64,000 nucleotides of DNA from Candidatus Mediterraneibacter pullicola (GTDB taxonomy: Bacteria > Bacillota > Clostridia > Lachnospirales > Lachnospiraceae), in NCBI GenBank assembly GCA_019117065.1, contig DXAK01000043.1, positions 124,671-188,670 of the forward strand, read 5' to 3'. Positions within the stretch are counted from its first letter, which is position 1, and each line of letters starts with the position of its first letter. Under the pieces are notes generated by a model. It worked only from the letters and a program-made list of their open reading frames with translations, was not told where the DNA came from and searched no databases. The translations under genes and the position numbers were made by a program. Shown here in pieces: positions 1 to 64,000 of the stretch.

Positions 1-1
1 C

Positions 2-2017
2 AGTGAAAACATATTTCCGATTATAAAGAAATGGGTCTACTCGGATCATGACATCTTTGTCCGTGAGATGGTATCTAACGGATGCGACGCCATCACTAAG
101 CTGAAGAAGCTGGACATGATGGGCGAGTACGAGATCCCAGATGGTTATAAGCCGAAGATTCAGGTTATTGTCAACCCGGAAGAAAAAACGATGAAATTCA
201 TCGACAATGGTCTCGGAATGACAGCGGACGAAGTGGAAGAGTATATTACGCAGATTGCATTTTCAGGAGCGACACAGTTCCTTGAGAAATACAAAGACAA
301 GACCACAGAGGACGATATGATTGGTCATTTTGGACTTGGATTTTACTCTGCGTTCATGGTTGCGGACGAGGTGCAGATCGACACGCTCTCCTATAAAGAA
401 GGAGCTGTCCCCGTACACTGGGCAAGTCAGGGAGGTACAGAATATGAGATGCAGGACGGAAACCGCACAGAAGTGGGAACGGAGATCACGCTATTCTTAA
501 ATGAGGACAGTCTTGCTTTTGCAAATGAGTACCGTGCCCGCGAAGTGCTGCAGAAATACTGTTCTTTCATGCCGGTAGAGATCTTCCTATCCAAAGCAAA
601 CGCCGAGCCAGAATATGACACTATCGACGAGGCGGATCTTCTCGATACGGACGAGGTGGTGGAGCATATCACCGAGGAACCGAAAGAAGGGGAGGAAGGC
701 GAGCCGAAGAAAAAGGTCAAGATCGTAAGGCGTCCGGTTTCCATAAGCGACATACATCCGCTTTGGGGCAAGAATCCGAGCGAGTGTACAAAAGAGGAGT
801 ATATTGATTTCTACCGCAAAGTATTCATGGATTATAAGGAGCCTCTGTTCTGGATTCATCTGAACATGGACTATCCGTTTAACTTAAAGGGAATCCTCTA
901 TTTCCCGAAGATCAATACGGAATACGAGTCCATTGAGGGAACCATCAAGCTGTACAACAATCAGGTGTTTATCGCCGATAATATTAAAGAAGTGATCCCC
1001 GAGTTCCTAATGGTATTAAAGGGCGTCATCGACTGCCCGGACCTGCCGCTCAATGTTTCCCGAAGCGCGCTTCAGAATGATGGATTCGTAAATAAAGTGG
1101 CGGATTATATTTCCAAGAAGGTGGCGGATAGGCTGGCCGGAATGTTTAAGACAGACCGTGAAAATTACGAAAAATACTGGGATGACATCAGCCCGTTTAT
1201 CAAGTTTGGCTGCCTGAAGGATGAAAAATTCGGTGAGAAGATGAAAGATTCCATGATCTACAAGAATCTGGATCACAAGTATCTGACACTGGAAGATATC
1301 ATCAAGGAGAGCAAGGGTGCTGAAGGAGAAGATACACAGACAGACAGCGCGCAGGCTGATAATACAGAGGTAGAAGAAAATGCCGCTGCTGATAATGCGG
1401 AAGCGGAGAAGACCAGCATCTACTATGTAACGGACGAGGTACAGCAGAGCCAGTACGTCAATATGTTCAAGGCGCAGGGACAGGACGCCATCATCCTGAC
1501 CCACAACATTGATTCCGCGTTCGTGACCTATCTGGAACAGAAGCATCAAGACGTGCAGTTCCTCCGCATCGACGCGGATGTGCACTCATCTCTGAAAGAC
1601 GAGGTTGCGGAGGATGAGAAGGAATCCTTCCAGAAAACTGCGGACAGCCTTGTGGAAATCTTCCGTAAAGAGTTGAACAATGACAAGCTGGATGTAAAAG
1701 TGGAGAAATTAAAAGACGATAAGGTGGCTTCCATGGCAGTTCTTTCTGAGCAGGACCGCCGTATGGCAGAAATGATGAAGATGTACGGCATGGGAGGCAT
1801 GGACCCGTCGATGTTTGGCAGTCAGGCGACTTTGGTGCTCAATGCGAACCACCCGCTTGTGAAATTCCTATCAGAGCACAAGCGCAGCAAGAGCGTGCCC
1901 GTCATCTGTAAACAGCTTTACGATCTGGCCATGCTGGCGCACAAGCCGTTAAGCCCGGAAGAAATGACAGCGTTCGTGCAGAGAAGTAATGAGATCATGA
2001 TGCTGCTGACAAAATAA
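2..2017 (+). CDS. htpG: Chaperone HtpG (Hsp90 family), 5' end cut by window edge
   Basis: Frame open from nt 2 (SENIFPIIKKWVYSDHDIFVRE precedes the first Met at 68). GHKL ATPase motifs present (VSNGCDA, DNGLGM, GHFGLGFYSAF), plus complete middle and C-terminal domains. Confidence 0.93.
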   Translation, partial: SENIFPIIKKWVYSDHDIFVREMVSNGCDAITKLKKLDMMGEYEIPDGYKPKIQVIVNPEEKTMKFIDNGLGMTADEVEEYITQIAFSGATQFLEKYKDKTTEDDMIGHFGLGFYSAFMVADEVQIDTLSYKEGAVPVHWASQGGTEYEMQDGNRTEVGTEITLFLNEDSLAFANEYRAREVLQKYCSFMPVEIFLSKANAEPEYDTIDEADLLDTDEVVEHITEEPKEGEEGEPKKKVKIVRRPVSISDIHPLWGKNPSECTKEEYIDFYRKVFMDYKEPLFWIHLNMDYPFNLKGILYFPKINTEYESIEGTIKLYNNQVFIADNIKEVIPEFLMVLKGVIDCPDLPLNVSRSALQNDGFVNKVADYISKKVADRLAGMFKTDRENYEKYWDDISPFIKFGCLKDEKFGEKMKDSMIYKNLDHKYLTLEDIIKESKGAEGEDTQTDSAQADNTEVEENAAADNAEAEKTSIYYVTDEVQQSQYVNMFKAQGQDAIILTHNIDSAFVTYLEQKHQDVQFLRIDADVHSSLKDEVAEDEKESFQKTADSLVEIFRKELNNDKLDVKVEKLKDDKVASMAVLSEQDRRMAEMMKMYGMGGMDPSMFGSQATLVLNANHPLVKFLSEHKRSKSVPVICKQLYDLAMLAHKPLSPEEMTAFVQRSNEIMMLLTK

Positions 2018-2058
2018 AGAGGGATGAAAAATACATCTTTCCGGAATAGATGACGTAT

Positions 2059-2136
2059 GTTCCCGGGACTGTATCATAACGCAAAACAGTTTTGCTCTAC
2101 TTCAAAGTTTTGCTTATACGATACAGCTCCGGGAAC
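2059..2136. terminator. Long imperfect inverted repeat, probable htpG terminator
   Basis: GTTCCCGGGACTGTATCATAACGCAAAAC ... GTTTTGCTTATACGATACAGCTCCGGGAAC (29/30-nt arms, 19-nt loop) followed by TTCTTTATT. Begins 42 nt after the htpG stop. Confidence 0.5.
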
Positions 2137-2291
2137 TTCTTTATTCGTAGTGTCCTCCTGTTGCAGCGCGCCGGATGCGCCCATCTTCGGATCATAAGGT
2201 TTCTGCCGGTTTTATCCTACACTTTCGAGCCGCTTGAAGGTCAAGAGAAATTCGAGGATATTTTCAAAAATCAGCAATTATCCCGCGAAAA

Positions 2292-2777
2292 TCAGATTTT
2301 TTCGGTTGCGATTTCTTTTTGGAGGAAGAACTTTTCCACCATCTCATCCCACGCGTGTTCCAGCGTCTTGTCCATGGTAAACGTCTTAAATGACGTCCCG
2401 GTTACGCAGGAGAGCCGTGTTCCGTCGTAATGGATGTTCAGATACAATCCCTGTACGCTCTCTGGATCAGTGGGGAGAGAGTTTTGTTCGATCAGCCGCC
2501 CGATGTTTTTTCGGGACAGACTGAAAACGAACCGAAAGCTAAGGGGCGTGCGCTTCCCTTTGATCAGGGAGAAGCAGTATTCGCGCACGTTTTTCCATGG
2601 GGAATACTCGGGAAGTTCCATGCCCGAGTCAAAGAAATCTTTCTGGATGAAGCCGTCGATCTTAAATGTATTAAACGTCACGATCTGCCCCTCAATAAAC
2701 GCAAAATTGTCAAATGTATCAAGAAGAAGGAGATGTGACATAGATTCTTTGATATTTGTCAGGGAAAATGCAATCAT
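2292..2777 (-). CDS. Conserved hypothetical cytoplasmic protein (161 aa)
   Basis: The 346-aa track ORF is trimmed to the internal ATG at 2777, which is preceded by AAAAGGAG with a 6-nt spacer. The discarded N-terminal part overlaps the convergent SGNH gene and is low-complexity. The product MIAFSLTNIKESMSHLLLLDTFDNFAFIEGQ... looks like a real globular protein. Confidence 0.6.
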   Translation of the reverse strand: MIAFSLTNIKESMSHLLLLDTFDNFAFIEGQIVTFNTFKIDGFIQKDFFDSGMELPEYSPWKNVREYCFSLIKGKRTPLSFRFVFSLSRKNIGRLIEQNSLPTDPESVQGLYLNIHYDGTRLSCVTGTSFKTFTMDKTLEHAWDEMVEKFFLQKEIATEKI

Positions 2778-2984
2778 AATATGCTCCTTTTGTGTGTTCT
2801 GGAACTTTGATTCCGGGGGGAAGAATATCCCTTCTGTCTGCGATTCATTGTACCACAAAACGGGAGTGCCGTCATTGACTTTTGCCTGTAAAAAAAGTAT
2901 TATTATAGAGGTATTATGGAGTAGTATTGCTATGTGCTGTCTGGAGGAGACAGTGTGTGATTTGTATAGAGAGATAGTGATAGA

Positions 2985-3740
2985 ATGATAAAAATAAACC
3001 AAAAGACAAAGAGGAAGCTTCTCATGGGGATATGTGCGGCGGCAGCGATGCTTGTGTTTATTCTTGCCGCGCGCGCGATAAGATCCCTTTTTGGCGGAGA
3101 AGCGGATACCTCGGCGGGAGTGGAATACATTAAGCAGGAAGAGGCAGGGGATATCAGCGCCATCGAGGCGAAGATTGATCTTCTGGAGCGGCAGGACGCC
3201 GGAGAGAACGATGAGAGAAGTATCAAAGAAAAGTTTTCCGGGGCAGTAGTAATCGGGGATTCGATCGCACTGGGATTTGAGGAGTATGATGTCCTCAACG
3301 CGTCGAGTGTAGCGGCGGAGATTGGCGTTCATTTAACCCAGATGGACGAACTGATCGCTAAGGTGAAGGACTTAAGTCCCGGTATTATTTTTATTGCCAT
3401 GGGATCAAATGACGTGACCGCTACAAACGGTGATACAGAGGAATTTATATCCCGTTATCAGGATGTGATTGATCAGCTCCAAAAGGAGGTTCCGGACGCG
3501 CATATTTTTGTTAATGCGGTTTTTCCCGTTCAGGACAAGGCCGTTGAGGAGGAGCCCGGACTTGCTAATATTGCAGATTATAATGCTGCGCTAAAGGAGA
3601 TGTGCAATAGTAAAACGATTGGGTTTATCGACAATACGCAGATCGTGTCGGAAGAGTATTTTGAACCGGATGGCATACATTTCAAGGCGGCGTTTTATCC
3701 GGTATGGGCGCAGCGTATGGCGGAGGTGGCGTCATTATGA
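2985..3740 (+). CDS. Membrane-anchored SGNH/GDSL hydrolase
   Basis: N-terminal TM helix. SGNH blocks present: VVIGDSIALG (block I), AMGSNDV (block III), DGIHF (block V). Confidence 0.85.
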   Translation: MIKINQKTKRKLLMGICAAAAMLVFILAARAIRSLFGGEADTSAGVEYIKQEEAGDISAIEAKIDLLERQDAGENDERSIKEKFSGAVVIGDSIALGFEEYDVLNASSVAAEIGVHLTQMDELIAKVKDLSPGIIFIAMGSNDVTATNGDTEEFISRYQDVIDQLQKEVPDAHIFVNAVFPVQDKAVEEEPGLANIADYNAALKEMCNSKTIGFIDNTQIVSEEYFEPDGIHFKAAFYPVWAQRMAEVASL

Positions 3741-4222
3741 CAAAAGAGAGATTTGCAAAAGGCGGCATTATAAAATACGTTGTGCTAGTGCTAATTGTGA
3801 TCTTTATCGTGATTCTTATGCTTTATACGAGTGGGAGTAGCAAGCCTTTTGAGGAGATCAGGCAGTCTGTTGCAAGCGTTCTGGACAAAAGTAACCTCAA
3901 AGAGAAGGATGAAGCCTCGTTTAAAAGGAATACAGGACTGAATGCGGCGGATTACTCGGGGGTGATGTACTATGCCTCCGAGTCCAATCTGTCGGCAGAG
4001 GAGGTTCTGCTGATTCGGGTGAGGAGCGGCAGCCAGATACAGGAAGTAAGGGAAACGCTTGAGGCACGTATCGACAGCTGTATCAGTGATTTTGACGGGT
4101 ATGTTCCTGAGGAAGTGAAGTTGCTGGAAGAAGCGGTGCTGAATGTGAGAGGGAATTATATTTTCTTCGCAGTGGCTCCGAAGGCGGAGGAATATCTGGA
4201 AGCTTTTAGGAACAGTCTGTAA
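3737..4222 (+). CDS. Membrane-anchored protein, DUF4358-like (family assignment tentative)
   Basis: ATG at 3737 has a GGAGGTGG RBS and forms an ATGA overlap with the upstream stop. One N-terminal TM helix followed by a soluble domain. Such genes typically accompany MBOAT/DHHW genes in Clostridia. Confidence 0.65.
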   Translation: MTKERFAKGGIIKYVVLVLIVIFIVILMLYTSGSSKPFEEIRQSVASVLDKSNLKEKDEASFKRNTGLNAADYSGVMYYASESNLSAEEVLLIRVRSGSQIQEVRETLEARIDSCISDFDGYVPEEVKLLEEAVLNVRGNYIFFAVAPKAEEYLEAFRNSL

Positions 4223-4240
4223 AAGAGAGGAACATACAGG

Positions 4241-5650
4241 ATGTTATTTAGCAGTATTACATTTTTGTTTTTATTTCTGCCGGTTGTGCTGGCAGTCTAC
4301 TATCTGGTTCCGTGGAAGGTGAAGAATATTGCCCTGCTTATAGCTAGTCTTTTCTTCTATGCGTGGGGAGAGCCGGTCTATGTGGTGCTTATGGTTCTTT
4401 CCATCCTGCTGAACTATTTCTGTGCCCGGGATATCAAAGAGAATGAGAATGAGCCCGTAAAGGCAAAATTCAACGTAGTTTTTGCAGTGGCGGTAAATCT
4501 GTTCATTCTGGGATTCTTTAAATACTACGGATTTCTTCTGGATACAATCAATGCCGTGTTTTCCACGGAGATCGCATACAGAGAACTTCCCCTTCCGGTG
4601 GGTATCTCTTTCTATACATTTCAGGCAATATCTTATATCGTGGACATTTACCGGGGGAAGGCGCAACCCCAGAAGAATATCCTTTATTTTGCTCTGTATA
4701 TCAGCATGTTTCCGCAGCTCATTGCCGGACCTATCGTGCGCTATGAGGATATTGAGGCGCAGCTTAAGCACAGACGGCTCTCCTTGCAGCGCTTGGGACA
4801 GGGAGCCATGTATTTCATCATCGGTCTGGCGAAGAAAACCGTCATCGCAAATTCAGTGGGAGCGGTCTTTGAGCAGATTTCGGAAATGCCTGCGGGCAGT
4901 CTTTCCGTGCTTACGGCATGGCTGGGGGCATTTTCTTATGCGTTCCAGATTTATTTTGACTTCAGCGGATATTCAGATATGGCGGTAGGCCTTGGCAAGA
5001 TGTTCGGCTTCGAGTTTAAGAAGAACTTTGATTATCCGTATATATCAAAGAGTGTAACGGAGTTCTGGAGACGGTGGCATATTTCCCTGAGCACGTGGTT
5101 CAGGGAGTATGTGTATATCCCGCTTGGCGGCAACCGATGTTCCGTGTCCAGAAATATCTTCAATCTGATGGTCGTGTGGGTGCTGACGGGGATGTGGCAC
5201 GGCGCGGCGTGGAATTTTATCGCGTGGGGCGTGTATTACGGCGTTATCCTTGTGATGGAGAAGTATGTGTGGGGCGCATCTCTGGACATGCTTCCGAATC
5301 CGATGAGGCATATCTATACCGGGATCATGGTGCTGGTGGGATGGGTGCTTTTCTTCAGCCCAAGCCTTGGCTATGCTTTGCGCTATCTCGGGGCGATGAT
5401 CGGAGGCGGAACAGGCATTGTGGACAATCAGGGAGCGTTTCTCCTTTTTGGTCACTGGTTGCTGTATCTGCTGGCAGTGCTCGGCTCATCGTCTCTGGGG
5501 ATGCGGCTTGTCAATGCGGTGCCGCGCATGGCGCGAAGCGCAAGGGCGCAGGCGGCTGTCTCGGTGGTCATCTACATGGGGATCTTCGTGATATCTGTCG
5601 CGTTTTTGGTGACGGATACATTTAATCCGTTTTTGTATTTCAGATTTTAG
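4241..5650 (+). CDS. MBOAT family O-acyltransferase (AlgI/DltB-like)
   Basis: Polytopic membrane protein with the conserved MBOAT core (FDFSGYSDMA, EFWRRWHISLSTWFREYVYIPLGG). Confidence 0.9.
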   Translation: MLFSSITFLFLFLPVVLAVYYLVPWKVKNIALLIASLFFYAWGEPVYVVLMVLSILLNYFCARDIKENENEPVKAKFNVVFAVAVNLFILGFFKYYGFLLDTINAVFSTEIAYRELPLPVGISFYTFQAISYIVDIYRGKAQPQKNILYFALYISMFPQLIAGPIVRYEDIEAQLKHRRLSLQRLGQGAMYFIIGLAKKTVIANSVGAVFEQISEMPAGSLSVLTAWLGAFSYAFQIYFDFSGYSDMAVGLGKMFGFEFKKNFDYPYISKSVTEFWRRWHISLSTWFREYVYIPLGGNRCSVSRNIFNLMVVWVLTGMWHGAAWNFIAWGVYYGVILVMEKYVWGASLDMLPNPMRHIYTGIMVLVGWVLFFSPSLGYALRYLGAMIGGGTGIVDNQGAFLLFGHWLLYLLAVLGSSSLGMRLVNAVPRMARSARAQAAVSVVIYMGIFVISVAFLVTDTFNPFLYFRF

Positions 5651-5658
5651 GTGAGACT

Positions 5659-6813
5659 ATGGATAAGAGAAAAAGAAAAGGGCGTATTGAGAGCCTGATT
5701 GGTAAAATCTTTATACTGAGCCTGCTCCTTGTGATGATCGTGAACCTGATACTTCCGGATAAGGAGACGTCCGACGAGGAGAACCGGGTGCTCCAGTCTG
5801 CGCCGGGGATCAGTCTGACTTCGGTTATGACGGGGGACTTCATGGAACAGTGGGAGAGCTATTTAAGCGACCAGTTCGCCGGGAGAAATATATGGCGAGG
5901 CCTCAAGGTGTCTCTCGACCGTCTGGGCGGAAGCAGGATGGAAAACGGCGTTTACATCGGAAAGGATGGACAACTTCTTGAGGATATCGCTCTGCCGGAT
6001 GAAGAACAGTATTCGGCGAATATTGAGGCGGTGAAAAACTTTGCAGAGACGTATTCGGACATTCCGGTCACTGTCATGCTTGTGCCGGACGCTGCCAGTA
6101 TCTTAAGCGGCAGCCTGCCTGCATTTGCCTCGGTGGAAGACCAGAGGCAGATGTTCAGTATGGTGCAGAGAGGGCTTGGAGACTCGGTGAACTGGGTGGA
6201 TGCGTACTCGGTATTGAATAGCCATAAGACGGAGAAACTATACTATAAGACAGACCTGCACTGGACAACACAGGCTGCATTCTATGTATTTCGGGAGGCT
6301 GCGGCAGGACTCGGGATCGAGGGGGACGTGTCGGACGACTATGTGTCCTACACGGTGACGGACAGCTTCAATGGGGTACTGGCTTCTAAGAGCGGAGTAG
6401 GTCTGAATGAGAAGGAAAGCATTGAAATCTACGCGCCGGCATCCGGGGATGACGATGTGGTTGTAAACTATGTGGATGAGGCGAAGAAGACCTCTTCCTT
6501 GTATGATTCCTCTAAGCTGGAGACGCGGGATAAATACGCGGTATTTCTGGGAGGAAACACATCTGTCATGGATATAAGGACGGTGTCTCCAAGCGGCAAA
6601 AGACTGCTTGTAGTCAAGGATTCTTTCGCAAACTGTTTTATTCCTTTCTTGACGCCACATTACAGGGAGATCGTTGTTGTGGATCCCAGATATTACAGTG
6701 GTACGATGCGGGATATTATGGATGCTTACAGGATTACGGACACACTGATCCTGTACAGTGGGAATACGTTTTTTACAGATAATCATATCAGCGGAGTGTT
6801 TTCAGGTGAGTAA
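5659..6813 (+). CDS. DHHW / AlgJ-AlgX-like extracytoplasmic O-acetyltransferase partner
   Basis: N-terminal TM anchor. YYKTDLHWT matches the D-x-H-W signature of the AlgJ/AlgX/DHHW family. Lies directly downstream of the MBOAT gene. Confidence 0.8.
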   Translation: MDKRKRKGRIESLIGKIFILSLLLVMIVNLILPDKETSDEENRVLQSAPGISLTSVMTGDFMEQWESYLSDQFAGRNIWRGLKVSLDRLGGSRMENGVYIGKDGQLLEDIALPDEEQYSANIEAVKNFAETYSDIPVTVMLVPDAASILSGSLPAFASVEDQRQMFSMVQRGLGDSVNWVDAYSVLNSHKTEKLYYKTDLHWTTQAAFYVFREAAAGLGIEGDVSDDYVSYTVTDSFNGVLASKSGVGLNEKESIEIYAPASGDDDVVVNYVDEAKKTSSLYDSSKLETRDKYAVFLGGNTSVMDIRTVSPSGKRLLVVKDSFANCFIPFLTPHYREIVVVDPRYYSGTMRDIMDAYRITDTLILYSGNTFFTDNHISGVFSGE

Positions 6814-7570
6814 TCGGATCAGAGAAGAATTTTTACAAAAGAAAGAGCCGGTAAGGTTGAATAAATATCTAAGTGAGGCGGGCATGTGTTCCAGAAGGGA
6901 GGCGGACCGCCTTATTGAAAGCGGAAAGGTGACCGTGGACGGGAGGCCGGCGCAGACTGGGATGAAGGTGTCTCCCGGGCAGGTCGTCCGGGTTGGCAGG
7001 AAGGTTGTGTCCAAGCAGGATGAGATGATCGTGCTGGCGGTGAACAAGCCAAGAGGCATCGTATGCACGGAGGAGCGGCGGGAGAGGAACAGCATTGTCC
7101 GTTTTCTGGACTACCCGGTGCGGGTGACCTACGCAGGCAGGCTTGATAAGGATTCCCGGGGACTGCTGCTTATGACAAATAACGGGGATATTATCAATCA
7201 GATGATGCGCGCTGCTAACTGCCATGAGAAAGAGTACAAGGTGACCGTGGATAAGGAGATCACGGCGGATTTCTTAAAACAGATGTCAGGGGGCGTGCCC
7301 ATACTGGATACGGTGACAAGACCGTGCAGGGTGGAAAAGCTGGGGAAATATACGTTTTCCATCACACTGACACAGGGGCTGAACCGCCAGATACGCAGGA
7401 TGTGCCAGGCTCTTGGATATGAGGTGAAGGATCTGGTGCGGATGCGTATCATGAATATCCGTCTGGGAAGCTTAAGAGAAGGGCAGCATAGGAAGCTGAC
7501 GGATGAAGAGCTGAACGGATTGTATGAGATGATGAAAGATTCACGGGGAGAAGATTATGGCAGAGACTAA
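6806..7570 (+). CDS. RsuA/RluF-family rRNA pseudouridine synthase
   Basis: S4 domain (RLNKYLSEAGMCSRREADRLIESGKVTVDG) and catalytic GRLDKDSRGLLLMTNNG. GTG at 6806 with GGAG 9 nt upstream overlaps the preceding stop. The exact start is uncertain (track ORF begins at 6758). Confidence 0.85.
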   Translation: MSNRIREEFLQKKEPVRLNKYLSEAGMCSRREADRLIESGKVTVDGRPAQTGMKVSPGQVVRVGRKVVSKQDEMIVLAVNKPRGIVCTEERRERNSIVRFLDYPVRVTYAGRLDKDSRGLLLMTNNGDIINQMMRAANCHEKEYKVTVDKEITADFLKQMSGGVPILDTVTRPCRVEKLGKYTFSITLTQGLNRQIRRMCQALGYEVKDLVRMRIMNIRLGSLREGQHRKLTDEELNGLYEMMKDSRGEDYGRD

Positions 7571-9527
7571 GAATAAGATGGAACGGATGCGTGAGCTGGT
7601 GGAACTTCTAAACCGGGCGCGCCGCGCTTATGAGCAGGAAGATCAGGAGATCATGAGCAACTTTGAATACGACAGGCTTTATGATGAATTGCTGGGACTG
7701 GAAAAAGAGTTAAACACGACCCTTGCGTCAAGCCCTACGGTCAACGTAGGGTACGAGGTGCTGAGTGAACTTCCCAAGGAAAGGCACGAGCGTCCGATGC
7801 TGTCGCTGGACAAGACAAAAGAGGTGACGCGTCTTAAGGAGTTTTTAGGAGAGCAGAAAGCGATGCTCTCATGGAAATTGGACGGTTTGACCATTGTGCT
7901 GACTTACCGGAACGGGGAACTTTTTAAGGCGGTCACGAGAGGAAACGGTGAGGTGGGAGAGGTCGTCACAAGCAATGCCCGCGTGTTCAGAAATATTCCT
8001 CTGCACATCCCCTATCAGGGAGAACTTGTACTGCGGGGCGAGGCGGTCATTTCTTATAAAGACTTTGAGAAGATTAACGAGGAGATCGGGGACGCGGACG
8101 CGAAATATAAGAATCCGAGAAACCTATGCAGCGGGTCTGTGCGTCAGCTCAACAGTGAGATCACAGCGAAACGTAGTGTGAGATTCTATGCTTTTACGCT
8201 GGTGAGCGCGGAGGATACTGAATTCCACAATTCAAGGCTGTATCAGATGCAGTGGCTTAAGGAGCAGGGATTTGACGTGGTAGAGCACCATTCGGTGACG
8301 CGGGAGACTATCGAAGATGAGGTGGAGTGGTTCGCCCGTCATATTGAGGCGAACGAGGTGCCTTCCGACGGTTTGGTGCTTGTGTATGACGACATCGCTT
8401 ACGGGCAATCGCTGGGATCAACGGCAAAGTTTCCGAGGGATTCTTTTGCGTTTAAATGGGCGGATGAGATCCGTGAGACAACACTTCTGGAGATTGAGTG
8501 GAGTCCGTCGAGGACCGGGCTGATCAACCCGGTGGCAATCTTCGAGCCTGTGGAGCTGGAGGGGACGACTGTGAGCCGTGCCAGCGTCCACAACATCAGT
8601 ATCATGGAGGAACTGGAGCTGGGAGTGGGTGACAGGATCACAGTGTATAAAGCAAACATGATTATTCCCCAGATCGCAGAAAACTTGACAAGGAGCGGAG
8701 TGAAAGATATTCCCTGTGCCTGTCCGGTGTGCGGGGGCGCAACAAAGATTTCTATGGACAATGAGGCAAAGACTTTGTATTGTACGAATCCGAAGTGTCA
8801 AGCGAAACATGTGAAGGCGTTCAGCCTGTTCGTGAGCAGGGACGCCATGAATATCGAGGGACTTTCCGAGGCGACGTTGGAAAAATTCATCGCCAGCGGA
8901 TATGTAAAGGATTTTACGGACATCTTTCATTTGGACCGATATGGGGAGGAGATTAAGTCCATGGAGGGTTTTGGGAAAAAATCTTACGAGAACCTTCAGG
9001 CAAGTATTCAGAATGCGCGAACGACTACTCTTCCCCGGTTGGTATACAGTCTCGGTATCCCCAATATCGGGGCGGCTAATGCGAAAGTTATCTGCCGGGC
9101 GTTGGGAAATGATCCAAAGAAAGTGGAGAATGCCACGGAGGAAGAACTCAGCGAGATTTCCGGCGTGGGAGAAGTGATCGCCCGCGCCTATGTGGATTAC
9201 TTTGCAGACGAGGAGAGAAGAGATGTGTTTGAGAGGCTTCTTGAGGAAGTAAAGATCCCAGAAGAAGAGGTGTCTGAGGACAGCCAGAAGTTCGAGGGAG
9301 TGAACTTTGTTATTACTGGGAGCGTGGAGCATTTTGCTAACCGCGCCGAAGTGAAAGAGGAGATCGAGAAGAGAGGCGGGAAAGTGACGGGGAGCGTGAC
9401 TTCTAAGACAAATTACTTGATTAACAATGATGTGAATTCCACTTCATCTAAAAATAAAAAGGCGAGAGAGCTGGGAGTGCCGATTATATCAGAGGAAGAA
9501 TTCCTGACAATGCTGAATGATTTATAG
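7557..9527 (+). CDS. ligA: NAD-dependent DNA ligase
   Basis: Adenylation motif SWKLDGLTIVL, OB fold, Cys4 zinc finger (CPVCGG...CTNPKC), HhH repeats and C-terminal BRCT domain. Confidence 0.95.
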   Translation: MAETKNKMERMRELVELLNRARRAYEQEDQEIMSNFEYDRLYDELLGLEKELNTTLASSPTVNVGYEVLSELPKERHERPMLSLDKTKEVTRLKEFLGEQKAMLSWKLDGLTIVLTYRNGELFKAVTRGNGEVGEVVTSNARVFRNIPLHIPYQGELVLRGEAVISYKDFEKINEEIGDADAKYKNPRNLCSGSVRQLNSEITAKRSVRFYAFTLVSAEDTEFHNSRLYQMQWLKEQGFDVVEHHSVTRETIEDEVEWFARHIEANEVPSDGLVLVYDDIAYGQSLGSTAKFPRDSFAFKWADEIRETTLLEIEWSPSRTGLINPVAIFEPVELEGTTVSRASVHNISIMEELELGVGDRITVYKANMIIPQIAENLTRSGVKDIPCACPVCGGATKISMDNEAKTLYCTNPKCQAKHVKAFSLFVSRDAMNIEGLSEATLEKFIASGYVKDFTDIFHLDRYGEEIKSMEGFGKKSYENLQASIQNARTTTLPRLVYSLGIPNIGAANAKVICRALGNDPKKVENATEEELSEISGVGEVIARAYVDYFADEERRDVFERLLEEVKIPEEEVSEDSQKFEGVNFVITGSVEHFANRAEVKEEIEKRGGKVTGSVTSKTNYLINNDVNSTSSKNKKARELGVPIISEEEFLTMLNDL

Positions 9528-9536
9528 AAAGTTCAT

Positions 9537-9565
9537 TTGTCTATTGGAGCGGTGTGTAATATAAT
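9537..9565 (+). promoter_or_regulatory. Sigma-A type promoter for clpX
   Basis: TTGTCT - 17 nt - TATAAT, about 50 nt upstream of the clpX ATG. Confidence 0.45.
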
Positions 9566-9615
9566 AGGAGCATAGTTTTGCAGACAGAAGGACAGCACAT
9601 AAAGAAGGGAGACTT

Positions 9616-11160
9616 ATGTCAGATAACGATTTTATCATAATAGACGAAGAAAAAGTAAAGGAAGAGACGGAGAGAAAAGTTGTTTCCGGCGAGGAAAGCG
9701 GCGTTACGGGGCGTGAAGATGACGTCTCGGGAGGTTCTGTATCCGGAGATTCCGATAAGCAGGAAGTAGCAGAGACTGCTCTGCCGTCGGATGGAGACGG
9801 TGATGATGATAAAGAGGAAAGATATGAGAAGATCTGCTATATTTGTCACCGCCCGGAAAGCGTGACGGGAAAGATGATAGAGCTTCCGAACAATATCACG
9901 GTATGCCCTGACTGTATGCAGAGAAGTTTCGACGCCATGACCAACGGCTCGGTAGATTTAAACCGTCTCATGAATATGCCGGGCGTTCAGTTCCTTAACC
10001 TGTCGGATCTGGAAAATATGCAGCCCAAGCCGCAGAAGATCAAGAGGAAAAAGGAAAAGCCAAAGGAGTTCCGTCAGCTTGATATCAGGAAGATTCCGGC
10101 TCCGCATAAGATTAAGGCAAGGCTTGACGAGTATGTGGTGGGGCAGGAATACGCGAAGAAAGCTATGTCCGTGGCTGTGTATAATCATTATAAGAGAGTG
10201 GCGGCAGGAACGTCGGACGATATTGAGATCGAAAAGTCTAATATGCTTATGATTGGGCCGACGGGAAGCGGAAAGACGTATCTTGTAAAAACGCTGGCTC
10301 GGCTTTTGGATGTGCCGCTGGCAATCACGGACGCTACTTCCCTGACAGAAGCAGGATACATAGGCGACGACATTGAGAGCGTTGTGTCCAAACTGCTTGC
10401 GGCAGCGGACAATGACGTGGAGAAAGCGGAGCAGGGAATTATTTTCATCGATGAGATCGATAAGATTGCAAAAAAGCACAATTCCAACCAGAGGGATGTG
10501 AGTGGCGAATCTGTACAGCAAGGGATGCTAAAACTGCTGGAGGGAAGCGATGTGGAGGTCCCGGTCGGGGCGAACAGCAAGAACGCAATGGTTCCCCTTA
10601 CTACAGTGAATACGAAGAATATTCTGTTCATATGCGCGGGTGCTTTCCCAGATCTTGAGGAGATTATCAAGGAGAGGCTTCAGAAGAAGACATCCATGGG
10701 ATTTAATTCTGAACTGAAGGATAAGTATGAACATGACAAGGATATTCTGTCCAAAGTGACTGTGGAGGATCTGAGGAAATTCGGTATGATCCCAGAATTC
10801 TTAGGACGCCTTCCGGTCATCTTCACCCTGAAAGGGCTGGATAAGGATATGCTGGTACAGATATTAAAAGAACCGAAGAATGCGATCTTAAAACAGTATC
10901 AGAAGCTGTTGGCGCTAGATGAGGTGAAGCTGGACTTTAACGACGGCGCGCTGGAAGCAATTGCGGAGAAGGCGATGGAGAAGGATACAGGAGCCCGGGC
11001 GCTCAGAGCCATTATCGAGGAATTCATGCTGGATATCATGTACGAGATTCCAAAGGATGACAGCATCGGTGAAGTTATGATTACCCGGGAATACATCGAA
11101 GGGACAGGAGGGCCGGTGATCAGACTTCGGGGGCAGGAAGCCCTGCTGCCAGAAGGATGA
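9616..11160 (+). CDS. clpX: ClpX-type AAA+ unfoldase with long acidic N-terminal extension
   Basis: C4 zinc finger (CYICH...CPDC), Walker A GPTGSGKT, Walker B IIFIDEIDK and an MGF pore/ClpP-docking-like loop. It is 514 aa against about 420 aa for canonical ClpX. GGGAG RBS present. Confidence 0.88.
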   Translation: MSDNDFIIIDEEKVKEETERKVVSGEESGVTGREDDVSGGSVSGDSDKQEVAETALPSDGDGDDDKEERYEKICYICHRPESVTGKMIELPNNITVCPDCMQRSFDAMTNGSVDLNRLMNMPGVQFLNLSDLENMQPKPQKIKRKKEKPKEFRQLDIRKIPAPHKIKARLDEYVVGQEYAKKAMSVAVYNHYKRVAAGTSDDIEIEKSNMLMIGPTGSGKTYLVKTLARLLDVPLAITDATSLTEAGYIGDDIESVVSKLLAAADNDVEKAEQGIIFIDEIDKIAKKHNSNQRDVSGESVQQGMLKLLEGSDVEVPVGANSKNAMVPLTTVNTKNILFICAGAFPDLEEIIKERLQKKTSMGFNSELKDKYEHDKDILSKVTVEDLRKFGMIPEFLGRLPVIFTLKGLDKDMLVQILKEPKNAILKQYQKLLALDEVKLDFNDGALEAIAEKAMEKDTGARALRAIIEEFMLDIMYEIPKDDSIGEVMITREYIEGTGGPVIRLRGQEALLPEG

Positions 11161-11216
11161 AGCATAAGGAGAATTTGACGGCTGAATATAAGGGTAAGTA
11201 AAAACCGAGCGCACTC

Positions 11217-11245
11217 TTGATTTTTAAAGAATCCAGTATTATAAT
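11217..11245 (+). promoter_or_regulatory. Sigma-A type promoter for ilvE
   Basis: TTGATT - 17 nt - TATAAT. Confidence 0.5.
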
Positions 11246-11300
11246 GTCACCAGAAAGAATAGAAAGAGGTTGTATTGTCCAAAGGAATGGAGGGCTCACA

Positions 11301-12326
11301 ATGGAGAAAAAGAACATAGACTGGGAAAATATCGGATTTGGATATATGCAGACGGACAAACGGTATGTGGCGAACTACAAGGAAGGAAAGTGGGATGACG
11401 GCGCCCTTATAGACGATGCGAATATTACGATGAATGAATGTGCCGGGGTGCTCCAGTATGCACAGACTGTCTTTGAAGGAATGAAGGCATACACTACGGA
11501 GGACGGACGCATCGTGACTTTCCGCCCGGATCTCAACGCCGCCCGCATGGTGGATTCAGCAAAACGGCTGGAAATGCCGGTGTTTCCGGAGAGCCGTTTT
11601 ATAGATGCGGTGGTCCGGACTGTGAAGGCAAATGCCGCATATGTTCCGCCGTATGGCTCCGGGGCGACATTGTACATCAGACCGTATATGTTCGGGATCA
11701 ATCCGGTCATCGGCGTGAAGCCTGCTGATGAGTACCAGTTCCGTGTCTTCACGACTCCGGTAGGACCATATTTCAAAGGCGGCGCAAAGCCCATTACCAT
11801 CTGCGTATCTGATTTTGACCGGGCTGCACCCCATGGGACAGGGCATATCAAGGCAGGGCTCAACTACGCTATGAGCCTTCATGCTATCATGACAGCCCAT
11901 GCCAACGGATTTGACGAGAATATGTATCTGGATTCCGCTACAAGGACAAAGGTTGAAGAGACCGGCGGGGCGAACTTTATTTTCGTGACAAAGAACAACA
12001 AGATTGTTACTCCTCATTCCAGTACGATCCTTCCATCTATTACAAGAAGATCCATTATGTATGTGGCGGAGCATTACCTTGGGCTTGAGGTGGAGGAGAG
12101 GGATGTGTACCTTGACGAGGTGAAAGATTTTGCAGAGTGCGGGTTGTGCGGTACTGCGGCAGTGATCTCTCCGGTAGGCAAGGTGGTGGATCACGGGAAA
12201 GAGATCTGCTTCCCAAGCGGCATGGAAAAGATGGGACCGGTTACACAGAAGTTATACGATACTCTGACCGGCATCCAGATGGGGCAGATCCAAGCTCCGG
12301 AAGGCTGGATCAAAGTGATCGAGTAA
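11301..12326 (+). CDS. ilvE: Branched-chain amino acid aminotransferase (class IV)
   Basis: Start refined to ATG 11301 (GGAGGG RBS, 7-nt spacer). Product MEKKNIDWENIGFGYMQTDKRYV... is typical of long-form IlvE. Confidence 0.9.
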   Translation: MEKKNIDWENIGFGYMQTDKRYVANYKEGKWDDGALIDDANITMNECAGVLQYAQTVFEGMKAYTTEDGRIVTFRPDLNAARMVDSAKRLEMPVFPESRFIDAVVRTVKANAAYVPPYGSGATLYIRPYMFGINPVIGVKPADEYQFRVFTTPVGPYFKGGAKPITICVSDFDRAAPHGTGHIKAGLNYAMSLHAIMTAHANGFDENMYLDSATRTKVEETGGANFIFVTKNNKIVTPHSSTILPSITRRSIMYVAEHYLGLEVEERDVYLDEVKDFAECGLCGTAAVISPVGKVVDHGKEICFPSGMEKMGPVTQKLYDTLTGIQMGQIQAPEGWIKVIE

Positions 12327-12355
12327 AAGAAAAGAATGCTTTACAGGAATACAAA

Positions 12356-12416
12356 ATAAAAGAGGATATCTGTGATCTGCACTTTGGGGGCAAATAACAG
12401 ATATCCTCTTTTTCTG
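12356..12416. terminator. Bidirectional intrinsic terminator between ilvE and mgtE
   Basis: AAGAGGATATCTGT ... ACAGATATCCTCTT (14-bp perfect stem), flanked by an A-run and a T-run. Confidence 0.8.
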
Positions 12417-12440
12417 GACTTCACAGGCTTTTTTCAGACT

Positions 12441-13772
12441 TTACAAATTGAACAGCATAGTTGCGATATTAAAATAGATCAATATGGAACATGTGTCTAC
12501 AAGCGTAGTGATTAGCGGTGACGCCATGATTGCGGGGTCCAGATGTACCTTTTTAGCAAAGAGCGGCAGAACGCAACCGATCAGCTTTGAGATAATGACA
12601 GTCCCAATCAGCGAAAGTCCGATCACCAGAGCAAGCGCCATATCTTTGTACATGATCAGAATGCGGATGCCGTTGGTCAGCGCCAGTACCACACTTACGA
12701 TTAGAGACACACGGAACTCTTTGAAGATGACCCGGAAGATATCTTTAAACCGGATTTCTCCAAGAGCAATCCCCCGGATGATCAGTGTGGCGCTCTGGGA
12801 GCCGCAGTTTCCGCCCGTGTCCATGAGCATAGGGATAAAGGATACAAGCAGCGGGATCGCTGCAAAAGCGTCCTCATATTTGGTAATAATGGTTCCTGTG
12901 ATCGTGGCGGAAAACATAAGGATCAGAAGCCAGACAATGCGGTGTCTTGCATGGTCAAACACAGACATGTCAAAATAGTTTTTTTCACTGGGGCTCATTG
13001 CCGCCATTTTGGTGATGTCTTCGGTTGCCTCGTCCACCATAACGTCCATTGCGTCATCGACAGTGACAATACCCACCATCAGCCCGTCATGGTCGAGAAC
13101 AGGGAGAGCGAGGAGGTCGTATTTTGTAAAGAGCTGAACCACTTCCTCCTGATCAGTGTGCGTGTTTACAGAGATGATTTCTGTCTCCATCAAATCTTTG
13201 ATCAGCATATCGTCATCTGACGTCATCAAGTCTTTGGCGCTGACAATGCCCGCCAGTTTTCTTCTGTTTGTTACATAACAGGTGTAGATAGTCTCTTTGT
13301 GGATACCCGTCTCTTTAATATGCGCCATGGCCTGAGCAGCGGTCATGGTTTCCCGGATGTCCACATATTCTGTTGTCATGATGCTCCCGGCGCTGTCATC
13401 AGGATAGTTCAGAAGCTGGTTGATCAGCTTGCGATCCGACGCGCTGACCGCATCAAGGATACGGTTCACGAGATTGGCGGGAAGTTCTTCTAGAAGATCC
13501 ACTGTATCGTCCATGTACAGATCGTCCAGAAGTTCTTTCAACTCTTTTTCTGAAAAAATTTCTACAAGGTATGTCTGCATGGAAGTCTCCATATTGGAAA
13601 ATACTTCCGCTGCCTTATCCTTGGGGATGAGGCGAAAAGCCAGAGCGAGCTCACGGTCATCCAGCTCCGAGAGCAGGGAGGCTATGTCCACTTCGTTCAT
13701 TGCATCCAAAATACTTCTCACAGCCTTGAACTGACGCTGCTGGAGAAGCCTTACGAAAATATCTTTGTTCAT
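12441..13772 (-). CDS. mgtE: Magnesium transporter MgtE
   Basis: MgtE N-domain, tandem CBS domains and a C-terminal 5-TM channel domain. AGAGAGG RBS 8 nt upstream. Confidence 0.95.
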   Translation of the reverse strand: MNKDIFVRLLQQRQFKAVRSILDAMNEVDIASLLSELDDRELALAFRLIPKDKAAEVFSNMETSMQTYLVEIFSEKELKELLDDLYMDDTVDLLEELPANLVNRILDAVSASDRKLINQLLNYPDDSAGSIMTTEYVDIRETMTAAQAMAHIKETGIHKETIYTCYVTNRRKLAGIVSAKDLMTSDDDMLIKDLMETEIISVNTHTDQEEVVQLFTKYDLLALPVLDHDGLMVGIVTVDDAMDVMVDEATEDITKMAAMSPSEKNYFDMSVFDHARHRIVWLLILMFSATITGTIITKYEDAFAAIPLLVSFIPMLMDTGGNCGSQSATLIIRGIALGEIRFKDIFRVIFKEFRVSLIVSVVLALTNGIRILIMYKDMALALVIGLSLIGTVIISKLIGCVLPLFAKKVHLDPAIMASPLITTLVDTCSILIYFNIATMLFNL

Positions 13773-13883
13773 GATAACTACCTCTCTTTATATGATTTTC
13801 AATTCTTAAGCTGCACAAGTGACAACTGGCACCAGAGTCCATAACCTCACCTCCTTTTACACTGCAGGGATGGTCTTAAGAGA

Positions 13884-13920
13884 CGAAAAAAACTCCGTCA
13901 CTGCCTGAACAATGACGGAG
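13884..13920 (-). terminator. Intrinsic terminator of the M-box expression platform
   Basis: Minus strand reads CTCCGTCATTGTTCAGGCAGTGACGGAG followed by TTTTTTT. Confidence 0.8.
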
Positions 13921-13959
13921 CTACAGTACACTCTCATATAAACCATGCCCAATGAGGAA

Positions 13960-14115
13960 CATGCATCGTTCAAGCTTTAGCATCACAGGGCATATCAATT
14001 GCATTAGGCTGCGCCTTCACGACACGGCCTGCTGACCAACTCATCGTGTCTCCACGATCTTGCGGCAGCAATCTTCGGGTTATACCCAATCCCTGTGGTA
14101 ACCTCACCTACCGAA
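13960..14115 (-). promoter_or_regulatory. M-box (ykoK leader) Mg2+ riboswitch aptamer
   Basis: The minus strand contains GTAGGTGAGGTTACC, TTGCTGCCGC, GACACGATGAGTTGGTCAGCAG and CTGTGATGCTAAAGCTTGAACGA. These match the conserved blocks of the B. subtilis mgtE M-box as I recall them. It is located upstream of mgtE. Confidence 0.85.
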
Positions 14116-14200
14116 ATGATGTATTTTATTTTTACATAGGTTCATTCTAGTATCTGGACATCATTCTGTCAAGAAAAACTTTGATGATTGTCTGTGCGGT

Positions 14201-14827
14201 TTAGGAGGATTGACCGAAATCCTCCAGATCCTTTTCGAGACAGGAAACAGCCTCCTCTAGATCTTCTCTTTTCAGAGCAGCGATGATCTGCTCATGGTAT
14301 TTCATATCCTCAGGAAGCGAGTAGTGATTCCATTTATTCCAGTGGAGCTGCGCATAGGCTCTCCAGAGTCTGGACATACAGCTGTTCAGCTGTGCGGTGA
14401 CATACTCGTTTTCTGTAATAGAGGCCAGGGTAAGATGGAAATTTACGTTATACACCCAGTGTTCCATGACGTCCTCTGTAGCCTTGCTGCATAAAACTGC
14501 CAGTTCCTCCAGTTTTTTTAGATGCTTGTCCGTAATGTGCGGCATGTTGATCCTCATCATACCGGTCTCAAGGATCCGGCGGTATTCCATCATCTGCTCC
14601 ACATCCTCCGTGGTCATAGCAATGACCTGATAACCACATCTGGGGATATTGTGGAGGACACCCTCATGGCAGAGGGCGGTCAGAGCTTCTCTGACAGGGG
14701 ATTTGCTGAATCCGAATTTTTTGATCAGGCCGCTCTCCGTGATGATCTCATTTGGACGGAACTCAGAAGAATAAATGCTCTCCAATATAGAATCATATAC
14801 GATCTCTTTCAGGTTTTTTCTTCCCAT
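14201..14827 (-). CDS. GntR-family transcriptional regulator (FadR/FCD subfamily)
   Basis: N-terminal winged HTH (ESGLIKKFGFSKSPVREAL) and an all-helical C-terminal FCD-like domain. Confidence 0.88.
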   Translation of the reverse strand: MGRKNLKEIVYDSILESIYSSEFRPNEIITESGLIKKFGFSKSPVREALTALCHEGVLHNIPRCGYQVIAMTTEDVEQMMEYRRILETGMMRINMPHITDKHLKKLEELAVLCSKATEDVMEHWVYNVNFHLTLASITENEYVTAQLNSCMSRLWRAYAQLHWNKWNHYSLPEDMKYHEQIIAALKREDLEEAVSCLEKDLEDFGQSS

Positions 14828-14968
14828 TTCACAATCTCCGTACGCATCTATACACTATACGGTTCCTCCTTCATACTGTAATCATACTAAAAGCCCGAAA
14901 AGAAGTAAATAGAGAAATTTGGTAAATATGTCAAAAATACAGCGCTAATTTTGTTGTAATAGTGCTAA

Positions 14969-15011
14969 TTGACAGATTAGAACATCGCTGGTATTATTTG
15001 TAATAATATCA
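14969..15011 (+). promoter_or_regulatory. Promoter with overlapping palindromic operator candidate
   Basis: TTGACA (14969-14974) - 17 nt - TATTAT (14992-14997). The near-perfect palindrome TGGTATTATT-TGT-AATAATATCA (14989-15011) overlaps the -10. It lies in the divergent region next to the GntR gene. Confidence 0.5.
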
Positions 15012-15057
15012 GTGATAATATTTATTATACTGCAATACATATGAGAAGGAGAAGGAG

Positions 15058-16329
15058 ATGGACAGCAAGTTATATCAAGATTACCTGCATATCTTGAAAA
15101 AGGAACTCGTCCCTGCGCTGGGTTGCACGGAACCGATTGCTCTTGCCTACGCTGCTGCAAAATGCAGGGAAACACTGGGAGTATTCCCGGAAAAGGTGGA
15201 AGCATTGTGCAGCGGGAACATCATTAAAAATGTCAAGGGAGTGACTGTACCGAACTCAGGCGGTTTGAAAGGGATCGAGGCGGCAGTGATCCTTGGGATC
15301 ATAGGAGGAGACGCGGAAAAAGATCTGGAAGTCCTCCAGAATATTACGGATGAGGACAGGGCGCGCACAAAGGAACTGATCGAAAACGGATTCTGTACCT
15401 GTTCGCTGAAAGAGGGGGTTGCGAACCTGTTTATAGAAGTCAGGGCGGAAGGCGGCGGCAATCAGGCTTCTGTCCGTCTGGAACACGAGCACACGAACAT
15501 TACACATATCGTACGCAACGGAAAGGTGATCTTCGAGGATACCCACACATATGAAGATAACCAAGCGGACAAGTCCTCGCTGAATATAAGGGATATTGTC
15601 ACCTTTGCAGATGAGGTGTGCATTGATGATGTCAAGGACATACTGAGCCGTCAGATACAGTGCAATTATGCGATTTCTGAAGAGGGACTGAAAAAGCCGT
15701 GGGGCGCTGGCATCGGGCATTTTGCAAAGGAACAGGGAGAGGATGTGCGCTGGAAGGCAATCGCCCGGGCAGCGGCAGGCTCTGACGCGAGAATGAGCGG
15801 ATGCCCCCTTCCGGTGATCATCAATTCGGGTTCTGGCAACCAGGGGATGACCTGTTCTCTCCCGGTCATCGAATACGCTTATGTGACAGGAAAATCAGAA
15901 GAGCAGCTATACCGGGCATTGTGTGTTTCCAACCTGATCGCCCAGGACCAGAAGCGGTATATTGGCGCTCTGTCCGCGTACTGCGGGGTTGTGTGCGCCG
16001 CGGCAGCTTCAGGCGCTGCCATTACTTATCTGGCAGGCGGAACCATGGAACAGATTGAGAATACGGTTGTGAATACTATCGCCAATATTGGGGGAATGGT
16101 GTGTGACGGAGCAAAGCCAAGCTGTGCGTCCAAGATCTATTCTGCCCTACAGGCAGCCTTTCTCGGCCATGACATGGCAATGAAAGGAATCCGCTTTGAG
16201 GCGGGAGACGGTCTGGTCATGGAGTCGGCGGAAGATACAGTGAAAGCGGTAGGACATGTGGGAAGAGAGGGGATGAGACAGACGGATATTGAAATATTAA
16301 ATCTCATGATAGGGAAAACAAGAGTATAA
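15058..16329 (+). CDS. UPF0597 / L-cysteine desulfidase-like protein (serine dehydratase alpha-like fold)
   Basis: N-terminal LVPALGCTEPIALAYAAA signature of the YhaM/CdsB-like family. 423 aa. Confidence 0.8.
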   Translation: MDSKLYQDYLHILKKELVPALGCTEPIALAYAAAKCRETLGVFPEKVEALCSGNIIKNVKGVTVPNSGGLKGIEAAVILGIIGGDAEKDLEVLQNITDEDRARTKELIENGFCTCSLKEGVANLFIEVRAEGGGNQASVRLEHEHTNITHIVRNGKVIFEDTHTYEDNQADKSSLNIRDIVTFADEVCIDDVKDILSRQIQCNYAISEEGLKKPWGAGIGHFAKEQGEDVRWKAIARAAAGSDARMSGCPLPVIINSGSGNQGMTCSLPVIEYAYVTGKSEEQLYRALCVSNLIAQDQKRYIGALSAYCGVVCAAAASGAAITYLAGGTMEQIENTVVNTIANIGGMVCDGAKPSCASKIYSALQAAFLGHDMAMKGIRFEAGDGLVMESAEDTVKAVGHVGREGMRQTDIEILNLMIGKTRV

Positions 16330-16355
16330 GGTTTATTTACAAAAAGGAGGGAAAA

Positions 16356-17099
16356 ATGAAGAAACCAAAGATCGGCATAGCCGCAAACGTTTTGATCATG
16401 GATTCCGGCATGATGCCGGGAATCTACCGGGCATATGTCAACAATGATTATGTGGAAAGTCTGGAGAAAGCAGGATGCGTCCCGGTGATGCTCCCGGTTC
16501 TGTCGGACCTTGAGGATGTGAAAGCCCAGGTGGAAGGGCTTGACGGCATTGTTCTGTCCGGCGGATGGGATATCGATCCTCTTCTGTACGGCGAGCAGCC
16601 CCTTTTACAGCAAGGATTTACAATGAGCGAGGTGGACCGCTTCTTTCTGGCTGTGATTCAGGCAGGCGATGAGCTTTCCATTCCCATTTTCGGTATCTGC
16701 AAAGGGATGCAGGCGATCAATGTCGCTTTTGGCGGCACACTCTGTCAGGACATCGGCTCTCAGATGAAGGCCTGTCTTCAGCATATGCAGCAGGCGCCAA
16801 GGTATAACGCAACCCATAAGATCAGCGTGGAGAAAGGGTCTTTTTTGGAAGGCGTACTGGGGAAAGAGGCGATGGTAAACTCCTTCCATCATCAGAGCGT
16901 AAAGGCAGTGGCTTCGGGATTTTCCATCACTGCCAGTGCGGATGACGGGGTGATCGAGGGCATCGAACGTGCCAGCGGCAGTTTTATCTGCGGAGTCCAA
17001 TGGCATCCAGAGATGATGGCGAAATATGACAACAAGATAATGATTCAGTTGTTTCAGGCATTTGCTGACAAATGCAGACAACAGGAGGAAAACAAATGA
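16356..17099 (+). CDS. Gamma-glutamyl-GABA hydrolase-like class I amidotransferase (peptidase C26, PuuD-like)
   Basis: Nucleophile elbow GICKGMQ and VQWHPE His motif. Confidence 0.85.
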   Translation: MKKPKIGIAANVLIMDSGMMPGIYRAYVNNDYVESLEKAGCVPVMLPVLSDLEDVKAQVEGLDGIVLSGGWDIDPLLYGEQPLLQQGFTMSEVDRFFLAVIQAGDELSIPIFGICKGMQAINVAFGGTLCQDIGSQMKACLQHMQQAPRYNATHKISVEKGSFLEGVLGKEAMVNSFHHQSVKAVASGFSITASADDGVIEGIERASGSFICGVQWHPEMMAKYDNKIMIQLFQAFADKCRQQEENK

Positions 17100-18394
17100 A
17101 AAATAAAAAGAAATTTGGTCTTATCAGTATTATCCTGCTCGGTATGAACGCGATCATCGGTTCGGGAATCTTTCTCCTGCCGGGGCAGGCATATGATCTT
17201 GTGGGAACAAGCAGTCTGTTTGTGTTCTTGTTCATTACACTTCTGGCAGGTTCGCTGGCCCTCTGTTTTGCGGAGGCTGCCGGCCTGTTCAAATCAAACG
17301 GAGCAGCTTACATTTATGCAAAGGAAGCCTTTGGTAACTTTGCAGGCTTTGAAGTCGGTTTTATGAAATATGTGGTACAGCTCATCTCATGGGCAACCAT
17401 GGCGGTAGGGTTTGTGACTGCGCTGGCAGCGATTTTCCCGGAGGCTTCGGAGGGGCCTGTGCGAAACGCTATCGTTGTGGGTCTGATCGTTGTTCTGAGT
17501 CTGGTTAATTATATCGGCATTGACGTTGCGAAATATGTAAACAATGTGGCGACTGTGGGCAAGCTGGCTCCCATCATCATTTTCATCGCGGCAGGCATCT
17601 TCTTTATCAAAGGAAGCAATTTCCAGCCTATTGTCCCTGAGAGCCTGTCCGTTGCCACGTTTGCCGAGGCGGCGATACTTATCTTCTATGCTTTTACAGG
17701 GTTTGAGGCGATCGCCGGGGCTTCAGAAGAAATGGACAATCCGAAGAAAAACCTTCCCATTGCCATCGCAGTTGCAATCGGATGCGTCTCCTTGATCTAT
17801 ATCCTGCTCCAGTTTGTGAGCATCGGGATTCTTGGAAGTGGTCTTTCCGGGACAGAGACGCCGGTAGTGGATGCAATGTCCACATTTATGGGAAGCGCCG
17901 GAGGTACGCTTGTAACAGTGGGAACACTGATTTCCATCGGAGGCATCAACGCGGCGAATTCAATCTTCGTGCCCCGCGGATGTCTGGCGCTGGGGGAAAG
18001 AGGGATGCTTCCGCCAATCGTTAAGAAAATGAGCAAGCGGGGAACTCCCGTTGTGGCGATCGTGATCTCAGCGGTTCTGGTGATCCCGCTGGCTCTTTCA
18101 GGGACCTTCACTCAGCTTGCTGCGATCAGCGTGATCTCCAGATTTACGCAGTACATCCCCACATGCCTGTCTATTATTGTATTCAGGCGCAGAGGAATGG
18201 AGTCCACGTTTAAAGTGCCCTTTGGGTATACGATTCCGATCATAGCCATCTTGGTAAGTATTTGGCTTCTTTACAATTCCGATCCTATCAGACTGGTGAT
18301 TGGACTGGGAGCGCTGGTGATCATCGTACCGATTTACTTTATCATCAAAAAATATAACGAAAAGCATGGTTATGAATTTACTGATGCAGAGTAA
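17096..18394 (+). CDS. APC-family amino acid permease
   Basis: ATG 17096 has a CAGGAGG RBS and an ATGA overlap with the upstream stop. 12-TM APC pattern (GSGIFLLPG). Confidence 0.88.
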   Translation: MKNKKKFGLISIILLGMNAIIGSGIFLLPGQAYDLVGTSSLFVFLFITLLAGSLALCFAEAAGLFKSNGAAYIYAKEAFGNFAGFEVGFMKYVVQLISWATMAVGFVTALAAIFPEASEGPVRNAIVVGLIVVLSLVNYIGIDVAKYVNNVATVGKLAPIIIFIAAGIFFIKGSNFQPIVPESLSVATFAEAAILIFYAFTGFEAIAGASEEMDNPKKNLPIAIAVAIGCVSLIYILLQFVSIGILGSGLSGTETPVVDAMSTFMGSAGGTLVTVGTLISIGGINAANSIFVPRGCLALGERGMLPPIVKKMSKRGTPVVAIVISAVLVIPLALSGTFTQLAAISVISRFTQYIPTCLSIIVFRRRGMESTFKVPFGYTIPIIAILVSIWLLYNSDPIRLVIGLGALVIIVPIYFIIKKYNEKHGYEFTDAE

Positions 18395-18454
18395 TGACTT
18401 TCCTAGGATTTTTATGATAGAATAGATGTAACTGGCAGGAGGAGATCATGAAGT

Positions 18455-19108
18455 ATGGGGTTACAGGAAAGTATCATTTTTACTCTTGAAATAGTTGGGA
18501 CCATCGCCTTTGCGGCTTCAGGGGCGATGGTCGGCGTCCGGAAATCAATGGATATTTTTGGCGTGTGTGTGTTAGGCGTGCTGACAGCAGTCGGGGGCGG
18601 GATGACAAGAGACATTATAGTGGGCGTCATCCCGCCCGCTGTATTTCAGCGTCCGGTCTATGTAGCTGTGGCTGCTGTCACATCATGCCTGTTTTTTGCA
18701 GGGATGTATTTTGGAAAGATTTCCGCACAGGAGAAGTCGCACGGCATCTATGAAAAGATCATGCTGGCAATGGATACTGCCGGGCTGGGGATTTTTACCG
18801 TGGTGGGAGTGAGCACCGGTATCCGGCAGGGATATGGGGATAATCTCTTTCTCCTCGTATTCTTGGGGACCATCACAGGAGTGGGCGGCGGACTGATGCG
18901 GGATATCATGGCAGGTGTTCCGCCGTACATTTTTGTCCGTCATATCTACGCCTGCGCGTCGATTGCAGGGGCAGTGGCCTGCGCGTTTTTAAGCCAGAAG
19001 ACAGACCTTGTAACAGCAATGGCAGCGGGTATGGCTGTGGTTATAGTGATGCGTGTTCTCGCGGCATATTACCGGTGGAATCTGCCAAGATTAAAAGAGA
19101 AGGAGTAA
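18455..19108 (+). CDS. UPF0126 / TRIC-like cation channel family membrane protein
   Basis: Two internal repeats, each with the GGG(M/L)(T/M)RD(I)(I/M) motif (GGGMTRDIIVG and GGGLMRDIMAG). 7 TM helices. Confidence 0.8.
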   Translation: MGLQESIIFTLEIVGTIAFAASGAMVGVRKSMDIFGVCVLGVLTAVGGGMTRDIIVGVIPPAVFQRPVYVAVAAVTSCLFFAGMYFGKISAQEKSHGIYEKIMLAMDTAGLGIFTVVGVSTGIRQGYGDNLFLLVFLGTITGVGGGLMRDIMAGVPPYIFVRHIYACASIAGAVACAFLSQKTDLVTAMAAGMAVVIVMRVLAAYYRWNLPRLKEKE

Positions 19109-19134
19109 AGTACGACATTTTACCCGGGAAAAAC

Positions 19135-19163
19135 GTGAAAAACAGAGTGGAATCTGTTATACT
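19135..19163 (+). promoter_or_regulatory. Extended -10 promoter plus conserved 29-mer (copy A, upstream of DUF554 gene)
   Basis: GTGAAAAACAGAGTGGAATCTGTTATACT. It has a TGtTATACT extended -10 and matches the copy at 19935-19963 at 26 of 29 positions. Confidence 0.45.
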
Positions 19164-19199
19164 CTAATGGCATGAAAAAATCTGGAGAGAGTATGCATT

Positions 19200-19919
19200 A
19201 TGATCGGGTTAGGAACAATGATAAATGTAGCGGCCATCATCATCGGCGGTCTGATCGGGCTTATGTGCAAAAAGATCAGCAGCGCCAGATATCAGGACAC
19301 GCTGATGCAGGCCAACGGTGTGTGCGTCCTGTTTGTGGGAATCGGCGGAGCCATACAGGAGATGATGAAAGTATCCGGGGATTCGCTGGTGAGCAGCGGG
19401 ACGATGATGATCGTGGCGAGTTTTGCAGCCGGTTCCCTTATCGGGGAATGGATCAATATGGAAGAGAAGATGGAGCGCTTTGGGAGCTGGCTGAAAAATA
19501 AGACCGGCAATCGCAGGGAAAATATGTTTGTGGATGCGTTTGTCACCGCGTCCCTGACAGTGTGTGTCGGGGCGATGGCGGTTGTGGGAGCCATCCATGA
19601 CGGTATCACAGGCGATTATTCTACATTGCTTTTGAAGGCTGTGCTGGACATGCTGATCATATTCGTGATGACTGCCGCCATGGGAAAGGGCTGTATCTTT
19701 GCCGCCATCCCGGTGGGAATCTTTCAGGGGGCGATTACGCTCTTTGCAAGGGCGGTTCAGCCGGTCATGACGGAGCAGGCGCTTTCCAATCTATCTTTGA
19801 CCGGCTCCATGCTTATTTTCTGTGTGGGTGTGAACATGGTCTGGGGCAAAAAGTTCAAGGTGGCGAACATGCTGCCGTCGATCGTGATCGCTGTAGTCTG
19901 CGCGTTCGCAGGGATATGA
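19200..19919 (+). CDS. DUF554 family membrane protein (YdfK/YqgA-like)
   Basis: Small polytopic membrane protein starting MIGLGTMINVAAIIIGGLIG..., characteristic of DUF554. Confidence 0.75.
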   Translation: MIGLGTMINVAAIIIGGLIGLMCKKISSARYQDTLMQANGVCVLFVGIGGAIQEMMKVSGDSLVSSGTMMIVASFAAGSLIGEWINMEEKMERFGSWLKNKTGNRRENMFVDAFVTASLTVCVGAMAVVGAIHDGITGDYSTLLLKAVLDMLIIFVMTAAMGKGCIFAAIPVGIFQGAITLFARAVQPVMTEQALSNLSLTGSMLIFCVGVNMVWGKKFKVANMLPSIVIAVVCAFAGI

Positions 19920-19934
19920 TCGTTAAAGAAAAGG

Positions 19935-19969
19935 GTGAAAAGCAGAGTGAAATCTGTTATAATCAGATT
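19935..19969 (+). promoter_or_regulatory. Extended -10 promoter plus conserved 29-mer (copy B, upstream of pepD) with palindrome
   Basis: GTGAAAAGCAGAGTGAAATCTGTTATAAT. The -10 is embedded in AATCTG-TTATAAT-CAGATT (19951-19969). Confidence 0.45.
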
Positions 19970-20035
19970 CACAGGTAATACAGACAGTCAGAATGCATAC
20001 CTTCATAAAAATCATGATAGAAAAGAGGAAGAACA

Positions 20036-21496
20036 ATGGAGTATAAGATCACAGGTTACAAACCGGAAAAATTATTTCACTTTTTTGAGGAGATCAGCGC
20101 GATCCCGAGAGGATCTGGAAATGAGAAGGAGATCAGCGACTACCTTGTCAAATTCGCAAAAGACAGGGGACTGTGGGTACACCAGGATGAGGCGTATAAT
20201 GTTATCATCAAAAAAGGCGGCAGCAAAGGCGCGGAGGATAAAGCTCCGGTCATGCTCCAGGGACATCTTGATATGGTGTGCGACAAGCGCGCCGGTGTGG
20301 AGCACGATTTTGAGAAAGATGGGATCAGCCTGGTTGTAAAGGACGGGATTCTCTCTGCTGACGGCACGACACTTGGTTCCGATAACGGAGTGGCAGTTGC
20401 CCTGATGATGATGGTCCTAGACGATGAAGAGATACAGCATCCGCCGGTGGAATGTGTGTTTACAACGGAAGAGGAGGTAGGACTTAACGGAGCGCAGGCG
20501 CTCGACAAATCTCTTATCACAGCCCGCACCATGATAAATATGGATTCTGAAGAAGAGGGCGTGGCTACGATAAGCTGTGCAGGCGGACTGCGCATCCAGT
20601 TCACAAGACCGGTTAAAAGAGAAGCGGCGGAAGGCAGTCTGGTTTCCATTAAGATCGAGGGGCTTCTCGGCGGACATTCCGGCATGGATATCAGCAAGGA
20701 GAGACAGAATGCCAACCTTCTGATGGGGCGCATGACAGATTATCTGATGAAGAACACAGACGGAAAGCTGGTAAGCTTCGCCGGAGGGACAAAGGATAAC
20801 GCCATAACAAGAGAGTGTGAGGCAGCCCTGATCTATGCAGACAAAGGGGAAGCTCAAAAAGCAGAGAAGTTCGCCTGCGCGCTGGCACAGGATTTTGCGG
20901 ATGAGATCACACCCTACGAACCGGATTTCGCCTGCGAGATCACTGTGGAAGATGGAAGGATCGCGTCGGCGATCCCCCGGGAGGATGCAAAAGCATTTGT
21001 AAGTGCTATCCGCCTTGCGCCAAATGGAGTGTTCAGCCGTAATCCTCACATGGATGGCTTTGTCGTGACATCCTCTAACATGGGCGTGGTGCGGACAGAA
21101 GAGGATAAGCTTGTGTTCATTGTATCCCCTCGTTCTTCCGTCGCATCCCTGCAGGAAGACACAAAGGCACGTTTTCAGACCTTGGCGGATTCTTTTGGGT
21201 TCGAGGCGGAATACAGCGGAGAGTATCCGGGCTGGAGCTACGCAGAGCAGTCCCGGATCCGGGAAGTCTTTGTAGAGAGCTATCGCGAGCTCTTTGGCAA
21301 AGAGCTGAAGCTTGAGGCAATCCACGCAGGACTGGAATGCGGACTTTTCACCGAGGCGATACCGGGGCTTGACGCCATTGCGGTGGGCCCCACTCTGTAC
21401 GATGTGCATACACCGGATGAGCACGTGCCGCTGGATTCCTTTGAGCGTTTCTATGAGCTGCTGCAGGCCGTATTGAAAAAACTGGCGGAAGGATGA
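20036..21496 (+). CDS. pepD: Aminoacyl-histidine (Xaa-His) dipeptidase, M20C
   Basis: 486 aa with IPRGSGNEKE, GHLDMV and the TTEEEVGLNGA metal-ligand blocks of PepD. Confidence 0.9.
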   Translation: MEYKITGYKPEKLFHFFEEISAIPRGSGNEKEISDYLVKFAKDRGLWVHQDEAYNVIIKKGGSKGAEDKAPVMLQGHLDMVCDKRAGVEHDFEKDGISLVVKDGILSADGTTLGSDNGVAVALMMMVLDDEEIQHPPVECVFTTEEEVGLNGAQALDKSLITARTMINMDSEEEGVATISCAGGLRIQFTRPVKREAAEGSLVSIKIEGLLGGHSGMDISKERQNANLLMGRMTDYLMKNTDGKLVSFAGGTKDNAITRECEAALIYADKGEAQKAEKFACALAQDFADEITPYEPDFACEITVEDGRIASAIPREDAKAFVSAIRLAPNGVFSRNPHMDGFVVTSSNMGVVRTEEDKLVFIVSPRSSVASLQEDTKARFQTLADSFGFEAEYSGEYPGWSYAEQSRIREVFVESYRELFGKELKLEAIHAGLECGLFTEAIPGLDAIAVGPTLYDVHTPDEHVPLDSFERFYELLQAVLKKLAEG

Positions 21497-21516
21497 TCCT
21501 GACCATATGAAGTGAC

Positions 21517-21549
21517 AAAGAGCGGCACCCGGAGGGCGCTGCTCTTTCT
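21517..21549 (+). terminator. Probable pepD terminator
   Basis: AGAGCGGC-ACCCGGAGGGC-GCTGCTCT hairpin followed by TTTCT. Confidence 0.55.
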
Positions 21550-21730
21550 AAATGGATTTTAATTGACTGTTCGCTGGGAACCTTTTTGGCAGAAGAAAGG
21601 TATCTTATACAGAACATAACAAATGCGCTCTGAGCAGCGGCAGGAGAGGAGAATGCCGCCGCGTGCCTGTGAGCGGGGACAAGGACGTGGATAGAAAGAA
21701 TTAAGAGCCAATAAGTAAAAGGAGACAGAT

Positions 21731-22714
21731 ATGGATACATTTTACACGCAGCTTAAGAGGGCGCTGGAAACAACAGAAAGGGATGTATGGATAGAGACTG
21801 TTTTAGAGGGGGAGCGCAGAGGAGAAAAACGTCTGCTAACCTCTGCGCCGGACGAGGAAAAAGACAGTCCCCGTGTGTTCCGTGAGCGCGTGGGGCGGTC
21901 TCCGAAGCTTATCATCTGCGGAGGGGGGCATGTGTCCATACCGGTAATTAAGATGGGAAAAATGCTAGGATTCGTGGTGACTGTGCTGGAGGATCGCCCG
22001 AAGTTCGCGGACAACGCAAGGGCGGCAGGGGCGGATACAGTCATATGTGAGCCGTTTTCCATAGAGCTTTCCAAGATTAGAGGAGATTCAGACACATGGT
22101 TTGTGATCGTGACGAGAGGGCACCGCTATGACACAGAATGTTTGGAGGAAATCCTGAAAAAGCAGTATGCCTATGTGGGAATGATGGGCAGCAGGCGCAG
22201 GGTGGCGATTGTAAAGGATCAGCTTGAGGAAAGAGGAATAGACAGAGCAGAGTTGGAGCGTGTCTATACGCCCATTGGCCTAAAGATCGGGGCGCAGACC
22301 CCGGAAGAGATTGCAGTATCGATCATGGCAGAAGTTATCCAAGTGAAGAACAGCCGGCAGAGGACGGGGGGATACTCGAAAGAGCTTCTGAATGCCCTGT
22401 TTGTGCCGGATGAAGGAGACGGAGCGGGTGATACACAGAAAAAAGTGCTTGCGACGATCATTTCCAGAAAAGGTTCTGCTCCCCGGGATGTGGGAACAAA
22501 GATGCTTATTAGGGAAGACGGGACGACAGTGGATACGATCGGAGGCGGATGTGTGGAGAGTGAGATCATACAGAAGGCCCTGCTCATGATGCGTACCGGG
22601 AAGGAACGGTATCAGATATGCAGAGTAGACATGACGTTAGAGGCTGCGGAAGATGAAGGAATGGTCTGCGGAGGCGTCGTGGAAGTGATGCTGGAATACA
22701 TTTCACGCCATTAA
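21731..22714 (+). CDS. XdhC/CoxI-family molybdenum hydroxylase maturation factor (atypical domain order)
   Basis: Rossmann-like XdhC_C segment (KLIICGGGHVSIPV...VTRGHRYD...YVGMMGSRRR) lies in the N-terminal two thirds. A complete XdhC_CoxI-type segment (VLATIISRKGSAPRDVGTKMLIREDGTTVDTIGGGCVE) lies at the C-terminus. Confidence 0.8.
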   Translation: MDTFYTQLKRALETTERDVWIETVLEGERRGEKRLLTSAPDEEKDSPRVFRERVGRSPKLIICGGGHVSIPVIKMGKMLGFVVTVLEDRPKFADNARAAGADTVICEPFSIELSKIRGDSDTWFVIVTRGHRYDTECLEEILKKQYAYVGMMGSRRRVAIVKDQLEERGIDRAELERVYTPIGLKIGAQTPEEIAVSIMAEVIQVKNSRQRTGGYSKELLNALFVPDEGDGAGDTQKKVLATIISRKGSAPRDVGTKMLIREDGTTVDTIGGGCVESEIIQKALLMMRTGKERYQICRVDMTLEAAEDEGMVCGGVVEVMLEYISRH

Positions 22715-22852
22715 AAGGTATTTCACAAACAAGTATTATTTTTGGTTGACATGGATTCACCCGGATGTTACTCTGGAAATAAAGAAAGACAGAAGCAGTC
22801 CGGCAAGGCGACTGACGCGCGGCTGGACCGGAACTGTGGAAGACAACATGTA

Positions 22853-22918
22853 TACTTATATAGGTTCATAATCGGTTGAACGTCTCTACCAGCCGCCGCA
22901 AACGGCTGACTATGAGTA
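22853..22918 (+). promoter_or_regulatory. Purine riboswitch aptamer, guanine/hypoxanthine/xanthine class (C at the specificity position)
   Basis: ACUUAUA-UAG-GUUCA-UAAUCGG-UUGAAC-GUCUCUACC-AGCCG-CCGCAAA-CGGCU-GAC-UAUGAGU. This gives P1/P2/P3, a GG in L2 and CC in L3 for the loop-loop contact, a J2/3 UCUCUAC core and GAC-UAUG (C74 equivalent). Confidence 0.8.
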
Positions 22919-22968
22919 TGCGGGATGGACAGTGTGCCATTGTGCGTATACAGAAAGGAGGCAGGCCG

Positions 22969-24252
22969 GTGAATGAACCTGTTTTTATTTTAAAAGGGAA
23001 TATTATATACAGTAAGAGTTTGACGGAACTAGCTGTCTGTGAGCACGGGTATCTCGTGTGCAGGGACGGCAGGACAGAGGGGGTATATCAGACTTTACCG
23101 TTTAAGCTGGGAGGTAATCCTATCCGTGATTATGGAGATTGTCTGATCATTCCAGGACTAGTGGATCTGCACATACACGCACCTCAGTATTCATTCCGGG
23201 GACTGGGGATGGATATGGAGTTGCTGGAATGGCTGGAGACGAATACCTTTCCGGAAGAAGCAAAATATAAGAATCAGGAATACGCAAAGAAGGCGTACAC
23301 GATTTTTTCAGATAATATGAGGAGAAGCGCTACAACCCGCGCTTGTATTTTCGGCACCGTCCACAGAGCGGCGACCCTGCTTCTGATGGATCTTATGGAG
23401 AAAACTGGACTAATCACTTATGTAGGCAAGGTGAATATGGATCGGAATACGCCAGAGTATCTGCGGGAAGAGACGCAGGCGTCGGCAGAAGAGACACGGG
23501 AGTGGATTAAAGATGTACTCCACAGAAAGTATAAGAATACCCGTCCCATCCTGACGCCGCGTTTCACACCGAGCTGTACAGATGAACTGATGGAAGAATT
23601 AAAGAAATTACAGATGCGTTACAGTCTTCCTCTCCATTCTCACCTTTCCGAGAACAGAAGCGAAGTCGAGTGGGTGAAAGAACTGTGCCCGTGGTCCGAG
23701 TTTTACGGTGACGCCTATGACAGGTTCGGACTTTTTGGGTCAGACTGTCCCACAGTCATGGCTCACTGTGTGTACAGTGATGACAGGGAGACCGCTCGGA
23801 TGAAAGAGAACGGCGTGTTTATCGCTCACTGCCCAGAGTCTAATATGAATGTATCGTCGGGGATTGCTCCTGTGAGAAAATTTTTAAGAGAAGAGCTGAA
23901 CGTAGGGCTGGGAAGCGATGTGGCGGCAGGGAGTACAGAGAATCTTTTCCGTGCTATGGCACATGCGGTTCAGGCGTCCAAATTAAGATGGAGGCTTACG
24001 GATGAAAGTCTTGCTCCGCTGGCGGTGGAAGAAGTGTTCTATATGGCGACAAAGGGCGGCGGAAGATTTTTCGGTCAGGTTGGAGGATTTGAACCGGGAT
24101 ATGAGTTTGACGCGCTGGTACTAGATGATTCCAGACTATCTCACCCTCAGGCTCTTGATGTCAGAAGCAGGCTGGAGCGGATGATTTATCTGGCGGATGA
24201 ACGAGAGATACAGGCAAAATATGTAAAGGGAATAGAGATTGATCTTTCATAA
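22969..24252 (+). CDS. guaD: Guanine deaminase (amidohydrolase superfamily)
   Basis: GTG 22969 with AAAGGAGG RBS 7 nt upstream. HxH motif (DLHIHAPQ), HLSEN and a C-terminal GSDV metal ligand region. Confidence 0.85.
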   Translation: MNEPVFILKGNIIYSKSLTELAVCEHGYLVCRDGRTEGVYQTLPFKLGGNPIRDYGDCLIIPGLVDLHIHAPQYSFRGLGMDMELLEWLETNTFPEEAKYKNQEYAKKAYTIFSDNMRRSATTRACIFGTVHRAATLLLMDLMEKTGLITYVGKVNMDRNTPEYLREETQASAEETREWIKDVLHRKYKNTRPILTPRFTPSCTDELMEELKKLQMRYSLPLHSHLSENRSEVEWVKELCPWSEFYGDAYDRFGLFGSDCPTVMAHCVYSDDRETARMKENGVFIAHCPESNMNVSSGIAPVRKFLREELNVGLGSDVAAGSTENLFRAMAHAVQASKLRWRLTDESLAPLAVEEVFYMATKGGGRFFGQVGGFEPGYEFDALVLDDSRLSHPQALDVRSRLERMIYLADEREIQAKYVKGIEIDLS

Positions 24253-24266
24253 ACGGAGGTGAGTGT

Positions 24267-26564
24267 ATGAAAGAAAAAGACCACATTATCGGACAGAGTG
24301 TGAAGAGAGTGGACGCTTTGGAGAAGGTAACCGGGCGCGCGAAATATGTGGATGACCTGTGTGACCGTAATGTCTATGTGGCGAAGGTGTTTCACGCAGA
24401 TATCGCTCACGGATATGTAAAATCCATAGACACGTCGGAGGCGGAGAAGATCCCGGGAGTGGTAAAGATCGTGACGTGCTTTGATGTGCCTAAAAATTAT
24501 TTCCCAACGGCAGGACATCCGTGGTCCACGGAACAGGGGCATCAGGATGTGTGCGACCGTCTCCTGCTGACAGATCATGTGAGGTTCTATGGAGACGATG
24601 TGGCGGCAGTAGTCGCAGAGAATGAAGTAGCGGCCGCTCAGGCAGTCCGTGCTATCAAGGCAGAGTACGAAGAACTTCCCTTTGTTCTGGATGTGCATAA
24701 GGCGATGGAGGACGGCGCTCCACGGATTCATGAGAACTATTCTCATAATATACTGGCGCACACTTCCATACGGAACGGGGATTATGAGGCCGCCATCAAA
24801 GAGCCGGGGCTTACTAAGGTCGAGGGCTGGTATGAGACGCCCACGGTACAGCACTGCCACATCGAGAACTTTATCTGCTACGCCTATATGGAGCAGGGCA
24901 GGATCGTTGTCGTATCCTCAACACAGATCCCGCATATATGCCGCAGGGTCGTAGGTCAGGCGCTGGGGATCCCGTGGGGGCAGGTGCGGATCATCAAGCC
25001 GTATATCGGCGGGGGATTCGGCAACAAGCAGGATGTCCTGTACGAGCCTCTGTGTGCGTATCTAAGTACGGTGACGGGAGGAAGACCGATAAAACTGGAT
25101 GTGTCGAGGGAAGAGACATTTGCCTCAACGAGAGTCCGGCACGCTATTCATTTCCATATTGTGTCTTATGTACGGCCAGACGGGACGTACTCGGCGCGCA
25201 AGTTTGAGAGTTTTTCCGATCAGGGGGCGTATGCGTCCCACGGGCACAGCATCGCAGCGAAAGGGATGGGATGTTTCCCGCAGCTCTATCCGTGCCCGAA
25301 TATCGAGGCAGATACATATACGGTTTTTACGAACAAATCTGTAGCGGGAGCTATGAGAGGCTACGGAATCCCACAGGCAATGTTCGCGATGGAGAGCCAT
25401 ACCGAGGATGTGGCGCGCGCCATGGGGATTTCACCGTATGAGTTCCGTATGAGGAACGTAATGCCCAAAGGATTTAAGGACGGATTTTCAAAAAATCTCA
25501 ATTACTATGACAGTTTTAGGGAGTGCATGGAGAAAGGACGCAAAGAATTTGATTACGACAGACGTATGGAGAAATATGCCTGTCAGGAGGGAGACATACG
25601 CCGGGGTGTAGGCATGTCAGTGTTCTGGTACAATACCGGAGTGTGGCCCATTTCTCTTGAGACTTCGGCGTGCCGTATGGTGCTCAATCAGGACGGCAGC
25701 ATCCAAGTTCAGGTAGGCGAGACGGAGATCGGGCAGGGAGCAGACACAGCGTTTGCCCAGATGGCGGCGGAGACGCTGGGGATTCCATTTGACATGGTGC
25801 ATGTGATCTCCACGCAGGATACGGACGTCACGCCATTTGGGACAGGGGCGTATGCGTCAAGGCAGACTTATATGGCAGGATTCTCCATACGACAGACAGG
25901 AGAACTCTTGCGCGAGAAAATATTGGAGACTGCCCGTGACCTAACAAGGCAGATGAAAGAAAATTTGGACATTGTAAATGGAAACGTTGTCAGGATTTCT
26001 GACGGGGAAGTGCTGATGAGTTTAGGGGAACTGGCAACAGAAAAGCTGTACAGCCTGACGGATAACGGGCATTTGACGGCGGAGAGCAGCTATCAGATCA
26101 AAAACAACGCCTACTCTTTCGGGTGCACCTTTGTCGAGGTGGAGGTGGATATTCCCGGTTGCCGCGCGCAGGTGACAGATATGTTAAATGTTCATGACTG
26201 CGGAAGGCTCATCAACCCTGCATTGGCGGAAGCGCAGGTGCACGGTGGTATGAGCATGGGCATTGGTTATGCGCTCTCAGAAAAGCTCCTTTTTGATGAG
26301 AAGACCGGAAAACCGCTCAACAATAATCTTCTGGATTATAAGCTGTCTACTTTTATGGATCATCCAGATCTCAAGGCGGCTTTTATTGAAAATGATGAGC
26401 CTACCAGTGCCTATGGGACAAAGGCGCTGGGGGAACCGCCTACATGTTCGCCTGCTCCGGCAATCCGCAACGCCATCCTTCAGGCGACGGGCGTGGCGCT
26501 AAACGAGATACCGATGCGGCCGCATCTGTTGTTTGAAGAGTTTAAGAAAGCGGAGCTGATCTGA
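24267..26564 (+). CDS. xdhA: Xanthine dehydrogenase family, molybdopterin-binding large subunit
   Basis: Aldehyde oxidase/XDH a/b-hammerhead and Moco-binding domains (GGGFGNK, GQGADTAFAQ). Followed by FAD and 2Fe-2S subunit genes. Confidence 0.9.
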   Translation: MKEKDHIIGQSVKRVDALEKVTGRAKYVDDLCDRNVYVAKVFHADIAHGYVKSIDTSEAEKIPGVVKIVTCFDVPKNYFPTAGHPWSTEQGHQDVCDRLLLTDHVRFYGDDVAAVVAENEVAAAQAVRAIKAEYEELPFVLDVHKAMEDGAPRIHENYSHNILAHTSIRNGDYEAAIKEPGLTKVEGWYETPTVQHCHIENFICYAYMEQGRIVVVSSTQIPHICRRVVGQALGIPWGQVRIIKPYIGGGFGNKQDVLYEPLCAYLSTVTGGRPIKLDVSREETFASTRVRHAIHFHIVSYVRPDGTYSARKFESFSDQGAYASHGHSIAAKGMGCFPQLYPCPNIEADTYTVFTNKSVAGAMRGYGIPQAMFAMESHTEDVARAMGISPYEFRMRNVMPKGFKDGFSKNLNYYDSFRECMEKGRKEFDYDRRMEKYACQEGDIRRGVGMSVFWYNTGVWPISLETSACRMVLNQDGSIQVQVGETEIGQGADTAFAQMAAETLGIPFDMVHVISTQDTDVTPFGTGAYASRQTYMAGFSIRQTGELLREKILETARDLTRQMKENLDIVNGNVVRISDGEVLMSLGELATEKLYSLTDNGHLTAESSYQIKNNAYSFGCTFVEVEVDIPGCRAQVTDMLNVHDCGRLINPALAEAQVHGGMSMGIGYALSEKLLFDEKTGKPLNNNLLDYKLSTFMDHPDLKAAFIENDEPTSAYGTKALGEPPTCSPAPAIRNAILQATGVALNEIPMRPHLLFEEFKKAELI

Positions 26565-26580
26565 GAAAGGGGGCAGACAT

Positions 26581-27474
26581 ATGTATGATATAAAAGCACT
26601 GTATGAGGCACAGAGTGTGTCTCACGCCGTGGAATTACTTCTGGAGCATCCGCACGCCCAGATTATTGCGGGCGGAAGCGATGTCCTTGTGCAGATGAGA
26701 GAGGGAAAACTGGCCGGCGCGGAGCTGGTGAGCATCTATGGATTGGATGAACTGCGGGGTGTGACGCTGGAGGGGGATGGAACGCTAAGAATCGGATCTC
26801 TGACCAGCTTCTCCCAAATTACCAGAGATCCTTTGATCCAGAAATACATCAATGTATTGGGCGAAGCAGTAGATATGGTGGGAGGACCCCAGATCCGAAA
26901 CATTGGGACGATTGGTGGAAACACATGCAACGGTGTCACATCAGCGGATTCGGCTTCTACCCTGTTTGCATGGGACGCAGTGATCGAGCTGACCGGGCCG
27001 GGCGGGGTGAGGAAGATTCCCATTGGAGATTTCTATATCAGGGCAGGAAAGGTAGACCTGCGTCCGGCAGAGATCCAGACAAGTATCCTTATACGAAAGG
27101 AATCTTATGAGGGATATGTGGGACATTATATTAAGTACGCTATGAGAAATGCGATGGATATCGCGACCCTTGGCTGTTCCGTGAATGTGAAACTTTCGGA
27201 AGATAAAAGTACCTTTGCTGATGTGCGAATCGCCTACGGGGTGGCAGGACCCGTCCCCATGCGTGCTATTCACGCGGAGGAGGCGGGCAGAGGACTTCCC
27301 GTGTCCGGACAGAGCATAGAACAGATTGGAAATACGGTTCTTGAAGATGTGACGCCACGCAACAGCTGGAGGGCGAGTAAGGCGTTCCGGGAGCACATCT
27401 CAAAAGTGCTCTGTAAGCGCTCGCTTGCTGAGGCGGTCACAAGGGCAGAAAATCTCGGGAAGGGGGCGTCGTGA
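26581..27474 (+). CDS. xdhB: Xanthine dehydrogenase FAD-binding subunit (CO dehydrogenase flavoprotein-like)
   Basis: FAD_binding_5 motif IIAGGSDVLVQM and a CO-DH flavoprotein C-terminal domain. Confidence 0.88.
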   Translation: MYDIKALYEAQSVSHAVELLLEHPHAQIIAGGSDVLVQMREGKLAGAELVSIYGLDELRGVTLEGDGTLRIGSLTSFSQITRDPLIQKYINVLGEAVDMVGGPQIRNIGTIGGNTCNGVTSADSASTLFAWDAVIELTGPGGVRKIPIGDFYIRAGKVDLRPAEIQTSILIRKESYEGYVGHYIKYAMRNAMDIATLGCSVNVKLSEDKSTFADVRIAYGVAGPVPMRAIHAEEAGRGLPVSGQSIEQIGNTVLEDVTPRNSWRASKAFREHISKVLCKRSLAEAVTRAENLGKGAS

Positions 27475-27992
27475 TGAGCGGGGAAACGAATTTTAAGAAG
27501 CAGTACAAATTGGTACGGTGCCGCATCAACGGTGTGGAGAGGGAGGTTATGGTAGATGCGAGGGCCTCCCTGACTGATATGCTGCGAAACGATTACTCCC
27601 TTACCAGTGTGAAGAAAGGCTGTGAGGTGGGAGAGTGCGGCGCTTGTAATGTCATCATTGATGGAGAGTGTTTTAACTCCTGCATTTATCTGGCGGTATG
27701 GGCGGACGGCAAAGACATTCGTACGCTGGAGGGGCTGATGGGCCCGAATGGAGAGCTGTCGGATATCCAGCAGGCGTTTATCGACGAGGCGGCAGTGCAG
27801 TGCGGATTCTGCACACCGGGTGTGATTATGAGTGCGGTGGAGATATTGGAAAACGCAGAGAAAACCGGGAGAGAATATACACGGGAGGAATTAAGAAAAC
27901 TCCTGTCAGGACATCTGTGCAGATGCACGGGGTATGAGAACATATTGAATGCCGTGGAAAAGACGATGAAGAAGAGACTCAGGGAGTCTTGA
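27474..27992 (+). CDS. xdhC: Xanthine dehydrogenase [2Fe-2S] subunit
   Basis: CEVGECGACNV plus CGFCTPG / CRCTGY cluster motifs. GTGATGA overlap with the upstream stop (a GTG at 27471 is an alternative start). Confidence 0.9.
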   Translation: MSGETNFKKQYKLVRCRINGVEREVMVDARASLTDMLRNDYSLTSVKKGCEVGECGACNVIIDGECFNSCIYLAVWADGKDIRTLEGLMGPNGELSDIQQAFIDEAAVQCGFCTPGVIMSAVEILENAEKTGREYTREELRKLLSGHLCRCTGYENILNAVEKTMKKRLRES

Positions 27993-28013
27993 AAGTTTTA
28001 TATAAAGGTCTAA

Positions 28014-28070
28014 GAGGCTGTTGCAAGATAGAAGATCGTTTATCTATCTTGCAACAGCTCCCTTTTTTCT
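28014..28070 (+). terminator. Intrinsic terminator of the guaD-xdhABC operon
   Basis: GCTGTTGCAAGATAG ... CTATCTTGCAACAGC (15-bp perfect stem) followed by TCCCTTTTTTCTT. Confidence 0.85.
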
Positions 28071-28175
28071 TCCTAAAATTACAGCAATGTACCTATGTGT
28101 TTGGTGAGGTAATCTGTGAAATAACATTTGATCCTGCATTGTCCGATATTGGATAATGCTACGTTCGATAAATAG

Positions 28176-28595
28176 TTATTGCTTAATCTTTTTCAGAAGG
28201 GCTTCCTGAAGAACCTGTGAAAAGTTGATATTCTTCTCAAGTGCGGCTTTGTTGAGCCACGCAGGAATGGAAAGCGTCTTTTTTACCGATTTTTCAAAAT
28301 GTGTTTTTGCATATTCAGCTACGTCAACCGCAACCATATTGATAAAGGCGTCGGAAAGGTCTGTTTCCAGTTCTTCGGCAATGTGGCTGATATCAATATC
28401 TGTCAAAGCGGAAGGAGCGGGAATTTCTTGGTTTTCCTGCTGACCTGTATAGAGGTATCCTGCCAGACAGTCAACTGCCGCCTCTAAAGCCTCGTTCAGA
28501 GTATCTCCGCAGGTTGCGAGCCAGTTAAGGTCGGGGAATATAACGGAATAACCTGTTTTTTCTTTGAAAAAACATGCGGGATATGCAGATAACAT
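28176..28595 (-). CDS. hicB: HicB-family antitoxin
   Basis: Start refined to ATG 28595 (AAGGAGG, 8-nt spacer). HicB N-terminal fold pattern (YPACFFKEKTGYSVIFPDLNWLATCGDTLNEAL) and a C-terminal RHH/HTH-like tail. Confidence 0.8.
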   Translation of the reverse strand: MLSAYPACFFKEKTGYSVIFPDLNWLATCGDTLNEALEAAVDCLAGYLYTGQQENQEIPAPSALTDIDISHIAEELETDLSDAFINMVAVDVAEYAKTHFEKSVKKTLSIPAWLNKAALEKNINFSQVLQEALLKKIKQ

Positions 28596-28618
28596 ATGAT
28601 ACGCCTCCTTTACATAGA

Positions 28619-28810
28619 TCATTTTTTAAGTCCGGCTTGCCTGCGGATAGAATTTTCTGTGCCTTTGGGCAACTCTTTTGTATGGAACGGTATGGTAACT
28701 TTTCCGGGCTTATGCGGATGTATATAGTGACGGTGAGAACCGATCTGACATTTAAAGATCCATCCTTCTTTTAGTATTATTTTTTCCATTTCGACAGGTT
28801 TTATCGGCAA
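28619..28810 (-). CDS. hicA: HicA-family mRNA interferase toxin
   Basis: 63 aa, with GSHRHYIHPHKPGKVTIPFHTKELPKGT typical of HicA/YcfA. TTG start with AAAGGAG 8 nt upstream. Lies 23 nt upstream of hicB. Confidence 0.8.
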   Translation of the reverse strand: MPIKPVEMEKIILKEGWIFKCQIGSHRHYIHPHKPGKVTIPFHTKELPKGTENSIRRQAGLKK

Positions 28811-28829
28811 GTAATCTACTCCTTTCTGT

Positions 28830-28858
28830 ATTATAATATATGATACGTATTATTTCAA
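28830..28858 (-). promoter_or_regulatory. hicAB promoter with ACGTAT operator-like motifs
   Basis: Minus strand reads TTGAAA - 17 nt - TATAAT. The palindrome ATACGTAT (28843-28850) sits in the spacer, and further ACGTAT copies lie at 28875 and 28890. Confidence 0.5.
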
Positions 28859-29003
28859 TGCATAGTGTAATAACACGTATTAAAATAAAACGTATAGAAA
28901 ATGCTCTGTTATTATAATCAGTATAACAAATAGAAAAGAAATTTGGGAAAATGCCAGTTATCATTGCTTTTTTATACAGAATCAACAGGGACAAGGGTAT
29001 CAT

Positions 29004-29049
29004 AAAAGTAGAAAAACATCCCCGGCACCACATTTTCACGTGATGCCGG
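29004..29049. terminator. Bidirectional hairpin terminator downstream of arcC
   Basis: AAAAACATCCCCGGCACCAC-ATTTTCAC-GTGATGCCGGGAATGTTTTT. Confidence 0.75.
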
Positions 29050-29128
29050 GAATGTTTTTATGGGAGCAAGCCCCGTCTTTATTAGGGGGTTCAATTTATC
29101 ATGGCGCACAATCATAAGTGATGTACAC

Positions 29129-30073
29129 TTACAACTGTATCTTTGTTCCGGTCTTCCCCAATATTCCGTCTTTTGCCTTTTCGAGCAGAGTGATCAGCGC
29201 TTGTCTTCCCGGTTTGGATTCTGCGAAGTCAACGGCAGCTTGCACTTTCGGAAGCATGGAACCGGGGGCAAAGTGTCCTTCATCTATGTACTGCTTTGCC
29301 TCATCCACGGTGATATCGCCAAGCCATTTTTCGTTCGGTTTTCCATAGTTGATGGCGGCCTTTTCCACGGCGGTAAGAATAATCAGAATATCTGCGTCTA
29401 GTTCCTTTGCCATCAGGCAGCTTGCAAAGTCTTTGTCAATGACCGCGCTGGCGCCCTTTAAGTGATTGCCCTGCCGTGTGACCGGGATGCCTCCGCCTCC
29501 ACAGGCGATGACAAGGTCACCAGAGTTTACCATCGTGCGGATGGTGCCGATCTCAACGATCTCCTGCGGCTTTGGAGATGCGACGACACGGCGGTATCCG
29601 CGTCCCGCGTCCTCTTTCATGATGTAGTCATATTTTTCTGCCATCATGTCAGCCTGTTCTTTTGTCATGAAGCGTCCGATGGGCTTTGAAGGATTTTCAA
29701 ATGCCGGGTCGTCCGGGTCAACCCTGACCTGTGTGATCATGGTTGCCACCGGAATATCGGTGATCCCTCTGTTTAAAAGTTCCTCTCTGAGCGCGTTCTG
29801 AAGGTCATAGCCGATGTACGCCTGACTCATCGCCACGCAGACGGAGAGCGGTGTGTTCGGCTGCTGGGGGTCTTCATGTGTCAGTGCGATCATGGCGTTG
29901 TTCACCATGCCAACTTGAGGACCGTTGCCGTGGGCCACGACGACCTCGCAGCCTTCTTCGATGAGGTCAACGATCGCTTTTGAGGTGATCTTTACAGCCT
30001 TCATCTGTTCCGGCAGGGTGTTGCCCAGAGCATTTCCGCCGAGGGCAATGACAATACGTTTTTTCTTATCCAT
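29129..30073 (-). CDS. arcC: Carbamate kinase (YqeA/ArcC)
   Basis: N-terminal IVIALGGNAL motif. 314 aa amino-acid kinase fold. Confidence 0.92.
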   Translation of the reverse strand: MDKKKRIVIALGGNALGNTLPEQMKAVKITSKAIVDLIEEGCEVVVAHGNGPQVGMVNNAMIALTHEDPQQPNTPLSVCVAMSQAYIGYDLQNALREELLNRGITDIPVATMITQVRVDPDDPAFENPSKPIGRFMTKEQADMMAEKYDYIMKEDAGRGYRRVVASPKPQEIVEIGTIRTMVNSGDLVIACGGGGIPVTRQGNHLKGASAVIDKDFASCLMAKELDADILIILTAVEKAAINYGKPNEKWLGDITVDEAKQYIDEGHFAPGSMLPKVQAAVDFAESKPGRQALITLLEKAKDGILGKTGTKIQL

Positions 30074-30090
30074 AGTATGCCTCCCGCGTC

Positions 30091-30471
30091 TTATTCTTTC
30101 ACAGCGGCGATTGCCTCTACCTCACAGAGAACTCCCTTCGGAAGAGCTTTTACCGCAACGCAGGAACGGGCTGGCTTGCCTGTAAAATATTTTGCATAGA
30201 TTTCATTGAATGCTGCAAAATCACTCATATCTGCAAGGAAGCAGGTTGTCTTTATGACATCTGTAAATTCTGCGCCTTGGCTCTCAAGAAGAGCTTTGAT
30301 GTTTTGCATTACCTGCTCTGTCTGTTCTTCGATAGTCGTGCCCACTACCTCGCCTGTTTCTGGGGAGAGCGGGATGGAACCGGAAAAGAATGCGATTCCG
30401 TTGAAAACGATTCCCTGTGAGTACGGTCCGATAGCTGCCGGTGCGTTTTTAGTGTCAATATATTTTAACAT
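30091..30471 (-). CDS. ridA: RidA family enamine/imine deaminase
   Basis: 126 aa YjgF/YER057c/UK114 signature (PAAIGPYSQG ... PARSCVAVKALPKGVLCEVE). Confidence 0.92.
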   Translation of the reverse strand: MLKYIDTKNAPAAIGPYSQGIVFNGIAFFSGSIPLSPETGEVVGTTIEEQTEQVMQNIKALLESQGAEFTDVIKTTCFLADMSDFAAFNEIYAKYFTGKPARSCVAVKALPKGVLCEVEAIAAVKE

Positions 30472-30528
30472 GGTTTGTTACCTCCTGATATGTGTAATAT
30501 TATTTTTCCGGATATACGTAGTGTCGAC

Positions 30529-31722
30529 TTATTCAAAAATTCTCGGAGTTCCTTTTTCTTCCAGTTTCTTAAGAATAGACACCGGATCAGCAAATTTTGC
30601 AAGGAAGATCATAGCTGCGATGATATATGGCTTGTAGCTTGCTTCTTTGTACAAAGGATCCCTGTAACGGTCAAATACGCTTGCGTCAACCTCGCCTTCC
30701 TCGCAGCTTACACCTGTGATATCGGCTGGCAGGCAGTGCATGTAGAGAGCTTTGCCGTCCTTTGTTGTCTTCATAAGTTCCTCCGTGCATGCCCAGTCTT
30801 TATGCTGCGCGTTCTGAGCCAGAAGTTCCTGCTCCAGAGCTTTGATACCGTCGAAGTCTCCGTTTCCATACAGCTCTGTACGTTTCTCCATTGCGGCGAA
30901 GGGCGCCCAGCTCTTTGGATATACGATGTCAGCGTCTTTGAATGCCTCTGCCATGTTGTTTGTCTTTGTGAATGTACCGCCGGATTTCTTTGCGTTCTCA
31001 GCTGCTACTGCCTCAACCTCCGGGAACACCTCATATCCTTCCGGATGAGCAAGTACAACATCCATTCCGAAACGTGTCATCAGGCCGATGATTCCCTGCG
31101 GGACAGAGAGCGGCTTGCCGTAGGATGGAGAGTAAGCCCATGTCATGGCGATCTTCTTGCCTTTTAAGTTTTCAACACCGCCAAACTCGTGGATGATGTG
31201 AAGCATATCAGCCATTGCCTGTGTCGGGTGGTCAATATCGCACTGGAGGTTTACAAGGGTTGGTTTCTGCTCGAGGATCCCGTCTTTATTTCCCTGTGTT
31301 ACTGCATCCACAACTTCGTGCATGTAAGCGTTTCCTTTGCCGATGTACATGTCGTCGCGGATACCGATTACGTCAGCCATGAATGAGATCATGTTAGCTG
31401 TCTCGCGGACCGTCTCACCGTGAGCTACCTGCGATTTACCTTCGTCCAGATCCTGTACCTCAAGACCTAACAAGTTGCAGGCAGAAGCGAAGGAGAAGCG
31501 TGTACGTGTGGAGTTGTCACGGAAAAGTGAGATTCCAAGACCACTCTCGAATACCTTTGTGGAGATGTTGTTCTCTCTCATGAAGCGCAGAGCGTCCGCG
31601 ACAGTGAACACAGCCTCGAGCTCGTCGTCCGTCTTCTCCCATGTGAGGAAGAAATCCCCGTTGTACATGTCCTTAAAATTCAGCGCCTTCAGCTTTTCGA
31701 TATAATCCTGTAAAGTTTTCAT
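30529..31722 (-). CDS. ygeW: YgeW-type knotted carbamoyltransferase
   Basis: Carbamoyl-phosphate motif STRTR, HPTQ and HCLP. 397 aa length with the long N-terminal extension typical of YgeW rather than OTC/ATC. Confidence 0.88.
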   Translation of the reverse strand: MKTLQDYIEKLKALNFKDMYNGDFFLTWEKTDDELEAVFTVADALRFMRENNISTKVFESGLGISLFRDNSTRTRFSFASACNLLGLEVQDLDEGKSQVAHGETVRETANMISFMADVIGIRDDMYIGKGNAYMHEVVDAVTQGNKDGILEQKPTLVNLQCDIDHPTQAMADMLHIIHEFGGVENLKGKKIAMTWAYSPSYGKPLSVPQGIIGLMTRFGMDVVLAHPEGYEVFPEVEAVAAENAKKSGGTFTKTNNMAEAFKDADIVYPKSWAPFAAMEKRTELYGNGDFDGIKALEQELLAQNAQHKDWACTEELMKTTKDGKALYMHCLPADITGVSCEEGEVDASVFDRYRDPLYKEASYKPYIIAAMIFLAKFADPVSILKKLEEKGTPRIFE

Positions 31723-31775
31723 TTTGTTGATCCTCCTTAAAGATATAAAAATTTATTTGGTTTGGCGTATGATTT

Positions 31776-33086
31776 TTATTTGCAGTAGCATTTTGGAAGA
31801 GCCGCATATACAGCCGCGCATGTCACAAGATCCTGCTTCCATGTCTTTTCGTTCGGTGCGTGTGCCTGTGCCTCTGCGCCCGGTCCGAATCCGATGCACG
31901 GGATGCCGTTTCTTCCCATGATGGACACGCCGTTTGTGGAGAATGTCCACTTGTCTGTCAGCGGACGGCTCTGGCGCATTTCCAATGTTTCCTCGGCGCC
32001 GATTCTCTTGTCCCCGTAGAGAGATGTGTATGCTTCTTCGAGAGCCTTTGTCACCTTGTGGTCTTTCGGGATTGCCCATGTGGGGAAGTAGCACTCGATC
32101 TCGTAAACGCATCCTGTGTAGGACGGGCGGTCGTAGCTGTACATGGATACGACTACGTCATCGCCATATTTCTGTACGCTCGGGAGTGCACGAATCTCAT
32201 CAAGGCAGCTTTCCCATGTTTCGCCGAAGGTCATACGGCGGTCAAGGGATACCGCGCAGGAATCTGCTACCGCACAGCGACTCGGGGAAGTGTAGAAAAT
32301 CTGGGATACGGTTACCGTACCGCGTCCGAGGAAGCGTGCCTCCTCCCAGTCTGGGTTGTACTTCGGGTTTAACATTTTTACAAGACCTTTGATTTCTGTC
32401 TCGTCTGCGTCGTCATTTTCATTGAGGGCGCGTACATCCTGAAGGATGTCGGCCATCTTGTAGATCGCATTGTCACCGCGTTCAGGGGCGGAGCCGTGGC
32501 AGGATACGCCTTTGACATCCACACGGATCTCCATACGTCCGCGCTGTCCTCTGTAAATTCCGCCGTCTGTCGGTTCTGTGGAAACGACGAATTCCGGGCT
32601 GATTTTGTCCTCGTTGATGATGTACTGCCAGCACAGACCGTCGCAGTCTTCTTCCTGAACGGTACCGACAACCATGATCTTGCAGCCCTCCGGGATGAGG
32701 TCAAGATCTTTCATGATCCTTGCGCCGTATGTAGCGGATACGATACCGCCACACTGGTCGGACACACCGCGTCCGCCGATCTCTGTGTCATTTTCATATC
32801 CTTCGTACGGGTCGAATGTCCAGTTCTCGATATTTCCGATGCCTACGGTATCGATGTGGGCGTCGTATGCGATGATTTTATCGCCGGTTCCCATGTATCC
32901 AATAACATTACCCTGAGGGTCAATGACTACTTCGTCGAAATCCAGCTTCTTCATCTCGGCGGCGATGGTGTCGATATGAGCTTTTTCATCGCAGCTTTCG
33001 CCCGGATTCCTTACGATGGCGCGCAGAAATGCGGTCATGTCTTTTTCATAGTTCTGTGCAGCTTCTTTGATTTTGTTTAAATCCAT
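31776..33086 (-). CDS. ygeY: YgeY-family M20 metallohydrolase (selenium-metabolism-linked hydrolase family)
   Basis: Start refined to ATG 33086 (AAAAAGGAGAGAG RBS). M20 motifs AHIDTVG and QEEDCDG. Confidence 0.88.
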
Positions 33087-33150
33087 AATAATCTCTCTCC
33101 TTTTTGTGAAATCAAAATGAATGGTTATAGCTTCCGTTGAACAGTGATGT

Positions 33151-34356
33151 TTATCGGTCGTTTCCTCCCCAGACGATGGATTCGTATCTCTGCGGGTCCG
33201 TGTCGCCCTCTGTGGAGAAGAGGAGGACTTTGGAATTCCCGTCGAGTCCAAGGTGATCTCTAAGGGGTTTGTACTCATCCATTGTCATGATGCACGCAAG
33301 TGTTCCAAAAGGTGCTGCTCCGGATTCTCCGGATGTTACCGGCTGATCGCCCTTGATGGGAGCCGCCAGCATCCGCATGCCTCTTGCCGCTACCCAGTCG
33401 GGTGCCGCTACAAAGGTGTCTACATGGTTCTTTAAGATATCCCATGAGATAGTGTTCGGTTCGCCGCAGGCGAGCCCTGCCATGATGGTAACCATGTCGC
33501 CGTCAACAATGCGGATATCGCCGTCTCCTGCGCATGCGCCTTTATACAGACATGCGGCAGCTTCCGCCTCCACAACGATGACTTTTGGCGGGTTCTCGGG
33601 ATAACGGTTTGCGAAATATCCCTGAACCGCTCCGGCAAGAGAGCCTACACCTGCCTGAATAAACACATGGGTCGGGCGCTCGCAGCCGTATTCGTGAAGC
33701 TGGTTGTCCGCCTCCATCGCCATGGTGCCGTAGCCCTGCATGATCCATGAGGGAATCTCCTCGTATCCATCCCATGCGGTATCCTGTACCATGACACCGT
33801 TTTCTGTTTTTTCAGCCATCGCGTTTGCCATGCGGACACATTCGTCGTAGTTTTCTTCTTCGATCGTAGCTTGAGCTCCTTGTGCAAGGATGTTGTCGAG
33901 CCTTGTCTGTGTCGTTCCTTTCGGCATGAGGACAACTGCCTTTTGCCCTAGTTTATTTGCAGCCCACGCAACGCCGCGGCCATGGTTTCCGTCCGTGGCC
34001 GTGAAGAAGGTTGCCTGACCGAATTCTTTTCTGAGCGCTTCAGAAGTGAGTACATTATAAGGAAGTTCTGATACATCTTTTCCGGTCTGTTTTGCGATGT
34101 AGCGTGCCATGGCGAAGGAACCTCCGAGTACTTTGAAGGCGTTCAGGCCGAAGCGGTAGGATTCATCCTTTATGTATACTTCTTTGAGACCAAGATGCGC
34201 CGCCATGTGATCGAGTTTTGTCAGCGGTGTGACCGTGTACTGGGGAAAACTCTCGTGGAAGGCGCGGGCTTTTTTTACCTCGTCAAGCCCCATGACCGCA
34301 AGTTGGGTGTCGTCGGTCTTTGGCATTTTGTTTACTGCCCATTTGATTGTTTCCAT
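33151..34356 (-). CDS. ygeX: 2,3-diaminopropionate ammonia-lyase (PLP, fold type II)
   Basis: Start refined to ATG 34356 (AAAGGAGG, 7-nt spacer). PLP-lysine motif LNAFKVLGG and glycine-rich loop GVGSLAGA. Confidence 0.9.
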
Positions 34357-34396
34357 TATGGAACCTCCTTTATTATTCATTTTTCTTGTCCCTTTC

Positions 34397-34523
34397 GCAT
34401 GCCCAGCTCGAAATCACCGCTTTGCGGTTCCTCCTCGCTGGTGGCAGCCGCCATATGCCGGAATCGACACTCCGTGCCGCTTGCAGACAAGCCCGCACGC
34501 AAGGAGTGTCTCTCCGGCGCGTG
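34397..34523 (-). repeat. Structured GC-rich leader element, copy 1 (ygeX-proximal)
   Basis: 127 nt with 7 substitutions relative to copy 2. Period is exactly 150 nt. Confidence 0.95.
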
Positions 34524-34546
34524 TTCTTTTGAGTTATTTTTCCGGA

Positions 34547-34674
34547 GCATGCCCAGCTCGAAATCACCGCTTTGCGGTTCCTTCTCGCTGGTGGCAGCCG
34601 CCATATGCCGGAATCGACGCTCCGTGCCGCTTGCAGACAAGCCTGCGCGTCAGGAGTGTCTCTCCGGCGCATGC
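34547..34674 (-). repeat. Structured GC-rich leader element, copy 2 (abuts regulator stop codon)
   Basis: Direct repeat of 34397-34523. It starts immediately after the TGA (34675-34677) of the upstream gene. Confidence 0.95.
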
Positions 34675-35322
34675 TCAGCTTTTGTCCATATAGCTGTACA
34701 ATGTGAATTTTGATATCCCGAGAAGGGAAGAGACCTTGTCTCCCGACTTTGTGATCAGGAATGCTCCCGCGTTGTTTAAATACTGTACCACGGCGATCTT
34801 GTCGTCCTTATTCATCAGCGCTACCGGTTTCCCGACTTTTGCAATCGCTTGTTCGATGAGCAGATCCAAGAGTTCGGTCACGTTGTGGGTGATCGTCTGC
34901 GGAGTATTCCCGCTCTTTTCTCCGGCATTCTCTTCAGGTTCGGTCTGTATCAGACCATGGAGTGTGTTCTCTATGGCCAGCAGTGTTGTGATATCATAAT
35001 TAATGGAAAAAATATAAGCGACTTTGTCATTGTCATCCCGGATGTATAGGGTGCTGGATTTTAAGATCCTGCCATCGTCCGTCCGGGTGAGGTAAGCAAG
35101 TCTGTCTTTTACCGTCGCGGGATCGGAGCGGAGAGTTTCAAGCACAATTCCCGAGGGACCGTCTCCAGTGTGACGGTTGGATACATGACCGTTCTCAATA
35201 TAGACGATAGACCGATCCAGATCTTTTTTTGTCAGATCATGGATAACAACCTCGCAGGAGTTCCCAAACTGGGAAGTGATACCGTGTGCGAGCTGTTTTA
35301 AAAACTCAAGTTTATGGATCAT
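34675..35322 (-). CDS. YheO/DauR-like transcriptional regulator (PAS-like sensor plus C-terminal HTH)
   Basis: N-terminal YheO-type PAS_6-like segment (CEVVIHDL...SIVYIENGHVSNR) and C-terminal HTH (DKIAVVQYLNNAGAFLITKSGDKVSSLLGISKFTLYSY). Confidence 0.8.
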   Translation of the reverse strand: MIHKLEFLKQLAHGITSQFGNSCEVVIHDLTKKDLDRSIVYIENGHVSNRHTGDGPSGIVLETLRSDPATVKDRLAYLTRTDDGRILKSSTLYIRDDNDKVAYIFSINYDITTLLAIENTLHGLIQTEPEENAGEKSGNTPQTITHNVTELLDLLIEQAIAKVGKPVALMNKDDKIAVVQYLNNAGAFLITKSGDKVSSLLGISKFTLYSYMDKS

Positions 35323-35425
35323 TTTTCACCTGCCTTTTTCAGCGTAAAGCCAGAGGGAAAATGTAAATGTGATGTGTGTCTCTAACCCCATCATAGCATA
35401 AAAAAAGATGGTGTCAACACTTTTT

Positions 35426-35460
35426 CTAAAAATTTTTTAGGCAATCTAAAAATTATTTAG
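35426..35460. promoter_or_regulatory. Twin palindromic operator candidates
   Basis: CTAAAAATTTTTTAG (35426-35440) and CTAAAAATTATTTAG (35446-35460), centres 20 bp apart. They abut the -35 of the ssnA-operon promoter. Confidence 0.55.
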
Positions 35461-35468
35461 AATTCAGG

Positions 35469-35497
35469 TTGCATTTATACACATTTGATGGTATTCT
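35469..35497 (+). promoter_or_regulatory. Promoter of the ssnA-to-xdhD operon
   Basis: TTGCAT - 17 nt - TATTCT with a TGg extended -10. Confidence 0.5.
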
Positions 35498-35595
35498 ATA
35501 TAGAGCAAGAGATATTTATATGCGAAATGCACAGGAAAATGAGGAGATGTGCCAAAAGTGATGTGTGTAAAATAAATAAAAAAGGAGAAGAAAAG

Positions 35596-36930
35596 ATGCT
35601 TGTTTTAGGAAACGGAAAAGTGGTCACAAGAGATCCCTTGCACCCGTTTATTGAGGATGGCGCAGTGGCAGTGGACGGTGCGTTGATCAGCCGTATTGGA
35701 ACCACAGGAGACATCCGGGCAGCGTATCCGGACGCGGAGTACATAGACGCGAAGGGTGGATTGATTATGCCTGCGTTTATCAATGTACATGAACACATTT
35801 ACAGTTCGTTCGCAAGAGGATTGTCCATAAAGAGGTATAATCCGTCAGGATTTCTTGATATTTTGGACGGAATGTGGTGGACGATCGATCGGAATCTTAC
35901 TCTTCATGACACTTATTTGAGCGCCATGGCTACTTATATAGAATGTATTAAATGCGGTGTAACGACGATCTTTGACCACCACGCAAGTTTTGGCTCGATT
36001 GGAGGCTCCCTTTTTGAGATTGAGAAAGCAGCCAAGGAAGCTGGCGTTCGTTCCTGTCTATGTTATGAGATCTCTGACAGGGACGGCATGGACAAAGCGA
36101 GAGCTTCTGTCATGGAAAACGCGGAGTTCATCCGCCATGCGTTAAAGGACGACAGCGGTATGATCGCCGGAATGATGGGCATGCATGCTCAGTTTACTAT
36201 TTCAGATGAGACATTTGAGTTGGCAGCCGCAAACAAGCCAGCTGAAGTGGGGTATCACATCCATGTGGCGGAAGGGATTGAAGATCTTCATCACTGCCTG
36301 AAGCATTATGGGAAACGTATCGTGGACCGTCTGATGGATCACGGTATCCTTGGGGAAAAGACTCTTCTTGGACACTGTATCTATATCAATCCTCATGAAA
36401 TGAATCTGATTAAGGAGACGGATACTATGGTAGTACATAATCCGGAATCGAATATGGGTAATGCCTGTGGTTGCCCGCCGACGATGGAACTGGTACACCG
36501 GGGAATTCTCACCGGGCTTGGAACAGACGGATACACTCATGATATGATGGAATCTTTCAAGGTGGCGAACGTGCTTCACAAGCATCACCTCTGTGATCCG
36601 AACACAGCATGGGCAGAAGTGCCGCAGATGCTCTTTGAGAACAATGCAAAGATTGCCGGGAGATATTTTGAGCCGGAGCTGGGTGTCCTAAAAGAAGGCG
36701 CGGCAGGCGATGTGATCGTTGTGGCATACGATCCTCTTACTCCGATGAATGAAAACAATATTAACAGCCATCTGGTATTTGGTGTAACAGGACATGATGT
36801 TGTCACCACGGTAGCGAACGGGAAGGTGCTGATGAAGGACAGGCGTCTGACACAGATCGATGAGGCAAAAGTTATGGCGGACTGCCGGCAGGCAGCGAGA
36901 GAGTTGGCTGACAGGATCAACAGCCCCTAG
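35596..36930 (+). CDS. ssnA: SsnA-type amidohydrolase (chlorohydrolase/aminohydrolase family)
   Basis: Start refined to ATG 35596 (AAAGGAGAAG RBS). HxH motif (NVHEHIYS), HIHVAEG and GTDG metal ligands. Confidence 0.85.
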   Translation: MLVLGNGKVVTRDPLHPFIEDGAVAVDGALISRIGTTGDIRAAYPDAEYIDAKGGLIMPAFINVHEHIYSSFARGLSIKRYNPSGFLDILDGMWWTIDRNLTLHDTYLSAMATYIECIKCGVTTIFDHHASFGSIGGSLFEIEKAAKEAGVRSCLCYEISDRDGMDKARASVMENAEFIRHALKDDSGMIAGMMGMHAQFTISDETFELAAANKPAEVGYHIHVAEGIEDLHHCLKHYGKRIVDRLMDHGILGEKTLLGHCIYINPHEMNLIKETDTMVVHNPESNMGNACGCPPTMELVHRGILTGLGTDGYTHDMMESFKVANVLHKHHLCDPNTAWAEVPQMLFENNAKIAGRYFEPELGVLKEGAAGDVIVVAYDPLTPMNENNINSHLVFGVTGHDVVTTVANGKVLMKDRRLTQIDEAKVMADCRQAARELADRINSP

Positions 36931-37003
36931 CATTGTAGATCAGCAAGATTATATCAATCAAGGAAGGGACTCGGTGCACGCGTGTGCCGGGGGAGAATAA
37001 AGG

Positions 37004-38443
37004 GTGAATGCAATGAAAAATCAGACAAAAAGAGAAAATTCAGAACTGTTTAAATGGGACGGCAAACCGTCATTCGGACAGATACTTCCGCTGGCGGCAC
37101 AGCATGTACTTGCCGCAGTGGTGGGATGTGTAACTCCAGCGATTCTTGTCGCGAACGCGGCGAACAGCGCTGGCGGCAATGTGAATATGGGGCTTCTTAT
37201 TCAGGTATCCCTTGTATTCGCGGCACTTTCTACATTTTTACAGTTATACGGAGCAAAATTCCATCTTGGGAGCGGGCTCCCGGTTATCATCGGCGTGAGT
37301 TTCGCGTATGTGCCGACTATGACGGCGATTGCGGCGCAGGCGAAGGATGTGGACACGATTTTCGGAGCCATGCTCATCGGGGGTGTTGTGGCGATTATTG
37401 TGGGATTGACGATCAAGCAGATCAGAAAAGTGTTCCCTCCGCTGGTTATCGGAACAGTTATTTTCGCTATCGGACTTTCCCTGTATACGACAGCGATCAA
37501 CTACATGGCAGGTAATTCCTCAAATACTTATGAACTTGTTGTAGAGCAGCAGGGTAAGACAGAGGCGCTGGTATACGGTTCATGGCAGAACTGGCTGGTT
37601 GCTTTTGTGACTCTTGGTATTGTTGTTGCTCTCAATCATTATGGAAAAGGTTTGTTTAAGCTGGCGTCCATCCTGATTGGGCTGATTTGCGGATATCTTC
37701 TTGCGCTTTGTTTCGGAATGGTTGATTTCTCGGCGCTTTCCAGCGCGGGCTGGGTACAGATACCGACGCCGCTGGCTTTCGGCATCCGATTCGATATATC
37801 AGCGATCATACCGCTGGCGATTTTGTTCCTTGTGAATTCCATTCAGGCGATGGGAGACTTCTCTGCTACTACAAGCGGAGGTATGGACCGTCTCCCCACG
37901 GACAGCGAGTTAAACGGAGGTATCATCGGATATGGTGTCAGCAATATGTTCAGCGCCCTTTTTGGATGCCCTCCGACAGCGACTTACAGCCAAAATGTAG
38001 GTATTGTGGGATCGACAAGAGTTGTGGCGAGACGTGTGTTCAGCATGGCGGCAACAGTTCTTCTGATTGCGGGACTGATCCCCAAATTCTCCGCGCTGCT
38101 TCGGACGATTCCGCAGTGCGTGCTCGGAGGCGCAGTTGCTTCCGTGTTTGCATCCATTGCAATGACAGGTATTAAGCTGCTTACAACAGAGAAACTGACA
38201 TTTAGAAATACTACGGTAGCAGGATTATCCATTGCGATCGGCATGGGAGTATCGTTAAGTGACGGATGTCTGAACCAGATGACTCAGAGTATCCACAGTG
38301 CGCTGAATATGAGTATGAGCCTTGAGAGTTTCCAGTCCATCATCAATAATACATTCGCGTCATCTCCGGTGGTGCTGGCGACAATATTTGCGGTCATCTT
38401 GAATCTGGTTTTGCCAAAAGATAAGCCGGAGGAGAATGCTTAA
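37004..38443 (+). CDS. NCS2-family nucleobase (xanthine/uric acid) permease
   Basis: About 14 TM helices, with NCS2 signature regions (QHVLAAVVGCVTPA, SQNVGIVGSTRV). GTG 37004 has a GGGGGAG RBS (ATG 37013 is an alternative start). Confidence 0.88.
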   Translation: MNAMKNQTKRENSELFKWDGKPSFGQILPLAAQHVLAAVVGCVTPAILVANAANSAGGNVNMGLLIQVSLVFAALSTFLQLYGAKFHLGSGLPVIIGVSFAYVPTMTAIAAQAKDVDTIFGAMLIGGVVAIIVGLTIKQIRKVFPPLVIGTVIFAIGLSLYTTAINYMAGNSSNTYELVVEQQGKTEALVYGSWQNWLVAFVTLGIVVALNHYGKGLFKLASILIGLICGYLLALCFGMVDFSALSSAGWVQIPTPLAFGIRFDISAIIPLAILFLVNSIQAMGDFSATTSGGMDRLPTDSELNGGIIGYGVSNMFSALFGCPPTATYSQNVGIVGSTRVVARRVFSMAATVLLIAGLIPKFSALLRTIPQCVLGGAVASVFASIAMTGIKLLTTEKLTFRNTTVAGLSIAIGMGVSLSDGCLNQMTQSIHSALNMSMSLESFQSIINNTFASSPVVLATIFAVILNLVLPKDKPEENA

Positions 38444-38460
38444 TATTAGGAGGTAAGATA

Positions 38461-41454
38461 ATGAGTGATATTATGAGGCCCATGGCCTTTTCCCAACTTC
38501 TTGACTGGATATTGACAGAGTACAAAAAGAGGGGGACTGTGTTTGGAACACACCACCCCTATCACGCGGACCCCAAATTTGCGCGCACGATCTTTGAGCG
38601 TCCTCTTGAGACACCAGTAGGACCGGCGGCAGGCCCTCATACGCAGCTTGCCCAGAATATCGTCGCGGCGTACTATACAGGCAGCCGTTTCTTTGAACTT
38701 AAGACTGTGCAGGTCGTAGATGGCGCAGAATTGTCAGCATGCGTAAACAAACCGTGCATTAAGGCGGATGATGAGTGCTATAACTGCGAATGGTCCACAG
38801 AACTGTATGTGCCAGAAGCTATGGAAGAATACATCAAGGCATGGTTTTTGTGTAAAGTTGCCGCAAAGGAATTTGGGCTGGGCAGTATGGAGGGATTCCA
38901 GTTTAATATTAGTGTGGGATATGATCTGGCGGGCATTCAGTCTGAGAAAATTGATAATTTCTTAAATACAATGAAACACGCGCAGGATTCTAAGGTGTTT
39001 AAGTCCTGCAAAGCGTATCTTATGGAACATGCGGATCTGTTCGAGCATGTGACGAAAGAGGATATTGAGGGGATTTCCGGCGATATCTGCAATTCGGTAA
39101 CAATCTCTACTCTTCACGGATGTCCTCCGCAGGAGATTGAGAGAATTGCCATGTACCTGATCACGGAGAAAGGATTTCACACATTTATTAAATGTAACCC
39201 AACTCTTCTTGGATATGAATTTGCAAGAAAGATCATGGACTACATGGGATATGACTATGTGGCGTTCGGTGATTTCCACTTTAAGGATGATCTTCAGTGG
39301 GAGGATGCCGTTCCCATGCTGAAACGGCTGATGGCAGTCTGTGAGGAGAGAAACTTGGAGTTCGGCGTAAAGATTACGAATACATTTCCGGTGGACGTAA
39401 AGCAGAACGAGCTTCCCAGCGAGGAGATGTACATGTCAGGAAAATCACTGTATCCGCTGTCTATCTCCCTTGCAGCTAAACTTGCGAAAGAATTTGACGG
39501 GAAACTCAGAATCTCTTATTCCGGAGGCGCGGATTACCACAATATCAGAGAGATTGTGGAGGCGGGTATCTGGCCGGTTACTGTGGCGACGACGCTCTTA
39601 AAGCCGGGAGGATATGACCGTATGGCTCAGATGGCAGCCCTGCTGGAAAAAGAAAATGATGTATTTACAGGCGTCAGCGTGGAGGGAACTGCAAAACTTG
39701 CTGAAGAGGTGAGAACAAATCCGCATCATGTGAAGGCAGTGAAACCGCTTCCGTCCAGAAAGATGAAGAAACAGGTGCCATTGCTTGACTGCTTTGTAGC
39801 GCCCTGTAAAGAGGGATGCCCGATCCATCAGGATATCACGGCATATCTTCAGCGTGTAAATGCAGGGAAATACGAGGAAGCGCTGGAAGTGATTACGGAA
39901 AAGAATCCACTGCCGTTCATTACGGGAACGATCTGTTCCCATGCCTGTATGGGCAAATGCACCCGTAATTTCTACGAGGATCCGGTGCATATCCGCAGCA
40001 TGAAACTGATCGCGGCGGAGAAAGGATATGACGCGTTCATGGAGAAGTTTTCGGCTCCGGCGGTGACAAAGGCAGGTAAGACAGCGGTCATTGGCGGCGG
40101 CCCGGCAGGTATGGCAGCAGCCTATTTCCTGAGAAGAGCCGGAATGGAGGTAACTCTATTTGAGAAGAATGACGCTCTGGGAGGCGTGGTGCGCCATGTG
40201 ATTCCGGAATTCCGTATCCCGGGAAGCTCCATCGACAAAGATGCGGCGCTTCTCGAGAAAATGGGTGTGAACATCTGTCTGAATTCTGAGATCACGGAAC
40301 TCGATATGCTGAAAAACGCAGGATATACTGCTGTTATCGTAGCGGTGGGAGCTTCCGAGCCGGGCGTGCTGCGTCTGGAAAAAGGAGAGCCGGTCAATGC
40401 GCTTAAGTTCCTTACAGACTATAAGGCAAAGGATGGAGACCTTAATATCGGAAAGAACGTAGTCATTATAGGCGGAGGCAACACTGCCATGGATACCGCG
40501 AGAGCGGCGAAGCGGACAAAGGGCGTGGAGCACGCGTACCTTGTGTATAGAAGAACAAAACGCTACATGCCCGCGGACGAGGAAGAGCTTGAGATGGCAG
40601 TTGAGGACGGCGTGGAGTTCATGGAGCTCTTAGCTCCCGTGAAGCTGGAGAACGGCAGTTTGCTTTGCAAGGTTATGAGGCTAGGCGATATCGACGCGTC
40701 CGGCAGGAGAGGCGTTGTGGAGACCGGCGAAGAGAAAGAAATTCCGGCGGATACTGTGATCGCGGCAGTCGGTGAGCGGGTTCCCACAGCCTTTTATGAG
40801 GCGAATGGTATCCACGTAAATGAGAGGGGACGCGCCATTGTCAACGAAGAGACCTGTGAGACAAATCTTGCAGGAGTTTACGTGGTAGGAGACGGCCTCG
40901 GCGGACCAGCCACTGTAGTGGAAGGGATCCGTGATGGCCTGAAGGCAGCGGAGGCTGTTATCGGAGAAGCACTTGTCAAGGATATTCCGTCTGCTACAGA
41001 CGAGGAGAAGATCTATGGAAAGAGAGGAAATCTGGTGGATATGAAGGAGGGCGCAGAGGAGACAAACCGCTGTCTTGGATGCTCCGGTATCTGCGAGAAC
41101 TGCGTGGAGGTATGTCCAAATAGGGCAAATATCTCTATCCATGTTCCGGGTATGGAAAAGCACCAGATTATCCATGTAGATTACATGTGCAATGAGTGCG
41201 GCAACTGTAAGAGTTTCTGTCCGTATGAGAGCGCGCCATATCTTGACAAATTTACATTGTTTGCGGATGAAGAGGACATGAAGAACAGCAGAAACCAAGG
41301 ATTTACAGTTCTTGACAAAGACGCAGTGAAATGCAAAGTCCGTTTCTTTGGAGAAACATATGTGTGGACGAAAGGTGAGGACACAAGGATACCAGAGGGG
41401 CTGCTCAAACTGATGGAGACAGTGTGCAGGGACTATGTATATCTGTTAAAATGA
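38461..41454 (+). CDS. ygfK: YgfK-type Fe-S flavoprotein oxidoreductase (DPD-like TIM barrel plus GltD-like FAD/NAD(P) module plus ferredoxin motifs)
   Basis: 997 aa with dinucleotide folds VIGGGPAGMAAAYFL and IIGGGNTAMD. C-terminal CLGCSGICENCVEVCP and CNECGNCKSFCP clusters. Confidence 0.88.
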   Translation: MSDIMRPMAFSQLLDWILTEYKKRGTVFGTHHPYHADPKFARTIFERPLETPVGPAAGPHTQLAQNIVAAYYTGSRFFELKTVQVVDGAELSACVNKPCIKADDECYNCEWSTELYVPEAMEEYIKAWFLCKVAAKEFGLGSMEGFQFNISVGYDLAGIQSEKIDNFLNTMKHAQDSKVFKSCKAYLMEHADLFEHVTKEDIEGISGDICNSVTISTLHGCPPQEIERIAMYLITEKGFHTFIKCNPTLLGYEFARKIMDYMGYDYVAFGDFHFKDDLQWEDAVPMLKRLMAVCEERNLEFGVKITNTFPVDVKQNELPSEEMYMSGKSLYPLSISLAAKLAKEFDGKLRISYSGGADYHNIREIVEAGIWPVTVATTLLKPGGYDRMAQMAALLEKENDVFTGVSVEGTAKLAEEVRTNPHHVKAVKPLPSRKMKKQVPLLDCFVAPCKEGCPIHQDITAYLQRVNAGKYEEALEVITEKNPLPFITGTICSHACMGKCTRNFYEDPVHIRSMKLIAAEKGYDAFMEKFSAPAVTKAGKTAVIGGGPAGMAAAYFLRRAGMEVTLFEKNDALGGVVRHVIPEFRIPGSSIDKDAALLEKMGVNICLNSEITELDMLKNAGYTAVIVAVGASEPGVLRLEKGEPVNALKFLTDYKAKDGDLNIGKNVVIIGGGNTAMDTARAAKRTKGVEHAYLVYRRTKRYMPADEEELEMAVEDGVEFMELLAPVKLENGSLLCKVMRLGDIDASGRRGVVETGEEKEIPADTVIAAVGERVPTAFYEANGIHVNERGRAIVNEETCETNLAGVYVVGDGLGGPATVVEGIRDGLKAAEAVIGEALVKDIPSATDEEKIYGKRGNLVDMKEGAEETNRCLGCSGICENCVEVCPNRANISIHVPGMEKHQIIHVDYMCNECGNCKSFCPYESAPYLDKFTLFADEEDMKNSRNQGFTVLDKDAVKCKVRFFGETYVWTKGEDTRIPEGLLKLMETVCRDYVYLLK

Positions 41455-41534
41455 TACCAATTGCACAGTTCAGGAGGATCATTCGTAAAATTGCACTATG
41501 GCTGAACTGATACTACAGAAAGAAGGGGTCGTGT

Positions 41535-42902
41535 ATGAAACGGTTATTTAAAGGCGGAACAGTGATAAGCGGCGAGGGAATGAAAAAGATGGACCTTCTT
41601 GTGAAGGGAGAGAAGATTCTTGCCGTGGGCGAAGCTCTGGAATTCAAAGATGCGCAAATTGTGGATGTGAGAGGAAAACTTCTTTTTCCCGGATTCATCG
41701 ACGCACATACCCATATGGCGCTGGAAGTGAGCAACACAGTAACCGCGGATGGATTTGACACTGGAACAAAGGCTGAACTTGCCGGCGGGACGACCTGCAT
41801 CGTGGATTACGCGACCCAGTATCCGGGCGAGAGCCTAAGGCGGGGACTTGATAACTGGCATAAAAAGGCAGACGGGCGCTCCTCCTGTGATTATGCCTTT
41901 CATCTGGCGATTACGGATTGGAATGAAGGGATCAGCCGTGAGCTGGAAGAAATCGTGGCAAGGGAGACCGTGTCCTTTAAGCTCTATATGACTTATGATA
42001 CTATGGTGGACGATGAGACGATGTATGAGATCTTGTCACGGTTAAAAGAACTAGGAGGGATCGCAGGGGTACATTGTGAGAATCACGGGATCATTCAGGC
42101 GCGTCTGAAACAGTTGGAGAGGATGAAAGGAGACAGAAAAGACGTCTCTGATTATCCGTGGACCCGCCCGAAGGAGGCTGAGGCAGAGGCGGTACATCGT
42201 CTGCTCACTATTGCCAAATGCGTGGACACACCGGTTATCGTTGTACACTTAAGTACCGCGGCAGGATACCGGGAGATCTTACGTGCAAGGGAAGCAGGAC
42301 AGATCGTCTATGTGGAGACATGCCCCCAGTATCTTGTGATGGATGAAGAAAAATACTCCCTTGGCGCCGAGGAAGCAAGACGTTATATGATCGCGCCGCC
42401 TTTGCGCAAAAAGAAGAATCAGGATGTGCTCTGGCAGGCCCTGAAAGAGGGGCGGATCCAGACCATCGCTACCGATCACTGCAGTTTTACAAAAGAACAG
42501 AAAATGGCAGGAAAAGATGATTTCTCTAGGACGCCCTGCGGGATGCCGGGGGCAGAGGAACGTCCGGCGCTAATCTGGCATTTTGGCGTGAATGAAGGAA
42601 GAATCACACCAGAGCAGATGTGTACGTATCTGGCGGAGAATCCGGCGAAGCTTTATCATCTCTATCCGTGGAAGGGGGCGCTTGTGCCCGGCGCAGACGC
42701 AGATATCGTCGTCTGGAACCCAGATACAGAATGGACATTGAGCGCATCGGCGCAGCAGTCGGCATGCGATTACTGTCCCATGGAAGGAACAAAGATACGG
42801 GGCAGGGCGGAGCAGGTGTATTTAAGAGGCATACTGGCTGCGAAAAATGGAAAAATACTTGTGGAGAATGCCGGATCTTATGTAAGGCATGGCGCAGAGT
42901 AA
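41535..42902 (+). CDS. hyuA: Hydantoinase/dihydropyrimidinase-type cyclic amidohydrolase
   Basis: GFIDAHTHM (HxH), carboxylated-lysine region SFKLYMTYD, VHCEN and ATDHC motifs. Confidence 0.9.
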   Translation: MKRLFKGGTVISGEGMKKMDLLVKGEKILAVGEALEFKDAQIVDVRGKLLFPGFIDAHTHMALEVSNTVTADGFDTGTKAELAGGTTCIVDYATQYPGESLRRGLDNWHKKADGRSSCDYAFHLAITDWNEGISRELEEIVARETVSFKLYMTYDTMVDDETMYEILSRLKELGGIAGVHCENHGIIQARLKQLERMKGDRKDVSDYPWTRPKEAEAEAVHRLLTIAKCVDTPVIVVHLSTAAGYREILRAREAGQIVYVETCPQYLVMDEEKYSLGAEEARRYMIAPPLRKKKNQDVLWQALKEGRIQTIATDHCSFTKEQKMAGKDDFSRTPCGMPGAEERPALIWHFGVNEGRITPEQMCTYLAENPAKLYHLYPWKGALVPGADADIVVWNPDTEWTLSASAQQSACDYCPMEGTKIRGRAEQVYLRGILAAKNGKILVENAGSYVRHGAE

Positions 42903-42937
42903 TGATATGGAAATATAAAGAAGGAAGGTTGTGCGGG

Positions 42938-43642
42938 ATGCCGGCTCTTCTAGAAGCACTCCGAGAATATGGATCCCATTCTGTTATTTCTGTGGTGGGA
43001 GCAGGGGGCAAGACAACTTTTCTTCATCAGCTGGCGGAGGAGTACGTTCATACAGGGGGAAAAGTGATCGTGACAACAACAACACATATCATAAATGAGG
43101 AAAAAGAATATTTCCTTTTAGAGCCATCTGAGGAGAAGATTGGGAAATGTTTGGAACAGTTCCGTCAAGTGTGGGCGGGTACGCCCTCTCCCCAAGGAAA
43201 GCTGACAGGGCTTACGGATGCGGTGATGTGCAAGATCCTTAGATGGGAGATCCCTATACTTATTGAGGCGGACGGGGCGAGGCGGATGCCCATTAAAGTT
43301 CCTGCAGGACATGAGCCAGTAATACCAGAAGAGACGACGCACGTATTGTCCGTATATGGACTGGATGCGGTGGGGAAACCTTTAAAAGAAGTCTGTTTCC
43401 GTTCGGAATTGGCGTGCATGTTATTGAAAAAGAGCGATACAGACAAAGTTACGGCTGAGGATATTGCCCTTCTTGCCTCATCAGAGCATGGCGGGCGGAA
43501 AAGGTGTCCCGCAGGAGCAAGGTATACGGTTGTTTTGAACAAAGCAGATAATCAGGCGCGGATGGAGCATGCCCTTGCTATATGTAAAAAGTTGGAATCA
43601 GCTGGAATCTCAGATGTGGCGGTTACTTCCTTCGCAGGATGA
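42938..43642 (+). CDS. yqeC: YqeC-family selenium-dependent hydroxylase accessory protein
   Basis: P-loop ISVVGAGGKTTF near the N-terminus. GAAGGAAGG RBS 9 nt upstream of ATG 42938 (alternative ATG 42902 overlaps the hyuA stop as TAATG). Confidence 0.8.
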   Translation: MPALLEALREYGSHSVISVVGAGGKTTFLHQLAEEYVHTGGKVIVTTTTHIINEEKEYFLLEPSEEKIGKCLEQFRQVWAGTPSPQGKLTGLTDAVMCKILRWEIPILIEADGARRMPIKVPAGHEPVIPEETTHVLSVYGLDAVGKPLKEVCFRSELACMLLKKSDTDKVTAEDIALLASSEHGGRKRCPAGARYTVVLNKADNQARMEHALAICKKLESAGISDVAVTSFAG

Positions 43643-43682
43643 AAAACGGTTGCAAAAGGAACAGAACAGGAAGGACAGCAAT

Positions 43683-45083
43683 ATGAAGATATTGATAAAA
43701 GGCGCGGGAGATCTGGCGACAGGTATCGCTTCCCGGCTTTATGGAGCAGGGCATCAGATCCTTATGACAGAGATTGAAACACCTCTTACGGTAAGAAGGA
43801 CAGTGGCACTGTCACGGGCTGTCTACGAGAAAACGGCAAAGGTAGAAGGAATGGAGGCGTTTTTTGCGTACTTAAAAGAGGAAGCAGAACATATCCTTGA
43901 GCGCGGAGATATCGCTGTGATGGCGGATCCGGAAGCCTCCTGCCGAGGCTGGTATATGCCAGACGTGATAATCGACGCGATCCTTGCGAAAGAGAACCTT
44001 GGCACAGCCATTACGGACGCTCCCTTTGTAATCGGTGTGGGACCGGGATTTACAGCAGGAGAGGATTGTCACTGCGTCATCGAGACAAAGAGAGGACATA
44101 CGTTGGGAAATATCATCTGGAGAGGAAGTGCAATTCCCAATACGGGAGTACCCGGCAATGTGGGAGGCTATACTGTGGAGAGGCTCATACGGGCATCTGC
44201 AGACGGAAATGTGGAGCCGAAAGTACGGATCGGTGATTTGGTGGAAAAGGGTCAGGTTGTGGCAGTAACAGGCGGACAGCCGGTGTACGCACAGATGTCT
44301 GGAATTGTCAGAGGAATGCTTCAAAGCGGGGTCCCTGTAAAAGCGGGGTTAAAGATCGGTGACATTGATGCCCGGGCAGAAGTCTCTCATTGCTATACGA
44401 TATCGGATAAAGCGCGCGCTGTCGGCGGCGGAGTGCTGGAAGCCACAACAGGATTTGAGAGGATGAGCGGGCGGTACGCCATCGTTGTGCTTGCCGCGGG
44501 AGCGGGAACTCGGTTTGGAGGCAGCAAATTACACGCTTTGGTGGATGGTGTGCCTATGTACGAGAGGATGCTGCAAAAAGTTCAGGTATTTTCCGCATTT
44601 CCAGCTTTTGTTGTAACTGGGGATGAGAAGATTGCAGATGAGGCGAAAAAAAGAAGTATCACTCCAGTGTGGAACGACAGGCCGGAGGAGGGCATCAGCC
44701 TGTCTCTCAGGCTTGGGCTGGAAGCGGCGGTACAAAGCTACAGATGTGAGGAGCCTACTCCCGGCACATGGGAAAGGGGACTCAAAGGTGTGTTCTTTTC
44801 CGTATGTGACCAGCCGTGGCTTACCGTCTCTACCATGCAGCAGATCTTCCGCACGGCGTCCTTGCATCCTGGCAGCATCGTTTGTGCAGGGCGTGGGGGC
44901 AGAGGAGGGAACCCAGTGCTGTGGGACTGTAGGTATTTTTCGGAACTGCTGGAGCTGTCCGGAGATGTGGGAGGCAGGCAGCTCATGAATAAATACAGAG
45001 AGAACGTGCGGATTGAAGAAGCAGATGAGAGGGAGTTAAGCGATGTTGACCGGCAGGAAGATATGAGGCCGGTGCAGGTGTAG
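43683..45083 (+). CDS. yqeB: YqeB-family protein fused to MocA-like molybdenum cofactor cytidylyltransferase
   Basis: N-terminal MKILIKGAGDLATGIASRL... YqeB/EF2563-type Rossmann region. The C-terminal about 190 aa start YAIVVLAAGAGTRFGGSKL, the MobA/MocA NTP-transferase signature. Start refined to ATG 43683. Confidence 0.8.
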   Translation: MKILIKGAGDLATGIASRLYGAGHQILMTEIETPLTVRRTVALSRAVYEKTAKVEGMEAFFAYLKEEAEHILERGDIAVMADPEASCRGWYMPDVIIDAILAKENLGTAITDAPFVIGVGPGFTAGEDCHCVIETKRGHTLGNIIWRGSAIPNTGVPGNVGGYTVERLIRASADGNVEPKVRIGDLVEKGQVVAVTGGQPVYAQMSGIVRGMLQSGVPVKAGLKIGDIDARAEVSHCYTISDKARAVGGGVLEATTGFERMSGRYAIVVLAAGAGTRFGGSKLHALVDGVPMYERMLQKVQVFSAFPAFVVTGDEKIADEAKKRSITPVWNDRPEEGISLSLRLGLEAAVQSYRCEEPTPGTWERGLKGVFFSVCDQPWLTVSTMQQIFRTASLHPGSIVCAGRGGRGGNPVLWDCRYFSELLELSGDVGGRQLMNKYRENVRIEEADERELSDVDRQEDMRPVQV

Positions 45084-45139
45084 GTATATTGCTTTTCGCA
45101 TGCTGTGCTGAAAAAAATAGCAGGAAAAGGAGAGGGAAG

Positions 45140-45682
45140 ATGGCTCAGAAACGCAAGAAAAAAGTAGCTGTCGTACAGTGTTTAGGAGGAAGCTGTACGC
45201 AGCCGGAGCTTTCGCGGGAATCCTACGGGTCTGACTGCGCACAGGCGGTTGCAGAACACCCGGGGGGAATCTTAAAATGCAGGTGGGGATGTATCGGTCT
45301 TGGAAGCTGCGTATCCGCATGTAGGATGGACGCGGTACATATCGGAAGCCGGGGTGCGGCTGAGACAGACTGGGAGAAATGTATCGGCTGCGGGCTGTGT
45401 GTAAAAGCCTGTCCCATGCACTTGATCCGCCTGACAGAACCAGAGTACAATATTTACCTTGCTTGTGTGAATGAGGAGACGGGTGCAGAGACGAGAAACG
45501 AGTGTCAGTCGGGGTGTATCGGTTGCAGTATCTGTGAGAAGGTATGTCCCATGCAGGCGATCCGTATGGAAAACTATCATGCGGTGATCGATGAAGAGAA
45601 ATGTATTGCCTGCGGGATGTGCGCGGTCAAGTGCCCCCGGGGCGTGATACGGGATCAGAACGGGATTCTGACAGTTCAGTAA
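45140..45682 (+). CDS. RnfB-like polyferredoxin (four Cys-cluster motifs)
   Basis: CRWGCIGLGSCVSAC plus three CxxCxxCxxxCP motifs (CIGCGLCVKACP, CIGCSICEKVCP, CIACGMCAVKCP). Start refined to ATG 45140 (AAAGGAGAGGGA RBS). Confidence 0.8.
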   Translation: MAQKRKKKVAVVQCLGGSCTQPELSRESYGSDCAQAVAEHPGGILKCRWGCIGLGSCVSACRMDAVHIGSRGAAETDWEKCIGCGLCVKACPMHLIRLTEPEYNIYLACVNEETGAETRNECQSGCIGCSICEKVCPMQAIRMENYHAVIDEEKCIACGMCAVKCPRGVIRDQNGILTVQ

Positions 45683-45701
45683 AGGAAAGGCGGGAGAAGA
45701 G

Positions 45702-48296
45702 ATGAAAGAGAGCTTTTGTTTTACGGTAAACGGAGTAGAACGCGTGACAGATGTGGATAAGCCGCTCCTTCGCTATCTGCGGGATGATCTCCATCTGCAT
45801 TCCGTCAAGGACGGCTGCAGCGAGGGAGCCTGCGGTACATGTACCATCGTGGTGGACGGAAAAGCGGTCAAATCCTGTGTCCTGACGACGAGGCGGGCGG
45901 TCGGGAAAAATATCCTGACCACGGAGGGACTCAGCGAAAAAGAGAAGGAGGCTTTCGTCTATGCTTTCGGGTCAAAGGGATCTGTCCAGTGCGGATTCTG
46001 CATCCCCGGCATGGTGATGTCAGGGAAAGCCCTGATTGATCGGGTGCCGGACCCCACCGAGGAAGAGATTAAAGTGGCGTTAAAAGGAAATATCTGCCGC
46101 TGTACAGGATATAAAAAGATCATCGAGGGGATCCAGCTTGCGGCGGCGATTCTCAGGGGCGACGAGCAGATTGATGAGGAGCTGGAGAAAGGTGACAGCT
46201 ACGGAGTGGGAGAGAGAGCTTTCCGTCTGGACGTCCGTGAAAAGGTGTTAGGATACGGAGAGTACCCGGACGACATGGAGGTCGAGGGAATGGTCTATGC
46301 CTCGGCGGTGCGATCAAAATATCCTCGCGCCCGGATTCTTGATATTCATACGGAGAAAGCGGAGGCGCTCCCGGGCGTTCTGGCAGTGCTGACCGCGGAC
46401 GATGTGCCGAATAATAAGGTCGGGCATTTGCAACAGGATTGGGATGTGATGATCGCGAAAGGCGCTGTTACGCGCTATGTGGGTGACGCTATATGCCTTG
46501 TGGTTGCGGAGACAAAGGAGATCCTTGAGAGGGCGAAGAAACTGGTGCGTATAGATTATGAGGAATTAAAGCCTGTGACTTCGGTTAAAGAAGCAATGCA
46601 GGAGGACGCGCCTAGGGTTCATTCCAAAGGGAATCTATGTCAGAGCAGGCATGTCACAAGAGGGAATGCCAAGAGCGCGCTGGCAAATTCAAAATATGTG
46701 GTGACGCAGACTTACAGCACTCCATTTACGGAGCACGCATTCCTTGAGCCGGAGTGCGCGGTGGCAATGCCATACAAGGACGGAGTAAAAGTCTACTCTA
46801 CGGATCAGGGCGTGTATGACACACGCCATGAGATCTCGATTATGTTCGGGTGGGATCCGGAGAAAGTTGTGGTTGAGAATAAGCTGGTGGGCGGTGGATT
46901 CGGAGGAAAAGAAGACGTCTCAGTCCAGCATATTGCGGCACTGGCGGCTGTGAAGGTGCAACGGCCGGTAAAGGTGACATTTTCTAGGCAGGAGTCCATC
47001 AACTTTCATCCGAAACGGCACGCCATGGAGGGAACCTTCACCCTCGGGTGTGACGAGAACGGAATCTTCACCGGACTGGACTGTGAGATCTATTTTGATA
47101 CCGGAGCATACGCTTCACTGTGCGGACCGGTTCTGGAGAGGGCGTGTACTCATTCTGTAGGACCTTACTGTTATCAGAACACGGACATCCGCGGATTCGG
47201 ATATTATACAAACAATCCGCCAGCGGGGGCGTTCCGCGGTTTCGGCGTGTGTCAGAGTGAATTTGCCCTTGAATCCAATATCAATCTCCTTGCGGAAAAG
47301 GTAGGCATTTCTCCGTGGGAGATCCGTTACCGCAATGCCATTGAACCGGGGAAGGTGCTTCCCAATGGACAGATCGCAGACTGTTCCACCGCACTTAAGG
47401 AGACGCTTCTGGCAGTGAAGGACGTATACGAGAGCAATCCGGGCAGGGCGGGGATTGCCTGTGCCATGAAAAACGCCGGAGTAGGCGTGGGACTTCCCGA
47501 CAAGGGAAGAGCCAAGATCAAGGTTCATGACGGTAAGGTGGAATTATACAGCGCGGCATCTGATATCGGTCAGGGATGCGCCACGGTATTTGTGCAGATG
47601 GTTGCAGAGACGACTGGGCTTGGAAAGGATAAGATACGCAACATGGGAGCAAACTCCGAGCTGGCGCCGGATTCCGGTACCACTTCCGGTTCCCGGCAGA
47701 CGCTCATCACCGGGGAAGCTGTGCGCATGGCGTCCGCCGATCTGGTTAAAGCGCTTGAAAAAGCCGGAGGAGATCTGGGGAAATTGGAAGGCTGGGAGAC
47801 ATTTGCTGAATTTTTTGATCCCACGGATAAGCTGGGGGCAGATGTTCCGAATCCCAAGAGCCATGTGGCATACGGGTTTGCTACACATGTGGTTGTCTTG
47901 GACGACGATGGAAGGGTGAAAGAAGTATATGCGGCGCACGATTCTGGGAAAGTTGTCAATCCCATTGCCATACAGGGACAGATCGAGGGCGGTGTGCTCA
48001 TGGGTCTGGGATATGCCCTGACAGAAGATTTCCCGTTGAAAGATGGGATTCCGCAGGCAAGATACGGGACTTTGGGGCTGATGAGATCTACTCAGATACC
48101 GGATATCCACGCCATCTATGTGGAGAAGGAAGAACTGCTTCCCTTTGCATACGGGGCAAAAGGCATCGGTGAAATCGCTACTATTCCCACTGCCCCGGCA
48201 GCTCAGGGCGCGTATTACGCGATGGATCATGTGCTTAGGACAAAGCTTCCGATGGAGAACACCTATTATTCAAAAAAGCAGAAAGCCGTAAAATAA
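45702..48296 (+). CDS. xdhD: XdhD-type molybdenum hydroxylase with fused N-terminal [2Fe-2S] domains
   Basis: CSEGACGTCTI, CGFCIPG and CRCTGY motifs in the first 150 aa, followed by XDH-family hammerhead and Moco domains (GGGFGGKED). Confidence 0.88.
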   Translation: MKESFCFTVNGVERVTDVDKPLLRYLRDDLHLHSVKDGCSEGACGTCTIVVDGKAVKSCVLTTRRAVGKNILTTEGLSEKEKEAFVYAFGSKGSVQCGFCIPGMVMSGKALIDRVPDPTEEEIKVALKGNICRCTGYKKIIEGIQLAAAILRGDEQIDEELEKGDSYGVGERAFRLDVREKVLGYGEYPDDMEVEGMVYASAVRSKYPRARILDIHTEKAEALPGVLAVLTADDVPNNKVGHLQQDWDVMIAKGAVTRYVGDAICLVVAETKEILERAKKLVRIDYEELKPVTSVKEAMQEDAPRVHSKGNLCQSRHVTRGNAKSALANSKYVVTQTYSTPFTEHAFLEPECAVAMPYKDGVKVYSTDQGVYDTRHEISIMFGWDPEKVVVENKLVGGGFGGKEDVSVQHIAALAAVKVQRPVKVTFSRQESINFHPKRHAMEGTFTLGCDENGIFTGLDCEIYFDTGAYASLCGPVLERACTHSVGPYCYQNTDIRGFGYYTNNPPAGAFRGFGVCQSEFALESNINLLAEKVGISPWEIRYRNAIEPGKVLPNGQIADCSTALKETLLAVKDVYESNPGRAGIACAMKNAGVGVGLPDKGRAKIKVHDGKVELYSAASDIGQGCATVFVQMVAETTGLGKDKIRNMGANSELAPDSGTTSGSRQTLITGEAVRMASADLVKALEKAGGDLGKLEGWETFAEFFDPTDKLGADVPNPKSHVAYGFATHVVVLDDDGRVKEVYAAHDSGKVVNPIAIQGQIEGGVLMGLGYALTEDFPLKDGIPQARYGTLGLMRSTQIPDIHAIYVEKEELLPFAYGAKGIGEIATIPTAPAAQGAYYAMDHVLRTKLPMENTYYSKKQKAVK

Positions 48297-48411
48297 TGTG
48301 GTAGCAGGGACATGAGAGCGTCCGGCGGATGCAGTGACCGGGGAGCGGGAAAAGCAGATGGCAGGTAAATAGACGCCATATTTAAATCATAAAGAAAAGA
48401 GGCGGAATGGT

Positions 48412-48795
48412 ATGGAGAAGCAGTCAGAGGAAAGAAAGAATGTTCAGAAGTGTGAGGCTTCTTCTATCCACCCCCGCCTGAAAGTGCAGATCACAGGCAC
48501 AGAGCCGTTCTTTGGACCGGGAGTGCGGACGCTCCTTCTGCATATCTGTGAGGAGGGTTCCGTGCGGGAGGCGTGTGAAAAGATGGGACTGTCATACAGC
48601 AAAGGCAGGAAACTTCTGGAACGTGCAGAGCGGGAATTGGGGTATACAGTTGTTGAACGCAGCCCCGGCGGAAAGAACGGGGGAAGCGCACAGGTCAGTG
48701 AAGCGGGAATGCAGTTTCTGGAAAAATACGAGAGGCTTGAAAAGGAACTTTCCAAGGCTGCGGAGGAAAAGTTCTGGGAAATATTTGGAAATTAG
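48412..48795 (+). CDS. ModE N-terminal-domain-like winged-HTH regulator (no Mop/TOBE domain)
   Basis: 127 aa. FFGPGVRTLLLHICEEGSVREACEKMGLSYSKGRKLLERAE resembles the ModE/LysR-type HTH_1. It ends before any molybdate-binding domain. Confidence 0.7.
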   Translation: MEKQSEERKNVQKCEASSIHPRLKVQITGTEPFFGPGVRTLLLHICEEGSVREACEKMGLSYSKGRKLLERAERELGYTVVERSPGGKNGGSAQVSEAGMQFLEKYERLEKELSKAAEEKFWEIFGN

Positions 48796-48820
48796 CGGAA
48801 GAATACCACTTCCGCTTTTG
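48795..48820 (+). terminator. Intrinsic terminator after the ModE-like gene
   Basis: GCGGAAG-AATACCA-CTTCCGC-TTTT. Confidence 0.75.
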
Positions 48821-48830
48821 TAAGAAAGCC

Positions 48831-48862
48831 GATTGCTTTTTAGAAAACAATCGAGTATAATT
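48831..48862 (+). promoter_or_regulatory. modABC promoter with overlapping palindrome
   Basis: TTGCTT (48834-48839) - 17 nt - TATAAT (48857-48862). The palindrome CGATTG-N12-CAATCG (48831-48854) spans the -35 and spacer. Confidence 0.55.
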
Positions 48863-48895
48863 GATGAAGGTAAAACTACCGAGGAGGACAAACGT

Positions 48896-49786
48896 ATGAA
48901 GAAAAGGTTATTGGCAGCAGTACTGGCAGGAATTATGGTATTTTCCATGGCAGGATGCTCGGGAACAAATTCGGATTCTGCTTCGGATAACGGGACGGAT
49001 ACTCAGGCAGGAGATACAGATTCCGATGAGGAACAGACAGAGATCCAAGTGTTTATCGCGGCGAGCTTAAACACGGTTATGACAGATCTTGCGGAGAGGT
49101 ATAATGAGGATCACCCAGATGTAAAGATCACTTATAACGCAGACAGCTCGGGAACACTTCTTACACAGATACAGGAGGGATATGAATGTGATATCTTCTT
49201 CTCAGCGGCTCAGAAGCAGATGGATGATCTGGAGGCGGACGGGCTCATGGTGGAAGGCACGAGAGCTAATGTAGTCAACAATCAGGTTGTCGTCATGACC
49301 CTTAAAGACAGCGGGACAGCAGTGACAGGACTTGAGGATATCGGAAAGGCAGAGAGTATTGCTTTGGCGGGCGGAAGCGTTCCGGTAGGGAGGTATACAA
49401 GACAGGCCATGGTAAATCTGGGAATGCTCCCGGAGGCAGATGACGTGGCGGCGATTACAACCGAAGAAGTGTCTGAAGCACTGGGCGGCGTGGAGATCAG
49501 TGAGCAGGATAACGTAAGCAAAGTGCTTACAGCAGTTGTGGAGGGATCTTGCGAGGTGGGGACGACCTACTATTCCGATACATACGGATATGAGGATGAT
49601 CTGGATATCCTCCAGACAGTAAGCTATGACCTGACAGGGAACGTGATCTATCCTATCGCCCGCGTTATAAATGAGGAAGCGGACGATGCGCAGACAGCGG
49701 CGGCGGAAGATTTCTTGAAGTTTATCCTTTCGGATGAGGCAAAAGAAGTGTTTGACTCCTATTATTTTGACACAAATGTAGAATAG
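48896..49786 (+). CDS. modA: Molybdate ABC transporter substrate-binding lipoprotein
   Basis: Start refined to ATG 48896 (GAGGAGG RBS). Lipobox SMAGC and ModA-type periplasmic binding fold. Confidence 0.88.
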   Translation: MKKRLLAAVLAGIMVFSMAGCSGTNSDSASDNGTDTQAGDTDSDEEQTEIQVFIAASLNTVMTDLAERYNEDHPDVKITYNADSSGTLLTQIQEGYECDIFFSAAQKQMDDLEADGLMVEGTRANVVNNQVVVMTLKDSGTAVTGLEDIGKAESIALAGGSVPVGRYTRQAMVNLGMLPEADDVAAITTEEVSEALGGVEISEQDNVSKVLTAVVEGSCEVGTTYYSDTYGYEDDLDILQTVSYDLTGNVIYPIARVINEEADDAQTAAAEDFLKFILSDEAKEVFDSYYFDTNVE

Positions 49787-49888
49787 AGATAAAATAAATG
49801 TAGGCAGCAGGCGGCGGACAAGAGCCATACTTTTGTCCGTCGTTTTTTGCGAAGGAAGATTCGGAAGAAAACTCCGGGAGGACGGTTT

Positions 49889-50593
49889 ATGGAAGCGATC
49901 ATGGAGATTTTAAAAGGGCTGGATTGGAGCCCTCTGTTCATATCTATCAAGACGGGGGTTGTGGCGACTGTTATCTCTTTTTTTCTTGGGATATTCGCAG
50001 CGCGCAAGGTGGTGAAGGCTTCGCCGGGCAAGAAGGCGGTCATTGACGGTATTCTTACTCTGCCAATGGTGCTACCGCCGACAGTGGCGGGATTCTTCTT
50101 GCTTCTTCTGTTCAGTAGGCGCAGGCCTTTCGGAGAGTTTCTCTTTGACGAGTTCGGGTTCAAAGTCGTGCAGACATGGCTCGGGTGCGTCATTGCGGCG
50201 ACAGTAATAGCCTTCCCTCTAATGTACCGCAATGCCCGCGCGGCAATGGAGCAGATTGATACGAATCTGGTATATGCGGGCAGGACGCTTGGCATGTCGG
50301 ATACAAAAATTTTTTGGAAAATTATCATACCAACCGCGGGACCGGGGATCGCTTCCGGAACGATCCTTACGTTTGCCAGAGCGCTGGGCGAGTACGGTGC
50401 GACGTCAATGCTGGCGGGAAATATACCCGGCAAGACAGGAACCATTTCCCAGAAAATTGCTATGGTCATACAGGATGGCGATTATATGACGGCGGGGATT
50501 TGGGTGGCTGTAGTCATGATCATCGCATTTATCGTTATTTTCCTGATGAACATCATCTCAGGGAAAAAGATGAAAAACATCAGGAGGTGGTAA
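49889..50593 (+). CDS. modB: Molybdate ABC transporter permease
   Basis: Start refined to ATG 49889. EAA-like loop ARALGEYGATSMLAGNIPGKT. Confidence 0.88.
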   Translation: MEAIMEILKGLDWSPLFISIKTGVVATVISFFLGIFAARKVVKASPGKKAVIDGILTLPMVLPPTVAGFFLLLLFSRRRPFGEFLFDEFGFKVVQTWLGCVIAATVIAFPLMYRNARAAMEQIDTNLVYAGRTLGMSDTKIFWKIIIPTAGPGIASGTILTFARALGEYGATSMLAGNIPGKTGTISQKIAMVIQDGDYMTAGIWVAVVMIIAFIVIFLMNIISGKKMKNIRRW

Positions 50594-50596
50594 CTC

Positions 50597-51670
50597 ATGG
50601 CGATCAATGTTCAAGTCAGAAAGAAGCTGGACAGTTTTCTTTTGGATATCAGTTTTGAGAGCAAGTCAAAGCGGATCGGTATTCTGGGAGCTTCTGGCTG
50701 TGGGAAAAGCATGACGCTTAAGAGTATTGCGGGTATTGAAACTCCGGATGAGGGTAGGATTGAGGTGGAGGGCCGGACGCTGTTTGACCGGGAAAGGAAA
50801 GTCAACTTAAAGCCGCAAAAGAGAAACGTGGGATATTTGTTTCAGAACTACGCTTTGTTTCCGACCATGAATGTGGAGAAAAATATTGCGGCAGGACTAA
50901 AAGGCAGCAGACAGGGTAGTGAGACACGTGTGCGGCAGATGATAGAGAAATTCCGGCTTCAGGGGCTGGAGAAACGCCTTCCCGGGCAATTGTCCGGTGG
51001 CCAGCAGCAAAGGGTAGCTCTAGCGCGCATCATGGCCTATGAGCCGGATGTGATTCTGCTTGACGAACCATTTTCAGCTCTGGATATGTACTTAAAGGAT
51101 CAGCTTCAGCAAGAACTGATTCAGATGCTTGAAGATTATGAGGGTACGGTCATTATGGTATCCCATAACAGAGATGAGGTGTACCGTTTCAGCCAGGATC
51201 TGCTCATTATTGATCAGGGAAGGATCGCTGCTGCTGGAGAGACAAAGGAGATCTTTAGAAATCCAGTCAGCAGGGAGGCGGCCCGTCTTACCGGATGCAA
51301 AAATTTTTCCCGGGTAAGGCAGATCGACGCTCATACATTGGAAGTGCAGGATTGGGGCATTACCTTGTACATCCGGGGAGAGATCCCGGATTACACGGAA
51401 TGGATCGGATACCGTGCTCATGATTTTATTCCTGTATGGGGAAAACGCGGAGAAAATATGATTAAAGCAGAAATTGACAGCAGCGCGACTCTGCCATTTG
51501 AACGGAATTATTATCTTAGAGCGGAGAAAGAGAATGTGCTTGATACAGACGGATCAGGAGGAACAAAGATCTGCTGGTTTGTGCAGAGAGAAAAAATGGA
51601 TGTACTGGAAGAGAGGGGAATTCCTGATTATCTAGAAATAAAAGAAGATAAAATCTTATTTTTAAGATAG
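50597..51670 (+). CDS. modC: Molybdate ABC transporter ATP-binding protein
   Basis: Walker A GASGCGKS, signature LSGGQQQRVALAR, Walker B ILLDEPFSALD, plus a C-terminal regulatory-type domain. Confidence 0.85.
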   Translation: MAINVQVRKKLDSFLLDISFESKSKRIGILGASGCGKSMTLKSIAGIETPDEGRIEVEGRTLFDRERKVNLKPQKRNVGYLFQNYALFPTMNVEKNIAAGLKGSRQGSETRVRQMIEKFRLQGLEKRLPGQLSGGQQQRVALARIMAYEPDVILLDEPFSALDMYLKDQLQQELIQMLEDYEGTVIMVSHNRDEVYRFSQDLLIIDQGRIAAAGETKEIFRNPVSREAARLTGCKNFSRVRQIDAHTLEVQDWGITLYIRGEIPDYTEWIGYRAHDFIPVWGKRGENMIKAEIDSSATLPFERNYYLRAEKENVLDTDGSGGTKICWFVQREKMDVLEERGIPDYLEIKEDKILFLR

Positions 51671-51932
51671 ATGAAAGATTATTATTTCTTGCTGATTATT
51701 TAGGCGAAGCCCGGCGGCCATGTATACGGACTGTATGACACAACCGCCGTCCTCTTGTTAATATGGTTTTATGATACCAGGGAAATGTGAAGTGGCTGTG
51801 TCAATATATGGAAAAAAGTTTAAAAATTCTAAAAAGAAAATAAACCATAATAAAGACAAATAAAGACACCGCACGGTCTATAAATTATGCCGGAGGCTGT
51901 GGGAAAAAATGATTGTTTCCTGCAACTTTCCG

Positions 51933-51957
51933 CACTGCGCGCCGCGCGGTGTTTTTT
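51933..51957 (+). terminator. GC-rich hairpin plus U-tract on the plus strand, about 260 nt after modC
   Basis: CACTGCGC-GCC-GCGCGGTG followed by TTTTTT. Confidence 0.45.
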
Positions 51958-51960
51958 CTT

Positions 51961-52272
51961 TTAACTTGTTGTATTTACGGTGTGCATCATTTCTTTTTCA
52001 GCGTCTGACCATCGCGGTTTTTCGGCCTCATATCTCTCAAAGAGCCATGTTACCGCCTGATCCATCCCCTCGTCTGTAAGGGGAAATACGGCACTTTCCT
52101 TCTGATCGTCAGGTGTCTGTTCGAAGCACCATGGTTCGGGATAGATAAACACCGTAAAAGTAGTGCTATTCTTCCCGTCATCTCCGCGGAAAAGATATCG
52201 CATTCCTCTGTGGCTTCCGGAGAAGGATTCTTTTTTCAGTCCTGCTGTCGGGATGAGCTTTTTATCAATCAT
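51961..52272 (-). CDS. Hypothetical protein (103 aa; start uncertain, alternative ATG at 52308)
   Basis: ORF with GAGAGG 12 nt upstream of ATG 52272. No recognisable motifs. Confidence 0.45.
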   Translation of the reverse strand: MIDKKLIPTAGLKKESFSGSHRGMRYLFRGDDGKNSTTFTVFIYPEPWCFEQTPDDQKESAVFPLTDEGMDQAVTWLFERYEAEKPRWSDAEKEMMHTVNTTS

Positions 52273-52312
52273 AGTATCTTGATTCCTCTCTTTTTCTGTA
52301 TGGGTCATTATA

Positions 52313-53353
52313 TCACTGCGCGGCTTCCTCTGCAAATTCTGTTGTCACAAGATCCTCATACGGGACTCTCTCCTCAAGTTCGCCTGCGCTCTCAAGAATA
52401 TCCTGAAGAAGTTCAAAACTGCTCTTTTCGAAGATCAGATCGCTTTTCCATGTGTCCTGATCATAGTAGCGCGTTACAATGGTGGTGATCGTCTCAAGAT
52501 CTGTCTCGGGGAACTGTGGTTCAATGACAGCCGCGATCTCTTCCGGTGTGTGGGTCTGTACATAATCCATTCCTTTTTGCAGGGCGTCTGTAAATCCTTG
52601 TATCACATCTGGGTTTTCATCGATATAGCTCTGCTTTGCACTGAATGCGGTGTAGGGGACATATCCGCTGTCCTCTCCAAGAGACGCCACGACGTAGCCT
52701 TCTCCCTCAGATTCTAGAGTGGTAGCTCCCGGCTCAAATTCAATTGTAAAGTCCCCTTGATCTTCGGCAAACGCGGCCGCGGTGGATCCGTACTCGATAT
52801 TCTGGTTGATCTCAAGATCTGTCTCCGGGTCAATTCCATTTTCCTTTAAAATGTACTCAAACACCATCTCAGGCATCCCGCCTTTACGTCCTCCGAGCAC
52901 AACATGGCCTTTCAGATCATCCCACGTGAAGTTGGGCATTTCTTCTCTTGCGACTAGGAAGTTCCCGGCACGCTGGGTAAGCTGGGCAAAGTTGATTACA
53001 TAGTCTGTAGCGCCTTCTGAATAGGTATAGATGGACGCTTCTGACCCCATGAATCCAATATCTGCTTCGCCGGATATGACAGCAGTCATCGTTTTATCTG
53101 CGCCAAAACCGCAAATAAGTTCTAGATCAATGCCCTCTTCTTCAAAATATCCTTCTTCGATTGCTACATACATCGGGGCATAGAAGATAGAGTGCGCTAC
53201 TTCGTTTAATGTTACCTTGACAGGTTCTTTCTCTTCGGTCTCTGCTTCGGATGTGTTTTCCGGCTCTTTGTTCTCTGTATCCTGCGAGCATCCGGCCAGC
53301 AGGGACAAGGAGAGAACAGCAGCGCTGAGATAGGCTAGAATACGCTTTTTCAT
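52313..53353 (-). CDS. NMT1/THI5-like (SsuA/TauA-type) ABC substrate-binding lipoprotein, orphan
   Basis: Start refined to ATG 53353 (GGGAGGAA RBS). Lipobox LLAGC and type-2 periplasmic binding fold. No permease or ATPase gene is adjacent. Confidence 0.8.
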   Translation of the reverse strand: MKKRILAYLSAAVLSLSLLAGCSQDTENKEPENTSEAETEEKEPVKVTLNEVAHSIFYAPMYVAIEEGYFEEEGIDLELICGFGADKTMTAVISGEADIGFMGSEASIYTYSEGATDYVINFAQLTQRAGNFLVAREEMPNFTWDDLKGHVVLGGRKGGMPEMVFEYILKENGIDPETDLEINQNIEYGSTAAAFAEDQGDFTIEFEPGATTLESEGEGYVVASLGEDSGYVPYTAFSAKQSYIDENPDVIQGFTDALQKGMDYVQTHTPEEIAAVIEPQFPETDLETITTIVTRYYDQDTWKSDLIFEKSSFELLQDILESAGELEERVPYEDLVTTEFAEEAAQ

Positions 53354-53627
53354 AATTCCTCCCACTAGGTTTTCTTAAATTGCTTCTTAATACTATATGA
53401 AAAAATACAGAGGAGGGTTACGGTACGGAAAAGATATTCTGTATCATGCCTTCCGAAACATAAAGCACCCGTTAAAACCGTATCGAAACCGGGAAAGTCT
53501 TCCGGTGATTGTGATAGGGCTTTAGCGGGTGCTGTATTGTTATGGTGATGTGCCAATACCTGTTGCCAGATGGCTGTCAATTATGGAAGTTGTCAATTAT
53601 TATAGCCGCCGTCCAATGTGAAGGTTA

Positions 53628-54860
53628 TTAGTCATCGTAATCGTCGTCTGCATAGTCGTCGTCGTAATCTTCGTCATAATCGCCGCCCCTTGAGGTGATC
53701 GCAAGGATCAGAGTAATTATGGCGAGTACAGCGCATGCGCCTGCGGCAATGAGAAGCTGGAATTCATCGCCTCGCTTAAGGAAAGCGAATACGCCGCCTC
53801 CGAGATAGAAGAGCATGGGCAGTAAGAAAGCGAACACAGAGTTCGTCCCAAGAGTAATGAAGTACACCAGCGCGGAAACAAGCAAGCAGAGTGCAAGAAT
53901 GACGAATGTCATTCCAGAGACTGTTCCGCTCTCTGCAGAGGAAAGTCCAAATGAAAATCCTCTATACATGAGGTATCCGAAACCTGCAAGTGAGATGATG
54001 GCGAGAAGAACGCGCATCACACGGAACCTTGGCGCATCCTCATAGTAATCGTCATCATATTCGTCGATCTCCGGCTCTGGTTTTTTTGTGACCGGCTTTG
54101 CAGCTGCATTTTTCTGTTTTGTATCAGTTTTGGAAACAGGCGCTTTCCCGATCGCGCGGGTATCGTCGTCTGTCTGTGTTTTTTTCTTTCTTGCCGGCTT
54201 GCCGATTGTTCCTGTAGCAAGCATATCTTCGTATCCTTGACGAGCTGCAGTTTCATGTTTTGTACGAACTCTCTCCGGCGGGATATTGCTGTAACGCTTC
54301 TCGTCGGATGCGTTCTGTGCTGTACCATTTGCGGAACGTTTCTTTATCGGTTTTTTTGCGGGAGAAGAAGAAACCTCTTCCTCAGAGGTCCGGCGTTTCG
54401 GCCGCGGAGCTCCTGTCTTTTGTACTCCGTCTTTTGGAATAGCTCCTTTCTGGGGAGCAGCTTTTTGACCCGGAGTTCTTCTTAGGGAGTCAGCGTTTTC
54501 CTGAGCCGGAGTTTTCTTTGGCGCGTTAGTGTTTTTCTGAGCCGGAGTTTTCTTTAGCGTGTCAGCCTTTCCCTGGACAGGAGCTTTTTTCATAGGTTCA
54601 TCCTTCGGAACCGATGACTTTTTGGCAGGTGCTTTTTCCGGTGTTGCAGGCTTCTTTGTTGTGGCTGCTTTTTTCGCAGACGCCTCTGCGGATGCAGGCT
54701 TTTTTGCCGCTGCTTTTTTTGCGCGCTGTTTGTCAAGATTCCACTGTTTACGGCAGTCGCGGCATATCGCATATTCATTAAAGATCGGATCACCGTTTTC
54801 ATTGGTGCCAATCTGTTTGTTTTTCAATTCAAGTTCTTTTCCACATATTGGACACTTCAT
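53628..54860 (-). CDS. Zinc-ribbon / K-A-P-rich disordered / multi-TM protein with poly-acidic D-Y tail
   Basis: Start refined to ATG 54860 (AGAGAGGAG RBS). The order is CPICG...CRDC ribbon, about 230 aa of lysine/alanine/proline-rich repeats, 3-4 TM helices, then C-terminal GGDYDEDYDDDYADDDYDD. Confidence 0.75.
   Translation of the reverse strand: MKCPICGKELELKNKQIGTNENGDPIFNEYAICRDCRKQWNLDKQRAKKAAAKKPASAEASAKKAATTKKPATPEKAPAKKSSVPKDEPMKKAPVQGKADTLKKTPAQKNTNAPKKTPAQENADSLRRTPGQKAAPQKGAIPKDGVQKTGAPRPKRRTSEEEVSSSPAKKPIKKRSANGTAQNASDEKRYSNIPPERVRTKHETAARQGYEDMLATGTIGKPARKKKTQTDDDTRAIGKAPVSKTDTKQKNAAAKPVTKKPEPEIDEYDDDYYEDAPRFRVMRVLLAIISLAGFGYLMYRGFSFGLSSAESGTVSGMTFVILALCLLVSALVYFITLGTNSVFAFLLPMLFYLGGGVFAFLKRGDEFQLLIAAGACAVLAIITLILAITSRGGDYDEDYDDDYADDDYDD
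54470..54572 (-). repeat. In-frame 36-bp tandem repeat (about 2.6 copies) inside the zinc-ribbon protein gene
   Basis: CTGAGCCGGAGTTTTCTTTGGCGCGTTAGTGTTTTT / CTGAGCCGGAGTTTTCTTTAGCGTGTCAGCCTTTCC. These encode (L)KKTPAQ(K/E)N units. Confidence 0.8.
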
Positions 54861-55013
54861 AAATCTATACTCCTCTCTTTTGTTAGACAAATCTATAACG
54901 TAAATATTATAACATTTTGAGGGCGTAAGAACAATGAAAAAATGCAATATCTACCCGAAAAGTGGAAAATCAGACCGAATGGTGTCGAAATTGTATCCTC
55001 AAAAGAATACTTG

Positions 55014-55265
55014 CTATTTTTTTGAAGAAGGTGATTCTTTTCCGGCAGCATTTTTCAAAGTACGGTTGCCAGAATTTTCTTGGATTTCAGCGCCTGCTTT
55101 GTTTGAAGCGGCGGGGGAGCAGTACTGTACGATGTCATTGTAGGACTCAAGCTCTTCTTCTGTTTGAGGGAGAGAAGGGATCAGTCCTGTACAGTCCATT
55201 GCTGAGGCGGCGTTCGCAAGATAGTTAAAATCGTCGATGGTTTTTTTGTTTGTTTTCTTTTCCAT
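55014..55265 (-). CDS. Small hypothetical protein (83 aa)
   Basis: GAGGT RBS 6 nt upstream of the ATG. No recognisable domain. Confidence 0.45.
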   Translation of the reverse strand: MEKKTNKKTIDDFNYLANAASAMDCTGLIPSLPQTEEELESYNDIVQYCSPAASNKAGAEIQENSGNRTLKNAAGKESPSSKK

Positions 55266-55439
55266 GTTTTTACCTCGGTATTATATTTTCCCGGCATGGG
55301 TTTTTACGTATATTGCCCTGTACGGCGTGTGCCGGGATATGATGCCATTGTACTGTTAGTATTTCCGGGAAGAAAAATTGTATTCTGCGAGAAATGTGAT
55401 AGAATAATGTGGGAATCAAAGATGGAAAGGAGCACAAAT

Positions 55440-56153
55440 ATGAAATTTGCTGCAGATACCCATGCCCATACTCTGGCGAGCGGGCATGCTTACAGTACAA
55501 TAAAGGAAATGGCAGCGGCAGCTGGGGCAAGAGGGCTTCAGGCGCTGGCGCTGACAGAGCATGCCCCTGAGATGCCGGGGACATGCGGGCTGTTCTATTT
55601 TCAGAATCTTGATGTAGTGCCGCGTGAAGTAAATGGAGTAAGGCTTCTGATGGGAGCGGAGGTCAATATTATGGATCCAGAAGGGAACATTGATCTCCCG
55701 GAAAAGACATGCAAGGATCTGGATATTGTGGTTGCAAGCATTCATCTGCCATGTTATGGAACCGGACACACGCCAAAAGAAAATACCCGTGCTTACGTAG
55801 AAGCGATGAAAAAACCGTATATTCACATTATTGGGCACCCGGATGACGGGAGATTCCCTTTTGATTATGAGATACTTGTAAAAACAGCAAAGGAGACGGG
55901 GACACTTTTGGAAGTCAATAATTCTTCCATGCGTCCGCAGAGCAGCAGGAGAGGCACGAAGGAAAATATACTGACCATGCTGGATCTGTGCAAACAGTAT
56001 GACGTTCCCATAACAACAGGGAGCGACGCCCATGTTGATGCGGATGCAGGCAACTTCTCCAATGTCCGCGAAATACTTGAATATTGCAATTTCCCGGAGG
56101 ATCTTGTAATAACAACGGACTGGGAGAGATTAAAGACATTTTTGGGCTTGTAA
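55440..56153 (+). CDS. PHP-domain phosphatase (YcdX-like)
   Basis: Start refined to ATG 55440 (GGAAAGGAG RBS). DTHAHTLASGHAY, TEHAP and GSDAH metal-binding motifs. Confidence 0.85.
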   Translation: MKFAADTHAHTLASGHAYSTIKEMAAAAGARGLQALALTEHAPEMPGTCGLFYFQNLDVVPREVNGVRLLMGAEVNIMDPEGNIDLPEKTCKDLDIVVASIHLPCYGTGHTPKENTRAYVEAMKKPYIHIIGHPDDGRFPFDYEILVKTAKETGTLLEVNNSSMRPQSSRRGTKENILTMLDLCKQYDVPITTGSDAHVDADAGNFSNVREILEYCNFPEDLVITTDWERLKTFLGL

Positions 56154-56288
56154 TGTATCAGAATAAAAAGGTGTGGACTTTAAAAATTTAATGTGCTAAA
56201 ATACAACAGTAAGAGAACAAGTGCAAAGCAGCGGCAGATTGCGCCGCCATATTTATTGATGCTACAGGCTTGAAAAGGAGATATTTTT

Positions 56289-56585
56289 ATGAGTAAGAAG
56301 ATCAGGACAGAGGCGGTTGATTATCTTTTTGACGCTGTCCTTAGTCTGGAAAATAAAGAGGAGTGTTATATTTTTTTTGAAGATATTTGTACAATTAACG
56401 AGCTCCTTTCTTTATCCCAGCGATTTGAAGTTGCCAAAATGTTGAGAGAACAGAAAACATATCTGGAGATCGCGGAGAAAACCGGCGCATCCACAGCGAC
56501 CATCAGCCGCGTAAACCGTTCGTTAAACTATGGGAACGACGGGTACGATATGGTATTTGAGAGGATCGAGAAGAAAAACGGATGA
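56289..56585 (+). CDS. yerC: YerC/YecD-family TrpR-like protein
   Basis: 98 aa. ELLSLSQRFEVAKML...QKTYLEIAEKTGASTATISRVNR is typical of the family. Confidence 0.85.
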   Translation: MSKKIRTEAVDYLFDAVLSLENKEECYIFFEDICTINELLSLSQRFEVAKMLREQKTYLEIAEKTGASTATISRVNRSLNYGNDGYDMVFERIEKKNG

Positions 56586-56619
56586 TCCTGATAAACAATA
56601 CCAGATCTGATATTGAGAA

Positions 56620-56662
56620 AAAGAAACCGGAAACCATCATTACAGAAGGTCTCCGGTTTTTT
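56620..56662. terminator. Bidirectional intrinsic terminator
   Basis: AAACCGGAAACC ... GGTCTCCGGTTTTTT, preceded by an A-run. Lies between convergent genes. Confidence 0.75.
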
Positions 56663-56666
56663 GCCC

Positions 56667-57287
56667 CTATTTTTTGTCTTTGCCTTCCCGGGCGCTTTCC
56701 CCAGCAAGTTCGTCTATGATCTTCTCGATCATCGTCTTTTTTAAATATACGTCAAAACTTAAGCTGCACAGAAATGCAAACAGTCTTAATTCGTCTTTGT
56801 TTTCACCGTCAGAAATATCGGAAAATGCCTGACCGGACTTTTCATACGCCTCCCTGACTGACGTTTTAAGGGGCTCGATGCGGGATTTCTCGATCTCGCA
56901 CACTTCGCTGTATATTTCAGAGAGTGCGGGGTTCTCACTGCCAGAGAAATATTTTTCCCGGAGGGGAGTGAGCAGAGTCTCGATATCCTTGATGGAAAGT
57001 ATGTTTTTAAAATAATAAATTAAAATGAGAAGAAGAACATGATCCTTGGAATATTTCTTTTTGACTGACGGTGGAAGGAGATTGTTCTTCGAGTAATTAT
57101 TGATCATCGTCTTGGTCAGGATTTTGTCCCCGGCATATCGTTTTGTTGATGTAAGATGCTCGTCCATGAATGTGGTGACCTGATCCATGTACAAATCGAT
57201 ATTCGGGATCTCGTCGGGTTTAATGTAATTCACTTTGTCCAGACTTTTCAAAATGCTGTTTAAAATATCATTTGTGTCGATTTTCAT
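56667..57287 (-). CDS. DUF1836 domain protein
   Basis: Start refined to ATG 57287 (GAGGTGA RBS). LYMDQVTTFMDEHL...KTMINNYSKNNLLPP matches the DUF1836 pattern. Confidence 0.75.
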   Translation of the reverse strand: MKIDTNDILNSILKSLDKVNYIKPDEIPNIDLYMDQVTTFMDEHLTSTKRYAGDKILTKTMINNYSKNNLLPPSVKKKYSKDHVLLLILIYYFKNILSIKDIETLLTPLREKYFSGSENPALSEIYSEVCEIEKSRIEPLKTSVREAYEKSGQAFSDISDGENKDELRLFAFLCSLSFDVYLKKTMIEKIIDELAGESAREGKDKK

Positions 57288-57467
57288 ATTATCACCTCGA
57301 TGCATCTATTATATAGTAGTAAAAACCAGATAGCAAGAGGATTCCTCCTTTTTTCTGCCCAAGGATGGCGTTCATATTTTTGTGATTTATGGAGAGGGTG
57401 AAGGTTGACTTTGGGGAAAATATGTTCGATAATAGATGGGAATAACGGTGCGGAAAAGGAGAGATAA

Positions 57468-59786
57468 ATGAGCATTTACGATACATTAAATGAACCGCAG
57501 AAAGATGCGGTATTCCATACGGAGGGACCGCTTCTTATTCTGGCGGGGGCAGGATCTGGAAAGACAAGGGTGCTGACTCACCGCATTGCTTATCTGATCG
57601 AAGAAAGAGGTGTAAATCCGTGGAATATCCTTGCCATCACATTTACAAATAAAGCGGCGGGAGAGATGCGCCAGCGCGTGGATAATCTGGTGGGATTTGG
57701 CTCCGAAAGTATCTGGGTGAGTACTTTCCACTCTATGTGTGTGCGGATTCTTCGCAGATACATAGATCGCATGGGGTATGATAACCGTTTTACCATCTAT
57801 GACACAGATGATCAGAAAACGCTTATGAAAGAAGTGTGCAGGAAGACAGATGTCGATACAAAGCGTTTTAAGGAGCGGATGCTTCTATCAGTGATCTCTT
57901 CTGCAAAGAACGAGATGGTCATGCCGGATGAATTCGAGCTGAATGCAGGTGGTGATTTTGCGCAGCAGCAGATCGCCAAGGTGTACCGGGAATATGAGGC
58001 TCAGCTTAAATCGAACAACGCGCTGGACTTTGATGATCTGCTTGTCAGGGCCGTGCAGCTTCTGGACACTCAGCCAGATGTGCTTGAGAACTATCAGAAA
58101 CGATTCCGCTACATCATGGTGGACGAGTATCAGGATACAAACACCGTGCAGTTTAAGCTGGTAAGCTTGCTGGCGGGCAAATATCGTAATCTCTGTGTTG
58201 TGGGGGATGATGACCAGTCTATTTATAAATTCCGTGGGGCAAATATCCGTAATATACTTGATTTTGAGAAGGAATTCCCGGACGCCCGTGTGATTAAGTT
58301 AGAGCAGAACTACCGCTCTACGGAAAATATTCTGAATGCGGCCAACGGGGTGATCAGCAACAACAAAGGACGTAAGGAAAAGACGCTTTGGACGGACAAC
58401 GGGGAGGGAGAAAAAATTACTTTGCGTCAGTTTGACACAGGGTATGACGAAGCTGAGTTTATCGCGGAGGATATTAAAGAGAGTGTACAGGAAGGAGCGT
58501 CGTACAATGACAGTGCCATTCTGTATCGAACCAATGCCCAGTCTCGCCTTTTCGAGGAGAAATTTATTGCCATGAACATTCCCTACAAGATTGTTGGGGG
58601 CATTAACTTCTATGCCCGAAGGGAAATCAAAGATATTCTGGCATATTTAAAGACTATTGACAACGGACAGGACGATCTGGCGGTGCGCAGAATCATCAAT
58701 GTGCCTAAAAGAGGGATCGGCCTGACGACTATTAACCGTATCCAAGAATCAGCAGCGGTGCGGGGAATCAGTTTTTATGAGGCGGTCTTAGCGCCGGAAT
58801 TGATTGCAGGCGTGGGGCGCAGCGCGTCGAAGCTGGATTCCTTTGCGGCATTGATCGAGTATTTCAAGGGGCAGACAAAGCAGGAGAGCCTAACGGATCT
58901 GTTAAATGAGATCATTGAGAAAACAGGTTACATCGAAAGTCTGGACGCAGATGATCCCGAGGATGCGGAGGCAAGAATACAGAACATCGACGAGCTTGTA
59001 AGCAAGGTGGCGGCATATGAGGAAGACTGTGCTGACCGTGACGAGACTGCAACACTGAGTGGATTTCTTGAGGAAGTGGCGCTCGTGGCGGATATTGACA
59101 GTCTGGATGAAGATCAGGATTATGTGGTGCTTATGACTCTGCACAGTGCAAAAGGGCTGGAATTTCCACGGGTTTATCTGGCAGGGATGGAGGACGGTCT
59201 CTTTCCAAGCTATATGACAGTGACGGGGGATGATCCGGAGGAGCTGGAAGAGGAGCGTAGGCTCTGTTATGTAGGAATCACCCGCGCGGAGCAGAAACTG
59301 ACGCTTACATGTGCCCGCAGGAGAATGATACGGGGAGAGACGCAGTATAATAAGCTGTCTCGGTTTGTAAGAGAGATCCCGGCGGAAGTCCTTAAGACGG
59401 GCAGTGAGAAGAACAAAGGATGGTTCGGCGGCAGGGAGGATTCTCTGGCGTGGGACCCGGCGGAGGATAACACCCCGGAAAGCATAGAAAATTCAGTTCC
59501 TTTTGGGAGAAATACATACTCGAACGCGAAGAAAGCGCTGCGAGCGCAGGCCTACGGCGGAAAGGCGGGAACTTCCGTACTTCAAAAGGGAAGCCAGCTT
59601 ACCGCGGGGAAAGGTGGGAAACTGTCTTATGCTGTGGGCGACAGAGTATGTCATGTGAAATTTGGCGAGGGAACTGTGCTCGATATCAAAGAAGGCGGAC
59701 GGGACTATGAGGTGACAGTGGAATTTGACAAGGCGGGAGTGCGCAAGATGTTTGCCATGTTTGCGAAACTAGTGAAGGTAGAGTAG
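57468..59786 (+). CDS. pcrA: ATP-dependent DNA helicase PcrA (UvrD family)
   Basis: Helicase motifs AGAGSGKT, DEYQDTN and VGDDDQSIY. C-terminal Tudor-like tail. Confidence 0.93.
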   Translation: MSIYDTLNEPQKDAVFHTEGPLLILAGAGSGKTRVLTHRIAYLIEERGVNPWNILAITFTNKAAGEMRQRVDNLVGFGSESIWVSTFHSMCVRILRRYIDRMGYDNRFTIYDTDDQKTLMKEVCRKTDVDTKRFKERMLLSVISSAKNEMVMPDEFELNAGGDFAQQQIAKVYREYEAQLKSNNALDFDDLLVRAVQLLDTQPDVLENYQKRFRYIMVDEYQDTNTVQFKLVSLLAGKYRNLCVVGDDDQSIYKFRGANIRNILDFEKEFPDARVIKLEQNYRSTENILNAANGVISNNKGRKEKTLWTDNGEGEKITLRQFDTGYDEAEFIAEDIKESVQEGASYNDSAILYRTNAQSRLFEEKFIAMNIPYKIVGGINFYARREIKDILAYLKTIDNGQDDLAVRRIINVPKRGIGLTTINRIQESAAVRGISFYEAVLAPELIAGVGRSASKLDSFAALIEYFKGQTKQESLTDLLNEIIEKTGYIESLDADDPEDAEARIQNIDELVSKVAAYEEDCADRDETATLSGFLEEVALVADIDSLDEDQDYVVLMTLHSAKGLEFPRVYLAGMEDGLFPSYMTVTGDDPEELEEERRLCYVGITRAEQKLTLTCARRRMIRGETQYNKLSRFVREIPAEVLKTGSEKNKGWFGGREDSLAWDPAEDNTPESIENSVPFGRNTYSNAKKALRAQAYGGKAGTSVLQKGSQLTAGKGGKLSYAVGDRVCHVKFGEGTVLDIKEGGRDYEVTVEFDKAGVRKMFAMFAKLVKVE

Positions 59787-59942
59787 ATGAAAACCTGAAT
59801 TGGCGCCTAAAATGAAGCAAATGAGAATTCTTGGAACTACGCAGATGAAAAATTCTTGAAAATCAGTAGTAATCTGGAAATGTTAGTGTTATAATAGACA
59901 GAAAGTAAGCACTGTCCAAGGGACAGGGAAAGGACGTGTATT

Positions 59943-60182
59943 ATGAGCAAGATAGAAGAGATTATTGCTGAATCAAAATTAAATGAAATCCTGCACAGGA
60001 ATGAGGCAGAGAAGCAGAAAAATACAGTTGTCTGGGTACTTGCTATCATTGGCGCGGTTGCGGCGGTTGCAGCGATCGCATATGCGGTATACCGTTTCTT
60101 CACACCGGATTATCTGGAAGATTTTGAGGATGATTTCGATGACGATTTTGACGATTATTTCAGTGAAGAAGATCAGGTGTAA
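59943..60182 (+). CDS. Small single-TM protein with acidic D/F-rich tail (79 aa)
   Basis: GGAAAGGA RBS, one TM helix (VVWVLAIIGAVAAVAAIAYAVY) and the tail DYLEDFEDDFDDDFDDYFSEEDQV. Confidence 0.55.
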   Translation: MSKIEEIIAESKLNEILHRNEAEKQKNTVVWVLAIIGAVAAVAAIAYAVYRFFTPDYLEDFEDDFDDDFDDYFSEEDQV

Positions 60183-60334
60183 TACATTCGGAAAAGGAAA
60201 AACAGAACATACGGGCAGGATGTGGGAAACTGCACCCTGCCTGTTTTGTTGGGATTAGTATGCGTCTTTTGAGTGGGGCGGAATTTTTAAAGAAGAACGG
60301 AAATTTGAAGATCATATACAGGCTGGAGGACAAG

Positions 60335-61714
60335 ATGAAGAAGAGGCAGATATTTGAGGGCACTATAGACAGGGTGGATTTTCCAAACAAGGGGATCGTG
60401 TATGTCCCGGAAGAAGACAGATACGTCACCGTCAAAAACGGGATTCCCGGGCAGAAAGTGCGTTTTGCCGTTAATAAATTTAAGAGGGGAAACGCAGAGG
60501 GGAAGCTACTGGAAGTGCTTGAGAGATCACCGCTGGAAACCCGTGAGCCAGTGTGCAGTATCTTCCCCGCTTGCGGCGGCTGCATGTATCAGACGATGCC
60601 TTATGAAGAACAGATGAAGATGAAGGAAGGTCAGATACGCGGGATCATGGATGAGGCGGTGCACGGGACATATGCTTTTGAAGGAGTAAAGGCGAGCCCG
60701 AAGGAGTTCGCCTACCGGAATAAGATGGAGTTCTCTTTTGGCGACGAGTATAAGGATGGTCCCCTCTCATTGGGGCTCCATAAGAAAGGGAGCACCTACG
60801 ACGTGCTGACTGCCTCTGACTGTAAGCTGGTCCATGAGGACATGAACAAGATTCTTGTCTGTGTTCTGGAGTATTTCCGGGAGCGGAATGTAAGTTATTA
60901 TAAGAAGATGCGGCATACGGGATATCTGCGTCATCTGCTTTTGAGACGAGGTGACACAACAGGGGAGATACTGGTGAATTTGGTGACAACTACTCAGGAA
61001 GAAAATGATCTTGCCCCGCTTGTGGATCAGCTTCTCTCATTGGAGACGGAAGGAAAGATCGTCGGCATCCTGCATATCCTGAACGATTCTCTGTCAGATG
61101 TAGTGAAAAGCGACGAGACGCGCATCCTGTACGGGCAGGATTATTTCTATGAAAAGCTGCTGGGACTAGAGTTTAAGATCACGCCTTTTTCGTTCTTCCA
61201 GCCAAACTCCAAAGGCGCGGAAGTCCTCTATGAAACAGTGCGGGAGTACATCGGCGATATTCGGGATATGACCGTGTTCGACCTGTTCAGCGGGACGGGC
61301 ACTATCAGTCAGGTGCTGGCGCCTGTGGCAAAACAAGTCATTGGCGTAGAGATCGTCGAAGAAGCGGTTGAGGCTGCAAAAGAAAATGCTGAAAGGAACG
61401 GACTTTTCAACTGTAAATTCATAGCAGGCGATGTGTTTCAGGTGCTGGATAGCATTGAGGAAAAGCCAGATGTTATTGTTCTCGATCCGCCCAGAGATGG
61501 AATACATCCCAAGGCGTTGCCGAAAATATTGGACTATGGGGTGAAGAGAATCGTGTATATCTCATGTAAGATGACAAGTCTGGCGAGAGATCTAGAGATG
61601 ATGCAGGGGAGAGGATACCGGGTGGAGAAGATGACGGCGGTCGATCAGTTCTGTGAGACGGTGCATTGTGAGGTGGTGGCAAAACTATCTCTTGCAAGGG
61701 TGATTCAGGCATAG
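60335..61714 (+). CDS. rlmD: 23S rRNA (uracil-C5)-methyltransferase RlmD/RumA family
   Basis: Start refined to ATG 60335 (GGAGGA RBS). TRAM domain, Fe-S cysteines CSIFPACGGCMYQ, and SAM-MTase motifs including DPPRDG. Confidence 0.88.
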   Translation: MKKRQIFEGTIDRVDFPNKGIVYVPEEDRYVTVKNGIPGQKVRFAVNKFKRGNAEGKLLEVLERSPLETREPVCSIFPACGGCMYQTMPYEEQMKMKEGQIRGIMDEAVHGTYAFEGVKASPKEFAYRNKMEFSFGDEYKDGPLSLGLHKKGSTYDVLTASDCKLVHEDMNKILVCVLEYFRERNVSYYKKMRHTGYLRHLLLRRGDTTGEILVNLVTTTQEENDLAPLVDQLLSLETEGKIVGILHILNDSLSDVVKSDETRILYGQDYFYEKLLGLEFKITPFSFFQPNSKGAEVLYETVREYIGDIRDMTVFDLFSGTGTISQVLAPVAKQVIGVEIVEEAVEAAKENAERNGLFNCKFIAGDVFQVLDSIEEKPDVIVLDPPRDGIHPKALPKILDYGVKRIVYISCKMTSLARDLEMMQGRGYRVEKMTAVDQFCETVHCEVVAKLSLARVIQA

Positions 61715-61759
61715 AATCCGAAATTATAGAATTATCAGAAATGAGGGGGAGTGATGTAT

Positions 61760-63898
61760 ATGGAGTATTTAGCGCATATTGATCGAGCACGGAAACAGAC
61801 TAACAAGGAGCATTTATATGGAACCGCGCTGCTCGCGGGGGATTTTGCGGAGCGTTTTGGAAAGTGGGACTGGGGATATTGCTGTGGGATGTTACATGAT
61901 ATCGGAAAGTATTCCGCTGCATTTCAGGAAAAGATACAAAATGATAGTAATAAACAGGTAGACCATTCAACAGCGGGCGCTCAGGTATGTGCTGAGAAAG
62001 GGGGCATGTATGGATTTATGAGCTATTGTATCGCGGGACACCATTCTGGGCTTCCCGACCGCGGCGGTTCTTCTGATGCGGAAAATGCTCCTACATTAGA
62101 GGGGAGAAAAAAGAAAAAAATTGAGGATTACAGTGCTTATAAAAATGAGATCCAGATACCGGAAATAAAGACATTGCCATTTGATGAAAGGGGAACGCAG
62201 GATCCGGATTTTTCGATGAGTATGTTTATCAGAATGCTATACTCCTGTCTGGTAGATGCGGATTTTCTGGATACGGAAAGTTTCATGAAAGCTGGGCAGA
62301 CACAGCGGGAGACGGGCGAAGAATTAGAAATACTTTTGGGAAAACTGAAAGAACATGTGGCGGGCTGGCTGTCAAATGAAGATACGGAAACAGTAAATGG
62401 GAGAAGGACAGAGATTTTAAAAGCTTGTTTTGCATACGGGGAAATGAAACGGGGATTGTTTCAGCTTACCGTGCCGACAGGTGGAGGGAAAACGATGGCA
62501 TCTCTGGCATTTGCACTACAGCACGCTGTGAAAAACCATATGGATCGTGTGATCTATGTCATTCCATACACAAGTATTATTGAACAAAATGCAGAGGTGT
62601 TCCGCAGGATTCTGGGAGATGGCAATGTACTGGAAAATCATTATAATATTGATTATGAAAGCTCGGAGGAACTGAAACCTATGCAGCTTGCAGCGGAAAA
62701 CTGGGATAAACCTGTGGTTATGACAACAAATGTACAGTTTTTTGAGTCACTGTTTGCAAATAAGTCTTCCAGATGCAGGAAATTACATAATATGGCTAAT
62801 AGCGTCATTGTTTTTGATGAAGCACAGATGCTGCCGACGGATTATTTGAAGCCGTGCATTGCGGCAATAGAAGAACTGGTCAGTAATTTTCGTTCTAGCA
62901 TTGTGCTTTGTACAGCTACGCAGCCGGCTCTGAGCCCCTTTTTCAGAAATAAAATTCCGGTTACTGAGCTCTGTCCAAGAGTGCAGGAGCAGTTCCGCTT
63001 TTTTGAAAGAGCGACCTATCAAAATATCGGCACGATTTCGGAAAATGAATTGATCGAAAAGCTGGAACAGGAAGAACAGGCGCTCTGCATTGTCAATACG
63101 AAGAAACGGGCGCAGAGAATCTATCAGAAAATGAAGGGCGAAGGCGTGTTCCATCTGTCTACGACCATGTATCCCAAACACAGACGAAGAGTTTTAGAAA
63201 AGATTAAGAAAACGCTGAAAAATGGTGAGAAGTGTATCCTGATTTCTACCAGTCTTGTGGAAGCGGGCGTTGACTTGGATTTTTCTACAGTATACAGGCA
63301 ATTAGCCGGGGTTGACTCTATAATTCAGGCGGCAGGCAGATGTAACAGAGAAGGAAAACGGGAGGCAAAAGAAAGCTTTGCTTTTATATTTGAGTTTGAA
63401 GAAAGTGAAAATGTCCCGGGGCAACAGCTTCAGATCGATGTGTCGAAAATGATGCTCGCGGAAGAGGAGGATATTTCATCTTTGCAAGGAATAGAAAAAT
63501 ATTTTGAAGTGCTGTATCATTTCCGGGGAGAAAGTCTGGATAAAAAGAAAATTCTAGAGGAGTTTAAAAATAAAAAATATAATTTCGCCAAGGTCGGGAA
63601 GTTATTTAAACTAATCGAAGAGAATACAATAACCGTATTTATTAGCAAAGAAGATGAGGCGGGGGAACTTTTGCGACGAATAGAACTTCAGGGATATACA
63701 AAGACGGGGATGCGGAAAGCAGGACAGTATTGTGTCCAGTTGTATGAAAATGAGATTAAGAAACTTCAGGATGCAGGAATGTTAAGGCAGGTTTCAAAAG
63801 ATATTCAAGATTTCTTTGAACTTGTAAATGTTGGGCAGTATACAGAAGAAATGGGGCTGGACTTGGGGATTGAATCCGGAATAGCAGTATGGATGTAA
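61760..63898 (+). CDS. cas3: CRISPR-associated Cas3 (fused HD nuclease plus SF2 helicase)
   Basis: HD motifs (GMLHDIGK, DHSTAG, AGHHSGL). Helicase motifs TVPTGGGKT (I), VFDEAQ (II), CTATQP (III) and QAAGRCNREG (VI). Clearly lower GC than the flanks. GGGGGAG RBS 8 nt before ATG 61760. Confidence 0.88.
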   Translation: MEYLAHIDRARKQTNKEHLYGTALLAGDFAERFGKWDWGYCCGMLHDIGKYSAAFQEKIQNDSNKQVDHSTAGAQVCAEKGGMYGFMSYCIAGHHSGLPDRGGSSDAENAPTLEGRKKKKIEDYSAYKNEIQIPEIKTLPFDERGTQDPDFSMSMFIRMLYSCLVDADFLDTESFMKAGQTQRETGEELEILLGKLKEHVAGWLSNEDTETVNGRRTEILKACFAYGEMKRGLFQLTVPTGGGKTMASLAFALQHAVKNHMDRVIYVIPYTSIIEQNAEVFRRILGDGNVLENHYNIDYESSEELKPMQLAAENWDKPVVMTTNVQFFESLFANKSSRCRKLHNMANSVIVFDEAQMLPTDYLKPCIAAIEELVSNFRSSIVLCTATQPALSPFFRNKIPVTELCPRVQEQFRFFERATYQNIGTISENELIEKLEQEEQALCIVNTKKRAQRIYQKMKGEGVFHLSTTMYPKHRRRVLEKIKKTLKNGEKCILISTSLVEAGVDLDFSTVYRQLAGVDSIIQAAGRCNREGKREAKESFAFIFEFEESENVPGQQLQIDVSKMMLAEEEDISSLQGIEKYFEVLYHFRGESLDKKKILEEFKNKKYNFAKVGKLFKLIEENTITVFISKEDEAGELLRRIELQGYTKTGMRKAGQYCVQLYENEIKKLQDAGMLRQVSKDIQDFFELVNVGQYTEEMGLDLGIESGIAVWM

Positions 63899-63902
63899 AA
63901 AA

Positions 63903-63942
63903 GGAAAGGCGCAAAAGTTGGATTTTCTTTTGCGCCTTTCCC
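63903..63942. terminator. Strong hairpin between cas3 and the candidate CRISPR repeat
   Basis: GGAAAGGCGCAAAAG ... CTTTTGCGCCTTTCC (15-bp stem). A U-tract follows on the minus strand (TTTTTT), with only a weak T-run on the plus strand. Confidence 0.7.
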
Positions 63943-63969
63943 ATTTAGTAACTTATTGCAAACTCCATT

Positions 63970-64000
63970 ATTTCAATCCACAGGTTCCTGTCCCGACTAC
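63970..64000 (-). CRISPR. Single candidate (terminal) CRISPR repeat, truncated by window edge
   Basis: Minus strand reads GTAGTCGGGACAGGAACCTGTGGATTGAAAT. The 3' GTGGATTGAAAT matches the 3' handle of type I-C repeats as I recall them. Only one copy is visible, so an array cannot be confirmed. Confidence 0.3.

Follow-up and report, generated by a model that had tools for sequence, protein, structure and literature searches.

Gut anaerobes can obtain pyruvate, ammonia and ATP from purines and uric acid through a pathway that needs selenium and molybdenum. Two 2025 papers describe its steps: a molybdenum enzyme converts urate to 2,8-dioxopurine, which is reduced by YgfK before ring opening by SsnA, then HyuA, and in the lower part of the route YgeW and carbamate kinase generate ATP, with YgeY following and YgeX producing pyruvate. 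6-Dehydroxylation of urate gives the committed intermediate, 2,8-dioxopurine (isoxanthine); ATP formation via carbamoyl phosphate has been shown for YgeW with YqeA; and Li et al. draw a direct analogy between this chemistry and that of PydA/PydB in reductive pyrimidine degradation. In Clostridium sporogenes, the cluster enzyme XdhAC, which has Fe-S and MoCo domains and does not use NAD(P)H, is the 2,8-dioxopurine dehydrogenase (DOPDH), while a separate xanthine dehydrogenase (XDH) makes urate, and both depend on selenium, molybdenum and SelD. In L. saccharolytica, the syntenic genes Closa_1029-1039 are induced by urate, including those of a YheO-family protein (Closa_1034, 22-fold) and a ModE-family protein (5.8-fold).

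A probable urate cluster in a chicken-gut Lachnospiraceae bacterium

The window analysed here is a 64-kb stretch of DNA from Candidatus Mediterraneibacter pullicola, an uncultured Lachnospiraceae bacterium of the chicken gut, in which functions were assigned by orthology. Positions 21731-51670 (~30 kb) hold 24 contiguous genes, from the first base of an XdhC-family reading frame to the last base of a modC-like one. This locus is very probably a gene cluster for the anaerobic reductive uric-acid/2,8-dioxopurine pathway, to which a module feeding in purines and genes for late cofactor steps and metal supply are joined. We favour this reading because most families score above curated cut-offs and have one-to-one best BLASTP matches to the E. 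coli ygeW-guaD region; because the biochemistry and genetics of the orthologues are known in E. coli and C. sporogenes; because the same synteny recurs in 80 genomes from several phyla; and because the syntenic L. saccharolytica genes respond to urate. The regulatory features described below also argue for it, namely a riboswitch that exceeds its gathering score, retains the guanine pocket and has an alternative fold that masks the Shine-Dalgarno sequence and start codon; a candidate operator palindrome concentrated between yheO and ssnA; and a promoter and terminators consistent with a division into four transcription units.

Families were called using NCBIfam curated cut-offs, Pfam domains and BLASTP against the fetched E. 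coli K-12 region. An earlier note, made from the sequence, had described a selenium-dependent molybdenum hydroxylase cluster for anaerobic purine and urate catabolism at these positions, and both families and synteny agree with it: the profile searches placed the products in the named families, mostly above cut-off, and every shared gene has its expected E. coli partner as best match (27-68% identity), although the gene called xdhD is of the TIGR03311 type. The XdhC-type maturation factor, GuaD, the MocA domain, the ModE-like protein and ModC fall below their NCBIfam cut-offs, though the best match is correct in each case. Neither selD nor early Moco-biosynthesis genes occur in the 64-kb window, and hence the locus is not fully self-contained. 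The earlier note overstated this point, also because the ModE-like protein is an HTH only.

Gene content and regulatory elements

The plus-strand feeder region starts with an XdhC-family molybdenum-cofactor insertion or maturation protein (21731-22714; NF045664 275 bits, cut-off 350), which has its domains in swapped order (XdhC_C at residues 60-202, XdhC_CoxI at 236-293) and corresponds in E. coli to the N-terminal half of YqeB (BLASTP to YqeB residues 95-253 and 19-100). The leader of guaD-xdhABC contains a purine riboswitch aptamer (22836-22932, plus strand; RF00167 53 bits, gathering score 37) of the guanine-I type, with U22, U47, U51 and C74 kept and the guanine pocket intact. In its unconstrained minimum-free-energy fold (z = -3.45), P2/J2-3 is base-paired to the GGAGG Shine-Dalgarno sequence and to the GTG start codon; forcing the aptamer fold costs 9.6 kcal/mol, and leaves a weak hairpin over the Shine-Dalgarno sequence. 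This folding predicts a translational ON switch, and the operon may thus be turned on by its guanine-class riboswitch. The guaD-like guanine deaminase (22969-24252; TIGR02967 360 bits, just below the cut-off of 375; 34% identity to E. coli GuaD) starts at a GTG with AGGAGG 7 nt upstream, and the same 427-aa gene call is found in identical metagenome contigs. The following xdhA-xdhB-xdhC (24267-27992) all exceed their cut-offs (XdhA, NF043082, 1244 bits against 780; XdhB, NF043083, 438 against 310; the Fe-S subunit XdhC, NF043084, 251 against 217), share 43-49% identity with E. coli XdhABC, and would form a three-subunit (Mo, FAD, 2Fe-2S) xanthine dehydrogenase.

The lower pathway is encoded by a minus-strand operon, yheO-ygeX-ygeY-ygeW-ridA-arcC, which ends at an intrinsic terminator just downstream of arcC (29012-29059; 20-bp stem, then T-run). 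Its enzymes are the arcC/yqeA carbamate kinase (29129-30073; TIGR00746 382 bits, cut-off 358; 65% identity to E. coli YqeA), the enamine/imine deaminase RidA (30091-30471; TIGR00004 164 bits, cut-off 106), which retains its position in Mediterraneibacter relatives, the knotted carbamoyltransferase YgeW (30529-31722; TIGR03316 801 bits, cut-off 500; 68% identity to its E. coli counterpart), the M20 hydrolase YgeY (31776-33086, 436-aa gene call; TIGR03526 654 bits, cut-off 321.5; 61%) and the diaminopropionate ammonia-lyase YgeX/DpaL (33151-34356, 401-aa gene call; TIGR03528 632 bits, cut-off 532; 47%).

Two further elements lie in this part of the locus. The minus-strand hicAB toxin-antitoxin pair (28176-28810; hicA 28619-28810, hicB 28176-28595), identified by Pfam HicB_lk_antitox and a HicA_toxin gene call in identical contigs, has its own promoter-like site at 28858-28830 (11/12 matches), and is an insertion outside the pathway. 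Between yheO and ygeX lie two tandem copies of a GC-rich structured repeat of 130-150 nt (34397-34676; TRF period 150, 95% matches; fold z = -8.45), where relatives have a gap of 22-110 bp. This repeat is confined to contigs of the same species, plus a partial copy in one other locus (L059), and is probably a species-specific REP/MITE-like insertion. Both elements were absent from the earlier note, as were the riboswitch, the YheO-like regulator with its conserved palindrome, and the frequent placement of an RnfB-like polyferredoxin gene beside that of the urate-reducing enzyme.

The first gene of the minus-strand operon encodes this YheO-family transcription regulator (34675-35322; Pfam PAS_6 1.9e-35, HTH_22 1.4e-20), and in 25 related loci this gene and ssnA diverge. 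Its promoter (35390-35417, minus strand; TTGACA, 16-nt spacer, TG-TATGAT; 11/12 matches, extended -10) is kept in relatives. A pair of 15-bp palindromes (35426-35460), CTAAAAATTTTTTAG and CTAAAAATTATTTAG, lies between the divergent yheO and ssnA promoters with a spacing of 20 bp; they are the only matches in the window to the pattern CTAAAAA-N-TTTTTAG. The palindrome occurs in 15 of the 25 related divergent spacers, at 2.9 sites per kb inside them against 0.004 outside, an enrichment of about 700-fold. These palindromes are a candidate operator of the YheO-like protein, itself a candidate pathway regulator; together they are likely to switch both central operons in response to urate.

On the plus strand, the central operon begins with the pathway marker gene ssnA, encoding an amidohydrolase (35596-36930, 444-aa gene call; NF005540 667 bits, cut-off 444; TIGR03314 604 bits). 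An NCS2 nucleobase permease follows (37004-38443; TIGR00801 305 bits, cut-off 292), which scores 347 bits against the pbuX model, under its cut-off of 414, shares 28-29% identity with XanQ and UacT, and is a putative importer of urate or xanthine. YgfK (38461-41454; TIGR03315 1369 bits, cut-off 835) aligns with E. coli YgfK over its full length at 41% identity, and by this orthology would be the Fe-S flavoenzyme NAD(P)H:2,8-dioxopurine oxidoreductase (DOPOR); ssnA and ygfK are adjacent in all of 80 loci across several phyla. The hydantoinase HyuA (41535-42902; D-hydantoinase/HyuA TIGR02033 514 bits, cut-off 393) is 36% identical to that of E. coli. Cofactor maturation is represented by YqeC (42902-43642, starting at 42902 or 42938; TIGR03172 232 bits, cut-off 73; Pfam YqeC), a selenium-cofactor maturation protein, and by a fusion (43683-45083) of the YqeB C-terminal domain (TIGR03309 331 bits, cut-off 220; 49% identity to E. 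coli YqeB residues 258-522), a predicted selenium-dependent Moco maturation domain, to a MocA-like cytidylyltransferase (TIGR03310 99.5 bits, cut-off 186; Pfam NTP_transf_3).

Downstream, an RnfB-like soluble polyferredoxin (45140-45682; Fer4 families with several 4Fe-4S motifs; PRK07118-type match at model positions 91-269 of 293) precedes the 864-aa molybdenum enzyme considered below. The two genes adjoin in 41 of 65 related loci, but in only 13 of the 37 outside Collinsella, and the polyferredoxin is a candidate electron donor to its FAD-less neighbour. The region closes with a ModE-like protein (48412-48795; TIGR00637 56 bits, under the cut-off of 98.5; Pfam HTH_1) and molybdate ABC uptake genes (48896-51670), followed by an intrinsic terminator (51932-51952, plus strand; 9-bp GC-rich stem, then T-run). 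The transporter comprises ModA (48896-49786; TIGR01256 110 bits, cut-off 62.5), ModB (49889-50593; TIGR02141 201 bits, cut-off 183) and a ModC-like ATPase (50597-51670; 195 bits against the ModC model, cut-off 285). Hence the additions to the E. coli gene set that had been proposed, ridA, polyferredoxin and modABC, are borne out, with RidA, ModA and ModB above cut-off, ModC below it and the polyferredoxin matching Fer4. The proposed ModE-like regulator holds in part: the ModE N-terminal HTH is its best match, but in NCBIfam and Pfam profile searches only this HTH was found and the molybdate-binding domain was absent.

The molybdenum enzyme and competing readings

The 864-aa enzyme (45702-48296, plus strand) fuses 2Fe-2S and molybdopterin domains without an FAD domain, and belongs to TIGR03311 (1288 bits, cut-off 830). 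Placement in the XdhD family was rejected, as TIGR03313 gives only 228 bits against a cut-off of 1102. NCBIfam names the TIGR03311 family 'selenium-dependent xanthine dehydrogenase'. This name, shared with PGAP, favours reading the protein as a selenium-dependent enzyme of the sort known from classical purinolytic clostridia, either a xanthine dehydrogenase or a purine hydroxylase, with urate reduced by XdhABC or not at all. The protein is also about equally far from E. coli XdhD (27% identity) and XdhA (30%), and lacks the XdhD-specific insertion that carries E606. However, XdhABC here passes the XdhA, XdhB and XdhC equivalog cut-offs and resembles its E. coli namesake; C. sporogenes divides the two activities between XdhAC and a separate XDH; and in loci of Collinsella, Flavonifractor and Enterocloster no molybdenum enzyme other than a TIGR03311-type one is encoded next to ssnA-ygfK, making this alternative improbable. 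We therefore assign the 864-aa protein as an XdhAC-like DOPDH, converting urate to 2,8-dioxopurine, from its domain make-up, synteny and elimination. The domain make-up fits C. sporogenes XdhAC, to which it was likened through that enzyme's description rather than its sequence, and a TIGR03311-type gene lies beside ygfK in most related loci, with the C. aerofaciens copy being 69% identical. The wider classical Clostridium route, from xanthine through ring-opened imidazoles to formiminoglycine rather than via 2,8-dioxopurine, could draw on the selenium-linked xanthine-dehydrogenase-like enzyme and amidohydrolases present, but is scarcely credible given YgeX, which sets the end product as pyruvate from diaminopropionate instead of formiminoglycine.

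Legacy NCBIfam names would suggest a role for the cluster in metabolising selenium or reducing selenate: YgfK is a 'putative selenate reductase subunit', SsnA a 'selenium metabolism protein' and YgeY a 'selenium metabolism-linked hydrolase'. This is very hard to sustain, being refuted for the orthologues by the finding that YgfK activity neither requires selenate nor is stimulated by it; the link to selenium is instead the cofactor of the molybdenum hydroxylases. A less remote, if still unlikely, alternative is that the region comprises neighbouring, independently regulated modules: riboswitch-guaD-xdhABC, hicAB, two YheO-controlled operons and modE-modABC. The regulatory devices do differ, since a riboswitch precedes guaD but the palindromes are restricted to the yheO-ssnA spacer; hicAB, which carries a promoter of its own, lies between xdhC and arcC; and relatives carry xdhABC, mod genes and the TIGR03311-type gene beside ssnA-ygfK in many combinations of presence and absence. 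Yet the modules are metabolically consecutive, running from guanine to xanthine, urate and the pathway, with molybdenum supplied for two molybdenum enzymes, and unrelated lineages also place xdhABC (L018, L025, L053, L058) or modABC (L010, L011, L014, L042, L048) near ssnA-ygfK. As this alternative concerns regulation, it is compatible with the functional explanation in terms of reductive urate breakdown.

Proposed pathway and relation to known clusters

In the reductive urate pathway, GuaD would deaminate guanine and XdhABC would convert hypoxanthine and xanthine to urate, which may alternatively be taken up by the permease. The FAD-less, selenium-dependent enzyme of DOPDH type would 6-dehydroxylate urate to 2,8-dioxopurine, probably with electrons delivered by the co-transcribed polyferredoxin. 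YgfK would then reduce 2,8-dioxopurine with NAD(P)H, after which SsnA would open the pyrimidine ring of the reduced product and HyuA the hydantoin ring, taking ureidomethyl-hydantoin to 2,3-diureidopropionate. One ureido group would be phosphorolysed by YgeW, with carbamate kinase forming ATP from the carbamoyl phosphate, and the other removed by YgeY; the resulting 2,3-diaminopropionate would be converted by YgeX to pyruvate and ammonia, and we infer that RidA clears the enamine intermediate, 2-aminoacrylate. The Mo/Se cofactor would be matured by the XdhC-like protein, YqeB-MocA and YqeC, with molybdate imported by ModABC.

A reductive route analogous to pyrimidine degradation had been anticipated in the earlier note, and three of its four steps match the orthologues' biochemistry: ring reduction by YgfK, hydrolytic opening of the two rings by SsnA and HyuA, and the formation of ATP from carbamoyl phosphate by YgeW and ArcC and of pyruvate by YgeX. 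The entry step, envisaged as interconversion of urate, xanthine and hypoxanthine, does not stand, as the committed intermediate is neither xanthine nor hypoxanthine. Likewise, the statement that YgfK, SsnA, HyuA, YgeY and YgeW mostly lack assigned substrates no longer holds, since the literature has now supplied them. The block is real and complete, but because the pathway was solved biochemically between 2023 and 2025, it counts as a typical representative of a cluster family already known.

Gene content and the chemistry of the pathway

ORF listing and profile searches place a contiguous gene set at 21731-51670, boundaries identical to those given in the earlier note. It opens with a plus-strand block of genes for an XdhC-family maturation protein, a guaD-like deaminase, xdhA, xdhB and xdhC, followed by a minus-strand block of carbamate kinase, ridA, ygeW, ygeY, ygeX and a YheO-family regulator. 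A second plus-strand block then runs from ssnA through an NCS2 permease, ygfK, hyuA, yqeC, a yqeB-mocA fusion and a polyferredoxin, to an 864-aa Fe-S/molybdopterin enzyme, a ModE-like HTH protein, modA, modB and a modC-like gene. The profile check that the earlier note had proposed places all the pathway markers above their curated NCBIfam cut-offs. SsnA, used as a pathway marker by Li et al., scored 667 bits with NF005540 (cut-off 444) and 604 with TIGR03314 (cut-off 455.5), and YgfK 1369 with TIGR03315 (cut-off 835); HyuA (514 bits), YgeW (801), YgeY (654), YgeX (632) and XdhA (1244) likewise exceeded theirs, with TIGR02033, TIGR03316, TIGR03526 and TIGR03528 representing the first four, and TIGR00746 carbamate kinase. 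The genes of the selenium-cofactor trait, YqeB (331 bits) and YqeC (232 bits), were also found, and neither selD nor early molybdenum-cofactor biosynthesis genes occur within the 64-kb window.

The XdhC-like protein, GuaD, the MocA domain, the ModE-like protein and ModC fell below threshold, though each family was the best match. GuaD reached 360 bits with TIGR02967, by far its best match, against an equivalog cut-off of 375, and is 34% identical to E. coli GuaD; its assignment as a guanine deaminase is consistent with the guanine riboswitch upstream. The ModE-like protein, of 127 aa, has an HTH domain scoring 56 bits against a cut-off of 98.5, and no second domain corresponding to the C-terminal molybdate-binding (Mop) domain of ModE was found in it. 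E. coli YqeB, a single protein, is split in this cluster, with its XdhC-like half forming the gene at 21731 and its YqeB-specific half fused to MocA. The XdhC-family protein (21731-22714, plus strand) aligns in permuted fashion to the N-terminal half of E. coli YqeB, its Pfam domains being swapped in order, with the XdhC_C Rossmann domain (60-202) ahead of XdhC_CoxI (236-293).

The cluster is a genuine feature, far beyond chance. The ssnA, permease and ygfK genes form one operon, and ssnA and ygfK are adjacent in every related locus holding both. In the assembly collection the YgeW sequence matched 336 indexed blocks, and the same locus is present in all six ENA assemblies among the YgeW matches listed. 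The flanking genes are unrelated housekeeping genes. Elsewhere in the window, a magnesium (M-box) riboswitch (RF00380, 88 bits; 13956-14122, minus strand) lies upstream of the magnesium transporter gene mgtE (12441-13772, minus strand), an ordinary pairing. Downstream of the cluster, a 439-aa ORF (53628-54947, minus strand) without a match in NCBIfam or Pfam adjoins a gene for an SsuA-like binding protein, and a gene for a Cas3-like HD nuclease/helicase (61751-63898, plus strand; Pfam Cas3-like_C_2, DEAD and HD) stands at the window's end, beyond which there may be a CRISPR-Cas locus.

The pathway itself was solved by Liu et al. 2025 (10.1101/2025.04.24.650524) and Li et al. 2025 (10.1101/2025.05.19.654654), such that the description of its substrates as largely unassigned is outdated. 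Their scheme begins with the 6-dehydroxylation of urate, in which a selenium-dependent molybdenum enzyme (XdhAC in C. sporogenes, XdhD-YgfM in E. coli) forms 2,8-dioxopurine; this product is then reduced by YgfK with NAD(P)H, and ring opening by SsnA, then HyuA, yields 2,3-diureidopropionate. YgeW and carbamate kinase generate ATP, while YgeY produces 2,3-diaminopropionate, which YgeX converts to pyruvate. Hypoxanthine and xanthine are fed into urate by a separate xanthine dehydrogenase (XDH), and both molybdenum enzymes need SelD. The committed intermediate is therefore 2,8-dioxopurine, rather than the xanthine proposed in the earlier note, whereas the analogy it drew with pyrimidine degradation is the same one made by Li et al., who call the chemistry directly analogous to PydA/PydB. 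By analogy with these relatives, in which the system has since been characterised genetically and biochemically, that functional reading appears largely correct.

More than 2,000 metagenome-assembled genomes (MAGs) with clusters of the same kind have already been catalogued, and neither this MAG nor its genus is named in the supplementary tables of Liu et al. 2025 that were searched. As the enzymology is already published, no new chemistry comes from the present locus. Its remaining value is in three testable regulatory and redox leads: the Bacillota regulator of these genes, the riboswitch coupling of purine sensing, and the reductant of the FAD-less urate-reducing enzyme. The pathway bears on the urate balance of the host and on gout, on nitrogen recycling in birds and insects, and on probiotic engineering; here a chicken-gut commensal offers a compact natural design, joining feeder enzymes, the core pathway, molybdenum/selenium cofactor maturation and molybdate uptake.

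The molybdenum enzyme and its electron supply

The label xdhD, given in the earlier note to the gene at 45702-48296 (plus strand), did not hold. Its 864-aa product scored only 228 bits with the XdhD model TIGR03313, against a cut-off of 1102, and instead matched TIGR03311 at 1288 bits against 830, with residues 7-858 aligned on model positions 3-848 and 2Fe-2S and molybdenum domains fused in one chain. In BLASTP comparisons with E. coli its identity to XdhD is 27% and to XdhA 30%, and the same comparison with the E. coli region found no homologue of the FAD subunit YgfM in the cluster. Residue E606 of XdhD, considered as a signature of the conversion of urate to 2,8-dioxopurine, proved uninformative, lying in an XdhD-only insertion that is missing from the 864-aa enzyme, from XdhA and from the TIGR03311 family. 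An identical NCBI entry is named "selenium-dependent xanthine dehydrogenase". The nearest solved structure is a Desulfovibrio aldehyde oxidoreductase, with no 2,8-dioxopurine dehydrogenase among the solved structures.

The fused 2Fe-2S and molybdenum domains match what has been published on C. sporogenes XdhAC, and the TIGR03311 type is the molybdenum enzyme beside ssnA-ygfK in most of 80 ygfK-centred loci from other species, including Collinsella aerofaciens, where the homologue is 69% identical. Because of this domain make-up and synteny, and by elimination, the 864-aa protein is assigned as the putative urate-reducing enzyme.

The physiological donor of the FAD-less enzyme was stated to be unknown by Liu et al. 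(10.1101/2025.04.24.650524), while Li et al. (10.1101/2025.05.19.654654) suggested reduced ferredoxin. In the window, the gene for an RnfB-like polyferredoxin ends 20 bp ahead of the 864-aa enzyme gene, and its homologues adjoin the enzyme gene in 41 of the 65 loci holding one. This adjacency is found in all 28 Collinsella-type loci versus 13 of 37 others; among these 13, the polyferredoxin is upstream of the enzyme gene in Mediterraneibacter/Fimousia, one Flavonifractor, Olsenella and three further loci (L044, L053 and L058), and downstream in Blautia and Subdoligranulum. Because of its recurrent adjacency to the enzyme gene, the polyferredoxin is a specific candidate partner of the FAD-less enzyme.

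Proposed regulation by a YheO-family protein and a guanine riboswitch

Promoter and terminator scans are consistent with four transcription units: riboswitch-guaD-xdhABC; yheO to arcC on the minus strand (promoter 35417-35390, terminator 29059-29012); ssnA to the molybdenum enzyme on the plus strand, with no strong terminator-like site (at least 9 bp, GC-rich) on that strand between the two genes; and modE-modABC (terminator 51932-51952). The YheO-family regulator, with PAS_6 and HTH_22 domains, is encoded first in its operon and divergently from ssnA, an arrangement shared by 25 related loci in Bacillota, Atopobium/Olsenella and Brachyspira. Between the two promoters lie the palindromes CTAAAAATTTTTTAG and CTAAAAATTATTTAG (35426-35440 and 35446-35460), the window's only matches to the motif CTAAAAA-N-TTTTTAG; no other copy with up to two mismatches was found in it, including before guaD, the XdhC-like gene and modE. 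Allowing one mismatch, the palindrome occurs in 15 of the 25 yheO-ssnA spacers, at a density of 2.9 sites per kb within spacers versus 0.004 outside. A putative ssnA promoter (35466-35500, plus strand; TTGCAT, 17-nt spacer, TGg-TATTCT) appears by eye to be kept across genera in the aligned spacers. Its position immediately 3' of the palindromes suggests activation rather than simple repression.

A literature search for a link between YheO and uric acid returned nothing relevant. In Lacrimispora saccharolytica, urate raises expression of the orthologue annotated as a "YheO domain protein" 22-fold, along with that of its neighbours, and expression of the cluster's ModE-family gene 5.8-fold. By analogy, this induction is the strongest evidence at hand for a response of these operons to urate.

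Two elements inside the cluster are non-pathway insertions. The hicA/hicB toxin-antitoxin pair (28176-28810, minus strand) separates xdhC from arcC, has a promoter-like site of its own (28858-28830) and is kept in all same-species contigs examined. Between yheO and ygeX, two tandem copies, 94-95% identical, of a GC-rich element of 130-150 nt (34397-34676) have a very stable predicted fold (z = -8.45). This repeat was considered as a riboswitch and rejected: it has no Rfam match, is species-specific apart from a 77%-identical partial copy in the related locus L059, and relatives have just 22-110 bp at this spot. Rather, it is likely a REP/MITE-like insertion within the operon, which its strong fold fits.

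The leader of guaD-xdhABC contains a purine riboswitch (22836-22932; RF00167, 53 bits against a gathering threshold of 37). It retains U22, U47, U51 and C74, with GUCUCUAC as J2-3 and AC as J3-1, neither of which carries an insertion; by the variant-class criteria of PMC9295807, this sequence is classed as a classical guanine riboswitch (guanine-I), not xanthine-II or guanine-II. The guaD gene starts at a GTG (22969) with AGGAGG ahead, which matches the 427-aa product called in identical contigs. In the unconstrained fold, the P2 and J2-3 strands of the aptamer pair with the Shine-Dalgarno sequence and start codon (z = -3.45), whereas forcing the aptamer, at a predicted cost of 9.6 kcal/mol, frees the long helix with the Shine-Dalgarno sequence. 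The riboswitch is therefore predicted to be a translational ON switch for guaD-xdhABC, which would be sensible in a catabolic operon.

No other known RNA element was detected between 21000 and 52500 at E <= 1, the ssnA RNA motif, Moco riboswitch and NMT1 motif included. In an Oscillospiraceae MAG (L025), hyuA and the TIGR03311-type gene have a purine riboswitch (6081-6177, plus strand; 52 bits) between them; therefore purine riboswitches appear to control different parts of the cluster in different lineages. The ssnA RNA motif (RF03031), missing from the window, is directly upstream of ssnA-ygfK in Oscillospiraceae-type relatives (L028 8455-8503, L030 8228-8276, L040 8495-8542, L048 8579-8626, L050 8450-8497 and L054 8428-8476). 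Rfam describes it only as a cis-regulatory element, and a literature search returned nothing relevant. Since the substrate of SsnA is now known, obvious candidates for the ligand of the motif are urate, 2,8-dioxopurine or the reduced form of the latter.

These leads can be combined into one tentative reading of the wiring in Gram-positive gut anaerobes, which we place somewhat short of an even chance. The YheO-family protein would act at the paired palindromes as master regulator of the urate pathway, the classical guanine riboswitch would switch on translation of guaD-xdhABC, and the co-transcribed polyferredoxin would donate electrons to the FAD-less 2,8-dioxopurine dehydrogenase. The pathway papers examined raise none of these three points.

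Comparison with known systems

The earlier note matched the cluster family by family to the E. coli K-12 region, and, apart from the xdhD label, this stood: each shared gene has its namesake as best BLASTP match (27-68% identity). XdhABC, YgeW, YgeX, YgeY, HyuA, carbamate kinase, YqeB, YqeC, MocA, YgfK, SsnA, the NCS2 permease and GuaD are common to both, as reciprocal best matches, the E. coli order being xdhA ... ygeW-ygeX-ygeY-hyuA-yqeA / yqeB-yqeC / mocA-ygfK-ssnA-ygfM-xdhD-xanQ-guaD, and from 2,8-dioxopurine onward the E. coli chemistry, the reductive uric acid pathway of Li et al., is that of the window's orthologues. However, E. coli reduces urate with the NADH-linked XdhD-YgfM, a TIGR03313 protein with an FAD subunit, where the window has the FAD-less TIGR03311 enzyme and a polyferredoxin. 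Control also differs, with the sigma-54 regulator YgeV and a Crp site in E. coli, and a YheO-family regulator and riboswitch here. The window additionally has ridA and modE-modABC, and lacks ygfM, ygfS/ygfT and ygeV.

C. sporogenes, studied in 2022/2023 and 2025, has the same eight core gene products, a separate XDH feeding urate, and YqeB/YqeC marking the selenium-cofactor trait. Its XdhAC is described as containing Fe-S and molybdenum cofactors and as independent of NAD(P)H; the 864-aa protein shares that domain make-up. Carbamate kinase is encoded elsewhere on the C. sporogenes chromosome, but within the operon in the window; the C. sporogenes papers are silent on a riboswitch, a YheO regulator, a polyferredoxin and mod genes. 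In Lacrimispora saccharolytica WM1, Closa_1029-1039 have the window's order on each strand (permease, carbamate kinase, (ygeW), ygeY, ygeX and yheO on one; ssnA, ygfK, hyuA, a yqeC-like gene and a ModE-family gene on the other), and expression of each rises 6- to 25-fold with urate. The Lacrimispora locus L014 has the palindrome too; most of the shared genes there are 57-86% identical (yqeC and modE 33-36%), and no TIGR03311-type gene lies within 10 kb. Unlike the window, L. saccharolytica lacks ridA, the 150-nt repeat and hicAB, and has its permease on the other operon.

C. difficile shares the pathway logic, with an FAD-less XdhD-type enzyme thought to use reduced ferredoxin, but replaces YgfK with UacX, and YgeW/YqeA with UacY. 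The window keeps YgfK and YgeW/carbamate kinase, and would therefore conserve ATP and use NAD(P)H in the second reduction. With PydA/PydB/PydC the pathway shares the reduction of a uracil-like ring, its opening by an amidohydrolase and the removal of a ureido group. It differs in that a molybdenum/selenium enzyme must first convert the purine substrate to 2,8-dioxopurine, and in that two rings and two ureido groups are processed, with one ureido group going to ATP synthesis.

Follow-up and report, generated by a model that had tools for sequence, protein, structure and literature searches.

REP sequences and other intercistronic hairpins change the stability of mRNA segments. In enterobacteria, REP/BIME elements such as those at malE-malF are GC-rich, very stable imperfect palindromes, which reside right after the stop codon inside an operon, often in tandem and in modular or mosaic arrangements, and which are not terminators. 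According to PMC12306157, which cites its reference 17 on this point, ribosomes stall at REPs located less than 16 nt from a stop codon, and the gene upstream is translated less. The tandem structured RNA element described here, which fills the gap between a regulator gene and the genes for uric-acid-breakdown enzymes in gut Lachnospiraceae, resembles REPs in these anatomical traits, and the likeness extends to the action proposed for it, i.e. a ribosome roadblock at termination and an exonuclease barrier. However, REPs are simple hairpins of ~35 nt, occur in hundreds of dispersed copies and are linked to RAYT transposases, whereas this element is a 134-nt four-way junction at a single locus, which is passed on vertically and whose sequence is far better conserved than neutral sites.

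In the cggR-gapA operon of Bacillus subtilis, processing uncouples the regulator from the enzymes encoded by the same operon. As in the ygeX operon, the regulator gene comes first and is followed by genes for highly expressed catabolic or glycolytic enzymes, and an RNA feature ending the regulator cistron would permit unequal levels of both parts. Uncoupling in cggR-gapA is determined by RNase Y cleavage close to a modest stem-loop, whereas the present element is not known to be cleaved and is a much larger, repeated structure. Tandem riboswitches (glycine and others) as well as purine and xanthine/urate (NMT1) riboswitches are likewise covarying RNAs in front of purine-pathway genes, the tandem ones consisting of two adjacent copies. 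In contrast to these, the element has neither an Rfam match nor an expression platform, is missing from many orthologous operons and is conserved mainly in its helices, less so in unpaired positions that could form a binding pocket. Moreover, its copies are 95–100% identical and polymorphic in number, whereas tandem riboswitches comprise two distinct conserved aptamers. Finally, the BOX, RUP and Correia repeats of Gram-positive bacteria and Neisseria are also modular, structured and variable in module number, and they are transcribed within operons, where they can affect mRNA stability or processing. However, these are multicopy families that are mobile or were formerly so, whereas the element occupies one locus per genome and no terminal-repeat or target-duplication signature is apparent in it.

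The regulator-ygeX gap and its tandem repeat

The ygeX operon is part of a pathway by which gut bacteria clear uric acid from the human intestine (bioRxiv 10.1101/2025.04.24.650524; bioRxiv 10.1101/2025.05.19.654654). A literature search for the YheO family and for RNA motifs linked to ygeX or ygeW returned nothing relevant. To our knowledge, nothing has been published on the regulation of the uric-acid operon in Lachnospiraceae. In the window, i.e. the whole 64-kb stretch of DNA analysed here, Pfam confirmed the two neighbours named in a first-pass annotation of the sequence, namely a YheO-like regulator and ygeX (Table 1), whose protein is identical to the one named diaminopropionate ammonia-lyase in Candidatus Mediterraneibacter pullicola. 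The Pfam matches following the regulator are, in this order, a PALP (ygeX-type) enzyme, an M20 peptidase, an OTCase-like protein and carbamate kinase, corresponding to an operon of the layout regulator-ygeX-ygeY-ygeW-carbamate kinase with the element as an untranslated spacer inside. No promoter was predicted in the regulator-ygeX gap. Because the sole strong promoter nearby is located upstream of the regulator gene and the gap measures only 10–63 nt in element-free orthologs, regulator and ygeX are likely co-transcribed, which would place the element between two cistrons of one mRNA. No transposase genes occur within ±10 kb of the element. Upstream of the regulator gene, a CTAAA-N5-TTTAG palindrome is kept in 18/18 lineages, with or without the element, and the two palindromes of the window represent a candidate operator for the YheO-like regulator, which is a testable side result. 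Rfam also identified a true purine riboswitch 11 kb away in the same window.

The gap holds a single tandem array (TRF: 34397-34670, period 150, 1.8 copies, 95% matches, score 506), which is by far the strongest repeat of the 64-kb window. The annotation had described two direct copies with a period of exactly 150 nt and seven substitutions, five of them in the first hairpin. Indeed, alignment of the units by BLAST and nhmmer over 127 nt revealed seven mismatches (94.5% identity), five in the long hairpin and one each in P1 and P4, although these differences are not fixed among strains (L108 and L114; see below). A 23-nt linker between the copies was found as annotated, but it is rich in A only, not in A and U; in covariance-model coordinates, it shares its ends with the outermost positions of P1, and A-rich sequence is found 3′ of each unit on the minus strand. 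With P1 included, a unit comprises 134 nt, and both units together cover 34394-34677 of the minus strand. The TGA stop codon of the regulator, correctly assigned to 34675-34677 (minus strand), belongs to unit A. That the units are structured, as had been proposed, is supported by MFE values of −69.7 kcal/mol for unit A (z = −6.0) and −67.5 kcal/mol for unit B (z = −5.4); none of the 200 dinucleotide shuffles that served as background folded as well. Gene callers placed spurious ORFs of 75–172 aa in the repeat.

Table 1. Features of the regulator-ygeX region, in coordinates of the 64-kb window
Feature	Position	Strand	Basis
Two CTAAA-N5-TTTAG palindromes, 20 bp apart, candidate operator	35426-35460		conserved palindrome
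Only strong sigma-70-like promoter nearby, TTGACA-16-TATGAT with extended TG	35390-35417	-	11/12 matches; upstream of regulator
YheO-like regulator gene (PAS_6 + HTH_22)	34675-35322	-	Pfam E-values 1.9e-35 and 1.4e-20
Unit A, promoter-proximal copy, four-way junction including the regulator UGA stop	34544-34677	-	covariance model R1, 112.2 bits, E 6.5e-20
P1 5′ strand, unit A (GAGCAUGC)	34669-34676	-	pairs with 34545-34552; model alignment and pair counts
P2 of unit A, long interrupted hairpin, ~25 pairs	34607-34668	-	compensatory changes at 15/25 pairs
P3 of unit A, short hairpin UGGC-GGCU-GCCA	34592-34603	-	folds and model pair counts
P4 of unit A, hairpin with an AAA loop and two symmetric internal loops of GA/GA type	34553-34590	-	fold and model
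23-nt A-rich linker between the two annotated copies (UCCGGAAAAAUAACUCAAAAGAA)	34524-34546	-	sequence; 150-nt period
Unit B, ygeX-proximal copy, fold as unit A	34394-34527	-	covariance model R1, 92.2 bits, E 6.3e-16
P2 of unit B	34457-34518	-	equivalent of unit A P2
P3 of unit B	34442-34453	-	equivalent of unit A P3
P4 of unit B	34403-34440	-	equivalent of unit A P4
ygeX SD, AAGGAGG	34364-34370	-	nucleotides with P(unpaired) 0.7-0.99
ygeX (diaminopropionate ammonia-lyase), first enzyme gene downstream	33151-34356	-	Pfam PALP match

Fold, covariation and conservation of the unit

Each unit forms one four-way junction composed of helices P1–P4 and not, as initially described, two separate domains; the earlier fold had overlooked the closing helix P1 and the short hairpin P3. 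In unit A, the 5′ strand of P1 (GCAUGC/GCAUGC) shares the GA with the stop codon, and in other lineages the entire UGA is paired with a UCA; in the 5′ unit of the window, MFE pairing starts at the nucleotide after the UGA and not within it. The 5′ strand of P1 is degenerate in unit B (ACACGC). An invariant junction dinucleotide AU precedes P3, and Watson-Crick pairs replace the GA/GA loop of P4 in lineages L028 and L032. Unit length ranges from 133 to 141 nt between lineages and stability from −65 to −87 kcal/mol per unit, and the junction leaves almost no nucleotides unpaired. The region after the regulator stop codon folds at −75 kcal/mol as compared to a median of −32 kcal/mol for 49 proxy genes in the window. 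In nearly all gaps carrying the element or a remnant, the offset between the stop codon and the start of stable pairing is −3 to 0 nt, and in L035 and L040 it is 12–14 nt. That is, a stable hairpin lies within the distance of less than 16 nt after the stop codon that PMC12306157 gives for REPs.

Covariation, strand preference and pairing were determined for 20 distinct units, which had to be realigned by covariance model because MAFFT by itself put P1 and the lower P2 in the wrong place. In total, 91.6% of the cells pair, and double (compensatory) changes are present at 24/50 pairs; covariation, which the first-pass annotation had set as a test for the element, was thus found. None of 500 shuffles reached the observed level, and slid controls gave values of 4–7. 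The sense RNA folds more stably than the antisense RNA in 20/20 units, with a mean difference of 6.8 kcal/mol. Counting G-U versus A-C combinations (47 versus 30) is an only mildly informative strand test, partly because window-type rows are misaligned in P2, and comparing the MFE of both strands gave the clearer answer. We conclude that the fold is real and belongs to the sense-strand RNA.

Identity between lineages amounts to 0.76 for the element, whereas four-fold sites of the gene next to it reach 0.43 and the spacer downstream 0.39. Conservation is higher for the element in 35/36 lineage pairs, and the rate ratio of ~0.28 indicates ~4-fold slower change than at neighbouring synonymous sites. 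Hence, the element is under purifying selection; it is also inherited vertically, and its divergence tracks that of the regulator (Spearman 0.55). Invariant columns make up 9/42 of the unpaired versus 43/100 of the paired positions, the junction AU and the GG of the P3 loop being invariant while unpaired, and primary sequence is strongly conserved at the junction core (CGGCAUA.GGCGG..GCC...CAGC).

The annotation had recognised no RNA class, and Rfam is in agreement. At gathering thresholds, Rfam 15 returned nothing overlapping the element in the window; at E ≤ 10, only chance matches to lncRNA and snoRNA models appeared in 34300-34760, and at E ≤ 5 no match overlapped the element in 5–6 other lineages. 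The families covered include Purine, NMT1/xanthine, glycine, ZTP, M-box, PyrR, T-box and self-cleaving ribozymes, among others. A tRNA-like element, an idea derived from the four-way junction and a UUCGA-containing arm, was also considered, and ARAGORN reported no gene in 34300-34760.

Distribution, loss and copy number

A pattern scan of ~185,000 species genomes returned seven matches, at most one per genome, five of which represent the regulator-ygeX gap and two of which are chance matches; this collection did not return the species of the window, for which the count comes from the 64-kb window and the ±10-kb flanks in sister strains. Covariance model R1 matches this locus only (64-kb window plus 304 kb of related loci). 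The pattern scan of viral contigs gave 0 matches, and blastn with the element gave none in plasmids and phages. Thus, the annotation's option of a genome-wide REP/MITE-type repeat is essentially refuted; the element is confined to a single locus, and its carriers are a small set of related species.

Whether the element always precedes ygeX operons was another issue raised by the annotation. Wherever it occurs, it is located in the regulator-ygeX gap, but many orthologous operons do without it. The operon is present and the element absent in L033, L036-39, L043, L047, L049, the L050 group (~50 loci), L056 and L080, and the element is decayed in L011-L015, L027, L041 and L076. That is, sister lineages retaining the same operon and regulator have the element missing, halved or reduced to a stub, and P1 is retained even in 30-nt remnants. 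Since loss is complete in L043 as compared to its sister lineage L044, any benefit of the element must be conditional. No target-site duplication was seen at the L043/L044 boundary.

One, two or three assembled copies are found within one species, the one-copy (L026) and three-copy (L010) alleles stemming from short-read metagenome assemblies and thus being possible collapse or expansion artefacts. In L108 and L114, the 3′ copy carries 5′-copy bases at 8 and 7 of the copy-difference sites, respectively, and the tandem copies are homogenised by gene conversion. The window species, L032, L035 and L040 all have the tandem state, and duplication breakpoints vary among lineages. P1 strands are duplicated as well: L029 contains three copies of GCGCATGTTCATATCA, and TGAACATGC is doubled in L035 and L040. 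In addition, L031 exhibits a 'perfected' stem, and strain SNPs in L002 and L007 break pairs.

Possible roles of the element

With a probability of roughly 45%, we propose that the element is a selected intercistronic RNA that decouples expression of the regulator from that of the enzymes, by providing a roadblock at the stop codon and/or a processing or stability barrier. It would act in cis and post-transcriptionally, splitting the output of the regulator from that of the following enzymes on the same mRNA. The helix abutting the stop codon would hinder the terminating ribosome, leading to less regulator, and the block of stable helices may serve as a barrier for exonucleases and/or as a landmark for an endonuclease, resulting in unequal lifetimes of the segments. 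A higher copy number would be expected to strengthen the roadblock or barrier effect. The tandem state in the window would have arisen from unequal recombination, and similarity would be kept by gene conversion, which therefore argues against a cooperative two-aptamer design.

Among the three options offered by the first-pass annotation, uncoupling through mRNA processing or stability is the best fit by anatomy, i.e. very stable helices, pairing that starts at the stop codon, lack of an expression platform, dispensability and variable dosage; the mechanism itself is deduced. The REP precedent is from E. coli and may carry over to Lachnospiraceae by analogy only. The four-way junction and the conserved core exceed the needs of a generic stabiliser hairpin, and conservation of the junction-core sequence hints at a specific partner, which may be a protein, an RNase or a ligand. 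These points speak against decoupling, as do the MFE pairing that starts only after the UGA in the 5′ unit of the window and the complete loss in L043.

We regard it as rather unlikely that the element is a regulatory RNA responding to a ligand or a protein, i.e. a so far undescribed riboswitch or protein-binding leader of narrow distribution that controls ygeX and the downstream genes of the anaerobic uric-acid pathway. It would have to work without a classical platform, e.g. through RNase access or Rho. Of the tandem leader suggested by the annotation, the covarying, structured RNA (24/50 compensatory pairs, 91.6% of cells paired) is real and under purifying selection: a junction-centred fold is conserved and peripheral stems covary. 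The genes right behind it are metabolic and their cluster already employs a purine riboswitch at another place, tandem arrangements arose in the window species, L032, L035 and L040, and, given that no known class matches, it would be a new one. However, there is no expression platform. On the minus strand, neither copy is followed by a terminator-like site, in line with the annotated lack of U-tract terminators, and the SD of ygeX, located 25 nt beyond the last helix, is not sequestered. The element is not consistently present upstream of orthologous genes, many operons being element-free or decayed even where sister lineages keep operon and regulator. Instead of two aptamers in a fixed arrangement, there are 1–3 interconverted copies with differing breakpoints. 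Moreover, few junction nucleotides are unpaired and invariance centres on the helices, each unit is much more rigid than typical switching aptamers, and the operon already has a protein regulator, which contains a sensor-like PAS domain and for which there is a conserved candidate operator.

It is unlikely, too, that the element is a functionless, self-perpetuating palindromic tandem repeat, generated by template switching, slippage and gene conversion and tolerated in the spacer. Template switching can give rise to hairpins and preserve them, with changes that look compensatory (PMC8794818), and the repeated gain, loss, halving and duplication with varied breakpoints, the duplicated P1 strands in L029, L035 and L040, the conversion between copies, the 'perfected' stem of L031 and the pair-breaking SNPs in L002 and L007 are compatible with such an origin. 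However, these mechanisms preserve complementarity of the arms rather than sequence between species, where the element clearly exceeds four-fold sites and spacer in identity, and they explain neither the invariant unpaired junction AU and P3 loop GG nor the preference for the sense fold in all 20 units.

We consider it quite unlikely that the four-way-junction RNA constitutes a new sensor class of narrow distribution reading an intermediate of the recently described anaerobic 2,8-dioxopurine (reductive uric-acid) pathway. The input would be, e.g., 2,3-diaminopropionate or a ureido compound, or the RNA would be the target of a specific RNA-binding protein. The ATP-yielding branch would then be controlled in the absence of a classical terminator or SD platform, e.g. 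via ribosome termination at the embedded stop codon or via RNase access, and tandem copies would sharpen the response.

A role at the DNA level, i.e. as an operator array, cruciform or recombination site for the YheO-like regulator or another DNA-binding protein, is very improbable. The long inverted repeats (TGAACATGCGCC...GGCGCATGTTCA), the direct repetition of the P1 strand in some lineages and the HTH domain of the regulator would be in keeping with it. However, the promoter region, where a candidate DNA site of the regulator is represented by the different, AT-rich CTAAA-N5-TTTAG palindrome in 18/18 lineages, contains no GCATGC, a motif found 15 times in the window versus 21 expected, and the inverted repeats are 19 to 115 bp apart. 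Compensatory changes across 130 nt of inner helices and the sense-strand G-U bias would also be unexpected for an operator. We give hardly any credence to a dispersed REP/BIME/MITE-type repeat that landed here by chance. The element is indeed a GC-rich imperfect intergenic palindrome right after a stop codon and modular and mosaic-like, but many dispersed copies are not seen: the pattern matches at most once per genome, the covariance model is silent elsewhere in the window and ~300 kb of loci, plasmids, phages and viruses gave no matches, and divergence tracks the host gene. The chance that the element encodes a small repeat protein is practically negligible: several assemblies contain called ORFs of 75, 99 or 149 aa, the period of 150 nt is a multiple of three and the NCBI accession numbers of ygeX and the regulator have room for one entry between them, but unit length varies between 133 and 141 nt and therefore no reading frame is conserved between lineages, the ATG-initiated frame ends after 7 codons in L012, there is no SD, and substitutions follow base pairs rather than codons.

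If decoupling of regulator and enzymes by this element holds true, it would add a post-transcriptional layer to an operon for uric-acid removal in the human gut. As a selected RNA element whose dosage is not the same in all strains and species, it would be one reason why strains differ in their capacity to degrade urate. Mechanically REP-like, yet single-copy, complex and vertically inherited, the element would provide a natural test case for the idea that structures embedding a stop codon tune expression of the first cistron.

Architecture and setting of the tandem element

Tandem Repeats Finder returned a single outstanding array in the gap between the regulator and ygeX, with 1.8 copies at a period of 150 nt and 95% matches (score 506). 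Together with an alignment of the two copies, this bore out the first-pass annotation as to the tandem 127-nt cores, their period and their seven substitutions, five of which fall in the long hairpin, one in helix P1 and one in helix P4; the linker between the cores has the claimed length of 23 nt, its composition being A-rich rather than A/U-rich. The G+C content is 64% in the element versus 49% in the window. The units have minimum free energies of -67.5 and -69.7 kcal/mol (z = -5.4 and -6.0), and none of the 200 dinucleotide-preserving shuffles of either copy folds as well. Instead of the two domains proposed earlier, folding predicts one four-way junction per unit: P1 closes the unit (GCAUGC/GCAUGC, which in the 5' copy can be lengthened to GAGCAUGC/GCAUGCUC), P2 forms a long, interrupted hairpin with ~25 pairs, P3 a short hairpin (UGGC-GGCU-GCCA) and P4 a hairpin containing two symmetric internal loops of the GA/GA type. 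On the opposite strand, a T-rich run follows the complement of the base of helix P2 (GTGTTCTTTTGAGTTATTTTTT), and this site was flagged as terminator-like; it could halt antisense transcription, but other lineages do not conserve it.

The fold falls outside all described families. No RNA class had been recognised by eye, and Rfam 15 likewise gave no match to the element region even at E<=10, nor to the diverged units found in six further lineages, while the scan did pick up two genuine riboswitches at other places in the window, an M-box and a purine riboswitch. The former is a full-length Mg2+ riboswitch (88.4 bits versus a gathering score of 44); the latter (53 bits versus 37) lies ~11 kb from the element, so that the purine-catabolic cluster already uses one classical riboswitch.

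The neighbouring genes are as first described, with a PAS_6+HTH_22 (YheO-like) regulator upstream and ygeX, an M20 peptidase, an OTCase-like carbamoyltransferase and carbamate kinase following in this order. For both the regulator and YgeX, identical proteins are entered under a 'Candidatus Mediterraneibacter pullicola' MAG, whose NCBI numbering (HJA07157, ygeX; HJA07159, regulator) has one entry between them, probably a spurious ORF of the repeat. Such ORFs, called at 75-172 aa, stay in frame because the period is 150 nt. These enzymes are part of the anaerobic uric-acid (2,8-dioxopurine) pathway, described recently in papers that mention neither a regulator nor an RNA element (bioRxiv 10.1101/2025.04.24.650524; 10.1101/2025.05.19.654654). 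At the orthologous locus L001, a HicA/HicB toxin-antitoxin pair lies between the ygeX operon and xanthine-dehydrogenase genes, corresponding in the window to the position immediately downstream of carbamate kinase; HicA is uncalled in some strains (L004, L010). The only strong promoter is that of the regulator, and two perfect AT-rich palindromes, 20 bp apart, sit just upstream of its -35 box. Their motif, CTAAA-N5-TTTAG, is conserved upstream of the regulator in 18 of 18 lineages, irrespective of whether the element is present and down to 71% protein identity, and represents a candidate operator of the YheO-like regulator.

Coordinates of features in the window and at orthologous loci (L handles)
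Feature	Sequence or locus	Position	Strand
Outstanding tandem array	window	34397-34670	
Unit A, 5' copy, promoter-proximal, with P1	window	34544-34677	-
Unit B, 3' copy, ygeX-proximal, with P1	window	34394-34527	-
Regulator stop TGA	window	34675-34677	-
Palindrome CTAAAAATTTTTTAG	window	35426-35440	
Palindrome CTAAAAATTATTTAG	window	35446-35460	
Terminator-like feature	window	34506-34520	+
Spurious ORF in repeat	window	34373-34672	-
Spurious ORF in repeat	window	34195-34713	+
Spurious ORF in repeat	L002	10719-10946	
Spurious ORF in repeat	L010	5284-5733	
Spurious ORF in repeat	L006	10610-11128	
Purine riboswitch aptamer	window	22836-22932	+
M-box riboswitch	window	13956-14122	-
Carbamate kinase gene	window	29129-30073	
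HicA/HicB pair	L001	16513-17147	
Tandem array, period 36, 3.1 copies, 76% matches, consensus TGAGCCGGAGTTTTCTTAGGGAGTCAGCGTTTTCC	window	54466-54575	
Single-P1-strand repeats	L029/L030	about 2270-2320	
Single-P1-strand repeats	L015	about 3745-3775	
Gap with gene conversion	L108	1349-1666	
Gap with gene conversion	L114	949-1266	
5' copy with 'perfected' lower P2	L031	1751-1885	

Constraint on the fold and its turnover

In an alignment of 24 full units (20 distinct), guided by and fitted to the covariance model, standard pairs occupy 91.6% of cells, and both partners have changed in 24 of 50 pairs. Of 500 column shuffles, none reached any of four pairing measures, and sliding the 3' partners by 1-3 columns left a paired fraction of 28-43% and 4-7 compensated pairs. 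Template switching in hairpins is a caveat to these counts, as is the fit of the alignment to the model. G-U pairs and A-C cells number 47 versus 30. Mean identity between lineages is 0.76 for the element, 0.43 for four-fold synonymous sites of the adjacent regulator and 0.39 for the spacer that follows it; in 35 of 36 pairs the element is the more conserved (Jukes-Cantor rate ratio ~0.28). Its divergence tracks that of the regulator (Spearman 0.55), which fits vertical descent and not recent horizontal spread, and the operon-sense RNA folds more stably than the antisense in 20/20 units, by 6.8 kcal/mol on average. Judged by these comparisons, slow rate, vertical descent and sense bias mark the element as a selected, sense-strand RNA structure.

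A genome-wide REP/MITE-like repeat, one option of the first-pass annotation, is refuted, with the 64-kb window standing in for the genome of the window species. A pattern of cross-species conserved positions, run against one genome from each of ~185,000 species, matched seven times and never more than once per genome; five matches lie in the same gap of related Lachnospiraceae, and two, with different spacing and unrelated contexts, are chance matches. The covariance model, built from 14 units, found nothing outside this locus in ~300 kb of related loci and in the 64-kb window. Viral contigs, plasmids and phages gave no match either.

Orthologous loci were fetched via the regulator protein, so that the sample is unbiased toward the element, and yielded more than 30 distinct gaps. 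Many species, among them some whose regulators share 81-83% identity, show nothing but a spacer of 10-63 nt that holds the Shine-Dalgarno (SD) sequence; the element is thus missing from many orthologous ygeX operons. Other gaps hold one unit (L017/19/20/24, L028, L029, L042), 1.3-2.5 units with differing duplication breakpoints (L032, L034, L035, L040, L044), one decayed unit plus a half unit (L011), a half unit (L012, L023) or a ~30-nt stub comprising only P1 and the base of P4 (L013, L015, L027, L041, L076). The regulator proteins of L011 and L012 are identical, and yet their gaps differ by 219 nt. L043 shares its downstream flank with L044 and lacks the whole element including the element's GGA-TGA, so that the element is dispensable for the operon. 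Some gaps contain short direct repeats of just one P1 strand: L029 has three copies of GCGCATGTTCATATCA and L015 has two; L035 and L040 each have two copies of TGAACATGC on the 5' side, immediately past the regulator stop. These repeats are probably scars left by units that collapsed, and could also offer alternative P1 partners.

Two copies are present in 18 sampled strains of the window species; the assemblies of L010 and L026, both from short reads and needing confirmation, show three copies and a single hybrid unit, respectively. The 3' copy carries 5'-copy bases at eight (L108) and seven (L114) of the differing sites, which indicates strain-level gene conversion between the copies, and the seven differences in the window are thus not functional distinctions. 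In L031, the lower P2 of the 5' copy is 'perfected' (CCGGAAUCGACACUCC/GGAGCGUCGAUUCCGG), as expected from hairpin-templated repair.

Contact with the stop codon and candidate functions

P1 persists at a fixed position through all variants, including the stubs. In nearly all gaps that bear the element or a remnant of it, stable pairing starts within UGA or at the nucleotide that follows; where a duplicated P1 strand intervenes, as it does in L035 and L040, the start lies 12-14 nt past the stop codon. In several lineages, the whole stop codon is paired with a downstream UCA (e.g. UGAACAUGCGCC...GGCGCAUGUUCA). The post-stop region of the regulator is an extreme stability outlier, at -75 kcal/mol versus a median of -32 (sd 10) for 49 proxy genes in the window. 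Intercistronic hairpins, REP among them, are a classic cause of unequal stability among mRNA segments. As related in PMC12306157 from its reference 17, REP hairpins of E. coli reduce translation of the gene upstream only where they sit <16 nt away from its stop codon, the cause being ribosome stalling. Since the regulator is the first cistron and the remaining products are bulk catabolic enzymes, we infer, in all mechanistic steps, that the element may decouple regulator from enzyme expression, a tentative reading to which we assign a probability of about 45%. That is, regulator output would be reduced or insulated by it at termination, and/or it would serve as an exonuclease barrier or endonuclease landmark, with copy number determining how strong the effect is.

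A ligand- or protein-responsive RNA is unlikely, and stays alive because a junction core so strongly conserved points to some specific partner, beyond the needs of a generic hairpin. That the element is a functionless, self-maintaining palindrome is improbable: template switching can yield apparently compensatory changes in hairpins (PMC8794818), but the slow rate, vertical descent and sense bias are beyond what mutational mechanisms can explain. A new RNA sensor serving the anaerobic urate pathway is a quite improbable reading. Conservation concentrated in helices (43/100 paired versus 9/42 unpaired columns are invariant) and a junction with almost no unpaired nucleotides speak against a classical riboswitch, as do the extreme rigidity of the unit, its polymorphic tandem state and its absence from many orthologous operons. 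DNA-level roles are very improbable, and an operator function is unlikely given that another palindrome near the promoter is conserved regardless of the element. Also unlikely are a terminator (a minus-strand scan found no terminator-like site and confirmed the noted lack of a U-tract after either copy), an SD-sequestering switch (the ygeX SD lies 25 nt past the last helix and is mostly unpaired), a coding sequence (units range between 133 and 141 nt in length and keep no conserved frame) and a tRNA-like element (no ARAGORN match).

Taken together, the job most plausibly done by the element, decoupling of regulator and enzymes, is already known in kind. What is unusual is its behaviour: a structure confined to a single locus, vertically inherited and under strong constraint, and yet repeatedly lost and duplicated.
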